A stretch of DNA of 64,000 nt from Vicinamibacteria bacterium (GTDB taxonomy: Bacteria; Acidobacteriota; Vicinamibacteria; Marinacidobacterales; Marinacidobacteraceae). The notes under the pieces are model-generated. The model did no database searches, was not told the DNA's origin, and was given only the letters and a program-made list of their open reading frames with translations. The stretch is taken from assembly GCA_963555995.3 (NCBI GenBank), contig OY821641.1:32001-96000 (forward strand), written 5' to 3'. Of the stretch, positions 1 to 64,000 are shown one piece after another; within the stretch, counting starts at the first letter, position 1, and each line of letters begins with the position of its first letter. Both the position numbers and the translations under genes were made by a program.

Positions 1-148
1 GCACGACCTGGGTTCCCGGAGCGGTTCCGTGCGTCAGATCCGTCAACAGCTCGCGGAAGAGCGCCTGTTCGCGCTCCCTCCCCCCGAGATAGGGGGGCGT
101 GGCTCCCGTTTCGGGGCGGAACGGCCCGCGAACACTGGGGACGCCCAT
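1..148 (-). CDS. N-terminus of AAA-type ATPase (runs off window; not in the ORF track)
   Basis: Manual translation from ATG 148: MGVPSVRGPFRPETGATPPYLGGREREQALFRELLTDLTHGTAPGTQVV. Matches the PFRP..PP.L.GR..E start of the ATPase at 3994..5130. TAGACT -10 lies 6 nt upstream. Confidence 0.75.
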   Translation of the reverse strand, partial: MGVPSVRGPFRPETGATPPYLGGREREQALFRELLTDLTHGTAPGTQVV

Positions 149-363
149 ATCGCCAGTCTAACCCTCCTCGATCATGCCGCGGTTCCGCCCGCTCCACGAG
201 TCGCCTGCTGTTGCGCGAAGGATCGGCCTCCGTATGTGAGTCAGCGAACGGCCCTCAACAGTCGCGCTTGCCGTACCGAGCGGTCGCCCGGAAATGGCCT
301 TGAATCGCTCCCCGTCCGCTCGACCCGAGCGGCCGCTCGCGGATCTGGGCCAGTCCGTCAAGG

Positions 364-393
364 TTGACAGAACCCTACGAGATTCAAGAGAAT
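364..393 (+). promoter_or_regulatory. Possible sigma70 promoter for TonB receptor 1
   Basis: TTGACA (364-369), 18-nt spacer, GAGAAT (388-393); the -10 is non-canonical. Confidence 0.35.
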
Positions 394-593
394 TGGCGGT
401 TCGGCTCCAATAAATCGAATATTGGGACGAAGTTTCTGGTTTCCGGCGCTCGCAGGCGCCGGGGCAATCATCCCATTTAGAACGACTTAGGCAGAGAGAA
501 ACCCCGGCCGCGGCTTCTGGTCCGACCGTTGCTCTCTCTGGCTGACATCTTTCTCCTTTCCATGCTCCCGACCCCACAGGAGGACCAAGCAGC

Positions 594-3524
594 ATGAGAA
601 AACTCATTCTCTTTACGCTGCTGGTGGCGTGGCCGAGTGCGGCCCTGTCCCAGCAGATCTACGGACGCCTCGAGGGCGCCGCGAACGACGCGCAGGGTCT
701 CGTCCTCCCCGGAGTGACGGTCACCCTCGAGTCCGAGGAACTCGTGGCGGCCCGGTCCGCAACGACCGACGTGGACGGTTCCTACCGGTTCGCGCAGCTC
801 GTCGCGGGCAGCTACAACATGACCTTCGAACTGGGCGGCTTCCAGACCGTCGTCTTCGAGGACATCACCGTGGTTGGTGGTTCGACCTTCGAGATCAACG
901 CCACGATGGACATCGCGACCGTCGCCGAGACCGTCACCGTGACCGGTGAGTCTCCGGTGGTGGACGTGAAGACCACCGGTGTGTCGGCGACCTTCGACAC
1001 CACCCAGCTCGAGGATGTCCCGTCGGCCACCGACATGTGGGCGGTCCTCCAGCAGAGCCCGGGCGTGCGGATGCGCGGCTACGACGTGGGCGGGTCCCAC
1101 AAGAGCCAGCAGTCCGGCTACGAGACGTTTGGGGTCCGGGGACAGAACCGGATCATCAACGACGGCGTGAACACCACCGAGGGGACCGGCGGCGCGGGGG
1201 GTTACTACGACTTCTACGCGATCGGCGAGTTCCAGGTGTCCGCGCAGGGCGCCGACGTGGAGTCGAACACGCCGGGCGCGACGGTGAACGCGGTGTGGAA
1301 GAGCGGCGGTAACGACTTCTCCGGGACCGAGCACTTCGCCTACGAGCCGCCGGACATGATCGCCGACAACCTGCCGTCCGAGCTCGCGAGCCGCGGCGGC
1401 ACGACGGCGCCGGTGATCGAGTTCTACGAGGCGCACATTGACCTCGGTGGCCCGATCGTGCGGGACAAGGCATGGTTCTACGCTGCCTACAACCGGTTCG
1501 TCATTGACCGGATCATCTCCGGACAGCCCGAGTCGGAAGGTACCGACCTCGGCGACTTCGACATGTTCACGGTGAAGGCGAACTGGCAGATCACCGATCG
1601 GGACCAGTTCATCACCTTCCACCACTGGTCGCTGAAGCAGAAGCCCTTCCGGGGCCTGTCGGCGGTCCGTCCGGCGGAATCCATCCTGGCGCAGGACTCG
1701 TGGTCCTGGCTGCACAAGGCCGAGTGGCAGCGGGTGTGGAGCGACCGTCTCTACAGCAACATCCAGGTGAACCACTTCGGTTTCGGCTGGCCGATGACGC
1801 CGGCCGTGGACCCGGCGACCAAGCCGGCGCGGATTGATCTCGGGACCGGCCAGTGGTCGGGCGCCGGCTGGCGGCCGTTCACGTTCAACCGGTGGAAGCC
1901 GCACACGACGGGTCAGTTCAACTACTACCTGCCGACGGAGAGCGGGAGCCACGACCTGAAGTTTGGCTGGGACTGGCAGATTGACGAGCGGCAGTTCGGC
2001 TGGAACGCCAACTCGGGCGCCGTCCGCTACCGGGACGACAGCACCAAGGATCCGCCGAGTCCGATGAACGTGGATCAGATCGAGTTCCACAGCTTCCCGA
2101 ACTTCAACTACGACCGGAACACCCACCTCGACCTGTACGCCCAGGATGTCTGGACAATCAGCGATCGTCTGACGGTCAACGCCGGTTTCCGTTTCGGGAG
2201 CCAGCGGATGGGCTACCTGGGTTCGAACAATGTTCCCGGTGGGCCGTGTGATGCCGCTCTTGGCTGTCTCCGCGAGATCGCCGATGTGGACGCGAACGTG
2301 CATGCGGCGCTGCCGCTGCTGTTCGGCCAGGGAGGCGAGGTCGCCGGCGAAGACAACCTCATCAGTTGGTGGAACATCGCCCCGCGCGTGGGTTTCACCT
2401 ATGACCTGACCGGCGAGGGCCGCTCGGTCCTGAAGGGCTACTTCGGCCGCTACTACCACAACATGAACACCGGGATTCCGGCCGCGAACCCGGGCGGCAA
2501 CAAGTCCGTCACCTACGAGTTCCTCGACCAGAACATGAACGGACTGTTCGATGGCGTGAGCGAGCTCGGCACCCGCCTTGGCGGGAGCACCGGCGCCGGA
2601 CTCGGCATCGAGCGCAGCGCTCCGGTCGGCGCGGACATTGATCAGGGCATCGTGCAGCCGTACGTTGACGAGATCAGCGCCTCGGCCGAACACCAGATCG
2701 GTTCCGACATCGGAGTCCGGTTCTCGTTCGTCCACAAGCGCCAGACCGGCGCTTGGGGCAACCTGAACATCGCGCGCATGGGCAACCTGACGAACACGAA
2801 GACGATCGCCTGTCCGGCATCGTGCGGACCGGGCGCGAACGACTTCGGCACGGACCCCGGCTACGGCGGCACAGGCCTGACGGTCAACGACCTTCCGGAT
2901 GGGGCTCCCCTGAGTGAGAACCTCTACACGAACGCGCCGGAGAACGAGACGAAGTTCAACTGGAACACGCTTTCGTTCGGCGTCAACCGCCGGTTCCGGA
3001 ACAACTTCTTCTGGAACGCCTACTTCGACTACCAGTGGCGGCACGAGGGCCGGACTCCGGGCCAGTCCACGAGCCCGCTCACCACGGATCCCGTCGGCGT
3101 CGGCTGGGGCCTCCAGTACGGCTCCATCCCGTTGATCCAGGACCTGAGCAACTGGCAGCTCAAGAGCGCCGGCCGTTACGTGATGCCGTATGACGTCGGC
3201 ACGGCGGCGACGCTGCGCGTCGTCAGCGGTTTCAACTGGGCGCCCATGGTTCGGGTCCCGGTGGGCAACGTCGGCAGCCAGACGATCTTCCTGGACAACA
3301 TGAACAACCGGCGGTCTGACAACGTCATCATCCTGGACTTCCGGGTTGACAAGGGCGTCAGCCTCGGCGACAGCGCGGAGATCGAGTTCATGCTCGACCT
3401 GTTCAACGCGCTGAACGGCGCCGCGGAGACGAACTTCTTCATGAGCGCCGGCGGCAACTACCTGAAGACCATCGAGTGGATTCAGGGCCGCACCATCGGC
3501 CTCAGCGCCCGTCTGACCTTCTAG
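594..3524 (+). CDS. TonB-dependent receptor, Oar-like with N-terminal carboxypeptidase-regulatory-like domain (paralog 1)
   Basis: AGGAGG SD; signal peptide; LPGVTVTL..TTDVDGSYRF..ETVTVTGESPVVD; beta-barrel C-terminus GRTIGLSARLTF. Confidence 0.92.
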   Translation: MRKLILFTLLVAWPSAALSQQIYGRLEGAANDAQGLVLPGVTVTLESEELVAARSATTDVDGSYRFAQLVAGSYNMTFELGGFQTVVFEDITVVGGSTFEINATMDIATVAETVTVTGESPVVDVKTTGVSATFDTTQLEDVPSATDMWAVLQQSPGVRMRGYDVGGSHKSQQSGYETFGVRGQNRIINDGVNTTEGTGGAGGYYDFYAIGEFQVSAQGADVESNTPGATVNAVWKSGGNDFSGTEHFAYEPPDMIADNLPSELASRGGTTAPVIEFYEAHIDLGGPIVRDKAWFYAAYNRFVIDRIISGQPESEGTDLGDFDMFTVKANWQITDRDQFITFHHWSLKQKPFRGLSAVRPAESILAQDSWSWLHKAEWQRVWSDRLYSNIQVNHFGFGWPMTPAVDPATKPARIDLGTGQWSGAGWRPFTFNRWKPHTTGQFNYYLPTESGSHDLKFGWDWQIDERQFGWNANSGAVRYRDDSTKDPPSPMNVDQIEFHSFPNFNYDRNTHLDLYAQDVWTISDRLTVNAGFRFGSQRMGYLGSNNVPGGPCDAALGCLREIADVDANVHAALPLLFGQGGEVAGEDNLISWWNIAPRVGFTYDLTGEGRSVLKGYFGRYYHNMNTGIPAANPGGNKSVTYEFLDQNMNGLFDGVSELGTRLGGSTGAGLGIERSAPVGADIDQGIVQPYVDEISASAEHQIGSDIGVRFSFVHKRQTGAWGNLNIARMGNLTNTKTIACPASCGPGANDFGTDPGYGGTGLTVNDLPDGAPLSENLYTNAPENETKFNWNTLSFGVNRRFRNNFFWNAYFDYQWRHEGRTPGQSTSPLTTDPVGVGWGLQYGSIPLIQDLSNWQLKSAGRYVMPYDVGTAATLRVVSGFNWAPMVRVPVGNVGSQTIFLDNMNNRRSDNVIILDFRVDKGVSLGDSAEIEFMLDLFNALNGAAETNFFMSAGGNYLKTIEWIQGRTIGLSARLTF

Positions 3525-3549
3525 GGATTCCCTAGCTCAAGCACCTTCC

Positions 3550-3588
3550 AGGCCCGCCGCCCTCCGGGGCGGCGGGCCTTTCGCTTTC
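3550..3588 (+). terminator. Rho-independent terminator
   Basis: AGGCCCGCCGCCC-TCC-GGGGCGGCGGGCCT stem followed by TTCGCTTT, just after the stop codon. Confidence 0.75.
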
Positions 3589-3647
3589 CGGGGCCGGCCT
3601 TCGGTCGGCAGCGCGGCCAGCTCCTCCGCCGTGTAGCACGCACGGGC

Positions 3648-3891
3648 TGGGAGCGCCGGCTTCAGCCGGCACCCGCTGCGCGGAGCGCAGCGGACGGAGC
3701 GACGCTGGCGCGCCCGACGGCGTTCGGCTGTTTGTCCATCAGCGCGCACCGCCGCACGACATCCGCGAGCCTTCGGCTCGCTGTGCCGGCTGAAGCCGGC
3801 GTTCCAAGCCGTACGCGCCGTCGGTGCCGGACAACGGTGTGCGGTTGCGCGGCCCTGCGGGCCACTGTGCCGGCTGAAGCCGGCGTTCCAA
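3648..3891. repeat. REPIN-like element (inverted REP pair plus a third REP)
   Basis: TGGGAGCGCCGGCTTCAGCCGGCAC at 3648; inverted GTGCCGGCTGAAGCCGGCGTTCCAA ending at 3807 and again at 3891. Confidence 0.85.
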
Positions 3892-3993
3892 TCCGTACGT
3901 CCCGATGGGCCAACGTCAGCCGAATGGCGGCCGAAGACGGGGCTTACGACCGTTCGTTGCGTCCCGCCCGGCGCTGAGGGACGCGCGGGCGGA

Positions 3994-5130
3994 TCAGCTT
4001 CGCGGTTGCCGGGGGGCCTGCCGCTTGAGGACGTAGCGGCCGAAGCTCGGGATGCCGAGTTCCCACCGGTCGTCTGCCGTTTCCCAGATCACTCCGAGAT
4101 CGCTGAGCTTTTCGAGCAGCGCGATCCGGTCCGGTCCATCGGGGCTCTCGGCGGCGACCTTGTGCAACACGGAACGGAGCGCCTCGTAGCCGACGTGCCC
4201 GCCATTCCCGGTCACGAGCGCGACGACGGGACCCAGCGCGGCGTCCACCCGGTGTTTCACGGCTTCCATGTAGCGCCCGCCGTAGAACCGCGCGATCTTC
4301 TCCTGCGCTGCGGCGATGCCCTGCCGTGCTTCCCGTTCCGAGATTGAGGCGACCCCCTGGCGTTCGGCGGCGTCCCACGCGGCGCTTCCGAGCAGTTGAA
4401 TGAAGTATGGGTAGTCTTGGGTTTCCTCCGCGACGAGGTGGACCACACCTTCCGTGAGGGGTCGTCCCGAATCCTCCGCCGGCTCGGCGAGCGCGGCGAC
4501 GGTGGCGGCCCGGTCCAGCCGTCCGATGCGGAGCTGCTCGAAACCGCGTTCGTTATGGGTTCCCATTTCGCGGAGGCGAGACGGGGCATCGGGGGTCCCT
4601 GCCGCCACCAGCAGGAACGGCAGTTCATCGCGCTTCGCCGCCTGCGCCGCATTGAGGAATGAGGTGCCGACCGCTGGGTGCACCGCGTGGAACTCATCGG
4701 CGAGGATGACAAGAGGCGCCGCTTCCCGGCCGATCCATGCGAAGAACAGCTTCCTGATGTCCTCCTCCCGCGGTCCCGGTTCGCTCGTGACCCCGAACGG
4801 CCCCAGACTCGCTCCCGTGACGCGGGCGCCACTCCTGCCGGCGCATTGCCGCATAAGGCGGACGAGTCCGGGCCGGTCTTCCATTTCCGAGAGCGGGAAG
4901 TCCTCGACGCGCATGCCGTGCTCACGCGCGATGGCCGCGATGCGGGCCAGCAGGACCGTCTTGCCGTTGCCGCGCGGCCCGAAGAACAACAGGTCCTGCG
5001 GGGGTGGCCGACCGCCGTCGAGATCATTGATCAGCCGGTTCGCGACGCGCAGTTCCGTGTCGCGCCCGGCGAGTCGGGGCGGCATCGTGCCCCGTCCCGG
5101 TCGGAACGGGTTCCTCGCGCGATCCGTCAC
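3994..5130 (-). CDS. AAA-type P-loop ATPase (AAA_16-like)
   Basis: NPFRPG..PPRLAGR; Walker A GPRGNGKT; Walker B VILADE; DYPYFIQ; C-terminal IPSF. Confidence 0.85.
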   Translation of the reverse strand: MTDRARNPFRPGRGTMPPRLAGRDTELRVANRLINDLDGGRPPPQDLLFFGPRGNGKTVLLARIAAIAREHGMRVEDFPLSEMEDRPGLVRLMRQCAGRSGARVTGASLGPFGVTSEPGPREEDIRKLFFAWIGREAAPLVILADEFHAVHPAVGTSFLNAAQAAKRDELPFLLVAAGTPDAPSRLREMGTHNERGFEQLRIGRLDRAATVAALAEPAEDSGRPLTEGVVHLVAEETQDYPYFIQLLGSAAWDAAERQGVASISEREARQGIAAAQEKIARFYGGRYMEAVKHRVDAALGPVVALVTGNGGHVGYEALRSVLHKVAAESPDGPDRIALLEKLSDLGVIWETADDRWELGIPSFGRYVLKRQAPRQPRS

Positions 5131-5264
5131 GGAACCACTCTACCGCGTTCGCGCGATCCCGACCTACGCCCGATGCCACGCCAAAGATGCCCGCCCCCAC
5201 CGGGAGACGTCCGTTCGTCGGGGGTTCCCGATTCCACTGGGCGGCGGTGCGATACTCGGCGGCG

Positions 5265-5686
5265 ATGCGCTTCTTCAACCGCATGGGGCCGGTGGATGCT
5301 GACCAGCACTACGTCATCCCGCCGCTTTCCCGGGTGGACCTCGATGAGATCCTGACGCTCATCCGGCAGCGGGCCTACCTCGTGCTGCACGCGCCGCGGC
5401 AGACGGGGAAGACCTCCATCCTGCTGGCGCTCCGCGACCTCTTGAACTCGGGCTCCGAGGGGGACTATCGGTGCGTCCATGCGAGCCTCGAGGCCGGACG
5501 AACCGCGAACGGGGACGTGGAGCGGGCCATGCGCAGCGTCCTCGGCGAGATCGGTGCGCGGGCTAAGGACACGCTCGACGACGACTCGGTGGGACGCTCG
5601 TGGCAGGAGACCCTGGCCTTCTCGGGTCCCGACCGCGCGTTGCGGGCGGTCCTGGGCCGGTGGGCGGCGGCGGACCCGCGCCCGCC
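5265..5686 (+). pseudogene. Truncated AAA-like ATPase
   Basis: MRFFNRMGPV start and Walker A HAPRQTGKTS. Plausible sequence stops at WAAADPRP, just before the expected Walker B, and the frame continues antisense into the next gene. Confidence 0.7.
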
Positions 5687-5717
5687 GGGGATTGGGCAGG
5701 CCTTCTATCCAGGCCCG

Positions 5718-6899
5718 TCAGACCCAGTCGTCCAGGATGTCGGACGCGCCGATGGGTTTGGCGCGCACGTCACCTGGACCGAGAGGGTATTCGTTGGGCG
5801 TGCGGCAGAACAGCGTCATCGCCCGGACCGCCCCGGCAGGCAACTGTGCGGCGACCCGGCGGAGCGCCGCGGCATCGCGCGCCGCGGGATGCTCGCTCCA
5901 TTTCGCGTCCGCCAGCCGGAAGCTTCCCCCGCGGTGGAGAAGGAAGTCGGCTTCGCGGCTGCGGTCGCGATAGAAATGGAAGTCCCAGCCTCCTCGACGA
6001 TTCGCCTGGGTGCGGCGTAGTTCGGCGCAGACCAGCGTCTCCCAGAGCGGTCCGGCGAGCGGCGATTCGTCGAGGTCGGCGGGCGCATGGATGCCGCACA
6101 GGAAGGCGGCCAGCCCGGCGTCCCGCAGGTACAGCTTGGGTTGTTTGACCAGCGTCTTCGTCCGGTTGGAGAACCACGGTTCCAGCAGCACGATCTGGTG
6201 CGACGCCTCGAGCGCCGACAGCCACGCGGCGGCGGTGGAGCCGCTGATGCCGATGTCCCGCGCGAGATCGGCGCGGTTGAGAAGGCCGCCCGAACGCAGT
6301 GCGGCCGCGCGCAGGAAGCGTTCGTGGTCCCGCAGGTTCGCCACCCGGAGGAACTGGCGCAGGTCCCGTTCCAGATAGGTCAGCACGAGGGACCGGTGGA
6401 ACTCGCGGGCCTCGATGCGCAGGTTCTGGTACAGCTCCGGGAACCCCCCGCGCACCAGGAACTCCTCGACCGTGAGCCCCGGATGGGCCGCCCGCGCCTC
6501 GGCGAAGGAGAGCGGCTCCAGTTCGACGACGCTGGCGCGCCCGGCGAGCGAGTCCGAGACCGACCGCATCAGCGCGAGCGGCTGCGAGCCGGTGAGGAGG
6601 AATGCCCCGGGACGCCCGCGATCGCGATCCACCGCCACCTTGAGATACCGGAAGAGACCTGGGGCGTACTGCACCTCGTCCAGGATCACCGGCGGCGGAT
6701 AGCGCCGGAGAAAGGAGGCGGGGTCGCGTTCGGCCTGCTCCGCTTCGCTCGGCAGATCCAGGGTGACGAAGGCGTGATTCGGGAAGAGCCGCCGCATCAG
6801 ACTGGTCTTCCCGGTCTGCCGCGCGCCGGTCAGCACGACCACAGGCCGGGTGGCGGCACGCTCGACAAGCAGCGCCTCGATGTCTCGATGAACCCACAT
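5718..6899 (-). CDS. ATP-binding protein, AAA_14 + DUF4143
   Basis: GARQTGKT; ILDEVQ; LLTGS; SLAGR; GGFPE; KLYLRDAGL; C-terminal E.DF..AK nuclease-like motif. Confidence 0.9.
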   Translation of the reverse strand: MWVHRDIEALLVERAATRPVVVLTGARQTGKTSLMRRLFPNHAFVTLDLPSEAEQAERDPASFLRRYPPPVILDEVQYAPGLFRYLKVAVDRDRGRPGAFLLTGSQPLALMRSVSDSLAGRASVVELEPLSFAEARAAHPGLTVEEFLVRGGFPELYQNLRIEAREFHRSLVLTYLERDLRQFLRVANLRDHERFLRAAALRSGGLLNRADLARDIGISGSTAAAWLSALEASHQIVLLEPWFSNRTKTLVKQPKLYLRDAGLAAFLCGIHAPADLDESPLAGPLWETLVCAELRRTQANRRGGWDFHFYRDRSREADFLLHRGGSFRLADAKWSEHPAARDAAALRRVAAQLPAGAVRAMTLFCRTPNEYPLGPGDVRAKPIGASDILDDWV

Positions 6900-7009
6900 C
6901 GTGCAAATTCTACGATGTAATCGAATGATTTGCCCTTTCTAAACGCACGATTCTCCAACAGAAGCGTCCGGGCGAGCGCCGTTGGGCCTTCCGCACGAGG
7001 GAAGGTTCT

Positions 7010-7255
7010 CTAGATCTCGACCTCGTGATCTGCAAGCGCATCCAGGTCGGCTCGAAACCGCTCGGCATCAATTCGTGGTGCGGTCGTCGCCGCGGCCTTG
7101 ATCACGCCCCGGGGTACGAACTGGCGAGCCGCCACGGGCCTCAGTTCCGCGACGGGCGTCCCTTTGCAAATCACGGTCAGATGCTCACCCGCCTCCACTT
7201 GACGCAGGATTGCCACGAGATCGTTGCGAAGCTGACCTTCGGTAACGGTATGCAT
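7010..7255 (-). CDS. Phd/YefM-family antitoxin (no adjacent toxin)
   Basis: MHTVTEGQLRNDLVAILRQVEAGEHLTVICKGTPVAELRP fits the prevent-host-death pattern. Confidence 0.75.
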   Translation of the reverse strand: MHTVTEGQLRNDLVAILRQVEAGEHLTVICKGTPVAELRPVAARQFVPRGVIKAAATTAPRIDAERFRADLDALADHEVEI

Positions 7256-7297
7256 CGCTGGCTGGGATGACCCTCGGGCCACCCGATCGGGGAGGAA

Positions 7298-8416
7298 TTA
7301 CTCCGGGGCGCGCTCGTACTTGGTGAGCCCGCCGCCCGCGGTCGGACGTGAGGCCGGCCCCTCGGCGACGAACACGTTGCCGTCCTCGTCCACCGCGACG
7401 CCCTCGCCGGCGACTCCCTGGAGCACTCGCCCCTCGGCCGGGTAGTGCGGCGGGATGAAGGCCGTCACCTTGTCCTCGCTGGCGTGGCCGATCCGGACCC
7501 CGTTCAGCCAGCCGTAGTGGTTGGTCTCGGTGGACTCGGAATCAATCGCGTAGAGCATGTCGTCGTCGGTGATGAAGAGTCCGCTGATCCGGCTGAACTG
7601 GTAGTAGGTGTCCAGCAGGTTCCCGTCCTGGTCGAAGATCTGGATGCGGTGGTTGCCCCGGTCGGCCACGAACAGCCGGCCCTGGGAATCGAACTCCAGC
7701 CCGTGCGGGGTGCGGAACTGGCCGGGGCGGAAGCCGATGACGCCCCACTCCTTGATGAAGTTGCCTTCGGAGTCGTACTTGAGGATGCGCCCGGTGCGCC
7801 CTTCGGGCGGATCCGGGCTCTGGCCGCTGTGGCCGTCGGAGACGAAGATGTCGCCGTTCGGCGCGGTGATGACGTCGCACGGCTCGTGGAGCTGGCCGGG
7901 GCCGGCGCCCGGCTGCCCCGCGATCCCGAGGCGCATCAACTCTTCGCCCTCGGGAGTGAACTTGATGACCTGGTGCCCCTTCGTCCTGGCCTCGTTGCCC
8001 TGGGAATCGGTCACCCAGACGTTGCCGTCATCGTCCACATGCAGCCCGTGCGGGAGCACGAAGAGCCCGGCGCCGAACTCCGCGAGGAGTTCGCCCGTGT
8101 GCCGGTCGTACTTCAGGATCGGGTTGATGTGGGGGTTTTCCTCGCAGCCCCCGGCCAGGGCGTTCGCGCCGCAGCGGTCGTAAACCCAGACATGGCCGTC
8201 CGGGTCGATGTCCACGCCGGCCGTGGAACCCCAGGTCCGCCCGTCCGGGAGGTCGGCCCACTGGGTGATGACCACGGGATTCGGGTTCGGCAGGTTCCGC
8301 TGCACCAGATCGGGGCTTCCGGCCGGTTCCTCCGTCTCGACCGGCGTCTCCCCGGCGCAGCCGGCGAGCGTGAACGCCACCATGGTCGCCAGCAGCAGGA
8401 TCTTCACATCGCGCAT
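7298..8416 (-). CDS. NHL-repeat lipoprotein, peptidyl-alpha-hydroxyglycine alpha-amidating lyase-like
   Basis: Lipobox LAGC; NHL repeats PHGLHVDDDGNVWVTD, GDIFVSDG, PHGLEFD..LFVADRGNHRIQIFD; GAGGAG SD. Confidence 0.85.
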   Translation of the reverse strand: MRDVKILLLATMVAFTLAGCAGETPVETEEPAGSPDLVQRNLPNPNPVVITQWADLPDGRTWGSTAGVDIDPDGHVWVYDRCGANALAGGCEENPHINPILKYDRHTGELLAEFGAGLFVLPHGLHVDDDGNVWVTDSQGNEARTKGHQVIKFTPEGEELMRLGIAGQPGAGPGQLHEPCDVITAPNGDIFVSDGHSGQSPDPPEGRTGRILKYDSEGNFIKEWGVIGFRPGQFRTPHGLEFDSQGRLFVADRGNHRIQIFDQDGNLLDTYYQFSRISGLFITDDDMLYAIDSESTETNHYGWLNGVRIGHASEDKVTAFIPPHYPAEGRVLQGVAGEGVAVDEDGNVFVAEGPASRPTAGGGLTKYERAPE

Positions 8417-8507
8417 CGTGTCGCTCCTCGGGGCAGAAGTTGCCGCTCCGGCCGGGGAGTGTATCCGCCGCCATGGGCCTCACCGGTCGGATACGGTACG
8501 GACTCCG

Positions 8508-9902
8508 ATGACACCCGAACAGATCTCCCGGTGGGCCGCTGCCGGCGAGTCCGAGACGCAGGAGTTCAAGGAGACCACCGGACAACGACGGGAAGCCGCG
8601 AAGGCCGTGTGCGCCATGCTGAACCACCGTGGAGGACGGGTGATTTTCGGAGTGAGGCCGAACCGGGTGGTGACGGGTCAGGTCGTCGGCGCCGACACCC
8701 TGGAGGACATCGCCCAGGAGTTACAGCGGGTGGACCCGCCGGCATTCCCGAGCGTGGATCGAGTGGACCTCGGAAGCGGTCGGGCGGTCATCGTGGTGAC
8801 CGTTTCGACCGGGGCGGGCCGTCCTTACAGCTACCAGGGGCAGGCGTATCGGCGCGTGGGTGCGACGAACCTTCGCCTGTCGCGCGAGGAGTACAACGGG
8901 ATGCTCCTTGAACGGGTGCATGCCGATCGGCGATGGGAGAACGAGGAGGCCTCCGGGTGGACCGTGGCCGACCTTGATCACGACCAGATCCTCGAAACCG
9001 TAGCCGAGGCCGTGCGTCGTGGCCGGCTCGCCGAGCCCGGCACACGGGAGCCGGAACCGCTGCTCCGGGGACTCCATCTCCTGCGCGGAAATCGGCTGCT
9101 GCGCGCGGCCGTGGTGCTGTTCGGACGGAGCGAGGAGATGGCGGCAACCCATCCCCAGTGCCTGCTCCGCGTAGCGAGGTTCCGGGGGACTTCCCGGACG
9201 GAATTCCTCGACAGCCGGCAGTTTCACGGAAACGCTTTCGATCTGCTGCGGAAGGGGCAGCGTTTTCTCGTGGAAAGCCTGCCGATCGCGGGCCGGGTGC
9301 TGCCCGGCCTGTTCGAGCGGGTGGATGACCCGCTCTACCCCCCCGAAGCGCTCCGTGAAGCCCTTGCGAACGCGATCTGCCACCGGGACTACTCGATGGG
9401 GGGTGGCTCCATCGGAATCGGGATCTACGACGACCGGCTCGAAGTCACGTCAACGGGTTCGCTCCACTTCGGCCTGACGCCGGAAATGCTCTTCAAGCCT
9501 CATGAGTCGCGTCCCTGGAATCCCCTCATCGCGGGGGTGTTCTACCGGCGCGGCGTCATCGAGAGCTGGGGCCGAGGGACGCTCAAGATGGCGGAACTTG
9601 CCGAGCGGGCCGGGCTTCCCCGCCCGGAAATCGAGGACTCCGGCGGCGCCGTGACCGTGCGCTTCCGGCCGGGCCGGTATGTGCCGCCTCAGCGGGTCGG
9701 CCTCGATCTGACCGAGCGTCAACGCGCCATTTTGGCGATTCTCGGCGAGACGCCGGCCGGAGCTGCGCTTCGTGACATCCTGCCCCGGCTCGTGAACGGC
9801 GCGACGGCCCGCCAGGTTCGGGAGGATCTGCAGGCCCTGCGTACGCTCGAACTGGCGGGCCCCACGGGCCGGGGACGAGGAGCCCGGTGGCGCCGGTCGT
9901 AG
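8508..9902 (+). CDS. Schlafen/AlbA_2 domain + RecG-C-like (HATPase_c_4) + HTH protein
   Basis: GESETQEFKE, VCAMLNHRGGRVIFGV, ALREALANAICHRDY, NPLIAGVF..IESWGRG; true start taken as ATG 8508. Confidence 0.88.
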   Translation: MTPEQISRWAAAGESETQEFKETTGQRREAAKAVCAMLNHRGGRVIFGVRPNRVVTGQVVGADTLEDIAQELQRVDPPAFPSVDRVDLGSGRAVIVVTVSTGAGRPYSYQGQAYRRVGATNLRLSREEYNGMLLERVHADRRWENEEASGWTVADLDHDQILETVAEAVRRGRLAEPGTREPEPLLRGLHLLRGNRLLRAAVVLFGRSEEMAATHPQCLLRVARFRGTSRTEFLDSRQFHGNAFDLLRKGQRFLVESLPIAGRVLPGLFERVDDPLYPPEALREALANAICHRDYSMGGGSIGIGIYDDRLEVTSTGSLHFGLTPEMLFKPHESRPWNPLIAGVFYRRGVIESWGRGTLKMAELAERAGLPRPEIEDSGGAVTVRFRPGRYVPPQRVGLDLTERQRAILAILGETPAGAALRDILPRLVNGATARQVREDLQALRTLELAGPTGRGRGARWRRS

Positions 9903-9936
9903 CGGGCCGAGTGCTGCGGGAGTCACGACGGACCTC

Positions 9937-10140
9937 CGCTCGGGCCAATTCATGGCCCATTCGGGCCAATTCGCGGCTCATTCCATGTGTTGCCCCACGT
10001 AAGTCATTGATTACAGGTTCTTTGAATCGCTCGGGCCAATTCATGGCCCATTCGGGCCAATTCGCGGCTCATTCCACGTGTTGCCCCGCGTAAGTCATTG
10101 ATTACAGGTTCTTTGAATCGCTCGCGCCAATTCGTGGCCC
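9937..10140. repeat. 91-bp direct tandem repeat (about 2.25 copies) with IHF-consensus sites
   Basis: Units start at 9937, 10028 and 10119; each full unit contains TAAGTCATTGATT and two GGGCCAATTC. Confidence 0.9.
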
Positions 10141-10178
10141 TCTTCACGCCGGACTCGTCGGCGGTATCATTACCGGAA

Positions 10179-10511
10179 ATGAAACCGGAAATACCGAACG
10201 AAGGAGTCACACGGAGCGCCGCCTCCCGCGTCGCGCGCCACCGTGTCCGAGTGGCCGCACGTGGGATGGCGCGCCTTGAGGTCTCGGTTCCCCGAGCGGA
10301 CGCTGCGCTCCTCAGGTCCGTGGCGCGAATCCTTCGCGAAGGTGGCGAGGAGGCCGTGGAGGTCCGGCGAAACCTGGCGGCCGCGGCGCCTCCTCCGGTC
10401 GCCCGGACGGGCGCCGAACTCTGGGCCTTGCTGCGCTCCGGCCCGCTCTTCGACGTGGAACTGGACATTCGGCGCGAAACCACCGACCGGCGCCCCGTGG
10501 AGTTCGAGTGA
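10179..10511 (+). CDS. Probable antitoxin of the PIN toxin
   Basis: Small basic ORF whose stop overlaps the toxin start (GTGA); TATCAT 8 nt upstream of ATG. Confidence 0.7.
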   Translation: MKPEIPNEGVTRSAASRVARHRVRVAARGMARLEVSVPRADAALLRSVARILREGGEEAVEVRRNLAAAAPPPVARTGAELWALLRSGPLFDVELDIRRETTDRRPVEFE

Positions 10512-10933
10512 CGGGGTTTCTCCTCGACACCAACGTTGTCAGCGAGAGCGCCAGGCGTCGTCCGGAACCACGGGTCGCCGCCTGGTGGTCGGCGCAGCGA
10601 TCGGACGAACTGTTCGTAGCGTCCATCACGATCGGTGAACTCGTCCGCGGTGCGCGCAAGATCCAGGAGCCAGCAACGGCAAGGCGCTATGACGAATGGA
10701 TCCAGGATTTCGTGATCCCCAGGTTCGAGGGGCGCATCCTGCCGTTTGATGACCGGGCCGCGTTCCGGTGGGGCGAGATGATGGCGGCGGCGGATCGCAT
10801 CGGCCGCAAACGGCCGCCGCTGGACGCTCAGCTGGCGGCGATTGCGGCGTTGCACTCCCTGACGCTCGTCACCCGGAACGTTCGAGACTTTCGCAGCCTC
10901 GAGGTTCCCATCCTCAATCCCTGGGACGCCTGA
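10508..10933 (+). CDS. vapC: VapC/PIN-domain toxin
   Basis: FLLDTNVVSE, SITIGEL, DAQLAAIA, LVTRNVRDF, NPW. Confidence 0.92.
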   Translation: MTGFLLDTNVVSESARRRPEPRVAAWWSAQRSDELFVASITIGELVRGARKIQEPATARRYDEWIQDFVIPRFEGRILPFDDRAAFRWGEMMAAADRIGRKRPPLDAQLAAIAALHSLTLVTRNVRDFRSLEVPILNPWDA

Positions 10934-10959
10934 CCAGGGTTCCGGCCAGCCGAGCGCGC

Positions 10960-12903
10960 TCAGGGACGCTGGCCGGGGTTCCCCGGAAGCGGACCCACGT
11001 AGCTGCGTCCAGCGCGATACAGCATGAGGCGCTGGCGGATGGCGGCGGCGAGTTCCGGATCGTTGGCGGCAACCAGCCCTTCCGCCCGTTCCGTGGCCCG
11101 GATCGCGCCTCCGAAATCCCCCGCGGCGGCGAGGGCGGCCCCGAACAGGTCCAGCGAACGGGGTTCCTGGAACGAGAACTGCGCGGCGAGACGCTCGGCG
11201 AGCCGCACCGCCTCTGCCGGGTTCCGCAGATCGCGTCTCGGGTGAGCGGCGAGGATTCCGGCCAGGGGACCGAGCGCCGCGGGCAGCTCCGAGTCGATCC
11301 GGAGTGTGTCCCGGAATGCGGCGATCGCTTCGGCCGGCCGATCGGCGCCGAGGAGCGCCGCGCCCAGCGTGGCGTGCACGCCGGCCGACTCCTCGCTCAG
11401 TTCCACCGCGGTCGTGAGCGGGTCCACCGCTCCCGCGAAGTCTCCGGACTGAAGCAGTGTCTCGCCGAGTTCGTAGTGGGCGTGGGGTGTCCGGGGTCTC
11501 TCGGCGGCGGCCTCCCGGAAAATGGCCGTCGCTTCGGAGATGCGACCGCCATCCCGGAGTAGTGCGCCCGCCTTCAGACGGGTCTCGTAGTCCGCGCCGC
11601 CTTCGACCGCCTCCCTCAGCAGCGCCTGAGCCTCGCCGCGCGCTCCGCGGATGTGGAGCAACTCCGCGAGTCCGGCACGGAGGCGGGCCGCCTTGGCCGG
11701 CGGGTTCTCCTCGGGCATCCGCCGCTCGTAGAGCTCCTCCAGCCAGGCGAGTTCCCCGCGGCCGGCCGCGGAACCCGGGGTCGGCGGTTCTCCGGGCAAC
11801 CGGATCCAGTGGTCGGTGAACGGAGTCCCGTGGAACGCCTCGCTCTGGGTCGGCAGGTGGCACCCCGCGCAATCGGAGTCGGCCGTCACGACCGTCTGCC
11901 GGTGGAGCGACGGGACGTCCTCGTGGCAGCGGGAGCAGACGGTGCGGGTCCGATCCGGTCCGGCGGGGTTCGGCAGATGCGGGTCGTGACACTCCGTGCA
12001 GGTGATGGCCTCCGCCGGATCAGATTCGCGGAAACACGCGCTCATCATGAGGCTCGCCCCGGCGTGGCGGGCCAGGAGGGGGTCGCGGGCCAGGATCTCC
12101 CGGGGCTCGAAATCAGTCGGCTGCCGGTGGCACTGCCCGCAGAAGGCGACCTGATCCGCCGGCGAGAGCCGTCCCGGGTGGAAGATGGCGCCCGGATCGC
12201 CTCCGGCGGACTGGGCCTCGACGTGGGCGATGCCGGAGCCGTGGCAACGCTCGCAGGAGACGCCCAGCACGGCTTCGTGCGGATTGAACCGGCCGTCCTC
12301 GTCCCAGGCGAGCGCGGTGGCGTGGCAGCCGATGCAGCTTGCGCTCTCCTCGGTGGTGTCGAGATTGCCCAGCGCGTCTTCGTCCTCTTCGCCCCCGGGA
12401 GTCGGGAACCAGCCGTCCCGGGCGTGCGAGAAGGAGAGCCGGAGTTCACGCAGTCGGCCGCCGGGCGCGAAGGAAACGGGCGTGAGGCCCCGCAGTCCGG
12501 AACCGAAGACGGCATCCACCGGGACCTCCGGCGGGTCCGCCCCCGGCGCCGCGAACCGGACACCTCCATCGGCCTCGAGTTCGTAGGCTGGCTGCGCGCC
12601 GATTCCCGCCGGCCAGGAGATCGCCCGCGCCAGCATCTCGTCCGAGAACCAGCGGTCGCGCGTCGCCTCCGTCACCACGCCTGCGGTCTGCGCCATGGGA
12701 TGGTCCGCCTGGGCCAGGACGATGTCCGCGTGACAGGCGGCGCACACCTCGGCGCCCACCCCCTCGTCCGGGTCAGCGAGCGGCGTCCGGGGCGCCTCCG
12801 CCGACCGGGGTGGAGGCTCCGGAGGCCCTCCTTCATCTCCACAACCCCAGACCGTTGCCGACAGGAGCGCTGCTGCGACCACGGCGCCTCGGAATCGGAG
12901 CAC
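10960..12903 (-). CDS. Multiheme c-type cytochrome with C-terminal TPR repeats, probable lipoprotein
   Basis: Seven CxxCH motifs (CAACH, CIGCH, CERCH, CGQCH, CTECH, CSRCH, CAGCH); VWGC lipobox-like site; TPR-like helices. Confidence 0.85.
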   Translation of the reverse strand: MLRFRGAVVAAALLSATVWGCGDEGGPPEPPPRSAEAPRTPLADPDEGVGAEVCAACHADIVLAQADHPMAQTAGVVTEATRDRWFSDEMLARAISWPAGIGAQPAYELEADGGVRFAAPGADPPEVPVDAVFGSGLRGLTPVSFAPGGRLRELRLSFSHARDGWFPTPGGEEDEDALGNLDTTEESASCIGCHATALAWDEDGRFNPHEAVLGVSCERCHGSGIAHVEAQSAGGDPGAIFHPGRLSPADQVAFCGQCHRQPTDFEPREILARDPLLARHAGASLMMSACFRESDPAEAITCTECHDPHLPNPAGPDRTRTVCSRCHEDVPSLHRQTVVTADSDCAGCHLPTQSEAFHGTPFTDHWIRLPGEPPTPGSAAGRGELAWLEELYERRMPEENPPAKAARLRAGLAELLHIRGARGEAQALLREAVEGGADYETRLKAGALLRDGGRISEATAIFREAAAERPRTPHAHYELGETLLQSGDFAGAVDPLTTAVELSEESAGVHATLGAALLGADRPAEAIAAFRDTLRIDSELPAALGPLAGILAAHPRRDLRNPAEAVRLAERLAAQFSFQEPRSLDLFGAALAAAGDFGGAIRATERAEGLVAANDPELAAAIRQRLMLYRAGRSYVGPLPGNPGQRP

Positions 12904-12939
12904 GCGGCGATCTTGGCCGAAGTCCCGCCAAAAAGAAAA

Positions 12940-14316
12940 GGCGCTTCACGGTTTCGTGTGGAAACAGGCCGCAGCCGGGCTGAGGTCCAGCCCGCCCAGG
13001 TGGAAGTAGATCGCCTCCCGGAAGCGGGCGCGGTTTCGGTAACCGCAGGCCATCTTCTTGAGCCACTGGATGCGCGAGTTGATGGCCTCGGCGCGTGCAT
13101 TGGTGACGGTGGAGGTGGCGGCGTTGATCACGCCATCCCAGTGTCGCTTGATCATCCGAGCGACACGCTTGATGGGTTCCAGGCGTGAGCGGATGGCCCA
13201 GCCGTACCACTGCTTCCACCGGCGTTCGGCCCAGCCCCGGACCCGGTATCCCCACAGGGTTGCGGCCAACTGCTTGATCGCCCAGGCGCGCGCCACCCGG
13301 AGTTCACTGTTCCGCAGGGTGGCGAATTTCAACTGCTGCCGGCGATTCAGCGTCCCCGGCTTCATCTGCCACAGGTACCTGCTCTTGTTGAGCCGGTCGT
13401 CCCCGGAGCGCAGCAACTCCCGATGCTCCTCCCGGCGCACCCGGTCCACCGCCTGTCCCAGGTGCTGAAACACGTGGAACTTGTCGAACACGATCTCCGC
13501 TTCGGTGTTCTCCCGGACCGACCGGATGTACGGCTGCGCCATGTCCATCGCCACCTGCTCAAGCTCGGCACACCCTTCCGACCCCAGTTCCTCGAAGAAG
13601 CCGTCAAGAGCCGTTTGGCTCCGCCCGTCAGCGACATACAGGACGCTGCCTGCCAGATCGTTCACCACCGTCACATACTCGTGCCGCTTCTGGAAGGAGG
13701 TCTCATCCACCCCGATCCGACGGGGCGGACGGAGCTCCCGGCGCGCCAGCCCCCGCCGCACCGCCCGGTGCTGGATACCCGCCACCTGACCCCACGAAAG
13801 ACCGAACTGCCGCGCGACCGCCGAGGCGCTCGCTTCCAGAAGCCAGGCGATCACCAGCCCCTCGAAACGGGCCGTGAATCGGGAGTTCGCATCCGCCCAC
13901 GGGGGAACCACCTGTCGCACCCCATGCACCGTGCAGCGCACCCGCGGGATCTCCGCCACCAACCAGGTCTGATACTGCATCGTGTCCAGATGCCGCCAGC
14001 GCCGCCGCCGCCCGTCGTGCCGCTGACCCGCCTCGCCGCACTCCGGGCACGCCAGGCGGCCTCCCGTCCACACCACCATCACCTCAACCTCCTCCGTCTC
14101 GTGGCGCACCAGGACCTCCGACACCTGCCACGGGGGACGCAAGCCGAGAAGCGATTGGTAATGCTGGGTGATGTACGTCATCACGCCAGCATAAAACGAC
14201 GCCTCCCGAGCACCCTCCCGAAACCGCGCCCGCTTCCGGGAGGCGATCTACTTCCCCTGGGCGGGCTGGATCTCAGCCCGGCTGCGGCCTGTTTCCACAC
14301 GAAACCGTGAAGAGCC
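12940..14316 (-). mobile_element. ISL3-family insertion sequence
   Basis: Ends GGCGCTTCACGG and CCGTGAAGAGCC; 8-bp direct repeat AAAGAAAA at 12932-12939 and 14317-14324. Confidence 0.92.
12946..14181 (-). CDS. ISL3 transposase
   Basis: CPEC zinc finger, WRHLDTMQY, GVDETS, AMDM, FDKFHV, AEAINSRIQ, GYRNRARFREAIYFHLGGLDL. Confidence 0.95.
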   Translation of the reverse strand: MTYITQHYQSLLGLRPPWQVSEVLVRHETEEVEVMVVWTGGRLACPECGEAGQRHDGRRRRWRHLDTMQYQTWLVAEIPRVRCTVHGVRQVVPPWADANSRFTARFEGLVIAWLLEASASAVARQFGLSWGQVAGIQHRAVRRGLARRELRPPRRIGVDETSFQKRHEYVTVVNDLAGSVLYVADGRSQTALDGFFEELGSEGCAELEQVAMDMAQPYIRSVRENTEAEIVFDKFHVFQHLGQAVDRVRREEHRELLRSGDDRLNKSRYLWQMKPGTLNRRQQLKFATLRNSELRVARAWAIKQLAATLWGYRVRGWAERRWKQWYGWAIRSRLEPIKRVARMIKRHWDGVINAATSTVTNARAEAINSRIQWLKKMACGYRNRARFREAIYFHLGGLDLSPAAACFHTKP

Positions 14317-14356
14317 AAAGAAAAGGCCCGCCGACCCCTTGCGGGGCCGGCGGGCC
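14317..14356 (-). terminator. Rho-independent terminator of TonB receptor 2
   Basis: Stem GGCCCGCCGACCCC-TTGC-GGGGCCGGCGGGCC followed by TTTTCTTT on the minus strand. Confidence 0.8.
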
Positions 14357-14397
14357 GTGCTGTTCCGGCGGAACCGGTTGGCTGGCCTCCTGTCAGA

Positions 14398-17292
14398 TCA
14401 GAAGGTCAACCTCGCGGAAAGCCCGATGGTTCGTCCCTTCAGATATTCCACGATGTTCTGATAGGGCGTCACCGAATCCAGCAACTGGAAGTTCACGATC
14501 GTGTTGGCGTTCATCGCGTTGAAGATGTCGAAAATGAACTGTGCGTTCATGCGATCGCTCAGCGCGAAGGACTTGTCGAGTCGGAAGTCCACGATGGTGA
14601 CGTTGGGCGAGCGGGCCTCGCTCATGGGGGCCAGCCAGGAGGTGACCGTCACCCGTCCGTCGTACACCGTGTTCCGGTGGGTCGGCGCATAGTTGTAGCC
14701 GCTCACGAGCCGATACGTTCCCGCCACTCCGATCTCGTACGGGAGGACATACCGTGCGGAAGCCTTCAACTGATAGGTGGTCGTGTCCTGAACCGTCGGA
14801 ATGTCCTGGTCGTAGTTGATGAACCAGCCCTGCGACGTGGGGTCGGAAGACAGCGGCGAACTGGTTGCCCAGCCGCTGGACGACCCGGCGGCGCTCCGCG
14901 GCTCCGACCGCCACTGGTAGTCGAAGTACACGTTGTAGAAGAAGTTGCTCCGGAACCGCTTGTTGAGTCCGAGCGAAACGGTGTGGAAGTCCATGTCGCT
15001 CTCGCCGGCCGGGTGGTTCGTGGTCAGCCGATCGGTCGTGCCGACCAGTTCCTCGGGGTAGAGGAGCAGGTTGAACGACCGGTTGTAGCCCGGGGGACAC
15101 CCGTCGCAGGTCGGAATCGTGATCGGGGTGTTCAGACCCAGGTCCGCCTGGTCGTAGCTGCTCCAGGTGTTCCGCATCCGCTTGTACACGTAGGACACGC
15201 GCGTGCCGAGGTCAGCAGTCAGCTCGTGCTCGAGCGAGGCGCTCAACTCGTCCGCCCAAGGGAGGGTCCAGTTCGGATCAATCGGCGTTGTGGAGCCGGA
15301 CCCGGCGCCCGCCGTATAGGACAGTTGCTGGCCCAGTTCGCTGACATCGTCGAGGACTCCGTTCATGTTCTGGTCGAGGAACTCGTAGCGGGCCGAAGGC
15401 TGGCCACCGGGGTTCGCCGACAGGAGACCAGTCCCGATGTTCGAGTAGTAGCGGCCGAAGTACGTCTTGAAGACGCTGGAACCCTCGCCGGTGAGGTCAT
15501 AGGTGAGTCCCACCCGGGGCGCGACGTTCCAATGGCTGAACACATCGTCGCCAGGCGTCACGCCGCCGGCGCCGAAGACACTCATCAGGATCTGGCTCTG
15601 GTTGGACGGGAGTTCGAACTTGCACTGGAGCACGTCCTGGCAAGCGCTTCCCGGCGAGTTGTCGGCTTCGAGGTAGTAGAGGATCTGGCTGCCTACCCGC
15701 ACGCCGGCCATCAGCGTCAACCGGTCGTTGACCGTCCACACGTCCTGCACGAAGAAGTCCGCGTGCATGTTCCGGTTGTCCACGAGGTTCGGAACTCCCA
15801 CGAGGTCCACCTGGTGCACGTTGAGCGGGCGGCCCTGGCCCGGATCGTCGCGGTAGCGGAAGGCGCCGGAGTTCGTGTTGAACCCGCGGAGCTCGCTGTC
15901 GATCTGCCAGTCCCAGCCGAACTTGAAGTCGTGGCTGCCGTCGCCGATCGGGACGTAGTAGTTGAACTGCGCCGTGCTCTGGGGCTTCCAGCGGTTCCGG
16001 GTGAACGGCTGCCACCCGGCGCCCGACACGTGGCTGCTGGCCAGGTTGAACCTTGGCTCGTTGCCGTTGATCGGATCGTCCTTCGGGACCATGGGCCAGG
16101 TCGTCCCCATGTGGCCGACCATGATGTTGCTGAAGAACCGGTCGCTCCAGACGCGCTGCCACTCGGCCTTGTGGAGCCAGATCCAGTAGTCCTGGGCGAG
16201 GATGGATTCGGCGGGGCGGGTGGCCGAGAGGCCGCGGTTGGGCTTCCGCTTCCAGGACCAGGTCGAGAAGCCGATGAACTGGTCGCGCTCGGTGATCTGG
16301 TAGTTCACCTTCGCGGTGAAGATGTCGAAGTCGCCGATGTCGGTGGCGAGGTTCTGGTCCACGCCGGAGATCGCGGTGTCAATGTAGAAGTTGTTGTAAG
16401 CGCCGTAGAACCACGCCTTGTCCCGCACGATGGGTCCGCCGAGATCGAGGTGGAACTCGTAGAAGCTGAGCACCGGCGACGGCGAGCCGCCCTGCTGCTC
16501 CAGCTCGGACGTGAAGTTGTCGGCGATCATGCCCGGCGGGTTCCAGGCGCCGCTCTGCAGACCGGAGAAATCGTTACCGCCGCTCTTCACGGTGGTCTGG
16601 ATCTGCGCGCCCGGGGTGGACATTTCCACGTCCGCGCCCTGCGCCGAGACCTGCATCTCCTCCATCGCGTAGTAGTCGTAGTAGCCGCCGGCCGAGCCGG
16701 TGCCCTCGGTGGTGTTCACGCCCTCGTAGAGGACCCGGTTCTGGCTCCGCACCCCGAAGGTCTCGTACATGGACTGCTGGCTCTTGTGCGAACCGCCCAC
16801 GTCGTAGCCCTGTACCCGGATGCCCGGGCTCTGGTGCAGCACCGCCCACATGTCGGTGGCGGTGGGAACCTCGTCGAGCTGGGTCTTGTCGAAGGTCGCC
16901 GCCACGCCGGTGGACTTCACGTCCACGACCGGCGATTCGCCGGTCACCGTGACCGTCTCCGCCACCGTGGCGATCTGCATGTCGGCGTCCACCGTGAAGG
17001 TCGCGCCGGTGACGACCCGGACTTCCTCGAACACGACCGTCGAGAAGCCGCTGAGTTCGAACGAGATGTTGTAGTCGCCCGGAGGCAGCGCCTGGAACCG
17101 GTAGGAGCCATCAATGTCGGTGGTGGCGTTCCTGGTTCCGATGATGGCCTCACCCGAGAGGGTGACCGACACGCCGGGGAGGGAGAGTCCCTGGGCGTCG
17201 CGCGCCGCGCCTTCGAGGCGTCCGTACTGCTGCTGCGCGGCCGCCGGGACGGCGAACGCCAGGAACAGAAGAGCGAGAAGAGTCTTTCTCAT
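14398..17292 (-). CDS. TonB-dependent receptor (paralog 2)
   Basis: Start MRKTLLALLF after an AAGGAGG SD; same architecture and C-terminus as paralog 1. Confidence 0.92.
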   Translation of the reverse strand: MRKTLLALLFLAFAVPAAAQQQYGRLEGAARDAQGLSLPGVSVTLSGEAIIGTRNATTDIDGSYRFQALPPGDYNISFELSGFSTVVFEEVRVVTGATFTVDADMQIATVAETVTVTGESPVVDVKSTGVAATFDKTQLDEVPTATDMWAVLHQSPGIRVQGYDVGGSHKSQQSMYETFGVRSQNRVLYEGVNTTEGTGSAGGYYDYYAMEEMQVSAQGADVEMSTPGAQIQTTVKSGGNDFSGLQSGAWNPPGMIADNFTSELEQQGGSPSPVLSFYEFHLDLGGPIVRDKAWFYGAYNNFYIDTAISGVDQNLATDIGDFDIFTAKVNYQITERDQFIGFSTWSWKRKPNRGLSATRPAESILAQDYWIWLHKAEWQRVWSDRFFSNIMVGHMGTTWPMVPKDDPINGNEPRFNLASSHVSGAGWQPFTRNRWKPQSTAQFNYYVPIGDGSHDFKFGWDWQIDSELRGFNTNSGAFRYRDDPGQGRPLNVHQVDLVGVPNLVDNRNMHADFFVQDVWTVNDRLTLMAGVRVGSQILYYLEADNSPGSACQDVLQCKFELPSNQSQILMSVFGAGGVTPGDDVFSHWNVAPRVGLTYDLTGEGSSVFKTYFGRYYSNIGTGLLSANPGGQPSARYEFLDQNMNGVLDDVSELGQQLSYTAGAGSGSTTPIDPNWTLPWADELSASLEHELTADLGTRVSYVYKRMRNTWSSYDQADLGLNTPITIPTCDGCPPGYNRSFNLLLYPEELVGTTDRLTTNHPAGESDMDFHTVSLGLNKRFRSNFFYNVYFDYQWRSEPRSAAGSSSGWATSSPLSSDPTSQGWFINYDQDIPTVQDTTTYQLKASARYVLPYEIGVAGTYRLVSGYNYAPTHRNTVYDGRVTVTSWLAPMSEARSPNVTIVDFRLDKSFALSDRMNAQFIFDIFNAMNANTIVNFQLLDSVTPYQNIVEYLKGRTIGLSARLTF

Positions 17293-17480
17293 GGTCCCTC
17301 CTTGGGGGAAAAAGTAGAAGAACGGTACCAGAGTTCGGCAAGAGATGTGCCATCGAGCGTCCGGGTCTTCCGAGACTACAAGAGACCATTTTTCAACACG
17401 ATACGGAGGACAGAAGAACGGATTCACGAATCCGATCCAAATTTTTCGATCCACCGAGGGGATAGGCGGAGCCCCTCCGA

Positions 17481-17523
17481 CAAAGGAAAAGCCCGCCGGC
17501 TTCCCTGGGGAAGCCGACGGGCC
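17481..17523 (-). terminator. Rho-independent terminator of TonB receptor 3
   Basis: GCCCGCCGGCTTCCC-TG-GGGAAGCCGACGGGC stem followed by TTTTCCTTT on the minus strand. Confidence 0.75.
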
Positions 17524-17549
17524 TGATCCTGTTCGGACGACTCAGCAGG

Positions 17550-20447
17550 CTAGAAGGTCAACCTCGCCGAGAGCCCGATGGTTCGTCCCTTCAGGTAGTC
17601 CACGACCCGGTTGAAGGGACCGGTGTCAAGCAACTGGAAGTTCGTGATCGTATTGGCGTTCAGCGCGTTGAACAGGTCGAGGATCCCCTGAACGCGCATC
17701 CGGTCGCCGAGTTCAAACGACTTGTCCACCCGGAAATCGAGAATGCCGACGTTGTCGGAGCGGTCCTCACTCATGGGCGCCAGCCAGACGTAGGGCTTCA
17801 GGCTGCCGCCGTAGAGGCTCAGCCGGTGCGTCGGCGCGAAGTTGAAGCCGCTGATGAGCCGATAGGTTCCGGCGAGCCCGATGTCCAGAGGAAGCACGTA
17901 GCGCGCCGAGGTCTTGAACTGGTAGGTGCTCGTGTCCTGCACCGTCGGAATGTCCTGGTCGTAGTTGATGAACCAGCCCTGGGCGGTGGGGTCCGCCGAG
18001 AGCGGGTTCCGCGCCGCCCACGACGTGGACGACGTGCCGGGACTCCGCGGCTCGGAACGCCACTGGTAGTCGAAATAGACGTTGTAGAAGAAGTTGTTCC
18101 GGAACCGCTTGTTCAGCGCCAGCGACAGGGTGTGGAAGTCCATGTCGCTTTCGCCGGCCGGGTGGTTCATCGTGATGTTGTCGGTCGCTCCCACCAGGTG
18201 CTCCGGAACCACCAGCAGGTTGAAGTCCCTCCCACAACCCACGTTGGGACACACCTCGTTGGCGGAGCTGACCGAGATCGGGGTGTTCCGGTTGTTCAGG
18301 AGGACCTGATTGAGGCCGCTCGACCAGGTGTTTCGCATGCGCTTGTAGACGTAGGAGACGCGGGTCCCGAGGTCTGCCGTGAGCTCGTGCTCGATCGCGG
18401 CGCTTGCCTCATCCGCGTAGGCAAGGGACCAGTCCGAAGCGATCGGTGTCCCGGCGCCCGCGCCCGCGCTGAACGCGAGGCGTTCCCCGAGTTCGGATGA
18501 ATCGTCGAGCACCCCGTTCATGTTCTGATCGAGGAAGTGGTAGGTGGCGTTGGCCTGTCCGCCGGGGTTCGCGGAGCCGAGTCCGGTGCCGATGTTCGAG
18601 TAGTAGCGCCCCGCGTACGCCTTGAATACCGAAGTGCCTTCGCCCGTGATGTCATAGGTAAAGCCCGCCCGGGGGGCGATGTTCCAGTGCGAGTGCACAT
18701 GGTCGCCCGGGATGGTGGCGCCCGCGCCGAAGACCTCGGTGAGGTACGTGGACTGGTTGGACGGCAGTTCGAACTGGCAGAGCAGCGAGTCGGGGCAGGG
18801 ACTGCCCGGCTTGTTGTCCGATTCCAGGTAGGACAGGATCTGGCTGCCGACCCGGAAGCCGAGCGTCACCGTCAGCCGGTCGTTGACCGTCCAGACGTCC
18901 TGGGCGAAGAAGTCCGCGTGCATGTTGCGGTCGTCGGTCAGGTTCGGGACGCCGACCAGGTAGACGCGGTCCACGTTGTGGGGCCGCCCCTCGTTGACGT
19001 CGTCGAGGTAGCGCACGGCGCCGGAGTTCGAGTTCCAGCCGAAGAGCTGTGAGTCGAGTTGCCAGTCCCAGCCGAACTTGAAGTCGTGGCTACCGGTGCC
19101 GATCGGGACGTAGTAGTTGAACTGACCCGTGCTCTGCGGCTTCCAGCGCTTTGAGGTGAAGGGCTGCCAGCCCGCGCCGGACCGGATGTTGGTCGTGGCC
19201 TCGATCCGCGGCTCATTGCCGCCGGTGGGGTCGCCCTTCGGGGTCATGGGCCAGACCGTGCCCATGTGCCCGACCATGATGTTGCTGTAGAGCCGGTCGC
19301 TCCAGACCCGCTGCCACTCGGCCTTGTGCAGCCAGATCCAGTAGTCCTGGGCGAGCACGGATTCGGCCGGGATGGTGGCCGAGATGGAACGGTTCGGCTT
19401 CCGCTTCCACGACCAGGTCGAGAACCCGATGAACTGGTCGCGCTCGGTGACCTGGTAGTTCAGCTTGGCGGTGAAGATGTCGAAGTCACCGATGTCGGTG
19501 CCGAGTTCGATCGCCTGCCCGGACACCGCGGTATCAATGTAGAAGTTGTTGTAGGCCGCGTAGAACCACGCCTTGTCCCGCACGATGGGACCGCCGAGAT
19601 CGAGGTGGTACTCGTAGAACTTGAGCACCGGCGCCTCGGAAGCCAGGTTGGATTCGAGGTTGCTGTCGAAGTTGTCGGCAATCCAGTCGGCCGGGTTCCA
19701 CGCTCCGCTCTCGAGGCCGGAGAACTCGTTGCCGCCGCTCTTCACGGTGGTCTGGATCTGCGCGCCCGGGGTGGACATCTCCACGTCCGCGCCCTGCGCC
19801 GAGACCTGCATTTCCTCCATCGCGTAGTAGTCGTAGTAGCCCCCGGCGCTGCCGGAACCTTCGGTCGTGTTCACGCCCTCGTAGAGGACCCGGTTCTGGC
19901 TCCGCACGCCGAACGTCTCGTACATGGACTGCTGGCTCTTGTGCGAGCCGCCCACGTCGAACCCCTGCACGCGGACTCCAGGGCTCTGCTGGAGCACCGC
20001 CCACATGTCGGTGGCGGTGGGAACCTCGTCGAGTTGGGTCTTGTCGAAGGTCGCTGCCACGCCGGTGGACTTCACGTCCACCACCGGCGATTCGCCGGTC
20101 ACGGTGACCGTCTCCGCCACGGTGGCGATCTGCATGTCGGCGTCCACCGTGAAGGTGGCGCCGGTCACGACCCGGACGGCTTCGAACACGACGGTCTGGA
20201 AGCCGCTCAGTTCGAACTGGATGTTGTAGTCGCCCGGAGGCAGCGCCTGGAACCGGTAGGAGCCGTCCACGTCGGTGGTGGCGTTCCGGCCTCCGATAAT
20301 GGCCTCACCCGAGAGGGTGACCGACACTCCCGGGAGGGCGAGTCCCTGGGCGTCGCGCGCGGCGCCTTCGAGGCGCCCGTACTGCTGCTGGGCGGCCGCC
20401 GGCACGGCGAACGCGAAAAGCAGAAGAGCAAGAAGAATCTTTCTCAT
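17550..20447 (-). CDS. TonB-dependent receptor (paralog 3)
   Basis: Start MRKILLALLL after an AAGGAGG SD; N-terminal part nearly identical to paralog 2. Confidence 0.92.
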   Translation of the reverse strand: MRKILLALLLFAFAVPAAAQQQYGRLEGAARDAQGLALPGVSVTLSGEAIIGGRNATTDVDGSYRFQALPPGDYNIQFELSGFQTVVFEAVRVVTGATFTVDADMQIATVAETVTVTGESPVVDVKSTGVAATFDKTQLDEVPTATDMWAVLQQSPGVRVQGFDVGGSHKSQQSMYETFGVRSQNRVLYEGVNTTEGSGSAGGYYDYYAMEEMQVSAQGADVEMSTPGAQIQTTVKSGGNEFSGLESGAWNPADWIADNFDSNLESNLASEAPVLKFYEYHLDLGGPIVRDKAWFYAAYNNFYIDTAVSGQAIELGTDIGDFDIFTAKLNYQVTERDQFIGFSTWSWKRKPNRSISATIPAESVLAQDYWIWLHKAEWQRVWSDRLYSNIMVGHMGTVWPMTPKGDPTGGNEPRIEATTNIRSGAGWQPFTSKRWKPQSTGQFNYYVPIGTGSHDFKFGWDWQLDSQLFGWNSNSGAVRYLDDVNEGRPHNVDRVYLVGVPNLTDDRNMHADFFAQDVWTVNDRLTVTLGFRVGSQILSYLESDNKPGSPCPDSLLCQFELPSNQSTYLTEVFGAGATIPGDHVHSHWNIAPRAGFTYDITGEGTSVFKAYAGRYYSNIGTGLGSANPGGQANATYHFLDQNMNGVLDDSSELGERLAFSAGAGAGTPIASDWSLAYADEASAAIEHELTADLGTRVSYVYKRMRNTWSSGLNQVLLNNRNTPISVSSANEVCPNVGCGRDFNLLVVPEHLVGATDNITMNHPAGESDMDFHTLSLALNKRFRNNFFYNVYFDYQWRSEPRSPGTSSTSWAARNPLSADPTAQGWFINYDQDIPTVQDTSTYQFKTSARYVLPLDIGLAGTYRLISGFNFAPTHRLSLYGGSLKPYVWLAPMSEDRSDNVGILDFRVDKSFELGDRMRVQGILDLFNALNANTITNFQLLDTGPFNRVVDYLKGRTIGLSARLTF

Positions 20448-20701
20448 GGTTCCTCCTTCACGGGAAGGGCAAGGGGAGCTTCCGCCGACCGCAAGGCCCC
20501 GCAACATGCAGCGTGGCGGATGGCGTTGCGAATCACAGCGACACGGAAAAACTCAAAGTCGTGAACCGATGATATGGCGCGTTTCCCGCCGAAGTCCAAC
20601 GGCTCCCGCCGCCGATGACGCGACGGCGGCCCGGCTCGTTTCGCCGTCCGGCGGCGTGGCGACGCGTCACCGTCGGGTAGGGAGGATGTAGCCTTGCGGG
20701 A

Positions 20702-21892
20702 GTGACCGACCCGTTGATCGTTCCCGCCCGCGCCATCGGCAGAGCGGAACACTTCGTTGGTCGCCGGAAGGAGTTGGCGACCTTTCGACAACTCCGGCAA
20801 CTGGCGAGCGCACGGGCGGCACCGCAGTTGGTGGTGATCCAGGCGCCGCCCGGGGCGGGGAAATCGGCGCTCCTGCGGGAGGCCGCCACGGCGGCCGAGC
20901 GGGAGCACACCGTCGTGGTCGAGATCCAGCCGGCCATGCTGGACCGTGCGGAGGAGTTGCAGTCCGGCGTGGTGTCCCAACTCTCACTGCGGGATCGGTG
21001 GCGGGAGTTACTGCCGGCGTTGCAACTCGGAGTGTCTTTGGGGGCGGAGGCCTCGGTGTCCGCCGGGGGGCGGCCCCTGCCCGCGATTCGGGCGCTCGTG
21101 GATGGCTTCGCCTCGGTGTCGCGGCGCGCGGGGCCGACCGGCGCCGGGCCTTCCTGTCTGCTGATCCTCGTTGACGAGGCGCAGAAGCTCGCCGACCGCG
21201 ATCCGACCGCGGTGGAACTGCTGCTCGAGCCGCTCCGCAACCGGGAGGGGCTGCGAACGGTGACGATCCTGGCCGGTTTGCCGGACACGATGGACGCGCT
21301 CCGGTCGCCGAGTCTGGCGCGAGCGGACCGCGATCTCGGACTCGGCGTGCTTCGCCGCGAAGAGAGCGTGGAACTGCTCGAACTCTGGCTTCGGGACAAC
21401 GGGTTCCGCGCGGAGAATCCCGCGCGCCTCGATGCGATCGCCGAACACGCCCAGGACTGGCCGGAGCACCTCGTCCACCACATCACCGCCATGGTGGAGG
21501 CGGCGGCGGAACACGGGGGCGTAGTGGACGCGGCCGTGGTCGAGCGAACGAACGCCGCCGCCAACGAACCGATGGAGCGCTACTACGACCGGCGGTTGAG
21601 TGTCCTCGACGAGCGGCCCGCGCGCGACCACGACGCACTGGCCGCTCTGGCGATGGCGGCGGGACGACTCGGTGGCGGCCTCCACCGGCGCACCGTCACG
21701 GAGATCATCGAGGCAATGGGCGCGCGGGACGACCTGGGGCGGGCGCTCAGGCACGCCGGGGTCCTGGTGCCCGACGGTGGCCGCTCGCGCTTCGCGATCC
21801 CTTCGCTACGGCGGTACGTTCTGAAGACGGGCGTTCCGCTGCCCGCCGAGTTGGCTGCCGTCGTCGAACGGATCGTGACGCCCGACGTGTGA
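20702..21892 (+). CDS. AAA-type P-loop ATPase
   Basis: FVGRRKEL; Walker A APPGAGKS; Walker B ILVDEAQ; C-terminal FAIPSLRRYV, like 3994..5130. Confidence 0.82.
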   Translation: MTDPLIVPARAIGRAEHFVGRRKELATFRQLRQLASARAAPQLVVIQAPPGAGKSALLREAATAAEREHTVVVEIQPAMLDRAEELQSGVVSQLSLRDRWRELLPALQLGVSLGAEASVSAGGRPLPAIRALVDGFASVSRRAGPTGAGPSCLLILVDEAQKLADRDPTAVELLLEPLRNREGLRTVTILAGLPDTMDALRSPSLARADRDLGLGVLRREESVELLELWLRDNGFRAENPARLDAIAEHAQDWPEHLVHHITAMVEAAAEHGGVVDAAVVERTNAAANEPMERYYDRRLSVLDERPARDHDALAALAMAAGRLGGGLHRRTVTEIIEAMGARDDLGRALRHAGVLVPDGGRSRFAIPSLRRYVLKTGVPLPAELAAVVERIVTPDV

Positions 21893-22000
21893 GCCGTCGC
21901 CCGTTCGTTCCTTGGCAGCCGGTGGCAGAACCCGCACGGCCTGGTTGCGGTGAGAATCCCGGCCCGCGGGTTGGCCGACGGGCGTGATGATGCCGCCCGC

Positions 22001-22160
22001 TTGGAACGCCGGCTTCAGCCGGCACCCGCTGCGCGAAGCGCAGCGGACGGTACGACGCCACCCCACGCGATGGTGTTCGGCTCCTGGTCCATCACGAGGA
22101 ACAGCGGCACGACATCCGCGGGCCTCCGGCCCGCTGTGCCGGCTGAAGCCGGCGTTCCAA
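22001..22160. repeat. REPIN-like element
   Basis: TTGGAACGCCGGCTTCAGCCGGCAC ... GTGCCGGCTGAAGCCGGCGTTCCAA between convergent genes. Confidence 0.9.
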
Positions 22161-22265
22161 GCCGTTCCGGCATCTCATGACCAGCGGGGCGTGGGGAAGC
22201 GAGCGGTCACGCGCGTCTCTCCCCTCTGGCGGCCTCGGCGCTCATGCGGGTTTCACTACCGGCTC

Positions 22266-23816
22266 TTAACGAAACGGCGGTTCCGGCATCGCCTGGCGCA
22301 GCATTTCCAGGAAGTTGGGGGGTAACTCCACCCCCAGCCGGCGGCCGTCGTGGGCCACCTCCCAGGCGCTCTCGAAATCACCGGTGGAGGCGAGGGTGGC
22401 GGCGAGTCCCAACCGGTAGTCGCCCCGGAACGGTTCCTTGCCGACCGCGATGCGGAAATGGCGGATCGCGTCCGCGAACTGGCGGTTCGCCGCGAGCACC
22501 TGGGCGATCGAATCATGGGTCCCCGCGCGCTCGGGCTCCTGTTCCAGCGCCCGCCGGAACCAACGGAGCGCATCGGCCCTTCTGCCGCCGAGCGCGGCGA
22601 TGCTGCCGAGGCTGGAGAGCGCTCCGGGATGGTTCGGCTGGATCTCGAGGGCGTGGAGGCAGCGCCGCTCCGCTTCGCCGAGGTTTCCGGACTGCGCGAG
22701 CACGATGCTCGAGTTGATGAGCGCCGCGACGTGGTCGGGGTTCTTTCCGAGCGCGGTGGTCCAGGCGGCCAGCGCCTCGTCGTTCCGCCCCTGCCGGGAG
22801 AGGTTGTTGCCGAGGTTGTAGTAGAGGTCGGCGGCGTCCGGGCGCGACTGGATCATTTCCCGGAGCAGGCGTTCCGCCACCTCGGGACGCCCGGCGCCCT
22901 CGGCGGCGAAGGCGCGGCGCTCCTTGCCGATCACGGAAGCCGCCGCATTGTTCACCGCATCTATCAGCGGGTCGCGGATCATGAGGTCGTGGTCGAGGCT
23001 GCGGGCGCGTTCCGCCGCCGCTCTCGCCTTGTCGCCGTCCCCCGTCCGCCGGTACACCCGGGCGAGCGCGGCGGCGATGGCGCCGGACTCGGGGGCGAGC
23101 GCCTCCGCCTGTTCGAGAAGCGGCAGCGCCTCTTCGAGGTTGCCGTCGCCCGCGAGCAGGCGTCCGAGCCGGAAACTCGCGGCCGCGGTGTTGGCCGGCG
23201 CGGAGCGGGTCGTTCCCAGGCGGTCGAGCGCGGCGCGGTAGTGGCCCTTGGCGGCCTCGGCGTCCGCACGGTCCTCGGCGATCTGTCCCGCGAGCAGGTA
23301 GGCGGGAATGTAGGAGGGATTCAGGTCGATCGCTTCGAGCGCCGCGGCTTCGGCCAGTTCGGGGTTCGGGCGCCACAGGGACCGGGCTCTGAGGTAAGGA
23401 AAGCGGTAGTCGTCCGCGGCCAGCGCGCTCGCGGCGGTGTACGCAGTCGCCGCCTCGGAGTGGAGTTCGTGGGCCAGGAAAGCGGCGCCGAGCGCCGCCC
23501 AGCGGTCCGGGGAATCGGGATCGCCGAGGACCCCGGCCCGGGCGCGGCGGATCATTTCGGCGACTTCCGGTTCCATCCGGGAGAGATTCGGTTCCGGAGG
23601 GTCGGGAAGGTCCGGGCCGCCGCCGCGCAGGACGAAGAAGACCGCGATCAGGAGCGCGGCGGCGGCCCCGAGCCAGAGGGACCGGGAGCGTCCCGGAGTG
23701 GGAGCCGCGGCCCTGCCGCTTCTCTCGGACGCACGCGGCGGGCGGCTGCGAGCCGCCGTCCGGTGCCGGTCTGAAGACCGGCGGTCCCTGGCGCGGGGCG
23801 GCCGGGAACGAGCCAT
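22266..23816 (-). CDS. Membrane-anchored TPR protein
   Basis: One TM segment (LWLGAAAALLIAVFFVL) followed by many TPR motifs (e.g. LYYNLGNNLSRQGRNDEA). Confidence 0.85.
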   Translation of the reverse strand: MARSRPPRARDRRSSDRHRTAARSRPPRASERSGRAAAPTPGRSRSLWLGAAAALLIAVFFVLRGGGPDLPDPPEPNLSRMEPEVAEMIRRARAGVLGDPDSPDRWAALGAAFLAHELHSEAATAYTAASALAADDYRFPYLRARSLWRPNPELAEAAALEAIDLNPSYIPAYLLAGQIAEDRADAEAAKGHYRAALDRLGTTRSAPANTAAASFRLGRLLAGDGNLEEALPLLEQAEALAPESGAIAAALARVYRRTGDGDKARAAAERARSLDHDLMIRDPLIDAVNNAAASVIGKERRAFAAEGAGRPEVAERLLREMIQSRPDAADLYYNLGNNLSRQGRNDEALAAWTTALGKNPDHVAALINSSIVLAQSGNLGEAERRCLHALEIQPNHPGALSSLGSIAALGGRRADALRWFRRALEQEPERAGTHDSIAQVLAANRQFADAIRHFRIAVGKEPFRGDYRLGLAATLASTGDFESAWEVAHDGRRLGVELPPNFLEMLRQAMPEPPFR

Positions 23817-23821
23817 GTCCT

Positions 23822-25513
23822 TCAGCGCGATTCGCCGGCGCCGCGGCGCAGGCTGACCGTATCGGCTCCGGTCGCGGGGAAGACTTCACGGGCCCCGTCC
23901 GGCCACACGACCACGAACTCGCTCACCCGGACGCCGGTGGGAACGGCGAAGAAGGCCCGCGGGTCCCCGGTCGCCAGGTAGCTGCCCCCCGGATCGGCGC
24001 GCCGAACCGATTGGCTGCCGCCTTCGAAGACGGCGGTGACCACCGCGGGGAAGGAGGGCCGTCCCTCGCGGTCCAGCGTGCCGACCCGCAGCGGCGACCC
24101 GGCGCGCTCGAAGTCGTTCCGGTAGAGCCGCGCTGGCCCTTCGGCGTTCGCCAGGAGGAGATCCAGGTCACCGTCCTCGTCGTAGTCCGCGAGCGCGAGC
24201 CCGCGGCTCACCTCGATGACGGCGGCGAAGTCTCCGGCGCCGCCAAAATCGCCGAAGAGCGCATCGTTTCCTGCGACGCCGCCGTTCCGGAACACCTGGT
24301 TCGGTTCGCCGAACGCCTTCCAGAAGGAGTCTCCGAGCGCCCCGGGAAGGGCGGGTTTCCGCTGCACCCGGCCGTTCGCGACCACCAGGTCGAGAGCGCC
24401 GTCGAGGTCGAGATCCACGAACCCGGTCCCGAAACCGGTCATCGCCATGCTGGCCGGACCGAGCCCCGACGGGCCGGTGCGGTCGGCGAACGAGAGGCCG
24501 AAGTCGGCGCCGTCGCTGCGGTAGAGCGTGTTGGTCTCGTCCGCCACGTGGGTGATGAAGAGATCGAGATCGAGGTCGTGGTCCACGTCCCCGAGCGCGA
24601 TGCCCATGCCGGCCTCCGGCCGCCCGGCGTCGTTCAGGGCGACGCCCGCCAGGAAGGCGTCGTCGGCGAAACCGTCCCCGCCCTGGTTCAGCCAGAGCTG
24701 GTTCGCCTCGCCGTCGTTCGCCACGTAGAAGTCGAGGCGCCCGTCGCCGTCGAAGTCGTGGCAGACGACGCCCAGCCCCGGCGCGTGCACGGCGCGGAGT
24801 CCGGCCGCGAGCGAGACGTCCTCGAACCGACCGCCGCCGAGGTTCCGGTAGAGGTAGTCGTGGACCCCCGGGAAGACCTGCGGACTGCAGTAGTCGCGGC
24901 TGCCGTCCTGCTGGGTGCAGAACTTCCCCGGATCGTTCCGCACGTAGCGGGCGACGTAGAGGTCGAGGCGCCCGTCGGCGTCGTAGTCGCAAAACGCCGC
25001 CGAGGAAGACCACCCCTCGCCGGCCACGCCGGCGCTGGCGGTCACGTCCTCGAAGCGCCCGTCGCCGAGGTTCCGGTAGAGGAGGTCCGGCCCGTAGTTG
25101 GTGACGAACAGGTCGGTGCGGCCGTCCCCGTCGAAGTCCGCGGTGGCGAGTCCCATGCCGTACCCGGTGTCGGCGGTTCCCGAGGCGGCGCTCGCGTCGG
25201 TGAACGATCCCGAAGGCCCCTGGAGGTAGAGCGCGTTGCCGGGCGCCCCGGGCCTCGGTCCCGCGGGGTCGGTGGGCCGGCCGCCCTGGAGCAGGTAGAT
25301 GTCGAGGTCCCCGTCCCCGTCGGCGTCGAAGAACCCGGCCCCCGCGCCGGTGATCTCGGGCAGCGAGAAGTTGCCCTCGTCGCCCGCGTCGTGGATGAAC
25401 CGGATGCCCGCCTGTTCTGTCACCTCGGTGAATCCCTGGGCGGCAGCAGGAGCCGCGCCGCAGACGGCGACACACAGCGCCGCCGTGAAGTGTTTCCCGG
25501 CGCGGCGGCTCAA
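23822..25513 (-). CDS. CRTAC1/ASPIC-UnbV family FG-GAP repeat protein
   Basis: Repeated DxDGDGxxDL motifs, GYGMG, AGMG, SRGLALADYDEDGDLDL, GGSYL. Start placed at TTG 25513 before a signal peptide (start uncertain). Confidence 0.88.
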   Translation of the reverse strand: MSRRAGKHFTAALCVAVCGAAPAAAQGFTEVTEQAGIRFIHDAGDEGNFSLPEITGAGAGFFDADGDGDLDIYLLQGGRPTDPAGPRPGAPGNALYLQGPSGSFTDASAASGTADTGYGMGLATADFDGDGRTDLFVTNYGPDLLYRNLGDGRFEDVTASAGVAGEGWSSSAAFCDYDADGRLDLYVARYVRNDPGKFCTQQDGSRDYCSPQVFPGVHDYLYRNLGGGRFEDVSLAAGLRAVHAPGLGVVCHDFDGDGRLDFYVANDGEANQLWLNQGGDGFADDAFLAGVALNDAGRPEAGMGIALGDVDHDLDLDLFITHVADETNTLYRSDGADFGLSFADRTGPSGLGPASMAMTGFGTGFVDLDLDGALDLVVANGRVQRKPALPGALGDSFWKAFGEPNQVFRNGGVAGNDALFGDFGGAGDFAAVIEVSRGLALADYDEDGDLDLLLANAEGPARLYRNDFERAGSPLRVGTLDREGRPSFPAVVTAVFEGGSQSVRRADPGGSYLATGDPRAFFAVPTGVRVSEFVVVWPDGAREVFPATGADTVSLRRGAGESR

Positions 25514-25639
25514 AGCCCGTTCAGTATAGGGAGGCGGACCGTGGTTTCGAGGCGGAACCGCACGGCTCGGCCGTCCGTTATGTCGGTTGCGGGGTGAGCC
25601 GCGAGTTCGCGATTCCGAGTTCCCCGCGGGAGGCACCCG

Positions 25640-26482
25640 ATGACGACACGACGGAAGACGGCGATCGTGCTTGCGATGACGGCGCTGGTGGCGCCGGCCG
25701 CGTTTGCCCAACCGGAACCCGGGCGGTGCGAATTCCGTGATGCCCGGGAGTTGAGCGGACCGGCCACCGAGACCCTCGAGGTCGAGAGCGGGGCCGGGGC
25801 CGTCGAGATCGAGGGCGACGCGGAACTTGGGGAGATACGGGTGAGCGCGATCCTCTGCGCTTCCAGCCAGGAGTTGTTCGACGGGCTTGACGTGTCGCTT
25901 GCGAACGGCCGGCTCGCGACCAGGTATCCGACATGGCGCTCGCGCATCTTCAACTTTGGCGGCAACCGTTACGCGAGCATCTCCCTCGCTGTCCTGGTTC
26001 CTGCCGGCACCGCCGTAGAGCTGGAGGACAAGTCCGGATCAGCGGCGATCTCGAACGTGGCCGGGGCCAGGGTGGACGACGGATCGGGAAGCCTGCGCAT
26101 CCGGGGCGTCGAGGGCGACGTGCGCGTCAAGGACGGCTCCGGGAGCCTGACCATCGAGGACGTCACCGGCGACGTGTCCGTGGAGGACGGCTCCGGGAGC
26201 CTCACGATCCGTGACGTCGCGGGCAGCGTCACCCTGGAGGACGGCTCCGGCGGAGCCCGGGTCCGCGGCGTGACCGGGAACGTGGTCGTGACGGACGACG
26301 GTTCGGGCGGCATCGAGATCGAGGAGGTGGGCGGCGAGGTGCGCGTCAGCGACGCCGGCTCCGGCCGTGTTCGGGTGCGTGACGTCGAAGGAGATCTGAC
26401 CGTAACGGGAGTCCGGAGGTCCCGCATTGACTACGACAACGTCCGCGGCGAGGTGGACCTGCCACCGGACCGCTTGCGGTGA
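25640..26482 (+). CDS. Secreted beta-strand repeat protein (DUF4097/adhesin-like)
   Basis: Signal peptide AFA-Q; about 19-aa repeats DGSGSLTIEDVTGDVSVE; GGAGG SD. Confidence 0.85.
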   Translation: MTTRRKTAIVLAMTALVAPAAFAQPEPGRCEFRDARELSGPATETLEVESGAGAVEIEGDAELGEIRVSAILCASSQELFDGLDVSLANGRLATRYPTWRSRIFNFGGNRYASISLAVLVPAGTAVELEDKSGSAAISNVAGARVDDGSGSLRIRGVEGDVRVKDGSGSLTIEDVTGDVSVEDGSGSLTIRDVAGSVTLEDGSGGARVRGVTGNVVVTDDGSGGIEIEEVGGEVRVSDAGSGRVRVRDVEGDLTVTGVRRSRIDYDNVRGEVDLPPDRLR

Positions 26483-26529
26483 GAATCCGGTCCCGCGGGA
26501 CGGCCGAGTGCCGTCACGGCGTCGCCGGC

Positions 26530-26695
26530 TTGGAACGCCGGCTTCAGCCGGCACAGCCCGCCGCAGGCGGGCGGCGGGAAGAACCTCCTTCGCCGTCATG
26601 GCGCAGGGGATCCTTTGCGGGCGCGCCATGGAGGGAGAGCCATGCGCCCCTCCGCTCGCTGAGCGCAGCGGTGCCGGCTGAAGCCGGCGTTCCAA
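26530..26695. repeat. REPIN-like element
   Basis: Same inverted 25-bp arms; interior related to the 55327 copy in reverse orientation. Confidence 0.9.
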
Positions 26696-26747
26696 GCCCT
26701 TTCGCCGTCTTTCCCGCCGGCGCGGTGTGAGAGGTGGGCGCCGCGCC

Positions 26748-27350
26748 CTATCGGCGCAGGGCGTGGCCGCGCACGAGACTCTCCAGATCGTCGAGTTCGT
26801 GGGTGGCCTGACTGGCGCTGCTCCCTGATGCGGTCCGGATCGGAAACAGCAGGCTGAGACTCCCGTCGTCGGCGCGGGAAAGCGGCATCTTTCCCTCCAC
26901 TCCGCCGAGGACCGACGGCAAGCGCCCGCGGGTCCCCCTGAGGAAGACGACGGCCGTTTCCCCCTCCCGGAAGTGCGGCATCTCCGAGACCATCACGGTG
27001 GTCTCCCCGACCGTGCCCCCCGGGATGCGGAAAACGATCCGCCTGCCGGCCTGACCCGACAGCACCCGCTCGACCCGCATCGTCACCCGGGTATAGATGC
27101 GCGAACGATCGTGGTTCCAGGTGGATTCCATCTTCTCGATGGTCCCCGCCACCACCTGGGTGGCCAGTTCGGACATCTTCTGGATCCCGAGCGGCGCGAA
27201 CGGTGAGGGGATGGACTCACGGCGCTGGGCCGCGAGATCCGAAGGAACGAGCAACACGACGACGAGGGCCGCGGCGGTTCCGAGGAGAAGCGCCGCTTCC
27301 GATCGGCGGCGCCACGCGGAGGGGTTCGCGGTCATCGGTGTTTCGCTCAA
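26748..27350 (-). CDS. Secreted hypothetical protein resembling the N-terminal accessory domain of acidobacterial matrixins
   Basis: Signal peptide; VVAGTIEKMES..IYTRVTMRVERVL..IPGGTVG..MPHFREGETAVVFL. Family assignment is from recollection. Confidence 0.6.
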   Translation of the reverse strand: MSETPMTANPSAWRRRSEAALLLGTAAALVVVLLVPSDLAAQRRESIPSPFAPLGIQKMSELATQVVAGTIEKMESTWNHDRSRIYTRVTMRVERVLSGQAGRRIVFRIPGGTVGETTVMVSEMPHFREGETAVVFLRGTRGRLPSVLGGVEGKMPLSRADDGSLSLLFPIRTASGSSASQATHELDDLESLVRGHALRR

Positions 27351-27414
27351 CGAAGGTAGTTTCGCACTCGCAAGGAGATGGCGTCGAAGGACAGCCGCAT
27401 CCGCTTCGCCGAGG

Positions 27415-27737
27415 TCATGGAGCTGGCCTTTCCGGCGAGCACCGCCCGCGATCGTCGCAGACGAGATGCACCGGATCGCAGCCGGGCGCCTCGGCGCGGA
27501 GGTGCAGTTCGTCGAACCAGCCGAGGGTCATCGTCTGGGCGATGCCTTGCCGCGTGAAAAGTGCGCGCCGGCGGAGGAGGTGACCTCGTCCCAGTCGCCG
27601 AGGCGCCCGAAGAACCGGTAGGTCTCCCCCGTACTCGCCGGCAGGCTCGCGGCTATCAGGGCGATAGCCCCCAACGGCCAGCGGCGCCGGCGCGCGTGGC
27701 CGGACGCCGACCGATTGCGGAGGCCGCTACCTGACAT
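27415..27737 (-). pseudogene. Deletion remnant: matrixin-paralog N-terminus joined out of frame to lipoprotein-paralog C-terminus
   Basis: Signal peptide + YRFFG from ATG 27737. A second frame gives AQTMTLGWFDELHLRAEAPGCDPVHLVCDDRGRC, similar to the end of 27727..28611. Confidence 0.7.
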
Positions 27738-28611
27738 CGCAACTGCCTTCGGCGCAAGAGATCTCGGTGGGGTCGCACCCCGGAGACTGAGCGGTGAGGC
27801 GAAGCGGCTCGAAGTGCGCCAGCGCGAGGGTCTGCCGCAGCGAGCCTCCGACTTCGGCGAGTCGCGTGCCAAGCATGAATCCCGACGGCAGCGCCGTGTA
27901 GCGGGAAGGTTCCTCGTCGTTTTCCAGATGTTCGAACGGGATCCGGTAGGGCGTCATCAGCGAGACGTCCAGGTTCGGGTCCGCAACCTCCACCGTGAGA
28001 TCCGCCACGCGGTACTCCCGAATTTCGTCACCGAGGATCGCGGCGACGAATTCTCCGGCAGCTCCGGCGCCGGCACGGGCGCGAGCCTGGATTCCCATAT
28101 CTCCACAAGACGCCGAGGTCCTGTCCACCACCGTGAACCGGAGGGGCGTCGGATCGACTGCCAGGACGAATCCGCCGCCGAGCCGCGTGTCGGGGACCTC
28201 CTCCAACCAGAGCGAGTAGGTGGCGTCGGGCTCTTCGACATCGTCGGCCAGCGCGCGGATGTGCACCAGACCCGGAGTGTTCGTTCCTTCCACCCGCACG
28301 TCACCCCCGGCGGTGACCTGGTCCGGCGGGGCGTCATGACGAGCCCGCACCGGAATCCCCGGTGTTTGCCCACCGCCGGTGAAATCCCTGCCGCGACCGT
28401 CGGTCGCGGCCTGAACCGTCACCCTCGTCCCCTCGGAGATACGGATCGTGGTCCCGGGGCGCACGAAGACGCCTCCCAGGTAGATGGGAATGATCTTGTC
28501 CGGCGAAACCGGAGGCGCCGAGGGAGTCGTCGCGGACTCCTGACAACCGGAGAGAAGCATTGCCCCGGCGAGGGCCGCTCCGGCGATGATCCGGTTCGGT
28601 TTCGCGGTCAT
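27727..28611 (-). CDS. Hypothetical lipoprotein
   Basis: Lipobox LSGC; ATGA overlap with the matrixin gene; Cys-rich C-terminus PGCDPTEISCAEGSC. Confidence 0.75.
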   Translation of the reverse strand: MTAKPNRIIAGAALAGAMLLSGCQESATTPSAPPVSPDKIIPIYLGGVFVRPGTTIRISEGTRVTVQAATDGRGRDFTGGGQTPGIPVRARHDAPPDQVTAGGDVRVEGTNTPGLVHIRALADDVEEPDATYSLWLEEVPDTRLGGGFVLAVDPTPLRFTVVDRTSASCGDMGIQARARAGAGAAGEFVAAILGDEIREYRVADLTVEVADPNLDVSLMTPYRIPFEHLENDEEPSRYTALPSGFMLGTRLAEVGGSLRQTLALAHFEPLRLTAQSPGCDPTEISCAEGSCDVR

Positions 28612-29708
28612 GGCGCGCGGCCCGTCCCGACGGTGATTTCCGGGAGGACGGTGAGTTGGCTCCGGTCTGCCGGGACTTGAATCCAGCGCCAGCGATCCAG
28701 GATGTCGAGACTGCCGGACTCCTGCACGGCTTCACGGAACGTGTGCGCTCCGGGAATGGCTACCGGGTGCAACCAGAGCATCACCGGTCCGGGCCGGATC
28801 CCTTCCAGGAGGAACTGGCCGGATTGATCGGTGAATGTCCCGGGGCCAAACCCCGCGGTACCCCGGGAGCCCACGGTCTGGACATAGACGAACGGCGCGG
28901 GATCCCCGTTCTCGAACACGACCCTGCCGCCGAGTGAATTGCGGGACTTGAGGAACCCGGGCGCGGGATAGAGCAGGGAGACCGCGATTTCGTCGTCGGA
29001 GGTGAGGCCCACGAATCCGAAGTCGTTCCCGTAGGACATGTTCGGATGGGGGGCGAACGCACCCACACCCTCCGGCAAGGCGCCCGCCTCGCGTACCCAG
29101 TCCGGCCTTGCCAGGGTTGTCGGCCACATCGGGTTGAGTGTCGAATGGGCGAGCCCGAGGCAGTGGCCCATCTCGTGGATCATCGTGTTCTCCAGGGCGA
29201 TCCAGAACGCGATGTCGGGCAGCTCCGCCTCTCGGAGACTCTCGTAGCGATCCGTGTAGTACGAGGGATTGAACTCGATGTCGCAGCCGACCCAGTCGCC
29301 GCCGTCCCATCGCCAGCGTGCCGTCGCGGCGAACGCGAATTCGTCCTCGTCCTCCGCCGCGACTCCGAACCCGACGGTGTTGATCTGATCGTCGGCCGCC
29401 CGGTCCGCGACCAACGTCTCGTCAGCGACGACGATGGCGATCCGGGCCGTGGGAATGGCGGTCCAGTGCGCGAAGGCTCGCTCGATGAGCTCCCTCCACG
29501 TGGCAGCGGTCAGTCCCGGTACCGGCGGCAAATGCTCGTTTTCCAGGATCCGGAAGCGGAGCGGGAAATCCTCCGGCTCCCAGCGGTACGCCTCCCAGGA
29601 GGGCACGACTCCGAGCCGGCCCCCACCGAAGAAGTGGTACCCCACCGCCGGCCCGGCGAGCAGAAGCGCGAGGATCGCGAGATGCGCGAGGCGCTGCTCG
29701 TGTCTCAT
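28608..29708 (-). CDS. Matrixin-family (metzincin) secreted metalloprotease
   Basis: HEMGHCLGLAH zinc motif; Met-turn PNMSY; signal peptide; C-terminal GRVV..TDQSGQFLLEGI carboxypeptidase-regulatory-like domain. Confidence 0.88.
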   Translation of the reverse strand: MRHEQRLAHLAILALLLAGPAVGYHFFGGGRLGVVPSWEAYRWEPEDFPLRFRILENEHLPPVPGLTAATWRELIERAFAHWTAIPTARIAIVVADETLVADRAADDQINTVGFGVAAEDEDEFAFAATARWRWDGGDWVGCDIEFNPSYYTDRYESLREAELPDIAFWIALENTMIHEMGHCLGLAHSTLNPMWPTTLARPDWVREAGALPEGVGAFAPHPNMSYGNDFGFVGLTSDDEIAVSLLYPAPGFLKSRNSLGGRVVFENGDPAPFVYVQTVGSRGTAGFGPGTFTDQSGQFLLEGIRPGPVMLWLHPVAIPGAHTFREAVQESGSLDILDRWRWIQVPADRSQLTVLPEITVGTGRAP

Positions 29709-29851
29709 TCCCTTCCGCCCGGCTGGCAAGAAAGGATCGTGCCATATTGGCGCAGGGCTCGAGCGTGGTGCCACCGGGCGCCCGGCGTGAACGCCGGCCA
29801 CGATCATCGGCGTCTCGGCAGGGGTGTTTGCGCCCAGTCCGGTGGCTTCGC

Positions 29852-30838
29852 CTACGTTGGGCCGTCGTCGGTCCCGATGCGGCCCAGCCTTGCGAGAAAG
29901 TCGGTCTCGCTCCCGGCGCGCTGCGCGGCCTCCACGACCGCTTCCGGGGAAGCACGGCGCACAACATCGAGAATCCGGTCCGTCGCCGTTTCGATGCCGC
30001 GGCCGCGCAACATCGAGACAGCGGTTTCGGCAATGCCCCGGACTCGACCTTCTGCGATGCCCCGGGCGCGGCCGAGGCCGGCCACCCGCCGCAACTGGGC
30101 ATCGTCCTCCCAACTCGTCCCCTCGCGTTGTCCGAGAGCCCGTCCCACCCGCCAGAGGACCGCTTCGGTTTCCAGCGACATCGCCGGCTCGTTCAAGGCC
30201 TGGTGGATCTCCGCGGCGCGCCAGGTAGGAAACGCCCGGCTTTCGTCCGACTCCCGGTATTCGTCGCCCTCCAGCAGGTAGATCGCGAGCCGCACCGGGC
30301 GGCGCCGGGGCCGGCTCGGGGACGCCCTTTCGGGAACCTCGACCCACACTTCCGGGAATCCCCACTCGCGGTACGCGATCAGCTTCCCGCGCCGCACGTC
30401 GGTGGTGTTGTCCACTTCCAGCACCACATCCGGCAGGTCGTGTTCCCCCACGATCAGGTGCGCCAGCCCCGGGAGCCGCACCCGGTCCGGGTGCAGGATG
30501 ATGGACTGGTCCGCCTGCATGATGTCGGTCAGGGTCCCGTCCGCTTCCCGGATGCGCAGGTCCATGGCCCCGAAGCACTGCGCGCCTGAGCCCCGCGCTT
30601 CGCAGATGCGTTCGACGAGCTGCGCGAGCCGCTGCGCCGGCCGCTCGTGGTAGGGGCTGGTCGGTTCCCGCGCGAGCCACGCCGTCTCCGTCGCTGCCTC
30701 CCAGTACTCGATCCGGCGTCCTTCCCACTTCGGGCCCATGATCTCGGTTTCGGTCACCCGCGCGGGAACGCAACCGGTGAACTCCAGCGCGGAGACCGGC
30801 GTCCGCCGTTTCCGATCCGCGATCGCTACCGAAGGCAC
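29852..30838 (-). CDS. Uma2/DUF820-family PD-(D/E)xK-like protein
   Basis: MQADQS, LPDVVLEVDNTT, KLIAYREWGFPEVWVE. Confidence 0.82.
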   Translation of the reverse strand: MPSVAIADRKRRTPVSALEFTGCVPARVTETEIMGPKWEGRRIEYWEAATETAWLAREPTSPYHERPAQRLAQLVERICEARGSGAQCFGAMDLRIREADGTLTDIMQADQSIILHPDRVRLPGLAHLIVGEHDLPDVVLEVDNTTDVRRGKLIAYREWGFPEVWVEVPERASPSRPRRRPVRLAIYLLEGDEYRESDESRAFPTWRAAEIHQALNEPAMSLETEAVLWRVGRALGQREGTSWEDDAQLRRVAGLGRARGIAEGRVRGIAETAVSMLRGRGIETATDRILDVVRRASPEAVVEAAQRAGSETDFLARLGRIGTDDGPT

Positions 30839-30851
30839 GACCGCATTCTAG

Positions 30852-31021
30852 TGCGGTGTCCCACAAATCCTGCGGTATTCGAGCGGCGATGCATCCCGCC
30901 TGACCGCTTCGCTCGGCGTTCCGAATCCATCGGAATACACTCGGTATTCCTCCGGATTCGCGCCTTGTCAGGCGGGCGCCTCGCCGCTCTCGGTAACTCA
31001 CAGGATTTGCGGGACACCACA
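30852..31021 (-). mobile_element. MITE-like element, variant termini, same structured core as the 179-bp family
   Basis: About 21-bp TIR TGCGGTGTCCCACAAATCCTG / CAGGATTTGCGGGACACCACA; CTAG on both sides; core GGAATACACTCGGTATTCC..CGCGCCTTGTCAG. Confidence 0.8.
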
Positions 31022-31087
31022 CTAGTGGTCGCCGGCCTGGGAGCCCGCGGATCGAGCGGCGTGACGCGTGGCTGCTAACCTTCGCCC

Positions 31088-31699
31088 ATGCCCGTTTCGC
31101 CTCTCGCGTCGGCGATCCGCATCCGGGCGGAACCGCGCGACGTCACGACCTGCCGCTTCGTGGTGGACCGTCCCGTGCTTCCCGGGGGTTCGGTTTACTT
31201 CGATACCGCCGCCGGGGCGGAGAACTCCCCGATGGCGCGGGAACTCCTGAGCATTCCCGGGGTCTCCGGGGTGTTGATCCAGGACAACCTGATCACGGTG
31301 ACGGCGGCGGAGAACCAGGCCAACTGGATGCCGATCGGCCGCGAGGCGGGAAAGCGGATCCGGTCGGTCCTCGAGGGCGCCGAGCCGGCGGTGGACCCCG
31401 AGGTACTCGCCGACCTTCCGGCGCCGGAGGACATCCGGGACCGCGTCCAGGCCGTCCTGCGCGACGAGATCAACCCGGCCGTCGCCTCCCACGGGGGATA
31501 CATAGATCTCGTCGGAGTGGAGCGGAACCAGGTCTTCATCCGCATGGGAGGAGGCTGCCAGGGGTGCGGGATGGCGACGGCTACCCTCCGCCAGGGGGTC
31601 GAGAAGATCCTGCGCCGGGCGGTTCCGGAGATCGGCGCCATTCTGGACACCACGGACCACGCTGCCGGGACGAACCCGTACTACGAGCCAGCTCGGTAG
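31088..31699 (+). CDS. NifU/NfuA-type Fe-S cluster carrier
   Basis: Nfu_N-like N-terminus; INPAVASHGG; GGGCQGC; DTTDHAAGTNPYY. Confidence 0.9.
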   Translation: MPVSPLASAIRIRAEPRDVTTCRFVVDRPVLPGGSVYFDTAAGAENSPMARELLSIPGVSGVLIQDNLITVTAAENQANWMPIGREAGKRIRSVLEGAEPAVDPEVLADLPAPEDIRDRVQAVLRDEINPAVASHGGYIDLVGVERNQVFIRMGGGCQGCGMATATLRQGVEKILRRAVPEIGAILDTTDHAAGTNPYYEPAR

Positions 31700-31748
31700 A
31701 AGGCGAGGGGTCCCGCCCAGCGCGGGCGCCGGGACGAGACACCCCATC

Positions 31749-34010
31749 GTGACTTCGCGCAGACGATCTCCGGTCCGTGAGCGCCTCGGAAGCCCGCTCC
31801 TGCTCCTGGCCCTGATCCTTCCCGCTCTGGCCGAAGGCGCACCGGTCCAGTTCGGCCAGCAGCGGAATCGCGAGCAGCGGGAAGCGCCGCCCGTGGCGTG
31901 GAGCCACGATCCGCCGCCGGCGGGCACCATGATCACGCGCGCCGAACACGTGACCCGCGAGGGCTCCCACGTCGTCCTCGATGGCTACGCGCAGGTGGCC
32001 TACGAAGGACTCCGGATCCAGGCCGACCGCATCGAGATCAACGAGGAGGAGCTGAGCGTTCGGGCGGAGGGCAACGTCGTCTTCGAACGGCGTGACGAGA
32101 AGATCGTCGCCGAGTCCATGGAAGGCAGCCTCGAGGATGGGACGGCGGTCTTCAGGAACGCCCGGGGAATCCTCGGGCAGGACTTTCATTTCGTCGCCGA
32201 GACCCTCGAGGAACTCGACGACGGGGCGTTCGCGATCGAGCGGGGAGCGTTCACCACCTGCGCCCAGCCGAATCCGCGCTGGAAGTTCACCGCGACCCGC
32301 GCCGTCGTCCGGCCGGAGAAACATGTGTGGCTGCGCAACGTCGCGTTTCGGGTCAAGGACCTGCCGGTGAGCTACTTCCCGGCGCTCTACTACCCCCTCG
32401 AGGAGGACGGCCGGCAGACCGGCTTCCTCATCCCGCGCTACAGCAACTCGGACCTCCGGGGACACCTCATCAGCCAGGGTTTCTACTGGGCCATCAACCG
32501 CTCGATGGACGCGACGTTCAGCGTGGACCACTTCACGGTGGCGGGCACCGGTCTCGGCATGGAGTACCGCTATCGCGGGAACAGCGGTTCGCGGGGCGAA
32601 GCCGAAGGGTTCCTCATCAACGACAAGACCACCGAGAACCGGGAGTACTCGCTCAGCTTCAACGTGGCGCAGCGGCTGCCGGCGCGATTCCGTTTCAGCG
32701 CGGCCGGCGACATGTTCTCGAGCTTCGACTTCAGCCGGCGTTTCCAGGATTCCTTCTCGCGCTCCACCCGGCGGTTCCAGCGCGCCAAGGTGGACCTCAG
32801 CGGCCAGCTCTTCCGTCACCGCCTCAAGTTCAAGATTGATCGCAAGGACACCCAGTACACGTCCCGGAGCAGCCGCCGGCAGACGATGCCTTCGTTCTCG
32901 ATCACCCGGCGGAACCTGAACCTGCTGGGGCAGTTCGTCCAGCTCGGTTACGAGGCCAACTACGTGCGCGTGGGCCGCTCGCGCCGGGATGACTTCCAGG
33001 AGTGGAACCGGCTCTTCGTGGGGCCGACCCTGGGCCTCTCGCTTCCCGAGATCCCGTTCCTGCAACTGCGGGCGGAGATTGACGCGGGGTATCTGCGCTA
33101 CGGCGGTTCGATAGACCCTGAGACGGACGACTTCAATCCGGAGCTGGGACTGAGCCGGCGGTTCTACGGCACGTCCCTGCAACTGTCCGGTCCCAAGTTC
33201 GAACGTATCTTCGACACCGCGGGCAACTTCTACGCCGCCCGCTTCAAGCACCTGATCGAGCCGGAAGCCAACTGGGAGTACCGCAAGAGCGACGACAAGG
33301 ACGACTACGTCAACCGCTTCGACCGCTACGACAGCTCCACGCAGACGAACCAGATCAGCTTCGGGCTGGTGAACCGCGTGCTCGCCAAGCGCTACCGGGA
33401 TGGCGTCGAGGAATCGTCGGCGACCGACGTCATTACCTGGCGCATCCAGCAGAGTTGGTACTTCGACCCGGAGGCGGGCGCGTACGACTCCCGCTACGTG
33501 TCCTCTTCCTTCGAGGAGAGCGAAGTGGAGATACGGAAGTCCCCCATCCGCTCGGACTTCCGCTTCACTCCGGACCAGAGCGTGAACGGCGACTGGACCA
33601 TGGAGTGGGATCCGGACGAGCGGCTCTTCACCTCCATCCGCACCGGGTTGCGCGTCGGGGACCGGCTCTCCAACCGAAGGTTCAACTTCAACTGGTCCCG
33701 CCGCGCGCGCCGGGTCGGCGGGCCGGACAGCGAAGAAGTGGACGCGAAGAGCTATCTCCGCGCCGGCACCGACTTCTTCCCGACCGAAGTCGTTCGCACC
33801 GGTTTCGACGTCAACTACGACATCACCGAGCGGCGATTGTCCAACGTCCGGCTGCGCGCCGATCTCCTGTTCCAGTGTTGCGGGCTGAACGTGGAGTGGA
33901 TCCGCTACAACCTCGTGAGCCGGAGCGAGAACATCTTCCACTTCAGCATCACCCTCGGCGGCCTCACCAGCTTCGGTTTCGGCTCCGGTGGCCGCGACAG
34001 CTACTACTGA
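31749..34010 (+). CDS. lptD: LPS-assembly outer membrane protein LptD
   Basis: OstA-like N-terminus, FTTC, RQTGFLIP, FYWAINRSMDAT, beta-barrel with QCCG. Confidence 0.85.
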   Translation: MTSRRRSPVRERLGSPLLLLALILPALAEGAPVQFGQQRNREQREAPPVAWSHDPPPAGTMITRAEHVTREGSHVVLDGYAQVAYEGLRIQADRIEINEEELSVRAEGNVVFERRDEKIVAESMEGSLEDGTAVFRNARGILGQDFHFVAETLEELDDGAFAIERGAFTTCAQPNPRWKFTATRAVVRPEKHVWLRNVAFRVKDLPVSYFPALYYPLEEDGRQTGFLIPRYSNSDLRGHLISQGFYWAINRSMDATFSVDHFTVAGTGLGMEYRYRGNSGSRGEAEGFLINDKTTENREYSLSFNVAQRLPARFRFSAAGDMFSSFDFSRRFQDSFSRSTRRFQRAKVDLSGQLFRHRLKFKIDRKDTQYTSRSSRRQTMPSFSITRRNLNLLGQFVQLGYEANYVRVGRSRRDDFQEWNRLFVGPTLGLSLPEIPFLQLRAEIDAGYLRYGGSIDPETDDFNPELGLSRRFYGTSLQLSGPKFERIFDTAGNFYAARFKHLIEPEANWEYRKSDDKDDYVNRFDRYDSSTQTNQISFGLVNRVLAKRYRDGVEESSATDVITWRIQQSWYFDPEAGAYDSRYVSSSFEESEVEIRKSPIRSDFRFTPDQSVNGDWTMEWDPDERLFTSIRTGLRVGDRLSNRRFNFNWSRRARRVGGPDSEEVDAKSYLRAGTDFFPTEVVRTGFDVNYDITERRLSNVRLRADLLFQCCGLNVEWIRYNLVSRSENIFHFSITLGGLTSFGFGSGGRDSYY

Positions 34011-34100
34011 TGCGTGCACAGCCGGCTCCGGAGGTCGGCCCGGTTGGTGTGAGAATGCCGCCTGGGCGAAAGGTCCACCAGCGCACGTTGCACTGCCGGT

Positions 34101-34265
34101 TGGGAGCGCCGGTCTTCAGACCGGCACGCGCTGCGCCGCAGCGCAGCGCACGGCACGACGCTTACCTGCGTGGTGGCGTTCCGCTCCTGGTTCATCACCG
34201 CGAACTGCAACACGACATCCGCGGGCCTTCGGCCCGCTGTGCCGGTCTGAAGACCGGCGCTCCCA
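34101..34265. repeat. REPIN-like element, variant palindrome
   Basis: TGGGAGCGCCGGTCTTCAGACCGGCAC ... GTGCCGGTCTGAAGACCGGCGCTCCCA; interior aligns with the 3648/22001/61316 copies. Confidence 0.88.
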
Positions 34266-34326
34266 GCGGTGTTCCGAGACCGAGCGCCGCCACAGTGGTG
34301 AACTTCATTCCCGCGCATAACCGACC

Positions 34327-35049
34327 GTGGTTTCCCTGCTCGCGCTGAACGGCGTCCTCGCCTTCCTGGGCTGGCGGCTCCGGACCGTGACCGGCGCCGG
34401 TGCGCTCGCCGGATTCGTGGTCGGCGCCGCGGTCGTCCTGAGCCTGGGCGGGCCCGGGTACGGAGTGCTGCTCCTCTACTTCGCGCTCGGCGTCCTCGCG
34501 ACCCGGATCGGCTGGACGCGCAAACGGGCTCTCGGGATCGCGGAGGCCCGGGGCGGCGCGCGCGGACCACGGCAGGTGGCCGCGAACGGTGGACCGCCGG
34601 TGCTCTTCTGCCTTCTCGCCGGTCTCTTCCCGGTTTCCTGGGGCGCGCCCGCCGCTGCCGCGTTCGTCGGGTCGCTCGCCACCGCCGCCGCCGACACGGT
34701 CTCTTCGGAAGTGGGGAAATTCCTGGGAGGGACGGTTCGGCGGCTCCCCGGCCTCTCCCGGGCGCCGGCCGGGACGCCCGGTGGGGTCAGCTTCGGAGGT
34801 TCGGCCGCGGGGCTCCTCGCCTCCTTCGCGATCTGCGGCGCCGCCGCGGGGGGCGGGCTGATCCCGCCGGCATGGTTCCTGCCGGTGGCCGCCGCCGGGT
34901 TCGTGGCCGCCCTTTTCGAAGGTCTGCTCTCCCCGCTCGAGGCCCGCGGGACGCTCGGCAACGACGGAGTCAACGCTGTTTCCGTCTTCGCCGGCGGGCT
35001 CCTGGCGTTCGGGTGGGGATGGCTCGCGAGTGGGGGCGCGCCGGCTTGA
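34327..35049 (+). CDS. DUF92 (TMEM19/VTE6-like) membrane protein
   Basis: GGARGPRQVAANG, ATAAADTVSSEVG, GTPGGVS..GS, NDGVN. Confidence 0.88.
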   Translation: MVSLLALNGVLAFLGWRLRTVTGAGALAGFVVGAAVVLSLGGPGYGVLLLYFALGVLATRIGWTRKRALGIAEARGGARGPRQVAANGGPPVLFCLLAGLFPVSWGAPAAAAFVGSLATAAADTVSSEVGKFLGGTVRRLPGLSRAPAGTPGGVSFGGSAAGLLASFAICGAAAGGGLIPPAWFLPVAAAGFVAALFEGLLSPLEARGTLGNDGVNAVSVFAGGLLAFGWGWLASGGAPA

Positions 35050-35960
35050 TCCGGTCCTTGACGCGGCGTCTCGGGCTCTACCGCGAATTCTCGCGGCCGT
35101 TCACCCTGCTGCCCCCCCTGATCGGTTTCCTCAGTGGGAGCGTCACCGCGTTCGGCGCGCCGCCCGCCCTCGAGACCGTCCCCTGGATCTATCCCGTCCT
35201 GGGGGCGGTCATGGCCGCCACCCTGAACGCGGCGAGCAACGCCCTGAACCAGATCTGCGACCTCGGGATCGATCGCATCACCAAACCGGACCGGCCGCTG
35301 CCTTCCGGGCGGCTGGGCCTCGCGGAAGCATGGTGGTTCACGGCGGTGTGCTGGGCCGGGTCGCTGGTCGCGGCGTGGTTCGTGAGTCCCGGCGGCCGGC
35401 GCGAGTGCTTCTGGATCGTCGTGGTGGCGAGCGTCTTCGTCTGGATGTACTCCGCGCCGCCGCTCAGGACGAAGCGGCTCGGCATGCTGGCGAACCTGAC
35501 GGTCGCCGTTCCCCGCGGGCTACTGCTCAAGGTGGCCGGCTGGTCGGCGCTCAAGTCGGTACTCGATCCCGAACCCTGGTTCATCGGGCTCATCTTCGGC
35601 CTGTTCCTGCTCGGCGCCACCACCACCAAGGACTTCTCCGACATCGCCGGAGACCGTGCGGGAGGCTGCCGGACGCTCCCGGTGGTGCACGGTCCGCGGG
35701 GCGCGGCCTGGCGGATCGCCCCGTTCTTCGTCCTGCCCTTCGTGCTGATTCCCGTGGGGGTCCGCACCGGTCTGCTGACCGGCAATCCCGTGCTGCTGGA
35801 CGCGCTCGGCGTCACGCTGGTGCTCTACGGGGCCTTCACGGCGTGGCTCATGCTGCGCCGTCCCGACGAGCTGGCGACCTGCAACCACGTGTCCTGGCGG
35901 CACATGTACCTGATGATGATGGTCGCCCAGCTCGGGTTCGCGGCCGCGTATCTCGTCTGA
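35046..35960 (+). CDS. UbiA-family prenyltransferase (DGGGP synthase/chlorophyll synthase-like motifs)
   Basis: RPFT, NALNQICDLGIDRITKPDRPLPSG, YSAPPLR, KDFSDIAGDRAGGCRTLPV; TTGA overlap with the DUF92 gene. Confidence 0.88.
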   Translation: MIRSLTRRLGLYREFSRPFTLLPPLIGFLSGSVTAFGAPPALETVPWIYPVLGAVMAATLNAASNALNQICDLGIDRITKPDRPLPSGRLGLAEAWWFTAVCWAGSLVAAWFVSPGGRRECFWIVVVASVFVWMYSAPPLRTKRLGMLANLTVAVPRGLLLKVAGWSALKSVLDPEPWFIGLIFGLFLLGATTTKDFSDIAGDRAGGCRTLPVVHGPRGAAWRIAPFFVLPFVLIPVGVRTGLLTGNPVLLDALGVTLVLYGAFTAWLMLRRPDELATCNHVSWRHMYLMMMVAQLGFAAAYLV

Positions 35961-36014
35961 GCCGGGGCGCTCATCTCGCCCGGGGAGGGGCGGCGGTCCT
36001 ATACTGGCGCTCCC

Positions 36015-37334
36015 GTGAGCCAAACGTTTTCCCGCCGCAACCTGGGTCCCGGCCTCGCCGAACGGGACCCCGAAATCGCCGCCGCCATCCATGCCGAGGA
36101 GATCCGCCAGTCGGAGGGTCTCGAACTGATCGCGTCCGAGAACTTCGCGAGCGACGCGGTCATGGAAGCCACCGGTTCGGTGATGACCAACAAGTACGCC
36201 GAGGGGTACCCCGGCCGGCGCTACTACGGGGGCTGCATCCACGTGGACGAGGCGGAACGGCTGGCCCGCAACCGGGCCAAGGAACTCTTCGGTTCCCGGT
36301 TTGCGAACGTCCAGCCCCACAGCGGGTCCCAGGCCAACATGGTCGCCTACCAGGCGATCCTGGAACCGGGCGACACCTTCCTCGGCATGGCCCTCGACCA
36401 GGGTGGACACCTCACCCACGGCCACCCGCTGAACTTCTCGGGCCAGTTCTACCACCCCGTCGCCTACGGGGTGCGGCGGGAGGACGAACGCCTCGACCTC
36501 GACCAGTTGGCGCGGCTCGCCCGGGAACACCGGCCCAAGATGATCATGGTGGGCGCGAGCGCGTATCCGCGCCTCTATCCGAGCGCGGAAATCCGGCAGA
36601 TCGCGGACGAGGTCGGAGCGAAGGTGGTCACCGACATCGCGCACGTGGCCGGCCTGGTCGCGGGCGGCGCCATCCCGAGTCCGGTGCCCCATTCGGACGT
36701 CGTCACCACCACCACGCACAAGACGCTGCGGGGGCCGCGCGGGGGGCTCATTCTCTGGAACGAGAAGGCGTACGGAAAGGCGCTCAACCGGATCACCTTC
36801 CCGGGGATCCAGGGCGGGCCGATGATGCACACGATCGCCGCCAAGGCGGTGTGCTTCCGGGAGGCGCTCGATCCGTCCTTCGCCGAGTACGCGCGCCAGA
36901 TCGTGATGAACGCCAGGGCGCTTGCCGAGGCGCTCATGGGGCTGGGGTTCCGGCTGGTTTCCGGGGGGACCGACAACCACCTCGTGCTGGTGGACGTGGG
37001 CGCCCGGGGGATCACCGGCCGCGACGCCGAAGTGGCCATGGAGACCGCGGGGATCACCGCGAACAAGAACACCATCCCCTTCGACCCCGAGAAGCCCATG
37101 ATCGCGAGCGGCATCCGGCTGGGGACGGCGGCGCTCACCACCCGGGGAATGCGGGAGCGCGAGATGGCCGAGGTCGCGCGGCTGATGGACGCGGCGCTCC
37201 GGTCGGCGGGGGATGAGGCGGGGCTCGCCCGGATCGCCGCCGAGGTCGCCGAGCTGGCCTCCGGGTTCCCGCTGTACGTAACAGCCTGTGGCGAAACCCT
37301 CGCGAGCGCCGAGAGCGGTGAGGCGCCCGGTTGA
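36015..37334 (+). CDS. glyA: Serine hydroxymethyltransferase
   Basis: [44 protein letters not shown]. Confidence 0.97.
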
Positions 37335-37460
37335 CAAGGCGCGTGAGGGAGGAATACCGGGTGTATTCCGACCGATGCGCAACGATGAGCGCCGCGAAGC
37401 GGGGCGGTTCAGCCGGGATGCATCGCCGCTCGAACGCCGCGAGGGTTTTGGCACAGGCTG
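37282..37460 (+). mobile_element. 179-bp MITE-like element overlapping the glyA 3' end
   Basis: CAGCCTGTG...CACAGGCTG termini; core GACAAGGCGCGTGAGGGAGGAATACCGGGTGTATTCC. Confidence 0.85.
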
Positions 37461-37521
37461 TTGACGTCGGCGGCGTGAACGGCGGGAGCGCCGGCCGGCC
37501 GCCGGCGGGGGCGCGCCGGGA

Positions 37522-39528
37522 ATGAGCCGGGCGGCCGATTTCCTCGGTCCCCGCGGGGTGCTCTCCGAGTCGCTGCCCGGTTTCGAGCACCGCGCCGGGC
37601 AGGTGGAGATGGCGGCGCGCGTCGAGGCGACGCTGAACGGCGACGGGGCGCTGATGATCGAGGCGGGAACCGGGATCGGCAAGTCGTTCGCCTATCTGAT
37701 CCCGGCGCTCCTCTGCGGGGAGCGGGTGGTGATCTCGACGGCGACCCGGAACCTCCAGGACCAGCTCTTCGAGAAGGATCTTCCCCAGCTTCAGGGCCTG
37801 CTGGGAAGCCGGGTCCCGGTGGCCCGGATGAAGGGACGGGAGAACTACCTGTGCAAGCTGGAGTGGGCGAAGTTCCAGACCGAAGGGGACCTGAAGCTCG
37901 ATTCCCGGCGCAGCGCCGACCTGCGCCGCATCGCCCGCTGGGCGGAGAAGACGAAGACCGGAGACCGCGACGAGATCCGGGGACTCCGGGGGCCGGCCGA
38001 CTACTGGCGCGGCATTTCCACCATTTCCGAGAACTGCATCGGCCGCCGCTGTCCCCATCACGAGGAGTGTCACCTGACGACCCTGCGGAAGCAGGCGCAT
38101 TCCAGCCGGATCCTGATCGTGAACCACCACCTGCTGGTGGCGGACCTGATCGTGCGCCAGACCGATTTCGGCGAGGTGCTGCCCGAGTACGACCACCTGA
38201 TCGTGGACGAGGCCCACCGGCTCGAAGACGCCGCCACGCATGGCCTTTCGAGCACGCTCTCCGGGGCGGCGGCGGACCGGCTCGCGACCGACCTGACGCG
38301 CTTCCTCAAGCGATCGGCCCCCGAACTCGCCTCCCCTCCGGCCATCCGCAAGCTCCGGCGTTCGTACGGCGAGCTCTTCGAGACCCTCGAACCCGAACGC
38401 GACGACCGGCCGCGGCTGTTCCATCCCGAGAGCCTGCCCCCCGAGGCCAGGGAGCACGCCGAGGCGGCCTCCCTGCAACTCCAGGCCCTCGAAGGCCATC
38501 TTCTGAAGGTGCGGGAAGCCCTGAGAGAGAACCCGCCGCCGGACGGGAGCGATGGCGAGACCGGCGCCGAGCGGCTGCTGAAGCGCGTCGCCGAGTTCCG
38601 CATCGAGTTGACCGCGCTGATGACGCCGCGACCCGACTACGTCCACTGGAGCGTGTTCCGGAGAGAGGCCGCGCGTCCGGAAAACGGGAACGGCAGGGCC
38701 CGGCCCCGCCGCGGGTCCACCTGCTTCGCCAGCACCGCCCCGGTGCATCCCGGCGGCGAACTGCGGCAGGGGCTCTTCGATCCCCTGAAGTCCTGCGTGC
38801 TGACCTCCGCGACGCTGGCGCTCGACGGCGGCTTCGACTACGCCGCCGACGCGCTCGGGGTGACGGCGGCCTCGGGAAAGGTCGTCCCCTCGCCCTTCCA
38901 GTTCGAGGATCAGGCGCGGCTCTACGTTCCGCGCGACCTGGTGGACCCCCGCGACCCGGGGTTTCAGGATGCCGCCGCCGACCGGATCCTCCACCTGGTC
39001 GGCGCCAGCCGGGGCCGGGCCCTCATCCTGTTCACGAGCTGGGGGAACCTGGACCGCGTGGGCCGGGTGCTCGGGACGGCCTGTCCCTTCCCGGTGCTGC
39101 GGCAGCAGCGCGGCGGCGGCCACGCGGCGCTCCTCAACTCCTTCCGGGAAACGCCGAACGCGGTCCTGCTGGGAGTGCGCTCGTTCTGGGAGGGGGTGGA
39201 CGTTCCGGGAGACGCGCTCACCCTGCTGGTGATCGACAAGCTGCCCTTCCCGGTGCCGTCGGATCCCCTGCACCGGGCGCGCGCCGACCGTGCCGAGGAG
39301 GCGACCGGCGACGGCTTCGCCAACTACTCGGTGCCGCAGGCGGCCCTGACCCTGAAGCAGGGTCTCGGCCGGCTGATCCGGACCCAGCAGGATGTCGGGC
39401 TGGCCGCGGTCCTCGACTCGCGCCTGGTGCGCATGGCCTACGGCCGCCGGCTGCTGCGCAGCCTGCCGCCCTTCCCCCTGATCACGGGGCTCGACGAGGC
39501 GACCGGGTTCCTGGAGTCGCTGCCGTGA
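37522..39528 (+). CDS. DinG/YoaA-family ATP-dependent DNA helicase
   Basis: EAGTGIGKS, KGRENYLC, NHHLL, DEAH, TSATL, FWEGVDVPG, KQGLGRLIR. Confidence 0.93.
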   Translation: MSRAADFLGPRGVLSESLPGFEHRAGQVEMAARVEATLNGDGALMIEAGTGIGKSFAYLIPALLCGERVVISTATRNLQDQLFEKDLPQLQGLLGSRVPVARMKGRENYLCKLEWAKFQTEGDLKLDSRRSADLRRIARWAEKTKTGDRDEIRGLRGPADYWRGISTISENCIGRRCPHHEECHLTTLRKQAHSSRILIVNHHLLVADLIVRQTDFGEVLPEYDHLIVDEAHRLEDAATHGLSSTLSGAAADRLATDLTRFLKRSAPELASPPAIRKLRRSYGELFETLEPERDDRPRLFHPESLPPEAREHAEAASLQLQALEGHLLKVREALRENPPPDGSDGETGAERLLKRVAEFRIELTALMTPRPDYVHWSVFRREAARPENGNGRARPRRGSTCFASTAPVHPGGELRQGLFDPLKSCVLTSATLALDGGFDYAADALGVTAASGKVVPSPFQFEDQARLYVPRDLVDPRDPGFQDAAADRILHLVGASRGRALILFTSWGNLDRVGRVLGTACPFPVLRQQRGGGHAALLNSFRETPNAVLLGVRSFWEGVDVPGDALTLLVIDKLPFPVPSDPLHRARADRAEEATGDGFANYSVPQAALTLKQGLGRLIRTQQDVGLAAVLDSRLVRMAYGRRLLRSLPPFPLITGLDEATGFLESLP

Positions 39529-40271
39529 GCCAGCCGTCGCTCGCGGAGCGCCTTGCCGCGGTGCGCGACCGGATCTCCGAGAGCTGCCGCCGCGCCGGGC
39601 GGGCCGAGGAAAGGGTGCGGCTGGTGGCGGTGTCGAAGACGCGGCCGGCCGCCGACATCGAAGCGGCGGCCGCGCTCGGCGTCACCGACTTCGGGGAGAA
39701 CCGGATCCAGGAGGCGGCCGCGAAGCTCCCGGGTCTCGGGGCCTCGATCACCCCGCACCTGATCGGACATCTCCAGCGCAACAAGGCCCGGCAGGCGGCG
39801 GGGCTGTTTCCCGTGATCCAGTCGGTGCACAGCGTTGCCCTCGCCACCCGGCTGAGCGGCATGGTCAGCCAGGGGGTCGTCCCGCCCGGCGGTCCTCCGA
39901 TCCGGGTGCTGGCGCAGGTGGACCTCGCCGGCGAGGCCTCCAAGTTCGGAATCCCCGAGGCCGACCTGCCGCGCGCTCTGGAGGAGATCGCCGGGCTGTC
40001 CGGCCTGCGGCTCTCCGGGCTGATGCTGATGCCGCCGTTCGATCCCGATCCGGAGGCCGTTCGCCCCTGGTTCGTCCGCCTCCGGGAGCTGGGCCGCCGC
40101 TTCGCGGAACGGGGCCTGTTGCCCCGCGACCCCGAGCTCTCGATGGGCATGAGTCACGACTTCGAGGTGGCCATCGCCGAGGGCGCCACCACGGTCCGCG
40201 TCGGGACCGCGATCTTCGGGCCCCGGCCCGCCGCCCGGCCGGTGGGCCAGACTCCTACTGGACCGGCGTAA
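39525..40271 (+). CDS. yggS: PLP homeostasis protein YggS
   Basis: LVAVSKT, FGENRIQE, HLIGHLQRNK, LSMGMSHDFEVAIAEGAT.VRVGTAIFG; GTGA overlap. Confidence 0.93.
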   Translation: MSQPSLAERLAAVRDRISESCRRAGRAEERVRLVAVSKTRPAADIEAAAALGVTDFGENRIQEAAAKLPGLGASITPHLIGHLQRNKARQAAGLFPVIQSVHSVALATRLSGMVSQGVVPPGGPPIRVLAQVDLAGEASKFGIPEADLPRALEEIAGLSGLRLSGLMLMPPFDPDPEAVRPWFVRLRELGRRFAERGLLPRDPELSMGMSHDFEVAIAEGATTVRVGTAIFGPRPAARPVGQTPTGPA

Positions 40272-40914
40272 AGAAGCGGTCCCAGCGGGTGCGGGAAAAG
40301 AAGCGCACCGGCAGGAGCAGCAGGTCCACGAGGCGCCGGGACAGCCGGGTCTCCAGGTATTCCTCGCGCGGCGCCCCGTAGGACCAGTAGATGAAGAGTC
40401 CCTTGCCCTTGATGTTCTCGGCGGGGAGCGCGCCCCAGTAGCGGCTGTCGTGGCTGTTGTCCCGGTTGTCCCCCATCACGAAATAGTGTCCGTCCGGCAC
40501 CCGGTATTCCCGCATTCCGGGCTGTCCGCCGTGGACGAACCGGGTGTAGTCCTCGGGCAGGGGATCGCCGTTGATGAGGACCTGCTTTCGTCCGATCTGG
40601 AGCGTTTCACCGGGGAGCCCCACGACCCGCTTGATGAAGTCCCGCTCGGGCTCCTCGGGGAACTTGAACACCACCACGTCGCCCCGCTCGACGTCACGCG
40701 ACGGCAACACACCGGCGCCGCCGTCCTGGTAGAGCATCTTGTTGACCATCAGGTGGTCGCCGATGAGCAGGTTGTCCTGCATGGAGCCGGTCGGGATCTT
40801 GAACGCCTGGAAGACGAAGGTGCGCACGAAGAGCGCGAGGATCACCGCGGCGCAGATGGACTCGAAGTACTCGCGCGCGGTGGAGCGCGGGCGCGCCGCG
40901 GCGGGAGCGGTCAT
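40255..40914 (-). CDS. lepB: Signal peptidase I
   Basis: IPTGSM, RGDVVVF, FIKRVVGLPGE, MGDNRDNSHDSRYWG. Confidence 0.95.
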   Translation of the reverse strand: MTAPAAARPRSTAREYFESICAAVILALFVRTFVFQAFKIPTGSMQDNLLIGDHLMVNKMLYQDGGAGVLPSRDVERGDVVVFKFPEEPERDFIKRVVGLPGETLQIGRKQVLINGDPLPEDYTRFVHGGQPGMREYRVPDGHYFVMGDNRDNSHDSRYWGALPAENIKGKGLFIYWSYGAPREEYLETRLSRRLVDLLLLPVRFFSRTRWDRFFTPVQ

Positions 40915-40924
40915 GACGGCCCGG

Positions 40925-41902
40925 TCAGGCGCCGTCCCAGGCCGGGGTCGCCGCTTCCTCCGGGGAACCGACCACCGTGGTGACCGTCTCCGGATCGAAG
41001 GACACGACGCCGATCGGCGCCTCGGGCGCCTCGGGGAAGAGGAGCTCGGGAACGATCTCGTAGATGCCGTCCCCGAGTCCGGCGCAGGTGACCACGGCGA
41101 AGAGGTTCGACTCATCCACCTGGTTCAGCATGCTCCGGGGGATGCGCACGTTGGCCAGGACCTCGTTGATGGAGGGCTGGCACTCGGGTTCGTCGGGCCC
41201 GCCGGGCGTGATCCAGACGGCCAGCCGCAGTTCGCGGGCTTCCCGCGCCTCGCCGATGTCAAGGCGGACGTCCACGTAGCGGACACTGGGACGGAGGGCG
41301 GGATCGAGCTCGATCTGGAGGCGCTGCGAAAAGGTCTCCCGCAGCCCCTGGGCGGAGATCGGCTCGGTGGTGATCTGCGCCGTGTCGCGCAGCAGCGACT
41401 CGGGCCCCTCCACCGCGAGTTCGAGGGGTTCGATCACCACGCTGTGGATCTCGAACCCCGTCGCGGGCTGGCCGAGCACGCGCGGGCTCACCCGGACGGT
41501 GCTGGTCAGGGTGCGGTCAAGACGCAGGAGCACCTGCGGGGGGTCCACCCGCATCACCTGCACGCCCGAGGGGGCTTCCACCGCTTCGGCCCCGAGAAAC
41601 CAGGTGCGCTCGCCGGGGGCTTCTCCCGCGAGGTCGAGCCGCGCGCGGAGTCCCTGGAGGGGGGAGTCGCGCAGCAGGCCGGAAGCGCCCCGGAGCCTCA
41701 CGTCCACCTCCTGCACCGACTGGTTCACGACTTCGAGTCCCGCCGGGACGTTGACGAGCTCCAGGGGGGTGGAAACGAGGACCTCGGCCCCCTGCTCGTC
41801 GGCGACGAAGAACCAGAGGCCGAATGCAAGCACGAGCGCCAGGATGGCGCGGAACATCTCGACCCCGCGGAAGGAGTCGGACCCCGCGGCGAACCTGCTC
41901 AA
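40925..41902 (-). CDS. cdaR: YbbR/CdaR-like regulator of diadenylate cyclase
   Basis: LALVLAFGLWFFV anchor, YbbR-like repeats, overlaps cdaA. Confidence 0.82.
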   Translation of the reverse strand: MSRFAAGSDSFRGVEMFRAILALVLAFGLWFFVADEQGAEVLVSTPLELVNVPAGLEVVNQSVQEVDVRLRGASGLLRDSPLQGLRARLDLAGEAPGERTWFLGAEAVEAPSGVQVMRVDPPQVLLRLDRTLTSTVRVSPRVLGQPATGFEIHSVVIEPLELAVEGPESLLRDTAQITTEPISAQGLRETFSQRLQIELDPALRPSVRYVDVRLDIGEAREARELRLAVWITPGGPDEPECQPSINEVLANVRIPRSMLNQVDESNLFAVVTCAGLGDGIYEIVPELLFPEAPEAPIGVVSFDPETVTTVVGSPEEAATPAWDGA

Positions 41903-42747
41903 CGGACGGCCTCCGGACTCGAGAGCCGGCGGGCGGGCGCCGGCGCGGAGGCGCCGGACGGGGCCGGACGCGACCTCGCGAGTTCCGCTTCCAGGTCCGA
42001 GCGGTCGGCGACCGGCACGATCCGCCCGCCGGAAACCACGCTCGCCTGCCCGGTCTCCTCGGAGACGACCAGCACCGTGGCATCGGTCTCTTCGGTAAGA
42101 CCCAGCGCGGCGCGGTGCCGGGTCCCTCCGAACCCGCGTTCGGCATCGTGCCGGGAGAGGGGGAGCACGCAGCGGGCGGCGACGATCCGGTCGCCGCTGA
42201 CGATGGCGGCTCCATCATGCAGCGGGGAGGTGGGCTGGAACAGCGAGACCAGCAGTTGCGAACTCAGTTTGGCGTCCACCGGCATGCCGGAGTCGGCATA
42301 GCTCTTCAGGCCGATGTTCCCCTGCCAGACGACGATGGCGCCCACCCGGTGGCGGGAGAGATCGGTGGCGGCTTCGACCAGCGTCGCGATGGTGGCGCGT
42401 TGCGGGTCCTGATCCCGGCGCCGGCCGCGGAGGAAACCGCCGCCGCCGATCTGGGCGAGGCCGGTCCTGATCTCCGCCTGATAGAGGACGATGATCGCGA
42501 TTCCCAGATAGGGCAGCGTGTTGCGCACGATCCACTGGACGGTGGTGAGCCCGAGCTGGCTCGACCCGGTGAGCAGCAGCAGGCCGCCGACGATCACGGT
42601 ACCGAAGGCCATCTGGGAGGCGCGGCGGCCCTCGATGAGCTTGAGCAGGACGTAGATCGCCCCGGCCACCAGGAGGATGTCCAGGACGTCCGTCCAGGAC
42701 AGGCGCGCCGCGAGTGTCTCGGCCAGTTCGAGGATTCTTTCGGTCAA
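41899..42747 (-). CDS. cdaA: Diadenylate cyclase CdaA/DacA
   Basis: Three TM helices; PLHDGA; GTRHRAALGLTEETDA; VSEETG. Confidence 0.93.
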   Translation of the reverse strand: MTERILELAETLAARLSWTDVLDILLVAGAIYVLLKLIEGRRASQMAFGTVIVGGLLLLTGSSQLGLTTVQWIVRNTLPYLGIAIIVLYQAEIRTGLAQIGGGGFLRGRRRDQDPQRATIATLVEAATDLSRHRVGAIVVWQGNIGLKSYADSGMPVDAKLSSQLLVSLFQPTSPLHDGAAIVSGDRIVAARCVLPLSRHDAERGFGGTRHRAALGLTEETDATVLVVSEETGQASVVSGGRIVPVADRSDLEAELARSRPAPSGASAPAPARRLSSPEAVR

Positions 42748-42786
42748 TCGGAACTCTTGCGCCGGCTGGGAGCTCCCCCCGCTTGT

Positions 42787-44709
<1,923 letters not shown>

Positions 44710-44884
44710 CTCAACTCAACAGTCTGCGGGGAACCGGCCGCGTGACTCTGCTCACCGGCTCTCGGTTTTCGTCACTCATACGAAGGAAGTCGGCAAATTA
44801 TAGGTTGCGGCCCGATTCTCCCGGCCGGGCGGGCTCGGGGGCCGGGCATCAGCCGCGTTCGACGCCGGCGACATCGGGAGTACC

Positions 44885-46015
44885 TCAGGACCCGCCGGCG
44901 CTGCCCACGGGGGCCTTTTCGGCGGGCGACAGGGTCAGCACCCGCCGCTCCAGCCGGGCGACCGCCCCCGGCAGATCCACCGAGGACCCGCCGCGGCCCG
45001 CCCGGACGAGACCGAGCACCGCCTCGATGTGCACGGCCCCGATGCGCCGCAGGTCTCCGCGCGCGGTCCGGAGTCCTTCCCGGACCAGGCGGCGCGCCAG
45101 CGCCGGGCGCGCCGCGCCGAGCGCGGCGGCCGGAAACCGGACCGCGGTGGCGCCGCCGCACTCCACCACGGTCGCCACCTCCCGGAAGCGTTCGGCAGTG
45201 ATTTCGCTCAGCCACTCCTCGTCGTCCCGCAGGAGCGAGGCGGTCCGGCCGAGCGCCGCTTCCGCCTGCGGGTTCACTGCGTCCCGCAGGAGTGGAAGGG
45301 CCTCGCGCCGGACCCGGTTCCGGGTGAATCCGTCGAGTTCGTTGGATGGATCGGGATAGAACGGCCACCCCGCTGCGGTCACGAGTTCGTGGATGCCGGT
45401 CCGCGAGACCGCGAGCAGCGGCCGGACGATCAGGAGTCCCCGCTCGTCGTTCCGGACGGGGGCCATGGCGCCGAGCCCGAGGGCGCCGGCGCCGCGGGTC
45501 AACCGGAGCAGGACGGTCTCGGCCTGGTCGGTCAGGGTGTGCCCGAGGAGGACGGTGTGGATGCCCCGTTCGCGGGCGACTTCGGCGAGGAAATCGAGCC
45601 GGGCCAGTCTGCCGGCCTCTTCGATGGAGCGGCCCTCCTGGCGGGCGCGGTCCTGGACGTCGCGCCGGCCGGTGACGCACTCGATCCCGAGCGACGACGC
45701 GACGGTCCGCGCGAACCTCGCCTGCTTCCCGGAATCGGGGCGGAGCCGGTGGTCGAGGTGCGCCGCCAGGAGCGCCGGACCGCCCGCCCTCTCGCGCACC
45801 CCGCCGCGGGCGCCGAGCAGGTGCAGCAGCGCCGTCGAGTCCATGCCCCCGGAAAACCCGACCAGGACGGACCGGTTCCCGGCATCGTCCGGAAACCAGT
45901 CGAGGGCGGCGGCGAGCGCTTCCTCGACGGCCGCGCGAACCGGGCGAGCCGATGTTTCCTTCTCGGGCGGCGAAACCCGGGAGACTCCGGGATCAGGCGC
46001 TGGCCGAGGTTCCAT
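44885..46015 (-). CDS. tilS: tRNA(Ile)-lysidine synthetase
   Basis: SGGMDS, HLDHRLR, GHTLTDQAETVLLRL, DPSN, RNRVR. Confidence 0.92.
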   Translation of the reverse strand: MEPRPAPDPGVSRVSPPEKETSARPVRAAVEEALAAALDWFPDDAGNRSVLVGFSGGMDSTALLHLLGARGGVRERAGGPALLAAHLDHRLRPDSGKQARFARTVASSLGIECVTGRRDVQDRARQEGRSIEEAGRLARLDFLAEVARERGIHTVLLGHTLTDQAETVLLRLTRGAGALGLGAMAPVRNDERGLLIVRPLLAVSRTGIHELVTAAGWPFYPDPSNELDGFTRNRVRREALPLLRDAVNPQAEAALGRTASLLRDDEEWLSEITAERFREVATVVECGGATAVRFPAAALGAARPALARRLVREGLRTARGDLRRIGAVHIEAVLGLVRAGRGGSSVDLPGAVARLERRVLTLSPAEKAPVGSAGGS

Positions 46016-47309
46016 CCTGCTTCGCCCCCGAGCCGGATGATCCCGCAGTGCCCGGCTCGATCCGCAGCCGGGTGATCCGGTGGCCGTCCACGGCCATCAC
46101 CCGGAGCACGGCCCCCGGAATCGAGACGGTTTCCCCCGCTTCCGGGATATGGCCGGTGCGGGCGAGCACGAATCCCGCCACGGTGTCGTAGTCATCGCCC
46201 GGCGGAATCTCGATCGCTGCTTCGGGGCCGCTCGCGCCGGGTCCGTGCTGGGCGAGTTCGGCGTTGGCCTCGGAAACGGTCAGGGTGCCGTCGAGCAGAA
46301 AGCTCCCCCCGGGCCCCGGCGCGCGCTCGCCGGGTGCGGGACCGCGAATGGCTTCGAGGAGCGAACTCGAGGTGACCAGCCCTTCGACCCCCCCGTGTTC
46401 GTCCACCACGATGAGCATGCGGCAGGACTGTTCGCGCATCTGGACGAGCGCCTGGGCGAGCGTCGCGGTACCCGGAGAAAAGCGTGCCGGCGTCAGGTGG
46501 TCTTCCGGCCGGAAGCCGGCCCCGGATTCGACGGCCGGCAGGACGTCGCGAAGATCCATGATGCCCCGGACGTCGTCGAGGGTGCTTCCCACCACCGGGA
46601 GCCGCGTATGGCCGTGCTGGCGGAAGAGCCGCATCGCCTCCGCGACTTCAGCGCCGAACGGGACGGCCACGATCGCCCGCCTCGGGGTCATGACCTCGGT
46701 GAGCCGCCGTCCGGTGGCGTCGGCGAGCCGCACCAGGACCTGCCGTTCGACGGCGTCGGCGTCGGGGGATCCGAACCGCAGGCTCTCCCGCATCTCGGCG
46801 GCGCTGATGGCCGTCTCGCGCGCCGGACGCGAGATGCCGAAGACCCGCAGCAGGTTCGTCACCAGCCAGGACAGGGCGGCGGCGATCGGGCCGAGGAGCC
46901 GGAGAAACCCCTGCACCGGGCGCACCATGCTCAACGACCACTTCTCGGAATGGCGGGCGGCGATGCTCTTGGGCACCATCTCGCCGAAGACGAGCAGGGC
47001 GGCGCCGACGAGAAGCGTCGCGAGGGTCGCCGCGCGGGCGCGCTCCTCGGTCGTCTCGGCTCCCGCCGAGAGCACCACCGTGGCGAGCACGCCGGCGAGC
47101 ACGTTGGCGAAGACGTTTCCCGTCAGGATCGCTCCCAGGAAGCGTTCCGGATGCTCGGCCACCCGGACGACGGCGGCGGCCTTGCGGCTCCTGACCGCGA
47201 GGGCGCGCAGGCGGTGCAGCCGCACCGCCATGAAGGCGGTTTCCGATCCCGAGAAGAAGGCCGAAAGGACCAGTACCCCGAGGAGCGCCGCCGCGAAGGC
47301 CCAGGTCAC
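45993..47309 (-). CDS. CNNM/hemolysin-family protein (DUF21-CBS-CorC)
   Basis: SAFFSGSETAF, FGEMVPK, VMTPR, VVDEHGG, YDTVAGF. Confidence 0.9.
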   Translation of the reverse strand: MTWAFAAALLGVLVLSAFFSGSETAFMAVRLHRLRALAVRSRKAAAVVRVAEHPERFLGAILTGNVFANVLAGVLATVVLSAGAETTEERARAATLATLLVGAALLVFGEMVPKSIAARHSEKWSLSMVRPVQGFLRLLGPIAAALSWLVTNLLRVFGISRPARETAISAAEMRESLRFGSPDADAVERQVLVRLADATGRRLTEVMTPRRAIVAVPFGAEVAEAMRLFRQHGHTRLPVVGSTLDDVRGIMDLRDVLPAVESGAGFRPEDHLTPARFSPGTATLAQALVQMREQSCRMLIVVDEHGGVEGLVTSSSLLEAIRGPAPGERAPGPGGSFLLDGTLTVSEANAELAQHGPGASGPEAAIEIPPGDDYDTVAGFVLARTGHIPEAGETVSIPGAVLRVMAVDGHRITRLRIEPGTAGSSGSGAKQDGTSASA

Positions 47310-47328
47310 CCTTGGTACGCCGGGCGGT

Positions 47329-48432
47329 TCACGCGAGAGTCCCGGCCGACGCCTCCGGACGCAACGTGCGGTACTTGGTGTCCCTTTGAACCGGAGTGAA
47401 ACCGGCTTCCCGGATCAGGATCTGCACCTCGTCAATGCTCGTGCGGTTGATGAAACCCGTGCACGCGTGAACGTTCTCCTCGAGCAGGGTGCCCCCGAAG
47501 TCGTCGGCGCCCCAGTGAAGGCCGACCTGGCCGGCCTTCTTCCCCTCGCTGAACCACGATGCCTGGATGTGATCGAAGTTGTCCAGCATCAGACGCGAGA
47601 CACCGAGGATACGGAGGTAGTCGTTCGGTCCCGCGTAGTGCGGGATCTTCCGGACGAGCGGCGTGTTGCCGGGTTTGAAACTCCAGGGCACGAACGCCGT
47701 GAAACCGTGGAACTCGTCCTGCAGCTCGCGGATGCTCAGCAGGTGGGTGACGATGTCTTCGGTCGTTTCCACGTGGCCGTACATCATGGTCGCGGTACTC
47801 ACGAATCCCACCGCGTGGGCCTCGCGATGCACATCGAGCCAGGCGGCCGCTCCCCCCTTCTTGTGGGACACCTTCCGCCGCACCCGGTCGCTCAGGATCT
47901 CGGCGCCGCCGCCGGGGAGCGTGTCCTGCCCAGCCTCCTTGAGCTTGACGAGGACCTCGCGAATGCCGAGCCTGCTGACCTTCGCCATACCTTCGACCTC
48001 GACGGCCGACCAGTAGTGCGGGGTCACCTCCGGAAAGCGTTCGCGCGTACCGCGGACGAGATCGAGGTAGTAGTCGAGCGGCAGCGACTCGTTCACCCCG
48101 CCCTGCAGGAGGACGGTGGTCGCGCCCTGCTCGACCGCCCTGCCGATGCGGTCCAGCATTTCCTCGACCGAATGGGTATAGGCCTCCGCGTGTCCCGGGG
48201 GCCGATAGAAGGCGCAGAAGGTGCAGTCCACCTCGCAGACGTTCGTGTAGTTGGGATTCGTATCGACCACGAAGGTGACTTCCCGCTCCGGATTCCGGCG
48301 GAAACGGTCGTGGTTGGCAAGCTCTCCGACGAACAGCAGGGGAGCCTCGTCCATCAACCAGACGGCATCAGCTTCCGAGAGCCGCACGCGGCTCTCCACC
48401 TTGCGCCGGATCCGGTCCATTGCGCCAGTCAT
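47329..48432 (-). CDS. mqnC: Cyclic dehypoxanthinyl futalosine synthase (radical SAM)
   Basis: NYTNVCEVDCTFCAF, LLQGG, PGGGAEIL, ATMMYGHVE, HIQASW; cluster context. Confidence 0.88.
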   Translation of the reverse strand: MTGAMDRIRRKVESRVRLSEADAVWLMDEAPLLFVGELANHDRFRRNPEREVTFVVDTNPNYTNVCEVDCTFCAFYRPPGHAEAYTHSVEEMLDRIGRAVEQGATTVLLQGGVNESLPLDYYLDLVRGTRERFPEVTPHYWSAVEVEGMAKVSRLGIREVLVKLKEAGQDTLPGGGAEILSDRVRRKVSHKKGGAAAWLDVHREAHAVGFVSTATMMYGHVETTEDIVTHLLSIRELQDEFHGFTAFVPWSFKPGNTPLVRKIPHYAGPNDYLRILGVSRLMLDNFDHIQASWFSEGKKAGQVGLHWGADDFGGTLLEENVHACTGFINRTSIDEVQILIREAGFTPVQRDTKYRTLRPEASAGTLA

Positions 48433-49220
48433 GACACGCCGTTCCTTGCCTCCGAGGGGGGAATCAGATCGTTTTCGCTCACCAGTCGCCGGAAGGTTTC
48501 AAGACCCCGGCGCTCCAGTTCGTCGAAACGATAGGTGAAGTCCGAGAGATACGTCGCGATGGTCGCTCGTTCTCCCAGCGGCCCTGCCGCCTCGTCCGCG
48601 ATTTCGGGAATCCTCTCGACGCCGCGCTCGAGCGAGGCGGCGATCGTTTCCCGGAGCCCGGACCGCTTGGCCGAAGTCAGCGACCGGCGCGCGCTCCAGA
48701 TCGCGAAGACGAAGGGCAGTCCGGTCCAATCCCTCCAGCGGGCAGCGAGGTCGTAACGGTAGGGGAACCGCGGATCGGGCCGTTCCCGCTCCCGAAGCGC
48801 CTCGTCGCCGATCAGGAGGACGGCCTCGTGCTCCCGTGTGATCCCCGGGCGGTACTCCGGACGCTCGATGCCGAGCCGCTGTTCGAGCCAGAGCCGGAGC
48901 AACAGCACCGAGGTCGAGGTCTCCCGGGTGATCTCGACGATCTTGCCGCCGAGCTGCTCCGGCGGGCGCCGCGACAGCAGAAACACGCTTCCCGCCTGCT
49001 CGCGGCACGCGATTCCGAAGGCGCCGCGCGGGTCCCCCAGCGGCGAGTACCGTGCTTCGTTGCGCATCAGGTCTCCCGCCGAAAGAAGTCCGGCGTCGAG
49101 TTCGGAAGTCGCCGCGAGCCGGCCGATCTCGGACGGAGACGCGCGGAACACGCGCAGGCCCGGAAAGGGCTCGAAGGGCCGGGTATTGAGGTAGGCGAGT
49201 TGCCCGAGCAGCAGGCGCAC
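48429..49220 (-). CDS. mqnA: Chorismate dehydratase
   Basis: YLNTRP, TSTSVLL, LLIGDEAL, DLAARWRDWTGLPFVFAIW. Confidence 0.88.
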   Translation of the reverse strand: MRLLLGQLAYLNTRPFEPFPGLRVFRASPSEIGRLAATSELDAGLLSAGDLMRNEARYSPLGDPRGAFGIACREQAGSVFLLSRRPPEQLGGKIVEITRETSTSVLLLRLWLEQRLGIERPEYRPGITREHEAVLLIGDEALRERERPDPRFPYRYDLAARWRDWTGLPFVFAIWSARRSLTSAKRSGLRETIAASLERGVERIPEIADEAAGPLGERATIATYLSDFTYRFDELERRGLETFRRLVSENDLIPPSEARNGVS

Positions 49221-49249
49221 TGGGGAGAATCGGCTCCGCGGGCGGTCAG

Positions 49250-49428
49250 CAGCCTGTGGATAAAGTGACGTGAGTGCCGAGAACGCCGAGGCGCCCGGCT
49301 GACAAGGCGCGTGAGGGAGGAATACCGAGCGTATTCCGACCGAAACGCAACGCAGAGCGCCTCGTAGAGGCGCGGTTCAGGCAGGATGCATCGGCGTTCG
49401 AATGCCGCGTGACTTTGTCCACAGGCTG
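49250..49428 (+). mobile_element. 179-bp MITE-like element
   Basis: CAGCCTGTGGATAAAG...CTTTGTCCACAGGCTG; flanks TCAG and CTAG, where the CTAG contains the mqnE stop. Confidence 0.88.
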
Positions 49429-50541
49429 CTAGGCGGCCTCCCAGACCTGGACCTCGTTGTAGAGCGCGTCGCGCTCCACGGGGACCTTGCCGGCGTCCTG
49501 GATCATCTGGATGAGCCGCTCGCGGGCGACGCCGACCGGACTCGTCGCCTGCGCGAGATGCGCGATCTTCTCTTCGCCGATGGTTCCGTCGAGGTCACTG
49601 GCTCCGAAGTTCAGCGCCATGGCGGCCGAGTCCTCGCCGAGCATCACCCAGTAAGCCTTGACGTGGGGAAAGTTGTCGAGGAGCAGCCGGGCGCAGGCGA
49701 CGGTTCGGAGATCCTCGAGCACCGACGCCTGACGCTCGGCGAGCCCGGTGTTGCCCGGCTGCAGGGCGAGCGGGATGAACGACTGGAACCCGGCATCCGA
49801 CGGATCGCGGCCGTCCTGCGCTTCCCGAAGCTGGATCATGTGATCCACCCGTTCGGCGAGCGTCTCGATGTGCCCGTAGAGCAGGGTCGCGTTCGTCATG
49901 ATCCCCATGCGATGAGCCGCCCGATGCACTTCGAACCAGCGTTCACGCCCGATCTTGGTCTTGAACGTCTCCTTGCGGACGCGGTCCGAGAACACCTCCG
50001 CGCCACCCCCCGGGAGCGTCCGGAGGCCCGCCTCCTTCAGTTGGATCAGAATGTCCTCGATGGTGGTTTTCTCCAGCCGGGCGAACCAGTCGATCTCGAC
50101 GGCGGTCCACGCCTTGATCTGGACGGTCGGATGGTTCCGATGGATCTCGCGAACGATCTCGAGATAGCGGGCGAAGGGCCACTTGGGGTGCAGGCCGCCG
50201 ACGATATGGACCTCGGAGAGTTCGTCGGATACCTGGGCGAGGACATCCTCGATGGACTGTTCGTAGGCGTGTGCGTCGCCCGGCTTGGCGGCGAAGTCGC
50301 AGAAGACGCAGGAAAGGACGCACAGGTTCGTCGGGTTGATCTGCCGGTTCACCACGAACTGGACCCGGTCCCCGTTGCGCGCCCGGGCGGCGTGGTCCGC
50401 CATCCGGCCCAGCGCCGGCAGGTCAACGGTCCGGAGCAGGGTCATTCCGTCGTCGAAATCGAGGCGGTCTCCGGCCAGGACTTTCTCCCAGATCGGGACC
50501 AGGGAGCGGTCGCGGAACGCGACGCCTTCGGCAATCAGCAC
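49429..50541 (-). CDS. mqnE: Aminofutalosine synthase (radical SAM)
   Basis: INPTNLCVLSCVFCDF, EVHIVGGLHP, IKAWTAVEI, HVKAYWVM, EEKIAH; start GTG 50541 inferred. Confidence 0.88.
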   Translation of the reverse strand: MLIAEGVAFRDRSLVPIWEKVLAGDRLDFDDGMTLLRTVDLPALGRMADHAARARNGDRVQFVVNRQINPTNLCVLSCVFCDFAAKPGDAHAYEQSIEDVLAQVSDELSEVHIVGGLHPKWPFARYLEIVREIHRNHPTVQIKAWTAVEIDWFARLEKTTIEDILIQLKEAGLRTLPGGGAEVFSDRVRKETFKTKIGRERWFEVHRAAHRMGIMTNATLLYGHIETLAERVDHMIQLREAQDGRDPSDAGFQSFIPLALQPGNTGLAERQASVLEDLRTVACARLLLDNFPHVKAYWVMLGEDSAAMALNFGASDLDGTIGEEKIAHLAQATSPVGVARERLIQMIQDAGKVPVERDALYNEVQVWEAA

Positions 50542-50577
50542 AGGGAATCTCGGGGGCGAAAAATCGTAGCACGGCGA

Positions 50578-50719
50578 GGAGCGCCGGTCTTCAGGCCCAA
50601 TACTGTTGCCTTTGGCACGAGACCGCCCTGATTCGATGGCCTGGGGGCCGGTTTGGAGGCACTTCAAGCGATGCTTGAGGTACTAAAGCAACAGTATTGG
50701 GTCTTCAGGCCGGCGCTCC
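50578..50719. repeat. Long imperfect inverted repeat with REP-like ends
   Basis: GGAGCGCCGGTCTTCAGGCCCAATACTGTTGC at 50578 pairs with GCAACAGTATTGGGTCTTCAGGCCGGCGCTCC ending at 50719. Confidence 0.75.
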
Positions 50720-50735
50720 AGAGCGCCGCTCCTAG

Positions 50736-50914
50736 CAGCCTGTGGACAAAGTCACGCGGTGTTCGGCGGGCGATGCATCCCGGCTGAACCGCGCCGCTTT
50801 GCGGCGCTCTGCGTTGCGTTTCGGTCGAAATACACCCGGTATTCCTCCCTCACGCGCCTTGTCAGCCGGGCGCCTCGCCCACCTCGGCGCTCACGTCACT
50901 TTATCCACAGGCTG
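50736..50914 (-). mobile_element. 179-bp MITE-like element (inverted relative to the 49250 copy)
   Basis: CTAG-CAGCCTGTGGACAAAG...CTTTATCCACAGGCTG-CTAG; the right CTAG contains the ubiX stop. Confidence 0.9.
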
Positions 50915-51466
50915 CTAGCGGGTTTCTTCTTCGCGCCACCCGGGGGCGTCGCTGACCCCGAGCACTCCGAGCACCTTGTCGCAGAAGCCGTCCACGACTT
51001 CGGCCATGGAGTCGGGGTTCCGGTACCAGGGAGGGGCCACGGGCATCACGATCCCACCCGCTTCGGAAACGGCGAGGGCGTTCCGCAGGGTGATCGTGGA
51101 CCAGGGGGTCTCGCGCACGCAGAGGACGAGGCGCATGCGCTCCTTGAGGGCGACCTGCGCCGCCCGGGTGATCAGGGTGTCCGCGATTCCGTTCGCGACC
51201 TTGCCCAGCGTCGAAAGGCTGCACGGGATCAGAACGAGGGCGTCGTAGCGGTTGGAACCCGAAGACCAGGGCGCGGCCAGATCGGAGTCGCGATGGACGC
51301 GTCGGACGTGTCCCTTCAGGTCGTCCAGCGCCAGGCCGGTCTCGAGCCGCAGCACCTCCTCTCCCCAGCGGGACACGATGAGGTGTTTCTCGCCCGGACA
51401 GCGTTTCAGGAACCGAACACCGTAAACCGCTCCCGAAGAGCCCGACATGCCGACGACGATTCTCAT
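50915..51466 (-). CDS. ubiX: Flavin prenyltransferase UbiX
   Basis: MRIVVGMSGSSG, SSGS, PCSLSTL, LITRAAQVALKE, RETP. Confidence 0.92.
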   Translation of the reverse strand: MRIVVGMSGSSGAVYGVRFLKRCPGEKHLIVSRWGEEVLRLETGLALDDLKGHVRRVHRDSDLAAPWSSGSNRYDALVLIPCSLSTLGKVANGIADTLITRAAQVALKERMRLVLCVRETPWSTITLRNALAVSEAGGIVMPVAPPWYRNPDSMAEVVDGFCDKVLGVLGVSDAPGWREEETR

Positions 51467-52314
51467 GACCACGGGACGGAAGTTCGGGACAGCAGAATGC
51501 CCAGGAAGACGACGCATCCCAGCACGGCGTTCACCTGAAAGAAGGCGAAGTTCACCCGGTGCCGGAGTTGATGTTGCAAGAGGAAGAGACCGCCGGTGAG
51601 GATGAACAGGAGACCGGGCACCGTGCCCTGCAGCGAGGTGGAGAACAGAATCATAAGAGCAGCGAACGCGAGCGCATGCATCCCGGCAGCAACCCTGGCG
51701 GCCTGCCGGCTTCCGATCGCCGCCGGCAGCGAGAAGACGCCGGTCCGGCGGTCCGATTCCTCGTCGAGGGTTGCATAGAGAATGTCGAAGCCGGCGGACC
51801 AGAGCGCCGTAAAGACGGACAGCATCACGATCGGAAAGAGACCGCGCCACTCGAGAGCCACCGCGTAGAAGCCGCATAGCGGGCCGAGGGCGAGCGTGAC
51901 GCCGAGTCCGAGGTGCGCCCACCGGGTGGTTCGCTTCAGGAGTGGATAACCGACGAAGGCCGCCAGCGGAATGGGAGCGATGGCCAGGCAACGGGGCGAG
52001 ATCGCCCAGGCCGCAAGCAGGGCGACGACGAACGCGAACACCGCCACGGCCACCGCACTGCGAAGAGAGATCTCGCCGGCCGGCAGGGCGCGATTCGCGG
52101 TGCGTGGATTCTGTGCGTCGAGGCGACGGTCGAGGATGCGGTTCAGCCCCAGCGCGGTCGTGCGCGCCCCCGTGGCCGCGATGAGAATCAACACCGCCGT
52201 GCGCAGCGTGAGTGGAGGTTCCGCGAGCAGCGCGCCCGCATAGATCAGCGGCACCGAGAACAGCGTATGTTCGATCTTGAGGTAGTCGGCCCAGACCTTG
52301 AGGCGGTGTTTCAT
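51463..52314 (-). CDS. UbiA-like polyprenyltransferase of the futalosine pathway (MqnP-like)
   Basis: KIEHTLFS, NRILDRRLDAQNPRTANRALPAG, GFDILYATLDEESDR, AFFQVN. Confidence 0.88.
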   Translation of the reverse strand: MKHRLKVWADYLKIEHTLFSVPLIYAGALLAEPPLTLRTAVLILIAATGARTTALGLNRILDRRLDAQNPRTANRALPAGEISLRSAVAVAVFAFVVALLAAWAISPRCLAIAPIPLAAFVGYPLLKRTTRWAHLGLGVTLALGPLCGFYAVALEWRGLFPIVMLSVFTALWSAGFDILYATLDEESDRRTGVFSLPAAIGSRQAARVAAGMHALAFAALMILFSTSLQGTVPGLLFILTGGLFLLQHQLRHRVNFAFFQVNAVLGCVVFLGILLSRTSVPWS

Positions 52315-52453
52315 CGATGGCGGCAGGTTACCGGACGCGTCCCGGACAAAGTTTCCTTATGCTCGCGTGGCCACGGTTGCCGTGGAGATGCAGTGTAGGC
52401 GAGCGGTCCACCGCCGCTCCTGGCAATCCATCCCTTGGGGAGATATCCATAGG

Positions 52454-52483
52454 TTGACCAAACCTCGAACGCGGTGTTACGCT
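52454..52483 (+). promoter_or_regulatory. Putative sigma70 promoter of the histone-like gene
   Basis: TTGACC, 18-nt spacer ending in TGT, then TACGCT (extended -10). Confidence 0.45.
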
Positions 52484-52569
52484 GAATTCGTGGGTTGCAC
52501 AGCCGAGCCCGGTTTCGTTGGTTCGTTTCCGGTCGGGCCGGTTCCTCGCGAGGGGTGAAAGGACCTGTA

Positions 52570-53715
52570 ATGAAGAAAAAGGCCAGACGGTCGGCCAAGA
52601 AGAAAACGCGCAGGAAGGTCGCTGCGCGTGTGGCGTCGCGTACAGGCGCCACCCGAAAGAAAGTCTCGCGCAAGAAGGCAACGCGTAAGCGGTTGACGCG
52701 CACCGCGACGGCGCGCAAGGCAACGCGCAAGAAGGCAGCGCGCAAGAAAGTGACCCGGAGGAAGGTGTCGCGCAAGAAAGCCACCCGCAAGAAGGTGACC
52801 CGGAAGAAGGCGACCCGGAAGAAGGCGTCCCGAAAGAAAGTGACTCGCAAGAAGGCCACTCGGAAGAAGGCGACCCGCAAGAAAGCGTCCCGGAAGAAAG
52901 CCACCCGAAAGAAGGCCACGCGCAAGAAGGCATCCCGGAAGAAGGCATCCCGGAAGAAAGCCACCCGAAAGAAGGCCACGCGGAAGAAGGCGACCCGAAA
53001 GAAGACCACGCGCAAGAAGGCGTCCCGGAAGAAGGTGACCCGGAAGAAGGTGACCCGGAAGAAGGCGACCCGCAAGAAGGCGTCCCGGAAGAAAGCCACC
53101 CGCAAGAAGGCGACCCGCAAGAAGGCATCCCGGAAGAAGGCGACCCGCAAGAAGGCGTCCCGGAAGAAAGCCACCCGCAAGAAGGCGACCCGCAAGAAGG
53201 CATCCCGGAAGAAGGCGACCCGAAAGAAGGCCACGCGCAAGAAGGCGTCCCGGAAGAAGGTGACCCGGAAGAAGGTGACCCGCAAGAAGGCGTCCCGGAA
53301 GAAAGCCACCCGGAAGAAAGCCACCCGGAAGAAAGCCACCCGGAAGAAGGCGACCCGGAAGAAGGCCACGCGGAAGAAGGCGTCCCGGAAGAAAGCCACC
53401 CGGAAGAAGGCGACCCGGAAGAAGGCCACGCGGAAGAAGGCGTCCCGGAAGAAAGCCACCCGGAAGAAGGCGACCCGGAAGAAGGCGACCCGGAAGAAGG
53501 CGACCCGCAAGAAGGCGACCCGCAAGAAGGCGACCCGCAAGAAGGCATCCCGGAAGAAAGCCACCCGCAAGAAGGCGACCCGCAAGAAGGCGACTCGAAA
53601 GAAGGCGACTCGCAAGAAGGCGACCCGGAAGAAGGCCACCCGCGCCGCCGCGGCGCCGCCCGAGCCCCCCGCGGTGACCTCACCTCCGGCGCCGGAACCG
53701 GCCGCCTCTTCCTAG
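52570..53715 (+). CDS. Histone H1-like, highly basic pentapeptide-repeat protein
   Basis: ATG 52570 after AAGGA; 61 consecutive RKK(A/V/T)(T/S/A)-type units at 52726-53640; synonymous third-position variation; Pro/Ala tail. Confidence 0.85.
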   Translation: MKKKARRSAKKKTRRKVAARVASRTGATRKKVSRKKATRKRLTRTATARKATRKKAARKKVTRRKVSRKKATRKKVTRKKATRKKASRKKVTRKKATRKKATRKKASRKKATRKKATRKKASRKKASRKKATRKKATRKKATRKKTTRKKASRKKVTRKKVTRKKATRKKASRKKATRKKATRKKASRKKATRKKASRKKATRKKATRKKASRKKATRKKATRKKASRKKVTRKKVTRKKASRKKATRKKATRKKATRKKATRKKATRKKASRKKATRKKATRKKATRKKASRKKATRKKATRKKATRKKATRKKATRKKATRKKASRKKATRKKATRKKATRKKATRKKATRKKATRAAAAPPEPPAVTSPPAPEPAASS

Positions 53716-53903
53716 CCGGTTCCGCCCGGACCAGCCGGCGGGCCGCGCTTCGCCGCCGGGATGCAGGGGTCCGCCCCCCGATGGAACCGGGGTCGGCGCC
53801 ACCGGTCTCGGGGTCGTTTCGAGGCCGGTCCCTATGCTAAATTCTTCGGCCCGCTACCCGCGATTTCCACAACTTCCACTGCTTCGGGGAGGAGAGTTCC
53901 GCC

Positions 53904-55292
53904 GTGCGTTTCCACTGTCCGCCATCCACCAAGGGCGCCAGCCGCTGGCGTCGCAGCATCGTCGTCGCCGGATTCTGCCTGGCTCTCACCGCCAGCGCCT
54001 GCGGCGGGCCGGACATCGGCGTTACCGGGGAGGAAATCCGCCTGGGCAGTTTCGCTCCGCTGACGGGACCCTATGCGGCGCTTGGCAACGTCGGGCGCTC
54101 GATGGCCGCCTACTTCGAGTGGCTCAACGATCAGGGGGGCATCCACGGCCGCATGGTCCATCTGAGTCTCAAGGACGATCAGGGAGATCCCGAGCGGACT
54201 CCGGCCCTCGTTGAGGAACTGTTGCGGGAGGAGCAGGTCTTCGCGATGGTGGGCGGGATGAGCAGCGCCAACACCCTCGCGGTCCGGGAAGCGGTGGGTT
54301 TGCGGCTGGTGCCCTGGGTGAATCCCGGCTCCAGCGCACGGGAGTGGACAGACCCGCTCGACGCCTACATCTTCTCCATTCTGCCCACCTCCGTTACCGC
54401 GGCGCAGGTTCTGGCCCGCTACGCGATGAGTGAACTGGGGGTGAACCGGATCGCCTCGCTGGCGGAAGACACCCCCTTCGGGATCCAGGGGCAGGAGGGC
54501 TACCGGCTGGGTGTCCGGCGCTTCTACGAGCAGGTGGCGGACGCGCTTCCGGAAGGCGTGGAGGTGCGCTACGCGCGGATCTCCAGCCGTCCCCGGCGCC
54601 CGCGGACCGAGGACCCCACCAGCGAGGGATGGCACGAGTACCCGACCGGAGGCGAAGGGGTCCTGTGGCGGGTCCAGCGGGTTGACGGCGGCCGTTGGGG
54701 CCGGCCCGAGGCTGCTCCGGAAGACGTCGGGATGCGTCGCAGCCCGAAGGAAGGCGGCGGCATGGAAGCTGCCCTCGCCGAGTTCAAGGAAAAGCAGGCC
54801 GGGGCGATTCTCATCTGGGGCGTCGCCGAGTACGGCGCCGAGGTCGTGAAGGCGATCGCCGCCGATCCGGACTGGAATCCGATCCTGCTCGGTGGGTTCG
54901 CGATGGCCGATACGGCGATGATCGATCTCGCGGGCGAGGCGTTCGAGGGAGCGATCGTGGCCTCGACCACCCCCGACCTCTCGGTTGATTCGGACTCCAC
55001 CCGCCTCGTGAAGCAGATTCTCGCCGACTACGCGCCCGACGTGCCGTTCGGCGACTACGCCATGCTGGGAATGGCCTGGGCTCAACTGGCTCACGAGGGC
55101 ATGGAACGGGCCGGAGAGGACCTCAGGCGCATCAACCTCATTCGCGCCCTCGAAACCATTGACAACTGGCAGGGCCTGCTGGGTCATCCCGTGACGTTCT
55201 CCGACGAGAGTCACCTCGGTTTCGACGCGGTGACGCTGAAGCGCGTCGAGGACGGCGAGTTCGTCGCCATCACCGGCTGGCTCTCGGAGTAG
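53904..55292 (+). CDS. LivJ/K-type ABC substrate-binding lipoprotein
   Basis: ASAC lipobox; IRLGSFAPLTGPYA; NDQGGIHGR; DDQGDP. Confidence 0.85.
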   Translation: MRFHCPPSTKGASRWRRSIVVAGFCLALTASACGGPDIGVTGEEIRLGSFAPLTGPYAALGNVGRSMAAYFEWLNDQGGIHGRMVHLSLKDDQGDPERTPALVEELLREEQVFAMVGGMSSANTLAVREAVGLRLVPWVNPGSSAREWTDPLDAYIFSILPTSVTAAQVLARYAMSELGVNRIASLAEDTPFGIQGQEGYRLGVRRFYEQVADALPEGVEVRYARISSRPRRPRTEDPTSEGWHEYPTGGEGVLWRVQRVDGGRWGRPEAAPEDVGMRRSPKEGGGMEAALAEFKEKQAGAILIWGVAEYGAEVVKAIAADPDWNPILLGGFAMADTAMIDLAGEAFEGAIVASTTPDLSVDSDSTRLVKQILADYAPDVPFGDYAMLGMAWAQLAHEGMERAGEDLRRINLIRALETIDNWQGLLGHPVTFSDESHLGFDAVTLKRVEDGEFVAITGWLSE

Positions 55293-55326
55293 TCCGAACC
55301 CGCGCGCGCCTTGGTGGCCCGGCGGC

Positions 55327-55486
55327 TTGGAACGCCGGCTTCAGCCGGCACAGCGGCCCGCAGGGCCGCGGGCGGTTCGTCGCTACCCCGGGCCCAGTGG
55401 CGCGCGCAGCCGCGCCATCTCGGGGCGTGAGGTCCTTCCCGCCGCCCGCCTCCGGCGGGCTGTGCCGGCTGAAGCCGGCGTTCCAA
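55327..55486. repeat. REPIN-like element
   Basis: Same inverted 25-bp arms, between convergent genes. Confidence 0.9.
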
Positions 55487-55547
55487 GCCGGTGGCGCCAT
55501 CCGGGCTGGTGGCCAACGCCGCACGGGCGCACTCTCACAGCAACTGA

Positions 55548-55584
55548 CCGCTCTCGGCGCTCACGCGGGTTTGTCCACAGGCTC
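55548..55584 (-). repeat. Partial end of the 179-bp MITE family, overlapping the livF stop
   Basis: CCGCTCTCGGCGCTCACGCGGGTTTGTCCACAGGCT resembles 50878-50913. Confidence 0.65.
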
Positions 55585-56328
55585 CTGAACCCCGGTCCCC
55601 GGGGATCCGGCGCCTGCCGTTCGTCCGAGATACGCCTGGCGCACCTGCGGGTCGTCGAGCAGTTCCTCTCCGCTTCCCTGGCGGACGATCCTGCCGCCTT
55701 CGAGGACGTAGGCGCGTTCCGCGATCTCGAGCGCGCGCACCACGTTCTGCTCGACGAGCAGCACCGCCACCCCGTCCCTGCGGATCGCCTGGATGGTGTC
55801 GAACACGGTGTCCACCACCCGGGGCGACAGCCCCAGTGACGGTTCGTCCATCAGCAGGAGCTTCGGCGAGGCCATGAGCGCCCGGCCGATCGCGGCCATC
55901 TGGCGTTCTCCTCCGGAAAGGGTGCCCGCCAGTTGTCCGGCCCGCTCGGCGAGCCGCGGCAGGAGTTCGAAGACGGTGTCCAGCCGCTCGGCCGGGGAGC
56001 CCTTCCGGCGGACGGCGTAGGCGCCCAGCCGCAGGTTCTCGGCCACCGTCATTTCGGGCCAGATCCGGCTCCCTTCGGGTACGTGCGCGATGCCGGCCTC
56101 GACGACCCGCGTCGAAGAGGCGCCCACCATGGAGCGTCCGTCGAACCGGATCTCACCGGACTCCGGTCGGGACAGATCGCTGATCGCGCGGAGCGTGGTC
56201 GTCTTGCCGGCGCCGTTCGCCCCGAGCAGGGCCACCACTTCCCGCCGGTCCACCTCGAAGCTGACCCCGCGGAGCGCCGGCACGCCGCCGCGGCGGACCT
56301 TCAGGTCGCGAACCTCCAGAAGACTCAT
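55561..56328 (-). CDS. livF: Branched-chain amino acid ABC ATPase LivF-like
   Basis: GANGAGKTT, HVPEG, LSGGERQM, DEPSLGL, VEQN. Confidence 0.92.
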   Translation of the reverse strand: MSLLEVRDLKVRRGGVPALRGVSFEVDRREVVALLGANGAGKTTTLRAISDLSRPESGEIRFDGRSMVGASSTRVVEAGIAHVPEGSRIWPEMTVAENLRLGAYAVRRKGSPAERLDTVFELLPRLAERAGQLAGTLSGGERQMAAIGRALMASPKLLLMDEPSLGLSPRVVDTVFDTIQAIRRDGVAVLLVEQNVVRALEIAERAYVLEGGRIVRQGSGEELLDDPQVRQAYLGRTAGAGSPGTGVQEPVDKPA

Positions 56329-56341
56329 CGGCGCAACCCCC

Positions 56342-57088
56342 TCACGCCCCGGCGGACCGGCCCAGATACGCCTCGATCACCGCGGGATCCCGGGTCACCT
56401 CCTCCGGGGTGCCGATGGCGATGGTGGCGCCGTGGTCGAGCACGTGGACGCGGTGGGAGATGTCCATGACCGCCTCCATGACGTGTTCGACGTAGATGAT
56501 GCCGATCCCGCTCGCGTGAACCTCCCGGAGGATCCCGACCGTTTCCCGGACCTCCGTGGGATTGAGCCCGGCGGCGACCTCGTCCACCAGCAGCACCCGG
56601 GGCCGGGTGGCGAGCGCGCGGGCGAGGTCGAGCCGCTTCCGTTCGGCCAGATTCAGCGAATGGACGGGCGCGTTCCGTCGGGGCTCGAGCCGCGTCAGGG
56701 CGACGCATCGGTCGGCCGTCTCGGAAGCGGAGGTCCCGGGGACCCGCCGCCCGAACTGCGCCCCCACGAGGACGCTTTCGAACGCGGTCATGGCCAGGAA
56801 GGGGCGCGGAACCTGAAAGGTGCGGGCGAGCCCCAGCCGGCAGATCCGGTGGGCGGGGAGCCGGTGGATTTCCCGCCCCTCGAGGAGGATCTCCCCGGAA
56901 TCGGGAGCGAACTGCCCGCTGAGGAGGTTGAAGAGCGTCGTCTTGCCGGCGCCGTTCGGACCGATGAGACCGAGGATCTCCCCTTCCCGCAGCGTCAGGT
57001 CGAGCCGGTGCACTGCCGTGAGGCCCCCGAAGCGCTTGACGACCCCGCGTGCTTCGACCAGGGCCGAGCCCGCGTCCGGCCCGCTCAA
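56342..57088 (-). CDS. livG: Branched-chain amino acid ABC ATPase LivG-like
   Basis: FGGLTAV, GPNGAGKTT, RTFQ, DEVAAGLN, VEHVM, EAYLG; TTG start overlapping the livM stop. Confidence 0.9.
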   Translation of the reverse strand: MSGPDAGSALVEARGVVKRFGGLTAVHRLDLTLREGEILGLIGPNGAGKTTLFNLLSGQFAPDSGEILLEGREIHRLPAHRICRLGLARTFQVPRPFLAMTAFESVLVGAQFGRRVPGTSASETADRCVALTRLEPRRNAPVHSLNLAERKRLDLARALATRPRVLLVDEVAAGLNPTEVRETVGILREVHASGIGIIYVEHVMEAVMDISHRVHVLDHGATIAIGTPEEVTRDPAVIEAYLGRSAGA

Positions 57089-58026
57089 GAGGCCCTCCTG
57101 CGGATCAGCCTCACGAACTGGGCGAGGCGCGGCGCCGCCCCCCGCGGTTCCAGCAGGATGATGAAGATGAGCAGCGCCCCGAACGCCGCGAGGTGGATGT
57201 CCGCGAGACTGGCGAGCACGAACTGCTCGAGGAAGAGGTAGATCCCGGCGCCCAGCACCGGCCCCATCACGGTGCCGATCCCGCCCACCAGCACCATGAG
57301 CACCAGGCTGATCGAGAGATCGAAGCCGAACACCTTCTCCGGGACGATGTAGAGGGTGAACACCGCGTAGTAGCTGCCGGCGAGCCCGGTCAGGGCGGCA
57401 GTGATGGCGAAGACCGTGACCTGTTGCCGGGCGACGTTGACGCCGGAAGCGGCGGCGGCCTGTGCGTCCTCGCGGAGCGCGATCAGTCCGAGCCCTAGAC
57501 GCGAACGCCGCACCGCGGCGCTGACGAGTACCGCTGCCACGGCGAGGACGGCCCCGAGCGCGTAGAGCAGGACCGGCCCCAGGTCCTGCTCGAGCGGCAG
57601 CGTGAGGCCCGAAGCGCCGCCGGCCGCCTCGATGTGGTTCGCCACGATCCGCGTTGCTTCCGCCACCCCGATCGTGGCGATGGCGAAATAGGGCCCGCGG
57701 AGGCGGAGGCAGGGCCATCCCCAGGCGACCCCGTAGAGCGCCGCGAGAACGGCGGCCGCCGGCATGGTCAGAAAGGGGTGAAAGCCGGCCAGCCACAGCA
57801 TGGAGGTGGCGTAGGCGCCCACCCCGAAGAGCGACGCGTTGCCGAACGAGATCTGCCCGGCGAAGCCCCCCACCAGGTTCCAGGCGCTGGCCAGCAGGAC
57901 GTTCAGGAACAGGAGCTGCGCGAGCCGCGAGCTGTAGGGATTGGCGAGCAGCAGCGGGGCGATCAGCGCCAGTCCGGCCAGCGCCCCCAGGCCGAGAAGG
58001 AGGTGGCGCCGGGCGAACGAAGACAT
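57085..58026 (-). CDS. livM: ABC permease LivM-like
   Basis: WNLVGGFAGQISFG, LRGPYFAIAT, GGIGTVMGPVLG. Confidence 0.9.
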   Translation of the reverse strand: MSSFARRHLLLGLGALAGLALIAPLLLANPYSSRLAQLLFLNVLLASAWNLVGGFAGQISFGNASLFGVGAYATSMLWLAGFHPFLTMPAAAVLAALYGVAWGWPCLRLRGPYFAIATIGVAEATRIVANHIEAAGGASGLTLPLEQDLGPVLLYALGAVLAVAAVLVSAAVRRSRLGLGLIALREDAQAAAASGVNVARQQVTVFAITAALTGLAGSYYAVFTLYIVPEKVFGFDLSISLVLMVLVGGIGTVMGPVLGAGIYLFLEQFVLASLADIHLAAFGALLIFIILLEPRGAAPRLAQFVRLIRRRAS

Positions 58027-58028
58027 CG

Positions 58029-58880
58029 TCAATCCGAATCGGCCCGGCGCATCACGAGCGCCGCGGTCAGGACCAGGAAACTCACCACGTCCCGGTAGCC
58101 CGTGTGGATGTAGAAGGCGGTCAGGTCTTCGGCGATGCCGAGCCCGATGCCGGCGACCAGGATGCCGCCGATGTTGGTGAGTCCGCCCAGCACGACGACG
58201 CAGAAGCTCTTCAGGAGGAAGCGGGCGCCGAACTCGGGGGTGACCGAGTAGAACAGCGACATCAGGCTTCCCGCGGACATCGCCAGCGCGGAACCGATGC
58301 CGAAGGCGACGGCCCACACCCGGTTCACCGGCACTCCGGACAGCGCTGCCGCTTCGCGGTCCTGAGCCACCGCGCGCAGCGCGAGACCCGACCAGGTCCG
58401 CTTCAGCATGAGGGCCAGCACCACGAAGCCGAGCAGCGAGAAGGCGGACACGATCAGCCGCGGGATGCTCAACGTCAGCGGCCCGACCGCCAGCGACTCG
58501 AGCGAATAGGACGTCAGGAGCGACCGGTCGGCCCCGCCGAAGATGAGGTACAGCGCGTTGCGGACGATCAGCCACACCCCGAACAGCAGGAGGAGGGTGG
58601 TGACCGGCGGGCTGTCCCGGAGGCGGAACACCAGGGTCCGCTCCACGGTGGCCCCCAGCGCGAAGCCCAGGGGAACGGTGATCAGGATGGAGACGAGCGG
58701 GTCCATTCCGAACGTCGTGTTGAGCCACCAGGTCACGTACACGCCGAGGGTCAGGAACGCCCCGTGCGCGAGGTTGACGACCCGCAGGACGCCGTAGATC
58801 AGGCCGAGCCCGTACGCCATGTAGGCGTAGACCGTGCCCACCAGGATCCCGGACGCCAGGACGGAGAGGAGGTCAACCAC
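58029..58880 (-). CDS. livH: ABC permease LivH-like
   Basis: GLGLIYGVLRVVNLAHG, GLALRAVAQD, VVLGGL. Confidence 0.92.
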   Translation of the reverse strand: MVDLLSVLASGILVGTVYAYMAYGLGLIYGVLRVVNLAHGAFLTLGVYVTWWLNTTFGMDPLVSILITVPLGFALGATVERTLVFRLRDSPPVTTLLLLFGVWLIVRNALYLIFGGADRSLLTSYSLESLAVGPLTLSIPRLIVSAFSLLGFVVLALMLKRTWSGLALRAVAQDREAAALSGVPVNRVWAVAFGIGSALAMSAGSLMSLFYSVTPEFGARFLLKSFCVVVLGGLTNIGGILVAGIGLGIAEDLTAFYIHTGYRDVVSFLVLTAALVMRRADSD

Positions 58881-59046
58881 GGTGCGGGTTCGTCAGTCGG
58901 CGCGCCTCTTGCCATCGAGGTCCCACCCGGGCCGCCGCCGGGCGGTCGTCGCAGGGTCGCTCCATCGCAGTCCGGCCTGGAGCGCCACGTGGAGCGCCTA
59001 TCCCTGCTTCAAGGTTCTTGGCATGGGGCCGCAGGACGTCGCCGTG

Positions 59047-60294
59047 TCAGCTTCCGAGGTAGGCGGGTCCCTCCGCCGCGTCCGGCGGGAAGACGATGCG
59101 GACCCCTCCCTCCGGCCGGTTCTGAACGATGACGCAGCGGTTCTCGATCTGGAGGCGGCTCTCTTCCGGGAAATACAGCCTGCCGCCCGGAAGCAGGGAG
59201 TCGTCCAGCTCGAGGTTCGCGAGGGCGTCCCGGATCGTCTCCGGCTCCGTGGAGCCCGCGTTCCCGATGGCGGCGATCAGCGCCCGGGCCGCTTCGTAGG
59301 CGACCGCCGGGTAGTACTCGGTGACCGGTCCGCCGAACTGCGCCTCGTACCGTTCGACGAAGTGCCGCGAGCGCTCGTAGGGCAGCGCCCGGGTCCACCA
59401 CTGCGCCGAAACCAGGTGGGAAACCGCTTCGCCGAGGCCCTCGCGAACCGAGCGCTCCGGGCCGCGCGCTCCGTAGCTCACCGCGATGTGCCCGAGTCCC
59501 TGTTCCACGTAGGCGCGGTGTTGCAGCAGGAAATCGGGCTCGTGGGCGTCCGACAGGAACACGTCGGCTTCGACCGAACGCACCTTCACGATCAGCGAGG
59601 TGTGGTCGCTCGAGAGGTGTTCGAACGATTCGTCGAGGACGAGCTCGAACCGGTCGGCCTGCCCTTCGATGACGTCGTGAACGCCGGTCCGGTATTCGCG
59701 GCCGTGGTCGGTGTTCTGCCACACCATCGCCACCCGGAGCGGTTTGGGGAGGCGATCCTGGTCCTGTTCCCACATCAGCCATTCGAGCGTCGTGCTCGCC
59801 AGCGACTCCACCGGGCTGAGCGCCCCGAAGACCCACTGGTTCCCTTCGCGGAAGATGGACTTCGACGCTCCCCCGGCATTCACGAAGGGGACTCCGCGGC
59901 GCATCGGCACGATGACCTGGGCCTGGACGAGCGGGGTGGAATACCCCGAGAGGAGGGCGACGGCGCCGTCCACGGCGATCAGCCGCTCCAGGAGGCTCGG
60001 CGAGATGGAGGCGTCGCTCTTGTCGTCGTAGACGCGCAGCTCGATCGGGCGCCGGACTCCGGCGATCTCCACGCCGCCCGCCGCGTTCGCCTCCTCGACG
60101 GCGAGCTGGTAGCCGTCCCGGAAGAACCCGCCGACGTTCGCGTGCTTGCCGCTCAGCGGGAGCGCCGCCCCGATGCGGATCGCGTCGCCACCGCCTCCCG
60201 AACAGGCCGGAAGACCCACGCACAGCACAAGACCGAGAACGGGAAACCAGCGAGAGCGGGAGTCGGGAGACATGGCGGCAGCCGCGGGAGGCAA
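59047..60294 (-). CDS. Amino acid ABC substrate-binding lipoprotein (LivJ/K-like)
   Basis: LPAC lipobox; IRIGAALPLSG; YDDKSD; start is TTG 60294 or ATG 60273. Confidence 0.88.
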   Translation of the reverse strand: MPPAAAAMSPDSRSRWFPVLGLVLCVGLPACSGGGGDAIRIGAALPLSGKHANVGGFFRDGYQLAVEEANAAGGVEIAGVRRPIELRVYDDKSDASISPSLLERLIAVDGAVALLSGYSTPLVQAQVIVPMRRGVPFVNAGGASKSIFREGNQWVFGALSPVESLASTTLEWLMWEQDQDRLPKPLRVAMVWQNTDHGREYRTGVHDVIEGQADRFELVLDESFEHLSSDHTSLIVKVRSVEADVFLSDAHEPDFLLQHRAYVEQGLGHIAVSYGARGPERSVREGLGEAVSHLVSAQWWTRALPYERSRHFVERYEAQFGGPVTEYYPAVAYEAARALIAAIGNAGSTEPETIRDALANLELDDSLLPGGRLYFPEESRLQIENRCVIVQNRPEGGVRIVFPPDAAEGPAYLGS

Positions 60295-60388
60295 CCCGGA
60301 ATTCTACCAAGGCCGCGCTTGTCCGGCGCACCGATCTGGCGCCTCCTTCCGGCCGCCGCCCGGACCCGGCTCTAAAATCGCGTCCCCC

Positions 60389-61225
60389 ATGCCCAGCCGC
60401 GAGAAGCAGCACCGCGAGGCCGGGATTCCGGCGATGGAGGTCCTGCGGATCCGGGACATCCGGCTGCACGAGGAAGTGGACCTCGCCCGGGTGGCGGCGC
60501 TGATCGAACGGCTGGGTTCCGACGGGATCCTCCGGAATCCTCCCATCGTCGCGCGCCTCGACGACGGCCGCCGGCTGCTCCTTGACGGCGCGAACCGGAT
60601 CGAGGCCCTGCGGCGCCTGGGCATGCGGCATGCCCTCGTGCAGACCGAGACCTTCGGGGATGAGACCCTGGGGTTGGCGCACTGGAACCACGTGATCCGC
60701 GGCCGGCACGCGGCGCAGATCCTCGAGGATCCGCCGGCGGCCACCCGGTTCCAGCGCCCCGGCGAGCCGCCCGGCCCGGAGGAACAGCCCCTTTGCCGTC
60801 TCTGGTCGCCCGCCGGAGCGGCGACGGTGCTGCTGGGCCATCCCGGTCCTCGGGAGCGGGCGGCGGCGCTCCGCGAGCTCTGCACGCGCTACACGCATCC
60901 GCGCGCCCGGCTCGCCCGGATTGCGCACCGGAACCTCGACGAGGTCCGGTCCGCCTACCCCGAGTTCGGCGGACTGCTGGAGTATGCCGACATTTCGAAG
61001 GATCAGGTGCTCGCCACGACCGAGGCCGGCGAACGGTTGCCGTCGGGGATCACCCGGTTCCTGGTTCCCCGGCGCGTCCTGGGTTTCAACCTTCCGCTGT
61101 CGTTCCTGGAGACGGACCTCCCGCTGGACGAGAAGCGCCGCCGCCTCGACGACCTGGTGGCCGCCCGCTTCGAGACCGGGCGGGTCCGCTACTACGCGGA
61201 GCCGGCGTTCGTTTTCGACGACTAG
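60389..61225 (+). CDS. ParB/Srx-fold protein, SbnI/SerK-like (putative free L-serine kinase)
   Basis: IRLHEE..LRNPPIV..LLDGANR..ALRRLG..VQ at the N-terminus; SKDQV..GERLPSGITRFLV.RR.L..NLPLSFL at the C-terminus. Confidence 0.7.
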   Translation: MPSREKQHREAGIPAMEVLRIRDIRLHEEVDLARVAALIERLGSDGILRNPPIVARLDDGRRLLLDGANRIEALRRLGMRHALVQTETFGDETLGLAHWNHVIRGRHAAQILEDPPAATRFQRPGEPPGPEEQPLCRLWSPAGAATVLLGHPGPRERAAALRELCTRYTHPRARLARIAHRNLDEVRSAYPEFGGLLEYADISKDQVLATTEAGERLPSGITRFLVPRRVLGFNLPLSFLETDLPLDEKRRRLDDLVAARFETGRVRYYAEPAFVFDD

Positions 61226-61315
61226 CCGGGGCGCCGCCCCGCGTCCGCGCGCCGGCCTCCGGCTGCGAGACACCCATGATCGCACCCCGCTGGTCATGAA
61301 GACGGCGGAAATGGC

Positions 61316-61474
61316 CTGGAGCGCCGGCTTCAGCCGGCACCCGCTGCGCGAAGCGCAGCGGATGGCACAACGCTGGCGCGCCCGACGGCGTTGGCTCTCC
61401 GTCCATCACCGCGCACAGCGGCACGACATCCGCGAGCCTTCGGCTCGCTGTGCCGGCTGAAGCCGGCGTTCCAA
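61316..61474. repeat. REPIN-like element
   Basis: Closely similar to 3648..3807 including the interior. Confidence 0.9.
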
Positions 61475-61610
61475 GCCGGCACCGCCATCTCGACGGACAC
61501 CGGTTCGCCGAAACTGCATTTTCACAACAACCGGCCGCTCTCGGGGCTCAGGTGGGTTTCACCACCGGCTGTTGTACGATTTTTGACCGCACCGCACACA
61601 GGAGAAATCG

Positions 61611-62360
61611 TTGTCGGGACACAGCAAATGGCACTCGATCCGCCACAAGAAGGCGATCGTGGATGCGAAACGCGGCAAGGCGTTCACCCGGCTGCTCAAG
61701 GAGGTCACCATGGCCGCCCGCCTCGGCGGCGGCGACCAGCAGTTCAACCCGAGGCTGCGGCTGGCAGTCGAGAAGGCAAAGGCCGGGAACGTTCCCCGCG
61801 ACAACATTGACCGCGCCATCAAGAAGGGCACCGGCGACCTCCCCGGATTCCGGCTGGAGGACGCCAGCTACGAGGGCTACGCGGCGGGCGGGGTGGCCGT
61901 CTTCGTCCAGGCGGCGACCGACAACCGGAACCGCACCGTCAGCGACGTCCGCCACCTGTTCTCCAAGTACGGCGGGAACCTGGGGGAAAGCGGCTCTGTC
62001 AACTGGATGTTCGAAAAGGCCGGCCAGTTCCTGGTGCCCAAGGACCAGGCCTCCGAGGACGACCTGATTGACCTGGTCCTGTCGAGCGGCGGCAGCGACG
62101 TGCTCGAGGACGGCGAGCACTGGGACCTCCGTTGCCCGCCGGAGGCGTTCGGGGCCGTCAGGGACGCGCTCGGGTCGAGCGGGATCCAGTGCGACAGCGA
62201 GGAGATCGCCATGCTCGCGACCCAGCACGTCCGGGTCGCCGGCGGGGAAGCCCAGCGGGTCCTCAAGCTCATGGAGGCGCTGGAAGACCACGAGGACGTG
62301 ACCGGCGTGTGGGCGAACTTCGACATGGACGACGAAGAGCTGGACGCGGCCGCGTCCTGA
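61611..62360 (+). CDS. yebC: YebC/PmpR-family protein
   Basis: MSGHSKWHSIRHKK, NPRLR, YEGY, TDNRNRT. Confidence 0.95.
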   Translation: MSGHSKWHSIRHKKAIVDAKRGKAFTRLLKEVTMAARLGGGDQQFNPRLRLAVEKAKAGNVPRDNIDRAIKKGTGDLPGFRLEDASYEGYAAGGVAVFVQAATDNRNRTVSDVRHLFSKYGGNLGESGSVNWMFEKAGQFLVPKDQASEDDLIDLVLSSGGSDVLEDGEHWDLRCPPEAFGAVRDALGSSGIQCDSEEIAMLATQHVRVAGGEAQRVLKLMEALEDHEDVTGVWANFDMDDEELDAAAS

Positions 62361-62370
62361 CTGGCTCCCC

Positions 62371-62919
62371 TTGAATCCGTCCCCCACCGCCGGCGGTTCC
62401 GCGACCCGGCCCGGGATTCGGGTCGTCGGCCTCGACCCCGGTTCGCGGATCGCCGGCTGGGGAGCGGTGGACGAAACGGAGGGCCAGTTGCGCGTCGTGG
62501 ATTTCGGGGTCGTCCGGTGTCCGCCCCGCGACCCGCTCGTGCAGCGCCTCCACCGTCTTCATCGCGAGATCGGGGAAGTCATCGAGCGGCTGCACCCCGA
62601 TGAGGTCGCGGTGGAGTCGGTCTTCAGCGCGGCGAGCGCCGGGGCGGCCCTCACGCTCGGGCACGCACGGGGCGCCGTGCTGGTGGCGGCTGCGGACCTT
62701 CCCGTCGCCGAGTACAGCCCCCGCAGCGTCAAACAGGCGCTCACCGGTTACGGGGCGGCCGGAAAGGGCTCGGTCGCCGGCATGGTGGCCCGGCGGCTCG
62801 GGATGGCGGAACCGCCCGACGCGGAGGATGCGGCGGACGCGCTCGCGGTCGCGATCTGCCATCTGGACGCCCGGCGAGCCAAGGCCCGCCTGGCGCGCGC
62901 CCAGGGACGGCCGCGGTGA
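62371..62919 (+). CDS. ruvC: Holliday junction resolvase RuvC
   Basis: GLDPGS, VESVF, LGHARG, VKQALTGYG, DAADALAVAICH. Confidence 0.95.
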   Translation: MNPSPTAGGSATRPGIRVVGLDPGSRIAGWGAVDETEGQLRVVDFGVVRCPPRDPLVQRLHRLHREIGEVIERLHPDEVAVESVFSAASAGAALTLGHARGAVLVAAADLPVAEYSPRSVKQALTGYGAAGKGSVAGMVARRLGMAEPPDAEDAADALAVAICHLDARRAKARLARAQGRPR

Positions 62920-63521
62920 TCGAGCGCCTCGCCGGCCGGCTGCTCGAGACGGGCGACGGACAGGTGCTGATGGATGTGGGCGGGATCGGCTTCCGGCTCC
63001 AGGTGCCCACCGGCACGGCGTCACGCCTTCCGCCGCCGGGAGACGAGGTCCGCCTCACCGTGCGCATGCTGCTCCACCGCGAGGAAACCGTGCAGCTCTT
63101 TGGCTTCGGCAGCGGTGAGGAGGCGCGCCTCTTCGACCAGCTCCGCGGGGTGAACGGCGTCGGCCCCTCGGTGGCGCTGAATCTCCTGTCGCTGGCCGTC
63201 CCCCGGCTCCGCCAGGCGATCCGGGACAAGGAAGTGAAGTTCCTCCAGGCGGCGCCCGGGGTCGGCGCGAAGCTCGCGCGCCGCCTCATCACGGAACTCG
63301 CGGAAGCGCTTCCCGACGACGAGAGCGACGCGCCGCCACAACCGGCGCCGCGCGATCCGGTCCACGACCAGTTGGTCACCGCCTTCACGAACCTGCAGTT
63401 CACCGACCGGCGCCGGATCGAAGAGGTTGTGCAGTCCGTCCGCGCCGAGCGGCCGGACGCCGAGCTGCAGGAACTCTTCAAGGCGGCTCTCCATCGCCTG
63501 TCTTCCCGAGGAGCGGCATGA
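62916..63521 (+). CDS. ruvA: Holliday junction branch migration protein RuvA
   Basis: MIERLAG, DVGGIGF, LFGF, VNGVGP, PGVGAKLARRLITEL. Confidence 0.93.
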   Translation: MIERLAGRLLETGDGQVLMDVGGIGFRLQVPTGTASRLPPPGDEVRLTVRMLLHREETVQLFGFGSGEEARLFDQLRGVNGVGPSVALNLLSLAVPRLRQAIRDKEVKFLQAAPGVGAKLARRLITELAEALPDDESDAPPQPAPRDPVHDQLVTAFTNLQFTDRRRIEEVVQSVRAERPDAELQELFKAALHRLSSRGAA

Positions 63522-64000
63522 CCGCGCCCTCCCCCTCGCCCGCCGACAACAACGAGTTCTGGGGCCGGGCCCAGGAACGGCTGACGGAGGCTTCCCGCCT
63601 GCTCGCCCGGGTCCGGCGCACTTCCACGGCGCGCCTGGCGGTGGTCCTGGTGGCGCTCGCCCTCGCACTCGGCGCCGGCGACGCCGGGTTCTGGTCCCCG
63701 TGGTGGGTGGTCGTTCCGGGCGCGCTGTTCGTCTGGTTGGCCTACGTTCACGAACGTCTCCTGAACCGGGCGCGCGGCGTCCACCACGTCGCCCAGCTCT
63801 ACCACCGGGCCGCGATCCGGGTGGACCGGGACACCGAAGGGGAGGCGGGGAGCCCCGGCACCCCGGCGGCCGCCATCCGGCGGGGCGGGACTCCCGCCCA
63901 CCGCAACACGGTGGACGAGGACCATCGTCTCGCGGACCGGCGCCACCGGGTCTCCGACCTCGGCGAGAGTCACCTCGGCGACCACCTCGACCTCTTCGGT
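63518..64000 (+). CDS. N-terminus of a membrane-anchored MutS-like protein (runs off window; not in the ORF track)
   Basis: Open frame from ATG 63518 (ATGA overlap with ruvA); two TM segments (ARLAVVLV..; WWVVVPGALFVWLAYVHERL); ends HLGDHLDLFG, like the H....LDLFG motif of TM-MutS proteins. Confidence 0.65.
   Translation, partial: MTAPSPSPADNNEFWGRAQERLTEASRLLARVRRTSTARLAVVLVALALALGAGDAGFWSPWWVVVPGALFVWLAYVHERLLNRARGVHHVAQLYHRAAIRVDRDTEGEAGSPGTPAAAIRRGGTPAHRNTVDEDHRLADRRHRVSDLGESHLGDHLDLFG

Follow-up and report, generated by a model that had tools for sequence, protein, structure and literature searches.

MITEs are usually seen as IS elements emptied of their contents, with an interior of no importance. 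The window analysed here, a 64,000-nucleotide stretch of DNA from a Vicinamibacteria bacterium, holds a repeat family that raises the question of whether this view always applies. A first-pass annotation, made from the letters alone, described its copies as a covarying folded core within exchangeable ends and proposed that it could be an uncharacterised mobile ncRNA module. Do these repeats move, whose ends do they carry, and is their interior kept as RNA, as DNA or by no selection on the fold at all?

Copies in the window and across the genome

All four copies and the fragment claimed by the annotation lie at the coordinates it gave (Table 1), the fragment being the left end alone, on the minus strand. 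The three 179-bp copies are identical to one another at 146-159 of 179 bases. IS630 insertion conventionally duplicates a TA, and if type B obeys this convention the 170-bp copy ends at 30851-31022.

Table 1. Elements, conserved parts and an associated gene in the window
Feature	Position	Strand	Remarks
Type-B copy with IS630-type ends	30851..31022	-	170 bp at 30852-31021; CTAG on each side
Conserved core, type-B copy	30900..30981	-	Model R1, 53 bits; copy belongs to the R1 training set
Serine hydroxymethyltransferase gene (glyA)	36015..37334	+	Frame enters the 37282 element and ends at a TGA within it
Type-A copy, last codons of glyA	37282..37460	+	Flanks GTAA / TTGA; empty site GTAA
Conserved core, 37282 copy	37321..37401	+	Model R1, 58 bits
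Type-A copy, IS1182-like ends	49250..49428	+	Flanks TCAG / CTAG; empty site TCAG
5' box CAAGGC, 49250 copy	49303..49308	+	Near-invariant
Central hairpin GGAATAC-n5-GTATTCC, 49250 copy	49319..49337	+	
3' box CAACG, 49250 copy	49348..49352	+	Near-invariant
Side hairpin, C-GNA-G triloop, 49250 copy	49357..49373	+	Here GTA
Type-A copy at flavoprotein gene stop codon	50736..50914	-	CTAG on each side
Conserved core, 50736 copy	50795..50875	-	Model R1, 68 bits
Left-end fragment of type-A copy	55548..55584	-	Without core

Collecting the family across the whole genome, as the annotation had suggested, yielded 83 full-length copies (77 of type A and 6 of type B) and about 105 cores. They have the features of MITEs, being non-coding, 170-180 bp long and multi-copy, with about 23 bp of terminal pairing. 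Length is 179 bp in 73 of the 77 type-A copies, and the genome further holds 269-bp variants, nested copies and tandem copies. No replication-strand bias was observed (41 leading versus 43 lagging copies). A blastn comparison of a type-A copy with a plasmid collection gave no match. In viral contigs a looser pattern returned mostly chance matches, 11 of 120 passing an inverted-repeat score and 4 being real by the model, and type-B ends were not found there.

Insertion at new sites

Element copies have inserted at new sites. Comparison with relatives showed the insertions to be species-specific, the sites that are empty in relatives being 183 bp shorter. The 49250 site is empty in each of the seven relatives with an anchor on either side (in six of them, 86 versus 269 bp), and the 183 bp are skipped in a contig of a related strain; at the 37282 site the element is absent from 14 of 14 relatives (96 versus 279 bp in four). 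Eight of 13 further sites showed a 4-nt empty interval, the remaining five giving no clean alignment. Relatives also carry independent element copies in the intergenic region that holds the 50736 copy.

Identical 4-mers stand on both sides of 37 of the 77 type-A copies, the net gain at sites being 179+4 bp, and the three IS1182-like IS copies are flanked in the same way. A palindromic duplication is missing from 44 type-A copies; in 33 of these, the two bases adjoining each end are complementary, not duplicated, and the right flank is changed at both empty sites that were closely examined (49250 and 37282).

At 37 element-gene junctions the stop codon of the gene falls either within the element or in its flank; that of the minus-strand radical-SAM (CofH/MqnC-like) gene, for instance, comes from the right flank of the 49250 copy. 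The gene-end position of the copies is explained by the YTAR target, which contains stop codons. Lengths of 183, 174 and 273 bp, all multiples of 3, suggested in-frame insertion, a reading that we rejected since none of 84 element sites lies wholly within a gene called by our own gene caller.

Ends shared with two insertion sequences

The annotation held that one core uses ends from at least two IS types, and the search for autonomous elements bore this out: a donor was found for each end type, both donors being without the core. The ends of type A match those of an element resident in this genome in three near-identical copies of 1,515 bp each, with CAGCCTGTGGTGAAA common to its copies and the main subfamily. 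Its 475-aa protein contains DUF772 and DDE_Tnp_1; IS1182 is its best family at 146 bits, below the NCBIfam IS1182 cut-off of 270, and we therefore call it IS1182-like. For type B the match is an IS630 element, about 1.14 kb long, in three genomes of the same genus (G001, G004 and G013); the first 18 nt of this IS recur in the type-B left end, and its transposase scores 276 bits against an NCBIfam IS630 cut-off of 100. A search of the host genome for an IS630 with B ends found none. Two other candidates for the B partner were discarded, an IS701-type element (no PF13546 match in the genome) and a 594-aa IS with different ends.

No autonomous element with the core was present among the IS1182-like or IS630 copies, and an ordinary 342-bp deletion derivative in the genome also lacks it. 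Hybrids between the two types occur. At locus L443 B ends surround an A-type core, and the 89-bp insert of the 269-bp A copies recurs within B ends at L437 and L451. Judging from the shared ends, the elements are likely mobilised in trans by the partner transposases.

A strand-specific fold with helix-by-helix mosaicism

The selected fold with real covariation that the annotation described holds both within the copies of this genome and across phyla. Compared with 200 shuffles, the 49250 and 30852 copies fold with z = -9.7 and z = -14.1, respectively, and no shuffle was as stable in either case (0/200 each). The stems it quoted do covary, but they are not perfectly paired throughout: the outer stem of the 49250 and 50736 copies contains a G·G mismatch as well as T·G wobbles, and two pairs of the third stem are broken in the 49250 copy.

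The fold is strand-specific and is kept in amplified variants. The strand bearing AAGG gives the better fold in all 66 distinct 179-bp copies, and across phyla outside Streptomyces the bias is 30 versus 7 elements (p=2e-4). At pairs defined by geometry, G·T and A·C variants number 17:15 among singletons and 10:1 among variants in at least 4 copies (Fisher p=0.033; p=0.054 with the cut at 2 copies), a test that counts variant types by frequency class rather than events and ignores kinship. A G·T excess on one strand suits RNA as well as DNA. Shared variants are absent from the 11 box sites and average 0.32 per site at other unpaired sites, a sign that the unpaired boxes are under selection.

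Copies are mosaics helix by helix. Base-pair partners are tightly coupled (r2 averages 0.74, and 1 of 13 pairs shows four gametes), whereas sites in different helices within 30 nt are not (r2 0.11, four gametes in 115 of 147). The annotation had called the differences between copies largely compensatory. The covariation is real, but arm-to-arm conversion also seems to occur, in which case some compensatory changes would need no selection; symmetrisation of the flanks likewise points to a mutational route to paired changes.

One three-box core in many phyla

The core consists of CAAGGCG, a TAN-loop-NTA hairpin and CAACG, in this order, and occurs in an estimated 35,000 or so genome stretches. 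Sampled matches come from nine phyla; their ends are unrelated, and they covary at positions left free by the search; the slid-partner control used here retains relatedness, and the structure was derived from the same sequences. The Rfam search proposed by the annotation matched no family: at gathering score neither the window nor any of 20 loci from other genomes gave an Rfam hit, and a search of two copies by E-value gave no relevant match. The ORFs of 48 cross-phylum loci revealed no recurring flanking gene, only one adjacent IS1595-type transposase, in a survey of 95 chosen frames out of 129 that omitted most Streptomyces and in which many frames are probably wrong.

With a model built without Neisseriaceae and a shortened calibration, a gonococcal Correia copy scored 31 bits (E 7e-6), and a 2.17-Mb gonococcal record gave 30 matches with E<=0.1. 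CREE scores were 21-34 bits with the boxes aligned, and the ends of the scored copy are the published Correia repeat patterns. One conserved three-box core is common to these MITEs, Correia elements and MITEs of many phyla. The module is in part already known, where the annotation had thought of an uncharacterised one, its core being that of the described Correia element. We found no published description of a cross-phylum core with varied ends, though non-open papers or the supplementary alignments of ncRNA screens could hold one.

Folded DNA or RNA

The side loop is C-GNA-G in 53 of 66 copies, where N may be any of the four bases, against a GNA background of 14-33% among the other hairpins of this genome. 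In type B and relatives the side hairpin has shrunk to GCGAAGC (as in the 170-bp copy), GCGCAGC or GCGTAGC. Of 64 triloops, GNA alone forms a DNA mini-hairpin; its RNA counterparts have far lower stability (a value for the tetraloop form), and such hairpins are found at ssDNA priming and promoter sites (PMC13037366). The feature is specific to certain lineages: in some relatives the loop is TTT, GAAA or another sequence, and the GC-GNA-GC / GC-GNNA-GC motif is absent from most cross-phylum elements (present in 26 of 92 sense, 9 antisense).

The folded strand lies in the sense of host transcription in 20 copies and antisense in 36 (p=0.044). A consensus promoter scan of one copy found 0 sigma-70 sites, and no terminator was found in that copy either. 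With no sense orientation, no promoter or terminator in the scanned copy and a DNA-type loop, the ncRNA part of the annotation's proposal is not supported. The strand-specific fold, the lack of an orientation to transcription and the GNA loop together suggest that folded ssDNA selected during copying fits better than ncRNA.

Proposed mechanism and alternative explanations

We give about an even chance to the following reading: the elements are non-coding MITEs that inserted at new sites, two unrelated DDE transposases likely move them in trans, and the interior is likely a folded ssDNA rod selected during copying. While the DNA is for a time single-stranded, one of its strands would fold and pair both terminal repeats. 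Recognition of the invariant boxes would then fall to a widely conserved host factor and not to the transposase, and would raise the copying rate; the simplest guess is an SSB-excluding or priming-type signal. The G4 and phiX174 origins and pT181 showed no likeness to the core model, which leaves the priming step without sequence support. Any pair of IS ends could be attached as an outer ring by recombination between neighbouring elements.

The selected molecule could instead be RNA, the transcribed fold binding transposase, reverse transcriptase or a host factor, or forming an R-loop that promotes copying in cis. We consider this doubtful, although RNA motifs typically show G·U-type wobbles confined to one strand together with invariant boxes in internal loops, and Correia transcripts are reported to fold and bind RNase III (PMC2649163, PMC10969869). 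Three sponge or marine RNA libraries contain element-bearing contigs of other strains (shares 0.05-0.12), which are possibly DNA, carry no information on strand or ends and so reveal neither transcription nor habitat. Sense bias is absent and if anything reversed, the scanned copy has no promoter-like site, and the loops are GNA triloops rather than GNRA or UNCG tetraloops. It is unlikely that the fold is not selected at all, with arm-to-arm gene conversion or template switching in the foldback keeping the arms complementary and the core being an old, horizontally spread passenger. The complementary end-adjacent bases, the altered right flanks and the coupling of left and right arms while helices reassort all agree with conversion; yet conversion yields perfect pairs and leaves unexplained both the one-strand G·T excess of amplified variants and the invariance of unpaired boxes over nine phyla with unrelated arms and ends.

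Selection on the host, with the hairpin tuning mRNA stability or termination at gene ends through RNase III/E sites, appears very unlikely. The gene-end junctions and the lack of sites wholly inside genes speak for it, and RNase processing is reported for Correia and ERIC, but the YTAR target accounts for that location, the insertions are species-specific, the copies are not sense-biased and private variants decay without strand bias (the singletons above). Least probable of all is a double-stranded DNA enhancer, in which the core would be a palindromic nucleoid-protein site joining both ends. The tightly fixed length suits such a site, as does the IHF site described for the 155-bp long form of Correia (PMC2229807); a duplex site, however, predicts no one-strand G·T bias, no covariation over 100-150 nt and no mini-hairpin loops.

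Relation to known repeats and significance

Correia elements (CREE/NEMIS, Neisseria) in their 104-108-bp form are likewise non-coding, foldback and multi-copy, with CAAGGCG, a TAC-n5-GTA hairpin and CAACGC.G in the same order and at the same spacing. They end in 26-bp Correia repeats, whereas the present elements lack these, have IS1182-like or IS630 ends instead, and differ in longer arms, a side hairpin and a GC-rich composition. The E. coli K-12 repeats that we compared, which we take to be ERIC, resemble the core at the level of motifs. All 12 K-12 ERIC/IRU repeats, found by their central hairpin, have an upstream AAGG(C/T)R box, and in 10 of the 12 a TAC-n4-GTA hairpin is followed by AACGC(A/C), some 3' matches lying at another offset. 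Their middle stem is longer and their loop has 4 nt; model R1 left the aceF-lpd copy unscored and gave one weak K-12 match (E 0.25). A relationship of ERIC to the core is suggested by motifs only.

REP/REPIN hairpins with RAYT (HUH Y1) transposases are thought to be handled as ssDNA. The present elements differ from them in having DDE-type terminal repeats, DDE IS partners and YTAR flanks; the genome also encodes one Y1 transposase and contains a REP-like family distinct from these elements. The Correia repeat is described as restricted to Neisseria, and the mechanism that mobilises it as undetermined (PMC2649163). MITEPsy1 (IS5 family, CTAG/YTAA 4-nt duplication; PMC3189936) and RUP (IS630; PMC2229807) are IS-derived bacterial MITEs described as sharing terminal repeats with an autonomous IS, having a YTAR target and being mobilised in trans, the last being likely for the present elements too. 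Unlike in these, the present interior did not arise by deletion within the partner IS, and one interior is combined with two transposase families. The mobile bcr1 of the Bacillus cereus group keeps a cruciform-like fold by compensatory changes (PMC3184786), and a structured MITE interior is therefore in itself no novelty; bcr1 is described within Bacillus, with no report of end exchange.

A core kept across phyla on unrelated IS ends argues for an independent function of the interior. As a broader and more tentative proposal, Correia elements, a large part of the bacterial MITEs in at least nine phyla and probably also ERIC might form one superfamily with a portable ssDNA module, which would recruit a universal host factor, drive transposase-independent amplification and capture the ends of an active IS family by exchange of the outer-helix ring. 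A function of the interior may explain why MITEs outnumber their partner IS, here about 105 cores versus 3 IS copies. With two named transposases and natural hybrids, the genus makes the question of the core directly testable.

A MITE family whose core sits between exchangeable ends

BLAST recovered 83 full-length copies from the genome holding the window (3.8 Mb, 70% GC), 77 with type-A, IS1182-like ends (CAGCCTGTGG) and 6 with type-B, IS630-type ends. A covariance model of the core, which comprises a CAAGGCG box, a TAN-loop-NTA hairpin and a CAACG box, detected 105 cores at E≤0.1. The repeats are a real MITE family. The first-pass annotation had called for this genome-wide collection; all five features that it claimed are present where it placed them, and its quoted stems do pair, some of them with wobbles or mismatches. 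The type-A element also occurs in two records titled Acidobacteria (L216 and L222).

Further forms in the genome include 269-bp variants, nested copies, and tandem arrays. The insert of the 269-bp variants recurs in relatives, there with type-B ends. Nested insertions occupy an identical position in all three readable cases; the composite may be copied as a unit, or the position may be a hot spot. In relatives, many copies have arms interrupted or displaced by a short CCAGTTCTCCCGGTGGGGG-like motif, possibly a small mobile unit in its own right (loci L056, L065, L069, L327, L336, and L356); fragments in the window genome show it too. With up to 2 mismatches, a 23-mer of the REP-like repeat at window 55323-55490 matches the genome 330 times, 11 of them in the window.

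Features of the window (G000:C1:32001-96000) and of contig C1 of the source genome (G000)
Feature	Coordinates	Remarks
MITE, type B	window 30852-31021	
MITEs, type A	window 37282-37460, 49250-49428, 50736-50914	
MITE left-end fragment	window 55548-55584	
glyA	window 36015-37334	
REP-like double-hairpin repeat	window 55323-55490	separate repeat; 49-nt arms
269-bp MITE variant	G000:C1:1174907-1175175	seven similar; hairpin-rich 89-90-bp insert after position 151
Nested MITE copies	G000:C1:278029, 861651, 2890302, 2494277	second element just past 5' box of first
Internal-deletion derivative of IS1182-like element	G000:C1:3647893-3648234	342 bp, without core; an ordinary MITE, useful control
1.97-kb IS	G000:C1:1698330-1700300	three more copies, one copy adjoining a 269-bp MITE; 594-aa DDE open frame, CTAG flanks, different ends
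Y1 transposase	G000:C1:751513	one in this genome
Very large tandem-repeat region	G000:C1:3331000-3426000	several-kb units; probably genes for giant repeat proteins

The claim that one core uses the ends of at least two IS types was borne out, and an IS was found for each end type, neither carrying the core. The IS1182-like IS is present in three near-identical copies of 1,515 bp with ends CAGCCTGTGGTGAAA and true 4-bp duplications. Its 475-aa protein contains DUF772 and DDE_Tnp_1 domains, and its best model is IS1182 at 146 bits, under the cut-off of 270. Within the order, 10 of 55 genomes contain type-B ends, every one in the host genus; in three of these genomes, such ends enclose a roughly 1.14-kb element that encodes an IS630 transposase and whose left 18 nt are identical to the type-B left end. 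Hybrids carrying an A-type core (L443) or the 89-bp insert (L437 and L451) between B ends indicate that interiors move between end types. At L441, an IS630 copy adjoins a type-A MITE with a single CTAG between them, an arrangement that could permit end capture. By our reading of the loci, other families of the order hold the same core within four further end types.

Insertion sites

Comparison with relatives supplied empty sites, but none readable at 30852. The 49250 site is empty in all 7 relatives retaining both anchors, six of which are 183 bp shorter with one TCAG; a related strain's contig skips the same 183 bp. At 37282, all 14 relatives that keep both anchors lack the element, and four of them are shorter by exactly 183 bp. 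This insertion, in the final codons of glyA, exchanges the C-terminus for about 17 element-encoded codons; relatives stop a few codons past the target. The CTAG used at 50736 holds a variant in one relative, while four others carry reverse-orientation full or partial copies at a nearby TTAG. For 8 of 13 further sites, one or more relatives showed an empty interval of 4 nt. Element plus flank measures 183, 174, or 273 bp in the three main classes, each divisible by three. Genome-wide, no copy lay wholly within a gene called by our own gene caller.

Selection and exchange within the fold

Two copies folded with z-scores of -9.7 and -14.1 against shuffles. The strand reading the boxes (AAGG strand) folds better in all 66 distinct 179-bp copies with RNA parameters; DNA parameters likewise give it the lower mean. 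At geometry-defined pairs, once-seen variants comprise 17 G·T and 15 A·C, as expected for decay after insertion, versus 10 G·T, 1 A·C, and 23 alternative Watson-Crick types among variants in at least four copies (G·T/A·C contrast, p=0.033; p=0.054 with the cut at two copies). The G·T excess falls on the same strand across phyla (30 vs 7 elements outside Streptomyces, 14 vs 2 within), and the 11 box positions hold zero shared variants. Using our own gene calls, the folded strand aligned neither with host transcription (20 sense and 36 antisense among co-oriented sites) nor with replication (41 vs 43). Taken together, the strand-specific G·T excess in amplified variants, the invariant boxes, and this lack of alignment suggest that selection acts at element copying rather than on host mRNA.

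Linkage among variants tracks base pairing, not distance: mean r2 is 0.74 between base-pair partners, against 0.11 between sites up to 30 nt apart that lie in different helices. Of 147 site pairs of the latter kind, 115 show all four gametes, a count to which recurrent mutation would also add. The copies thus form mosaics built from nested helices, and the end swap looks like the outermost case of helix exchange. Flanks of type-A copies are identical 4-mers in only 37 of 77; among the 44 copies that lack a palindromic duplication, 33 have complementary bases at the inner two positions instead. These flanks point to arm-to-arm correction, so part of the compensatory changes would need no selection.

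DNA or RNA as the selected molecule

The best mechanism, to which we give about an even chance, is that the core would act as a folded single-stranded DNA module selected while the element is copied. Of 66 copies, 53 have C-GNA-G as the triloop of the side hairpin, N being variously each of the four bases; in all 6 type-B copies and several relatives the hairpin is shrunk to GC-GNA-GC. According to PMC13037366, GNA alone among 64 triloops forms the stable DNA mini-hairpin, the RNA counterparts are far less stable, and the DNA GNA hairpins are found at ssDNA promoters and priming sites. On the other side, the GNA side loop is not universal across phyla and GNA loops are common among this genome's other hairpins; the failure of R1, a covariance model of the core, to match the G4 origin, the phiX174 origin, or pT181 also counts against a DNA reading. 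The main rival, that the selected molecule is RNA, appears unlikely to us; the RNA-run data are contigs and uninformative on transcription.

Spread of the core and relation to known repeats

About 35,000 stored stretches in the genome collection, an estimate from 1 of 64 parts, match the pattern CAAGGCG-N11-17-TA-N7-TA-N10-16-CAACGMVG. The 122 loci returned fall, by phyla that we presume from genus names in record titles, in Pseudomonadota, Acidobacteriota, Actinomycetota, Bacillota, Desulfobacterota, Myxococcota, Gemmatimonadota, Planctomycetota, and Bacteroidota. A flanking inverted repeat scoring at least 15 was found at 41 of 62 long loci and 0 of 248 control positions. Two hairpin pairs outside the fixed pattern are Watson-Crick in 111 and 112 of 121 loci, with several pair types, and pattern-free outer-stem positions in 73-95 of 121, compared with 19-31 when the partner is slid one base 3'. 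In a 68-sequence alignment, whose structure was taken from the same sequences and whose boxes are invariant by construction, 84% of cells are paired versus 24-45% with slid partners, and both sides change in 361 cells. Crude clustering gave 43 end types among 61 elements, a number overstated by imprecise end calling. The genes flanking core loci are unrelated to one another. Across the phylum, the core has a patchy distribution: at E≤1e-6 it is present in 13 of 61 genomes (12 of 60 leaving out genome G088).

The Rfam search that the annotation had proposed matched no family. R1, trained with Neisseriaceae left out, gave a gonococcal repeat 31 bits; the 2.17-Mb record with this repeat yielded 30 matches at E≤0.1. 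At its ends the repeat has the Correia patterns given by PMC2649163, a passage of which confines the Correia repeat to Neisseria. The core is therefore common to the Correia element and the MITE family, but the elements are distinct. A match to a described repeat, which the annotation had set against its own proposal of a mobile ncRNA module, thus exists for the core and not for the whole element. The E. coli K-12 repeats, which we take to be ERIC, have the same boxes (5' box 12/12, 3' box 10/12) with a longer stem between, and R1 gave them no score; the link to ERIC goes no further than the motifs.

A mobile repeat with compensatory changes has a precedent in bcr1 of the Bacillus cereus group, as recorded in PMC3184786. 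The literature covered, mostly open-access main texts, does not describe a core that Correia elements share with MITEs from other phyla. What this family adds to MITEs of known kinds is a single Correia-type core combined with the ends of two named IS types.
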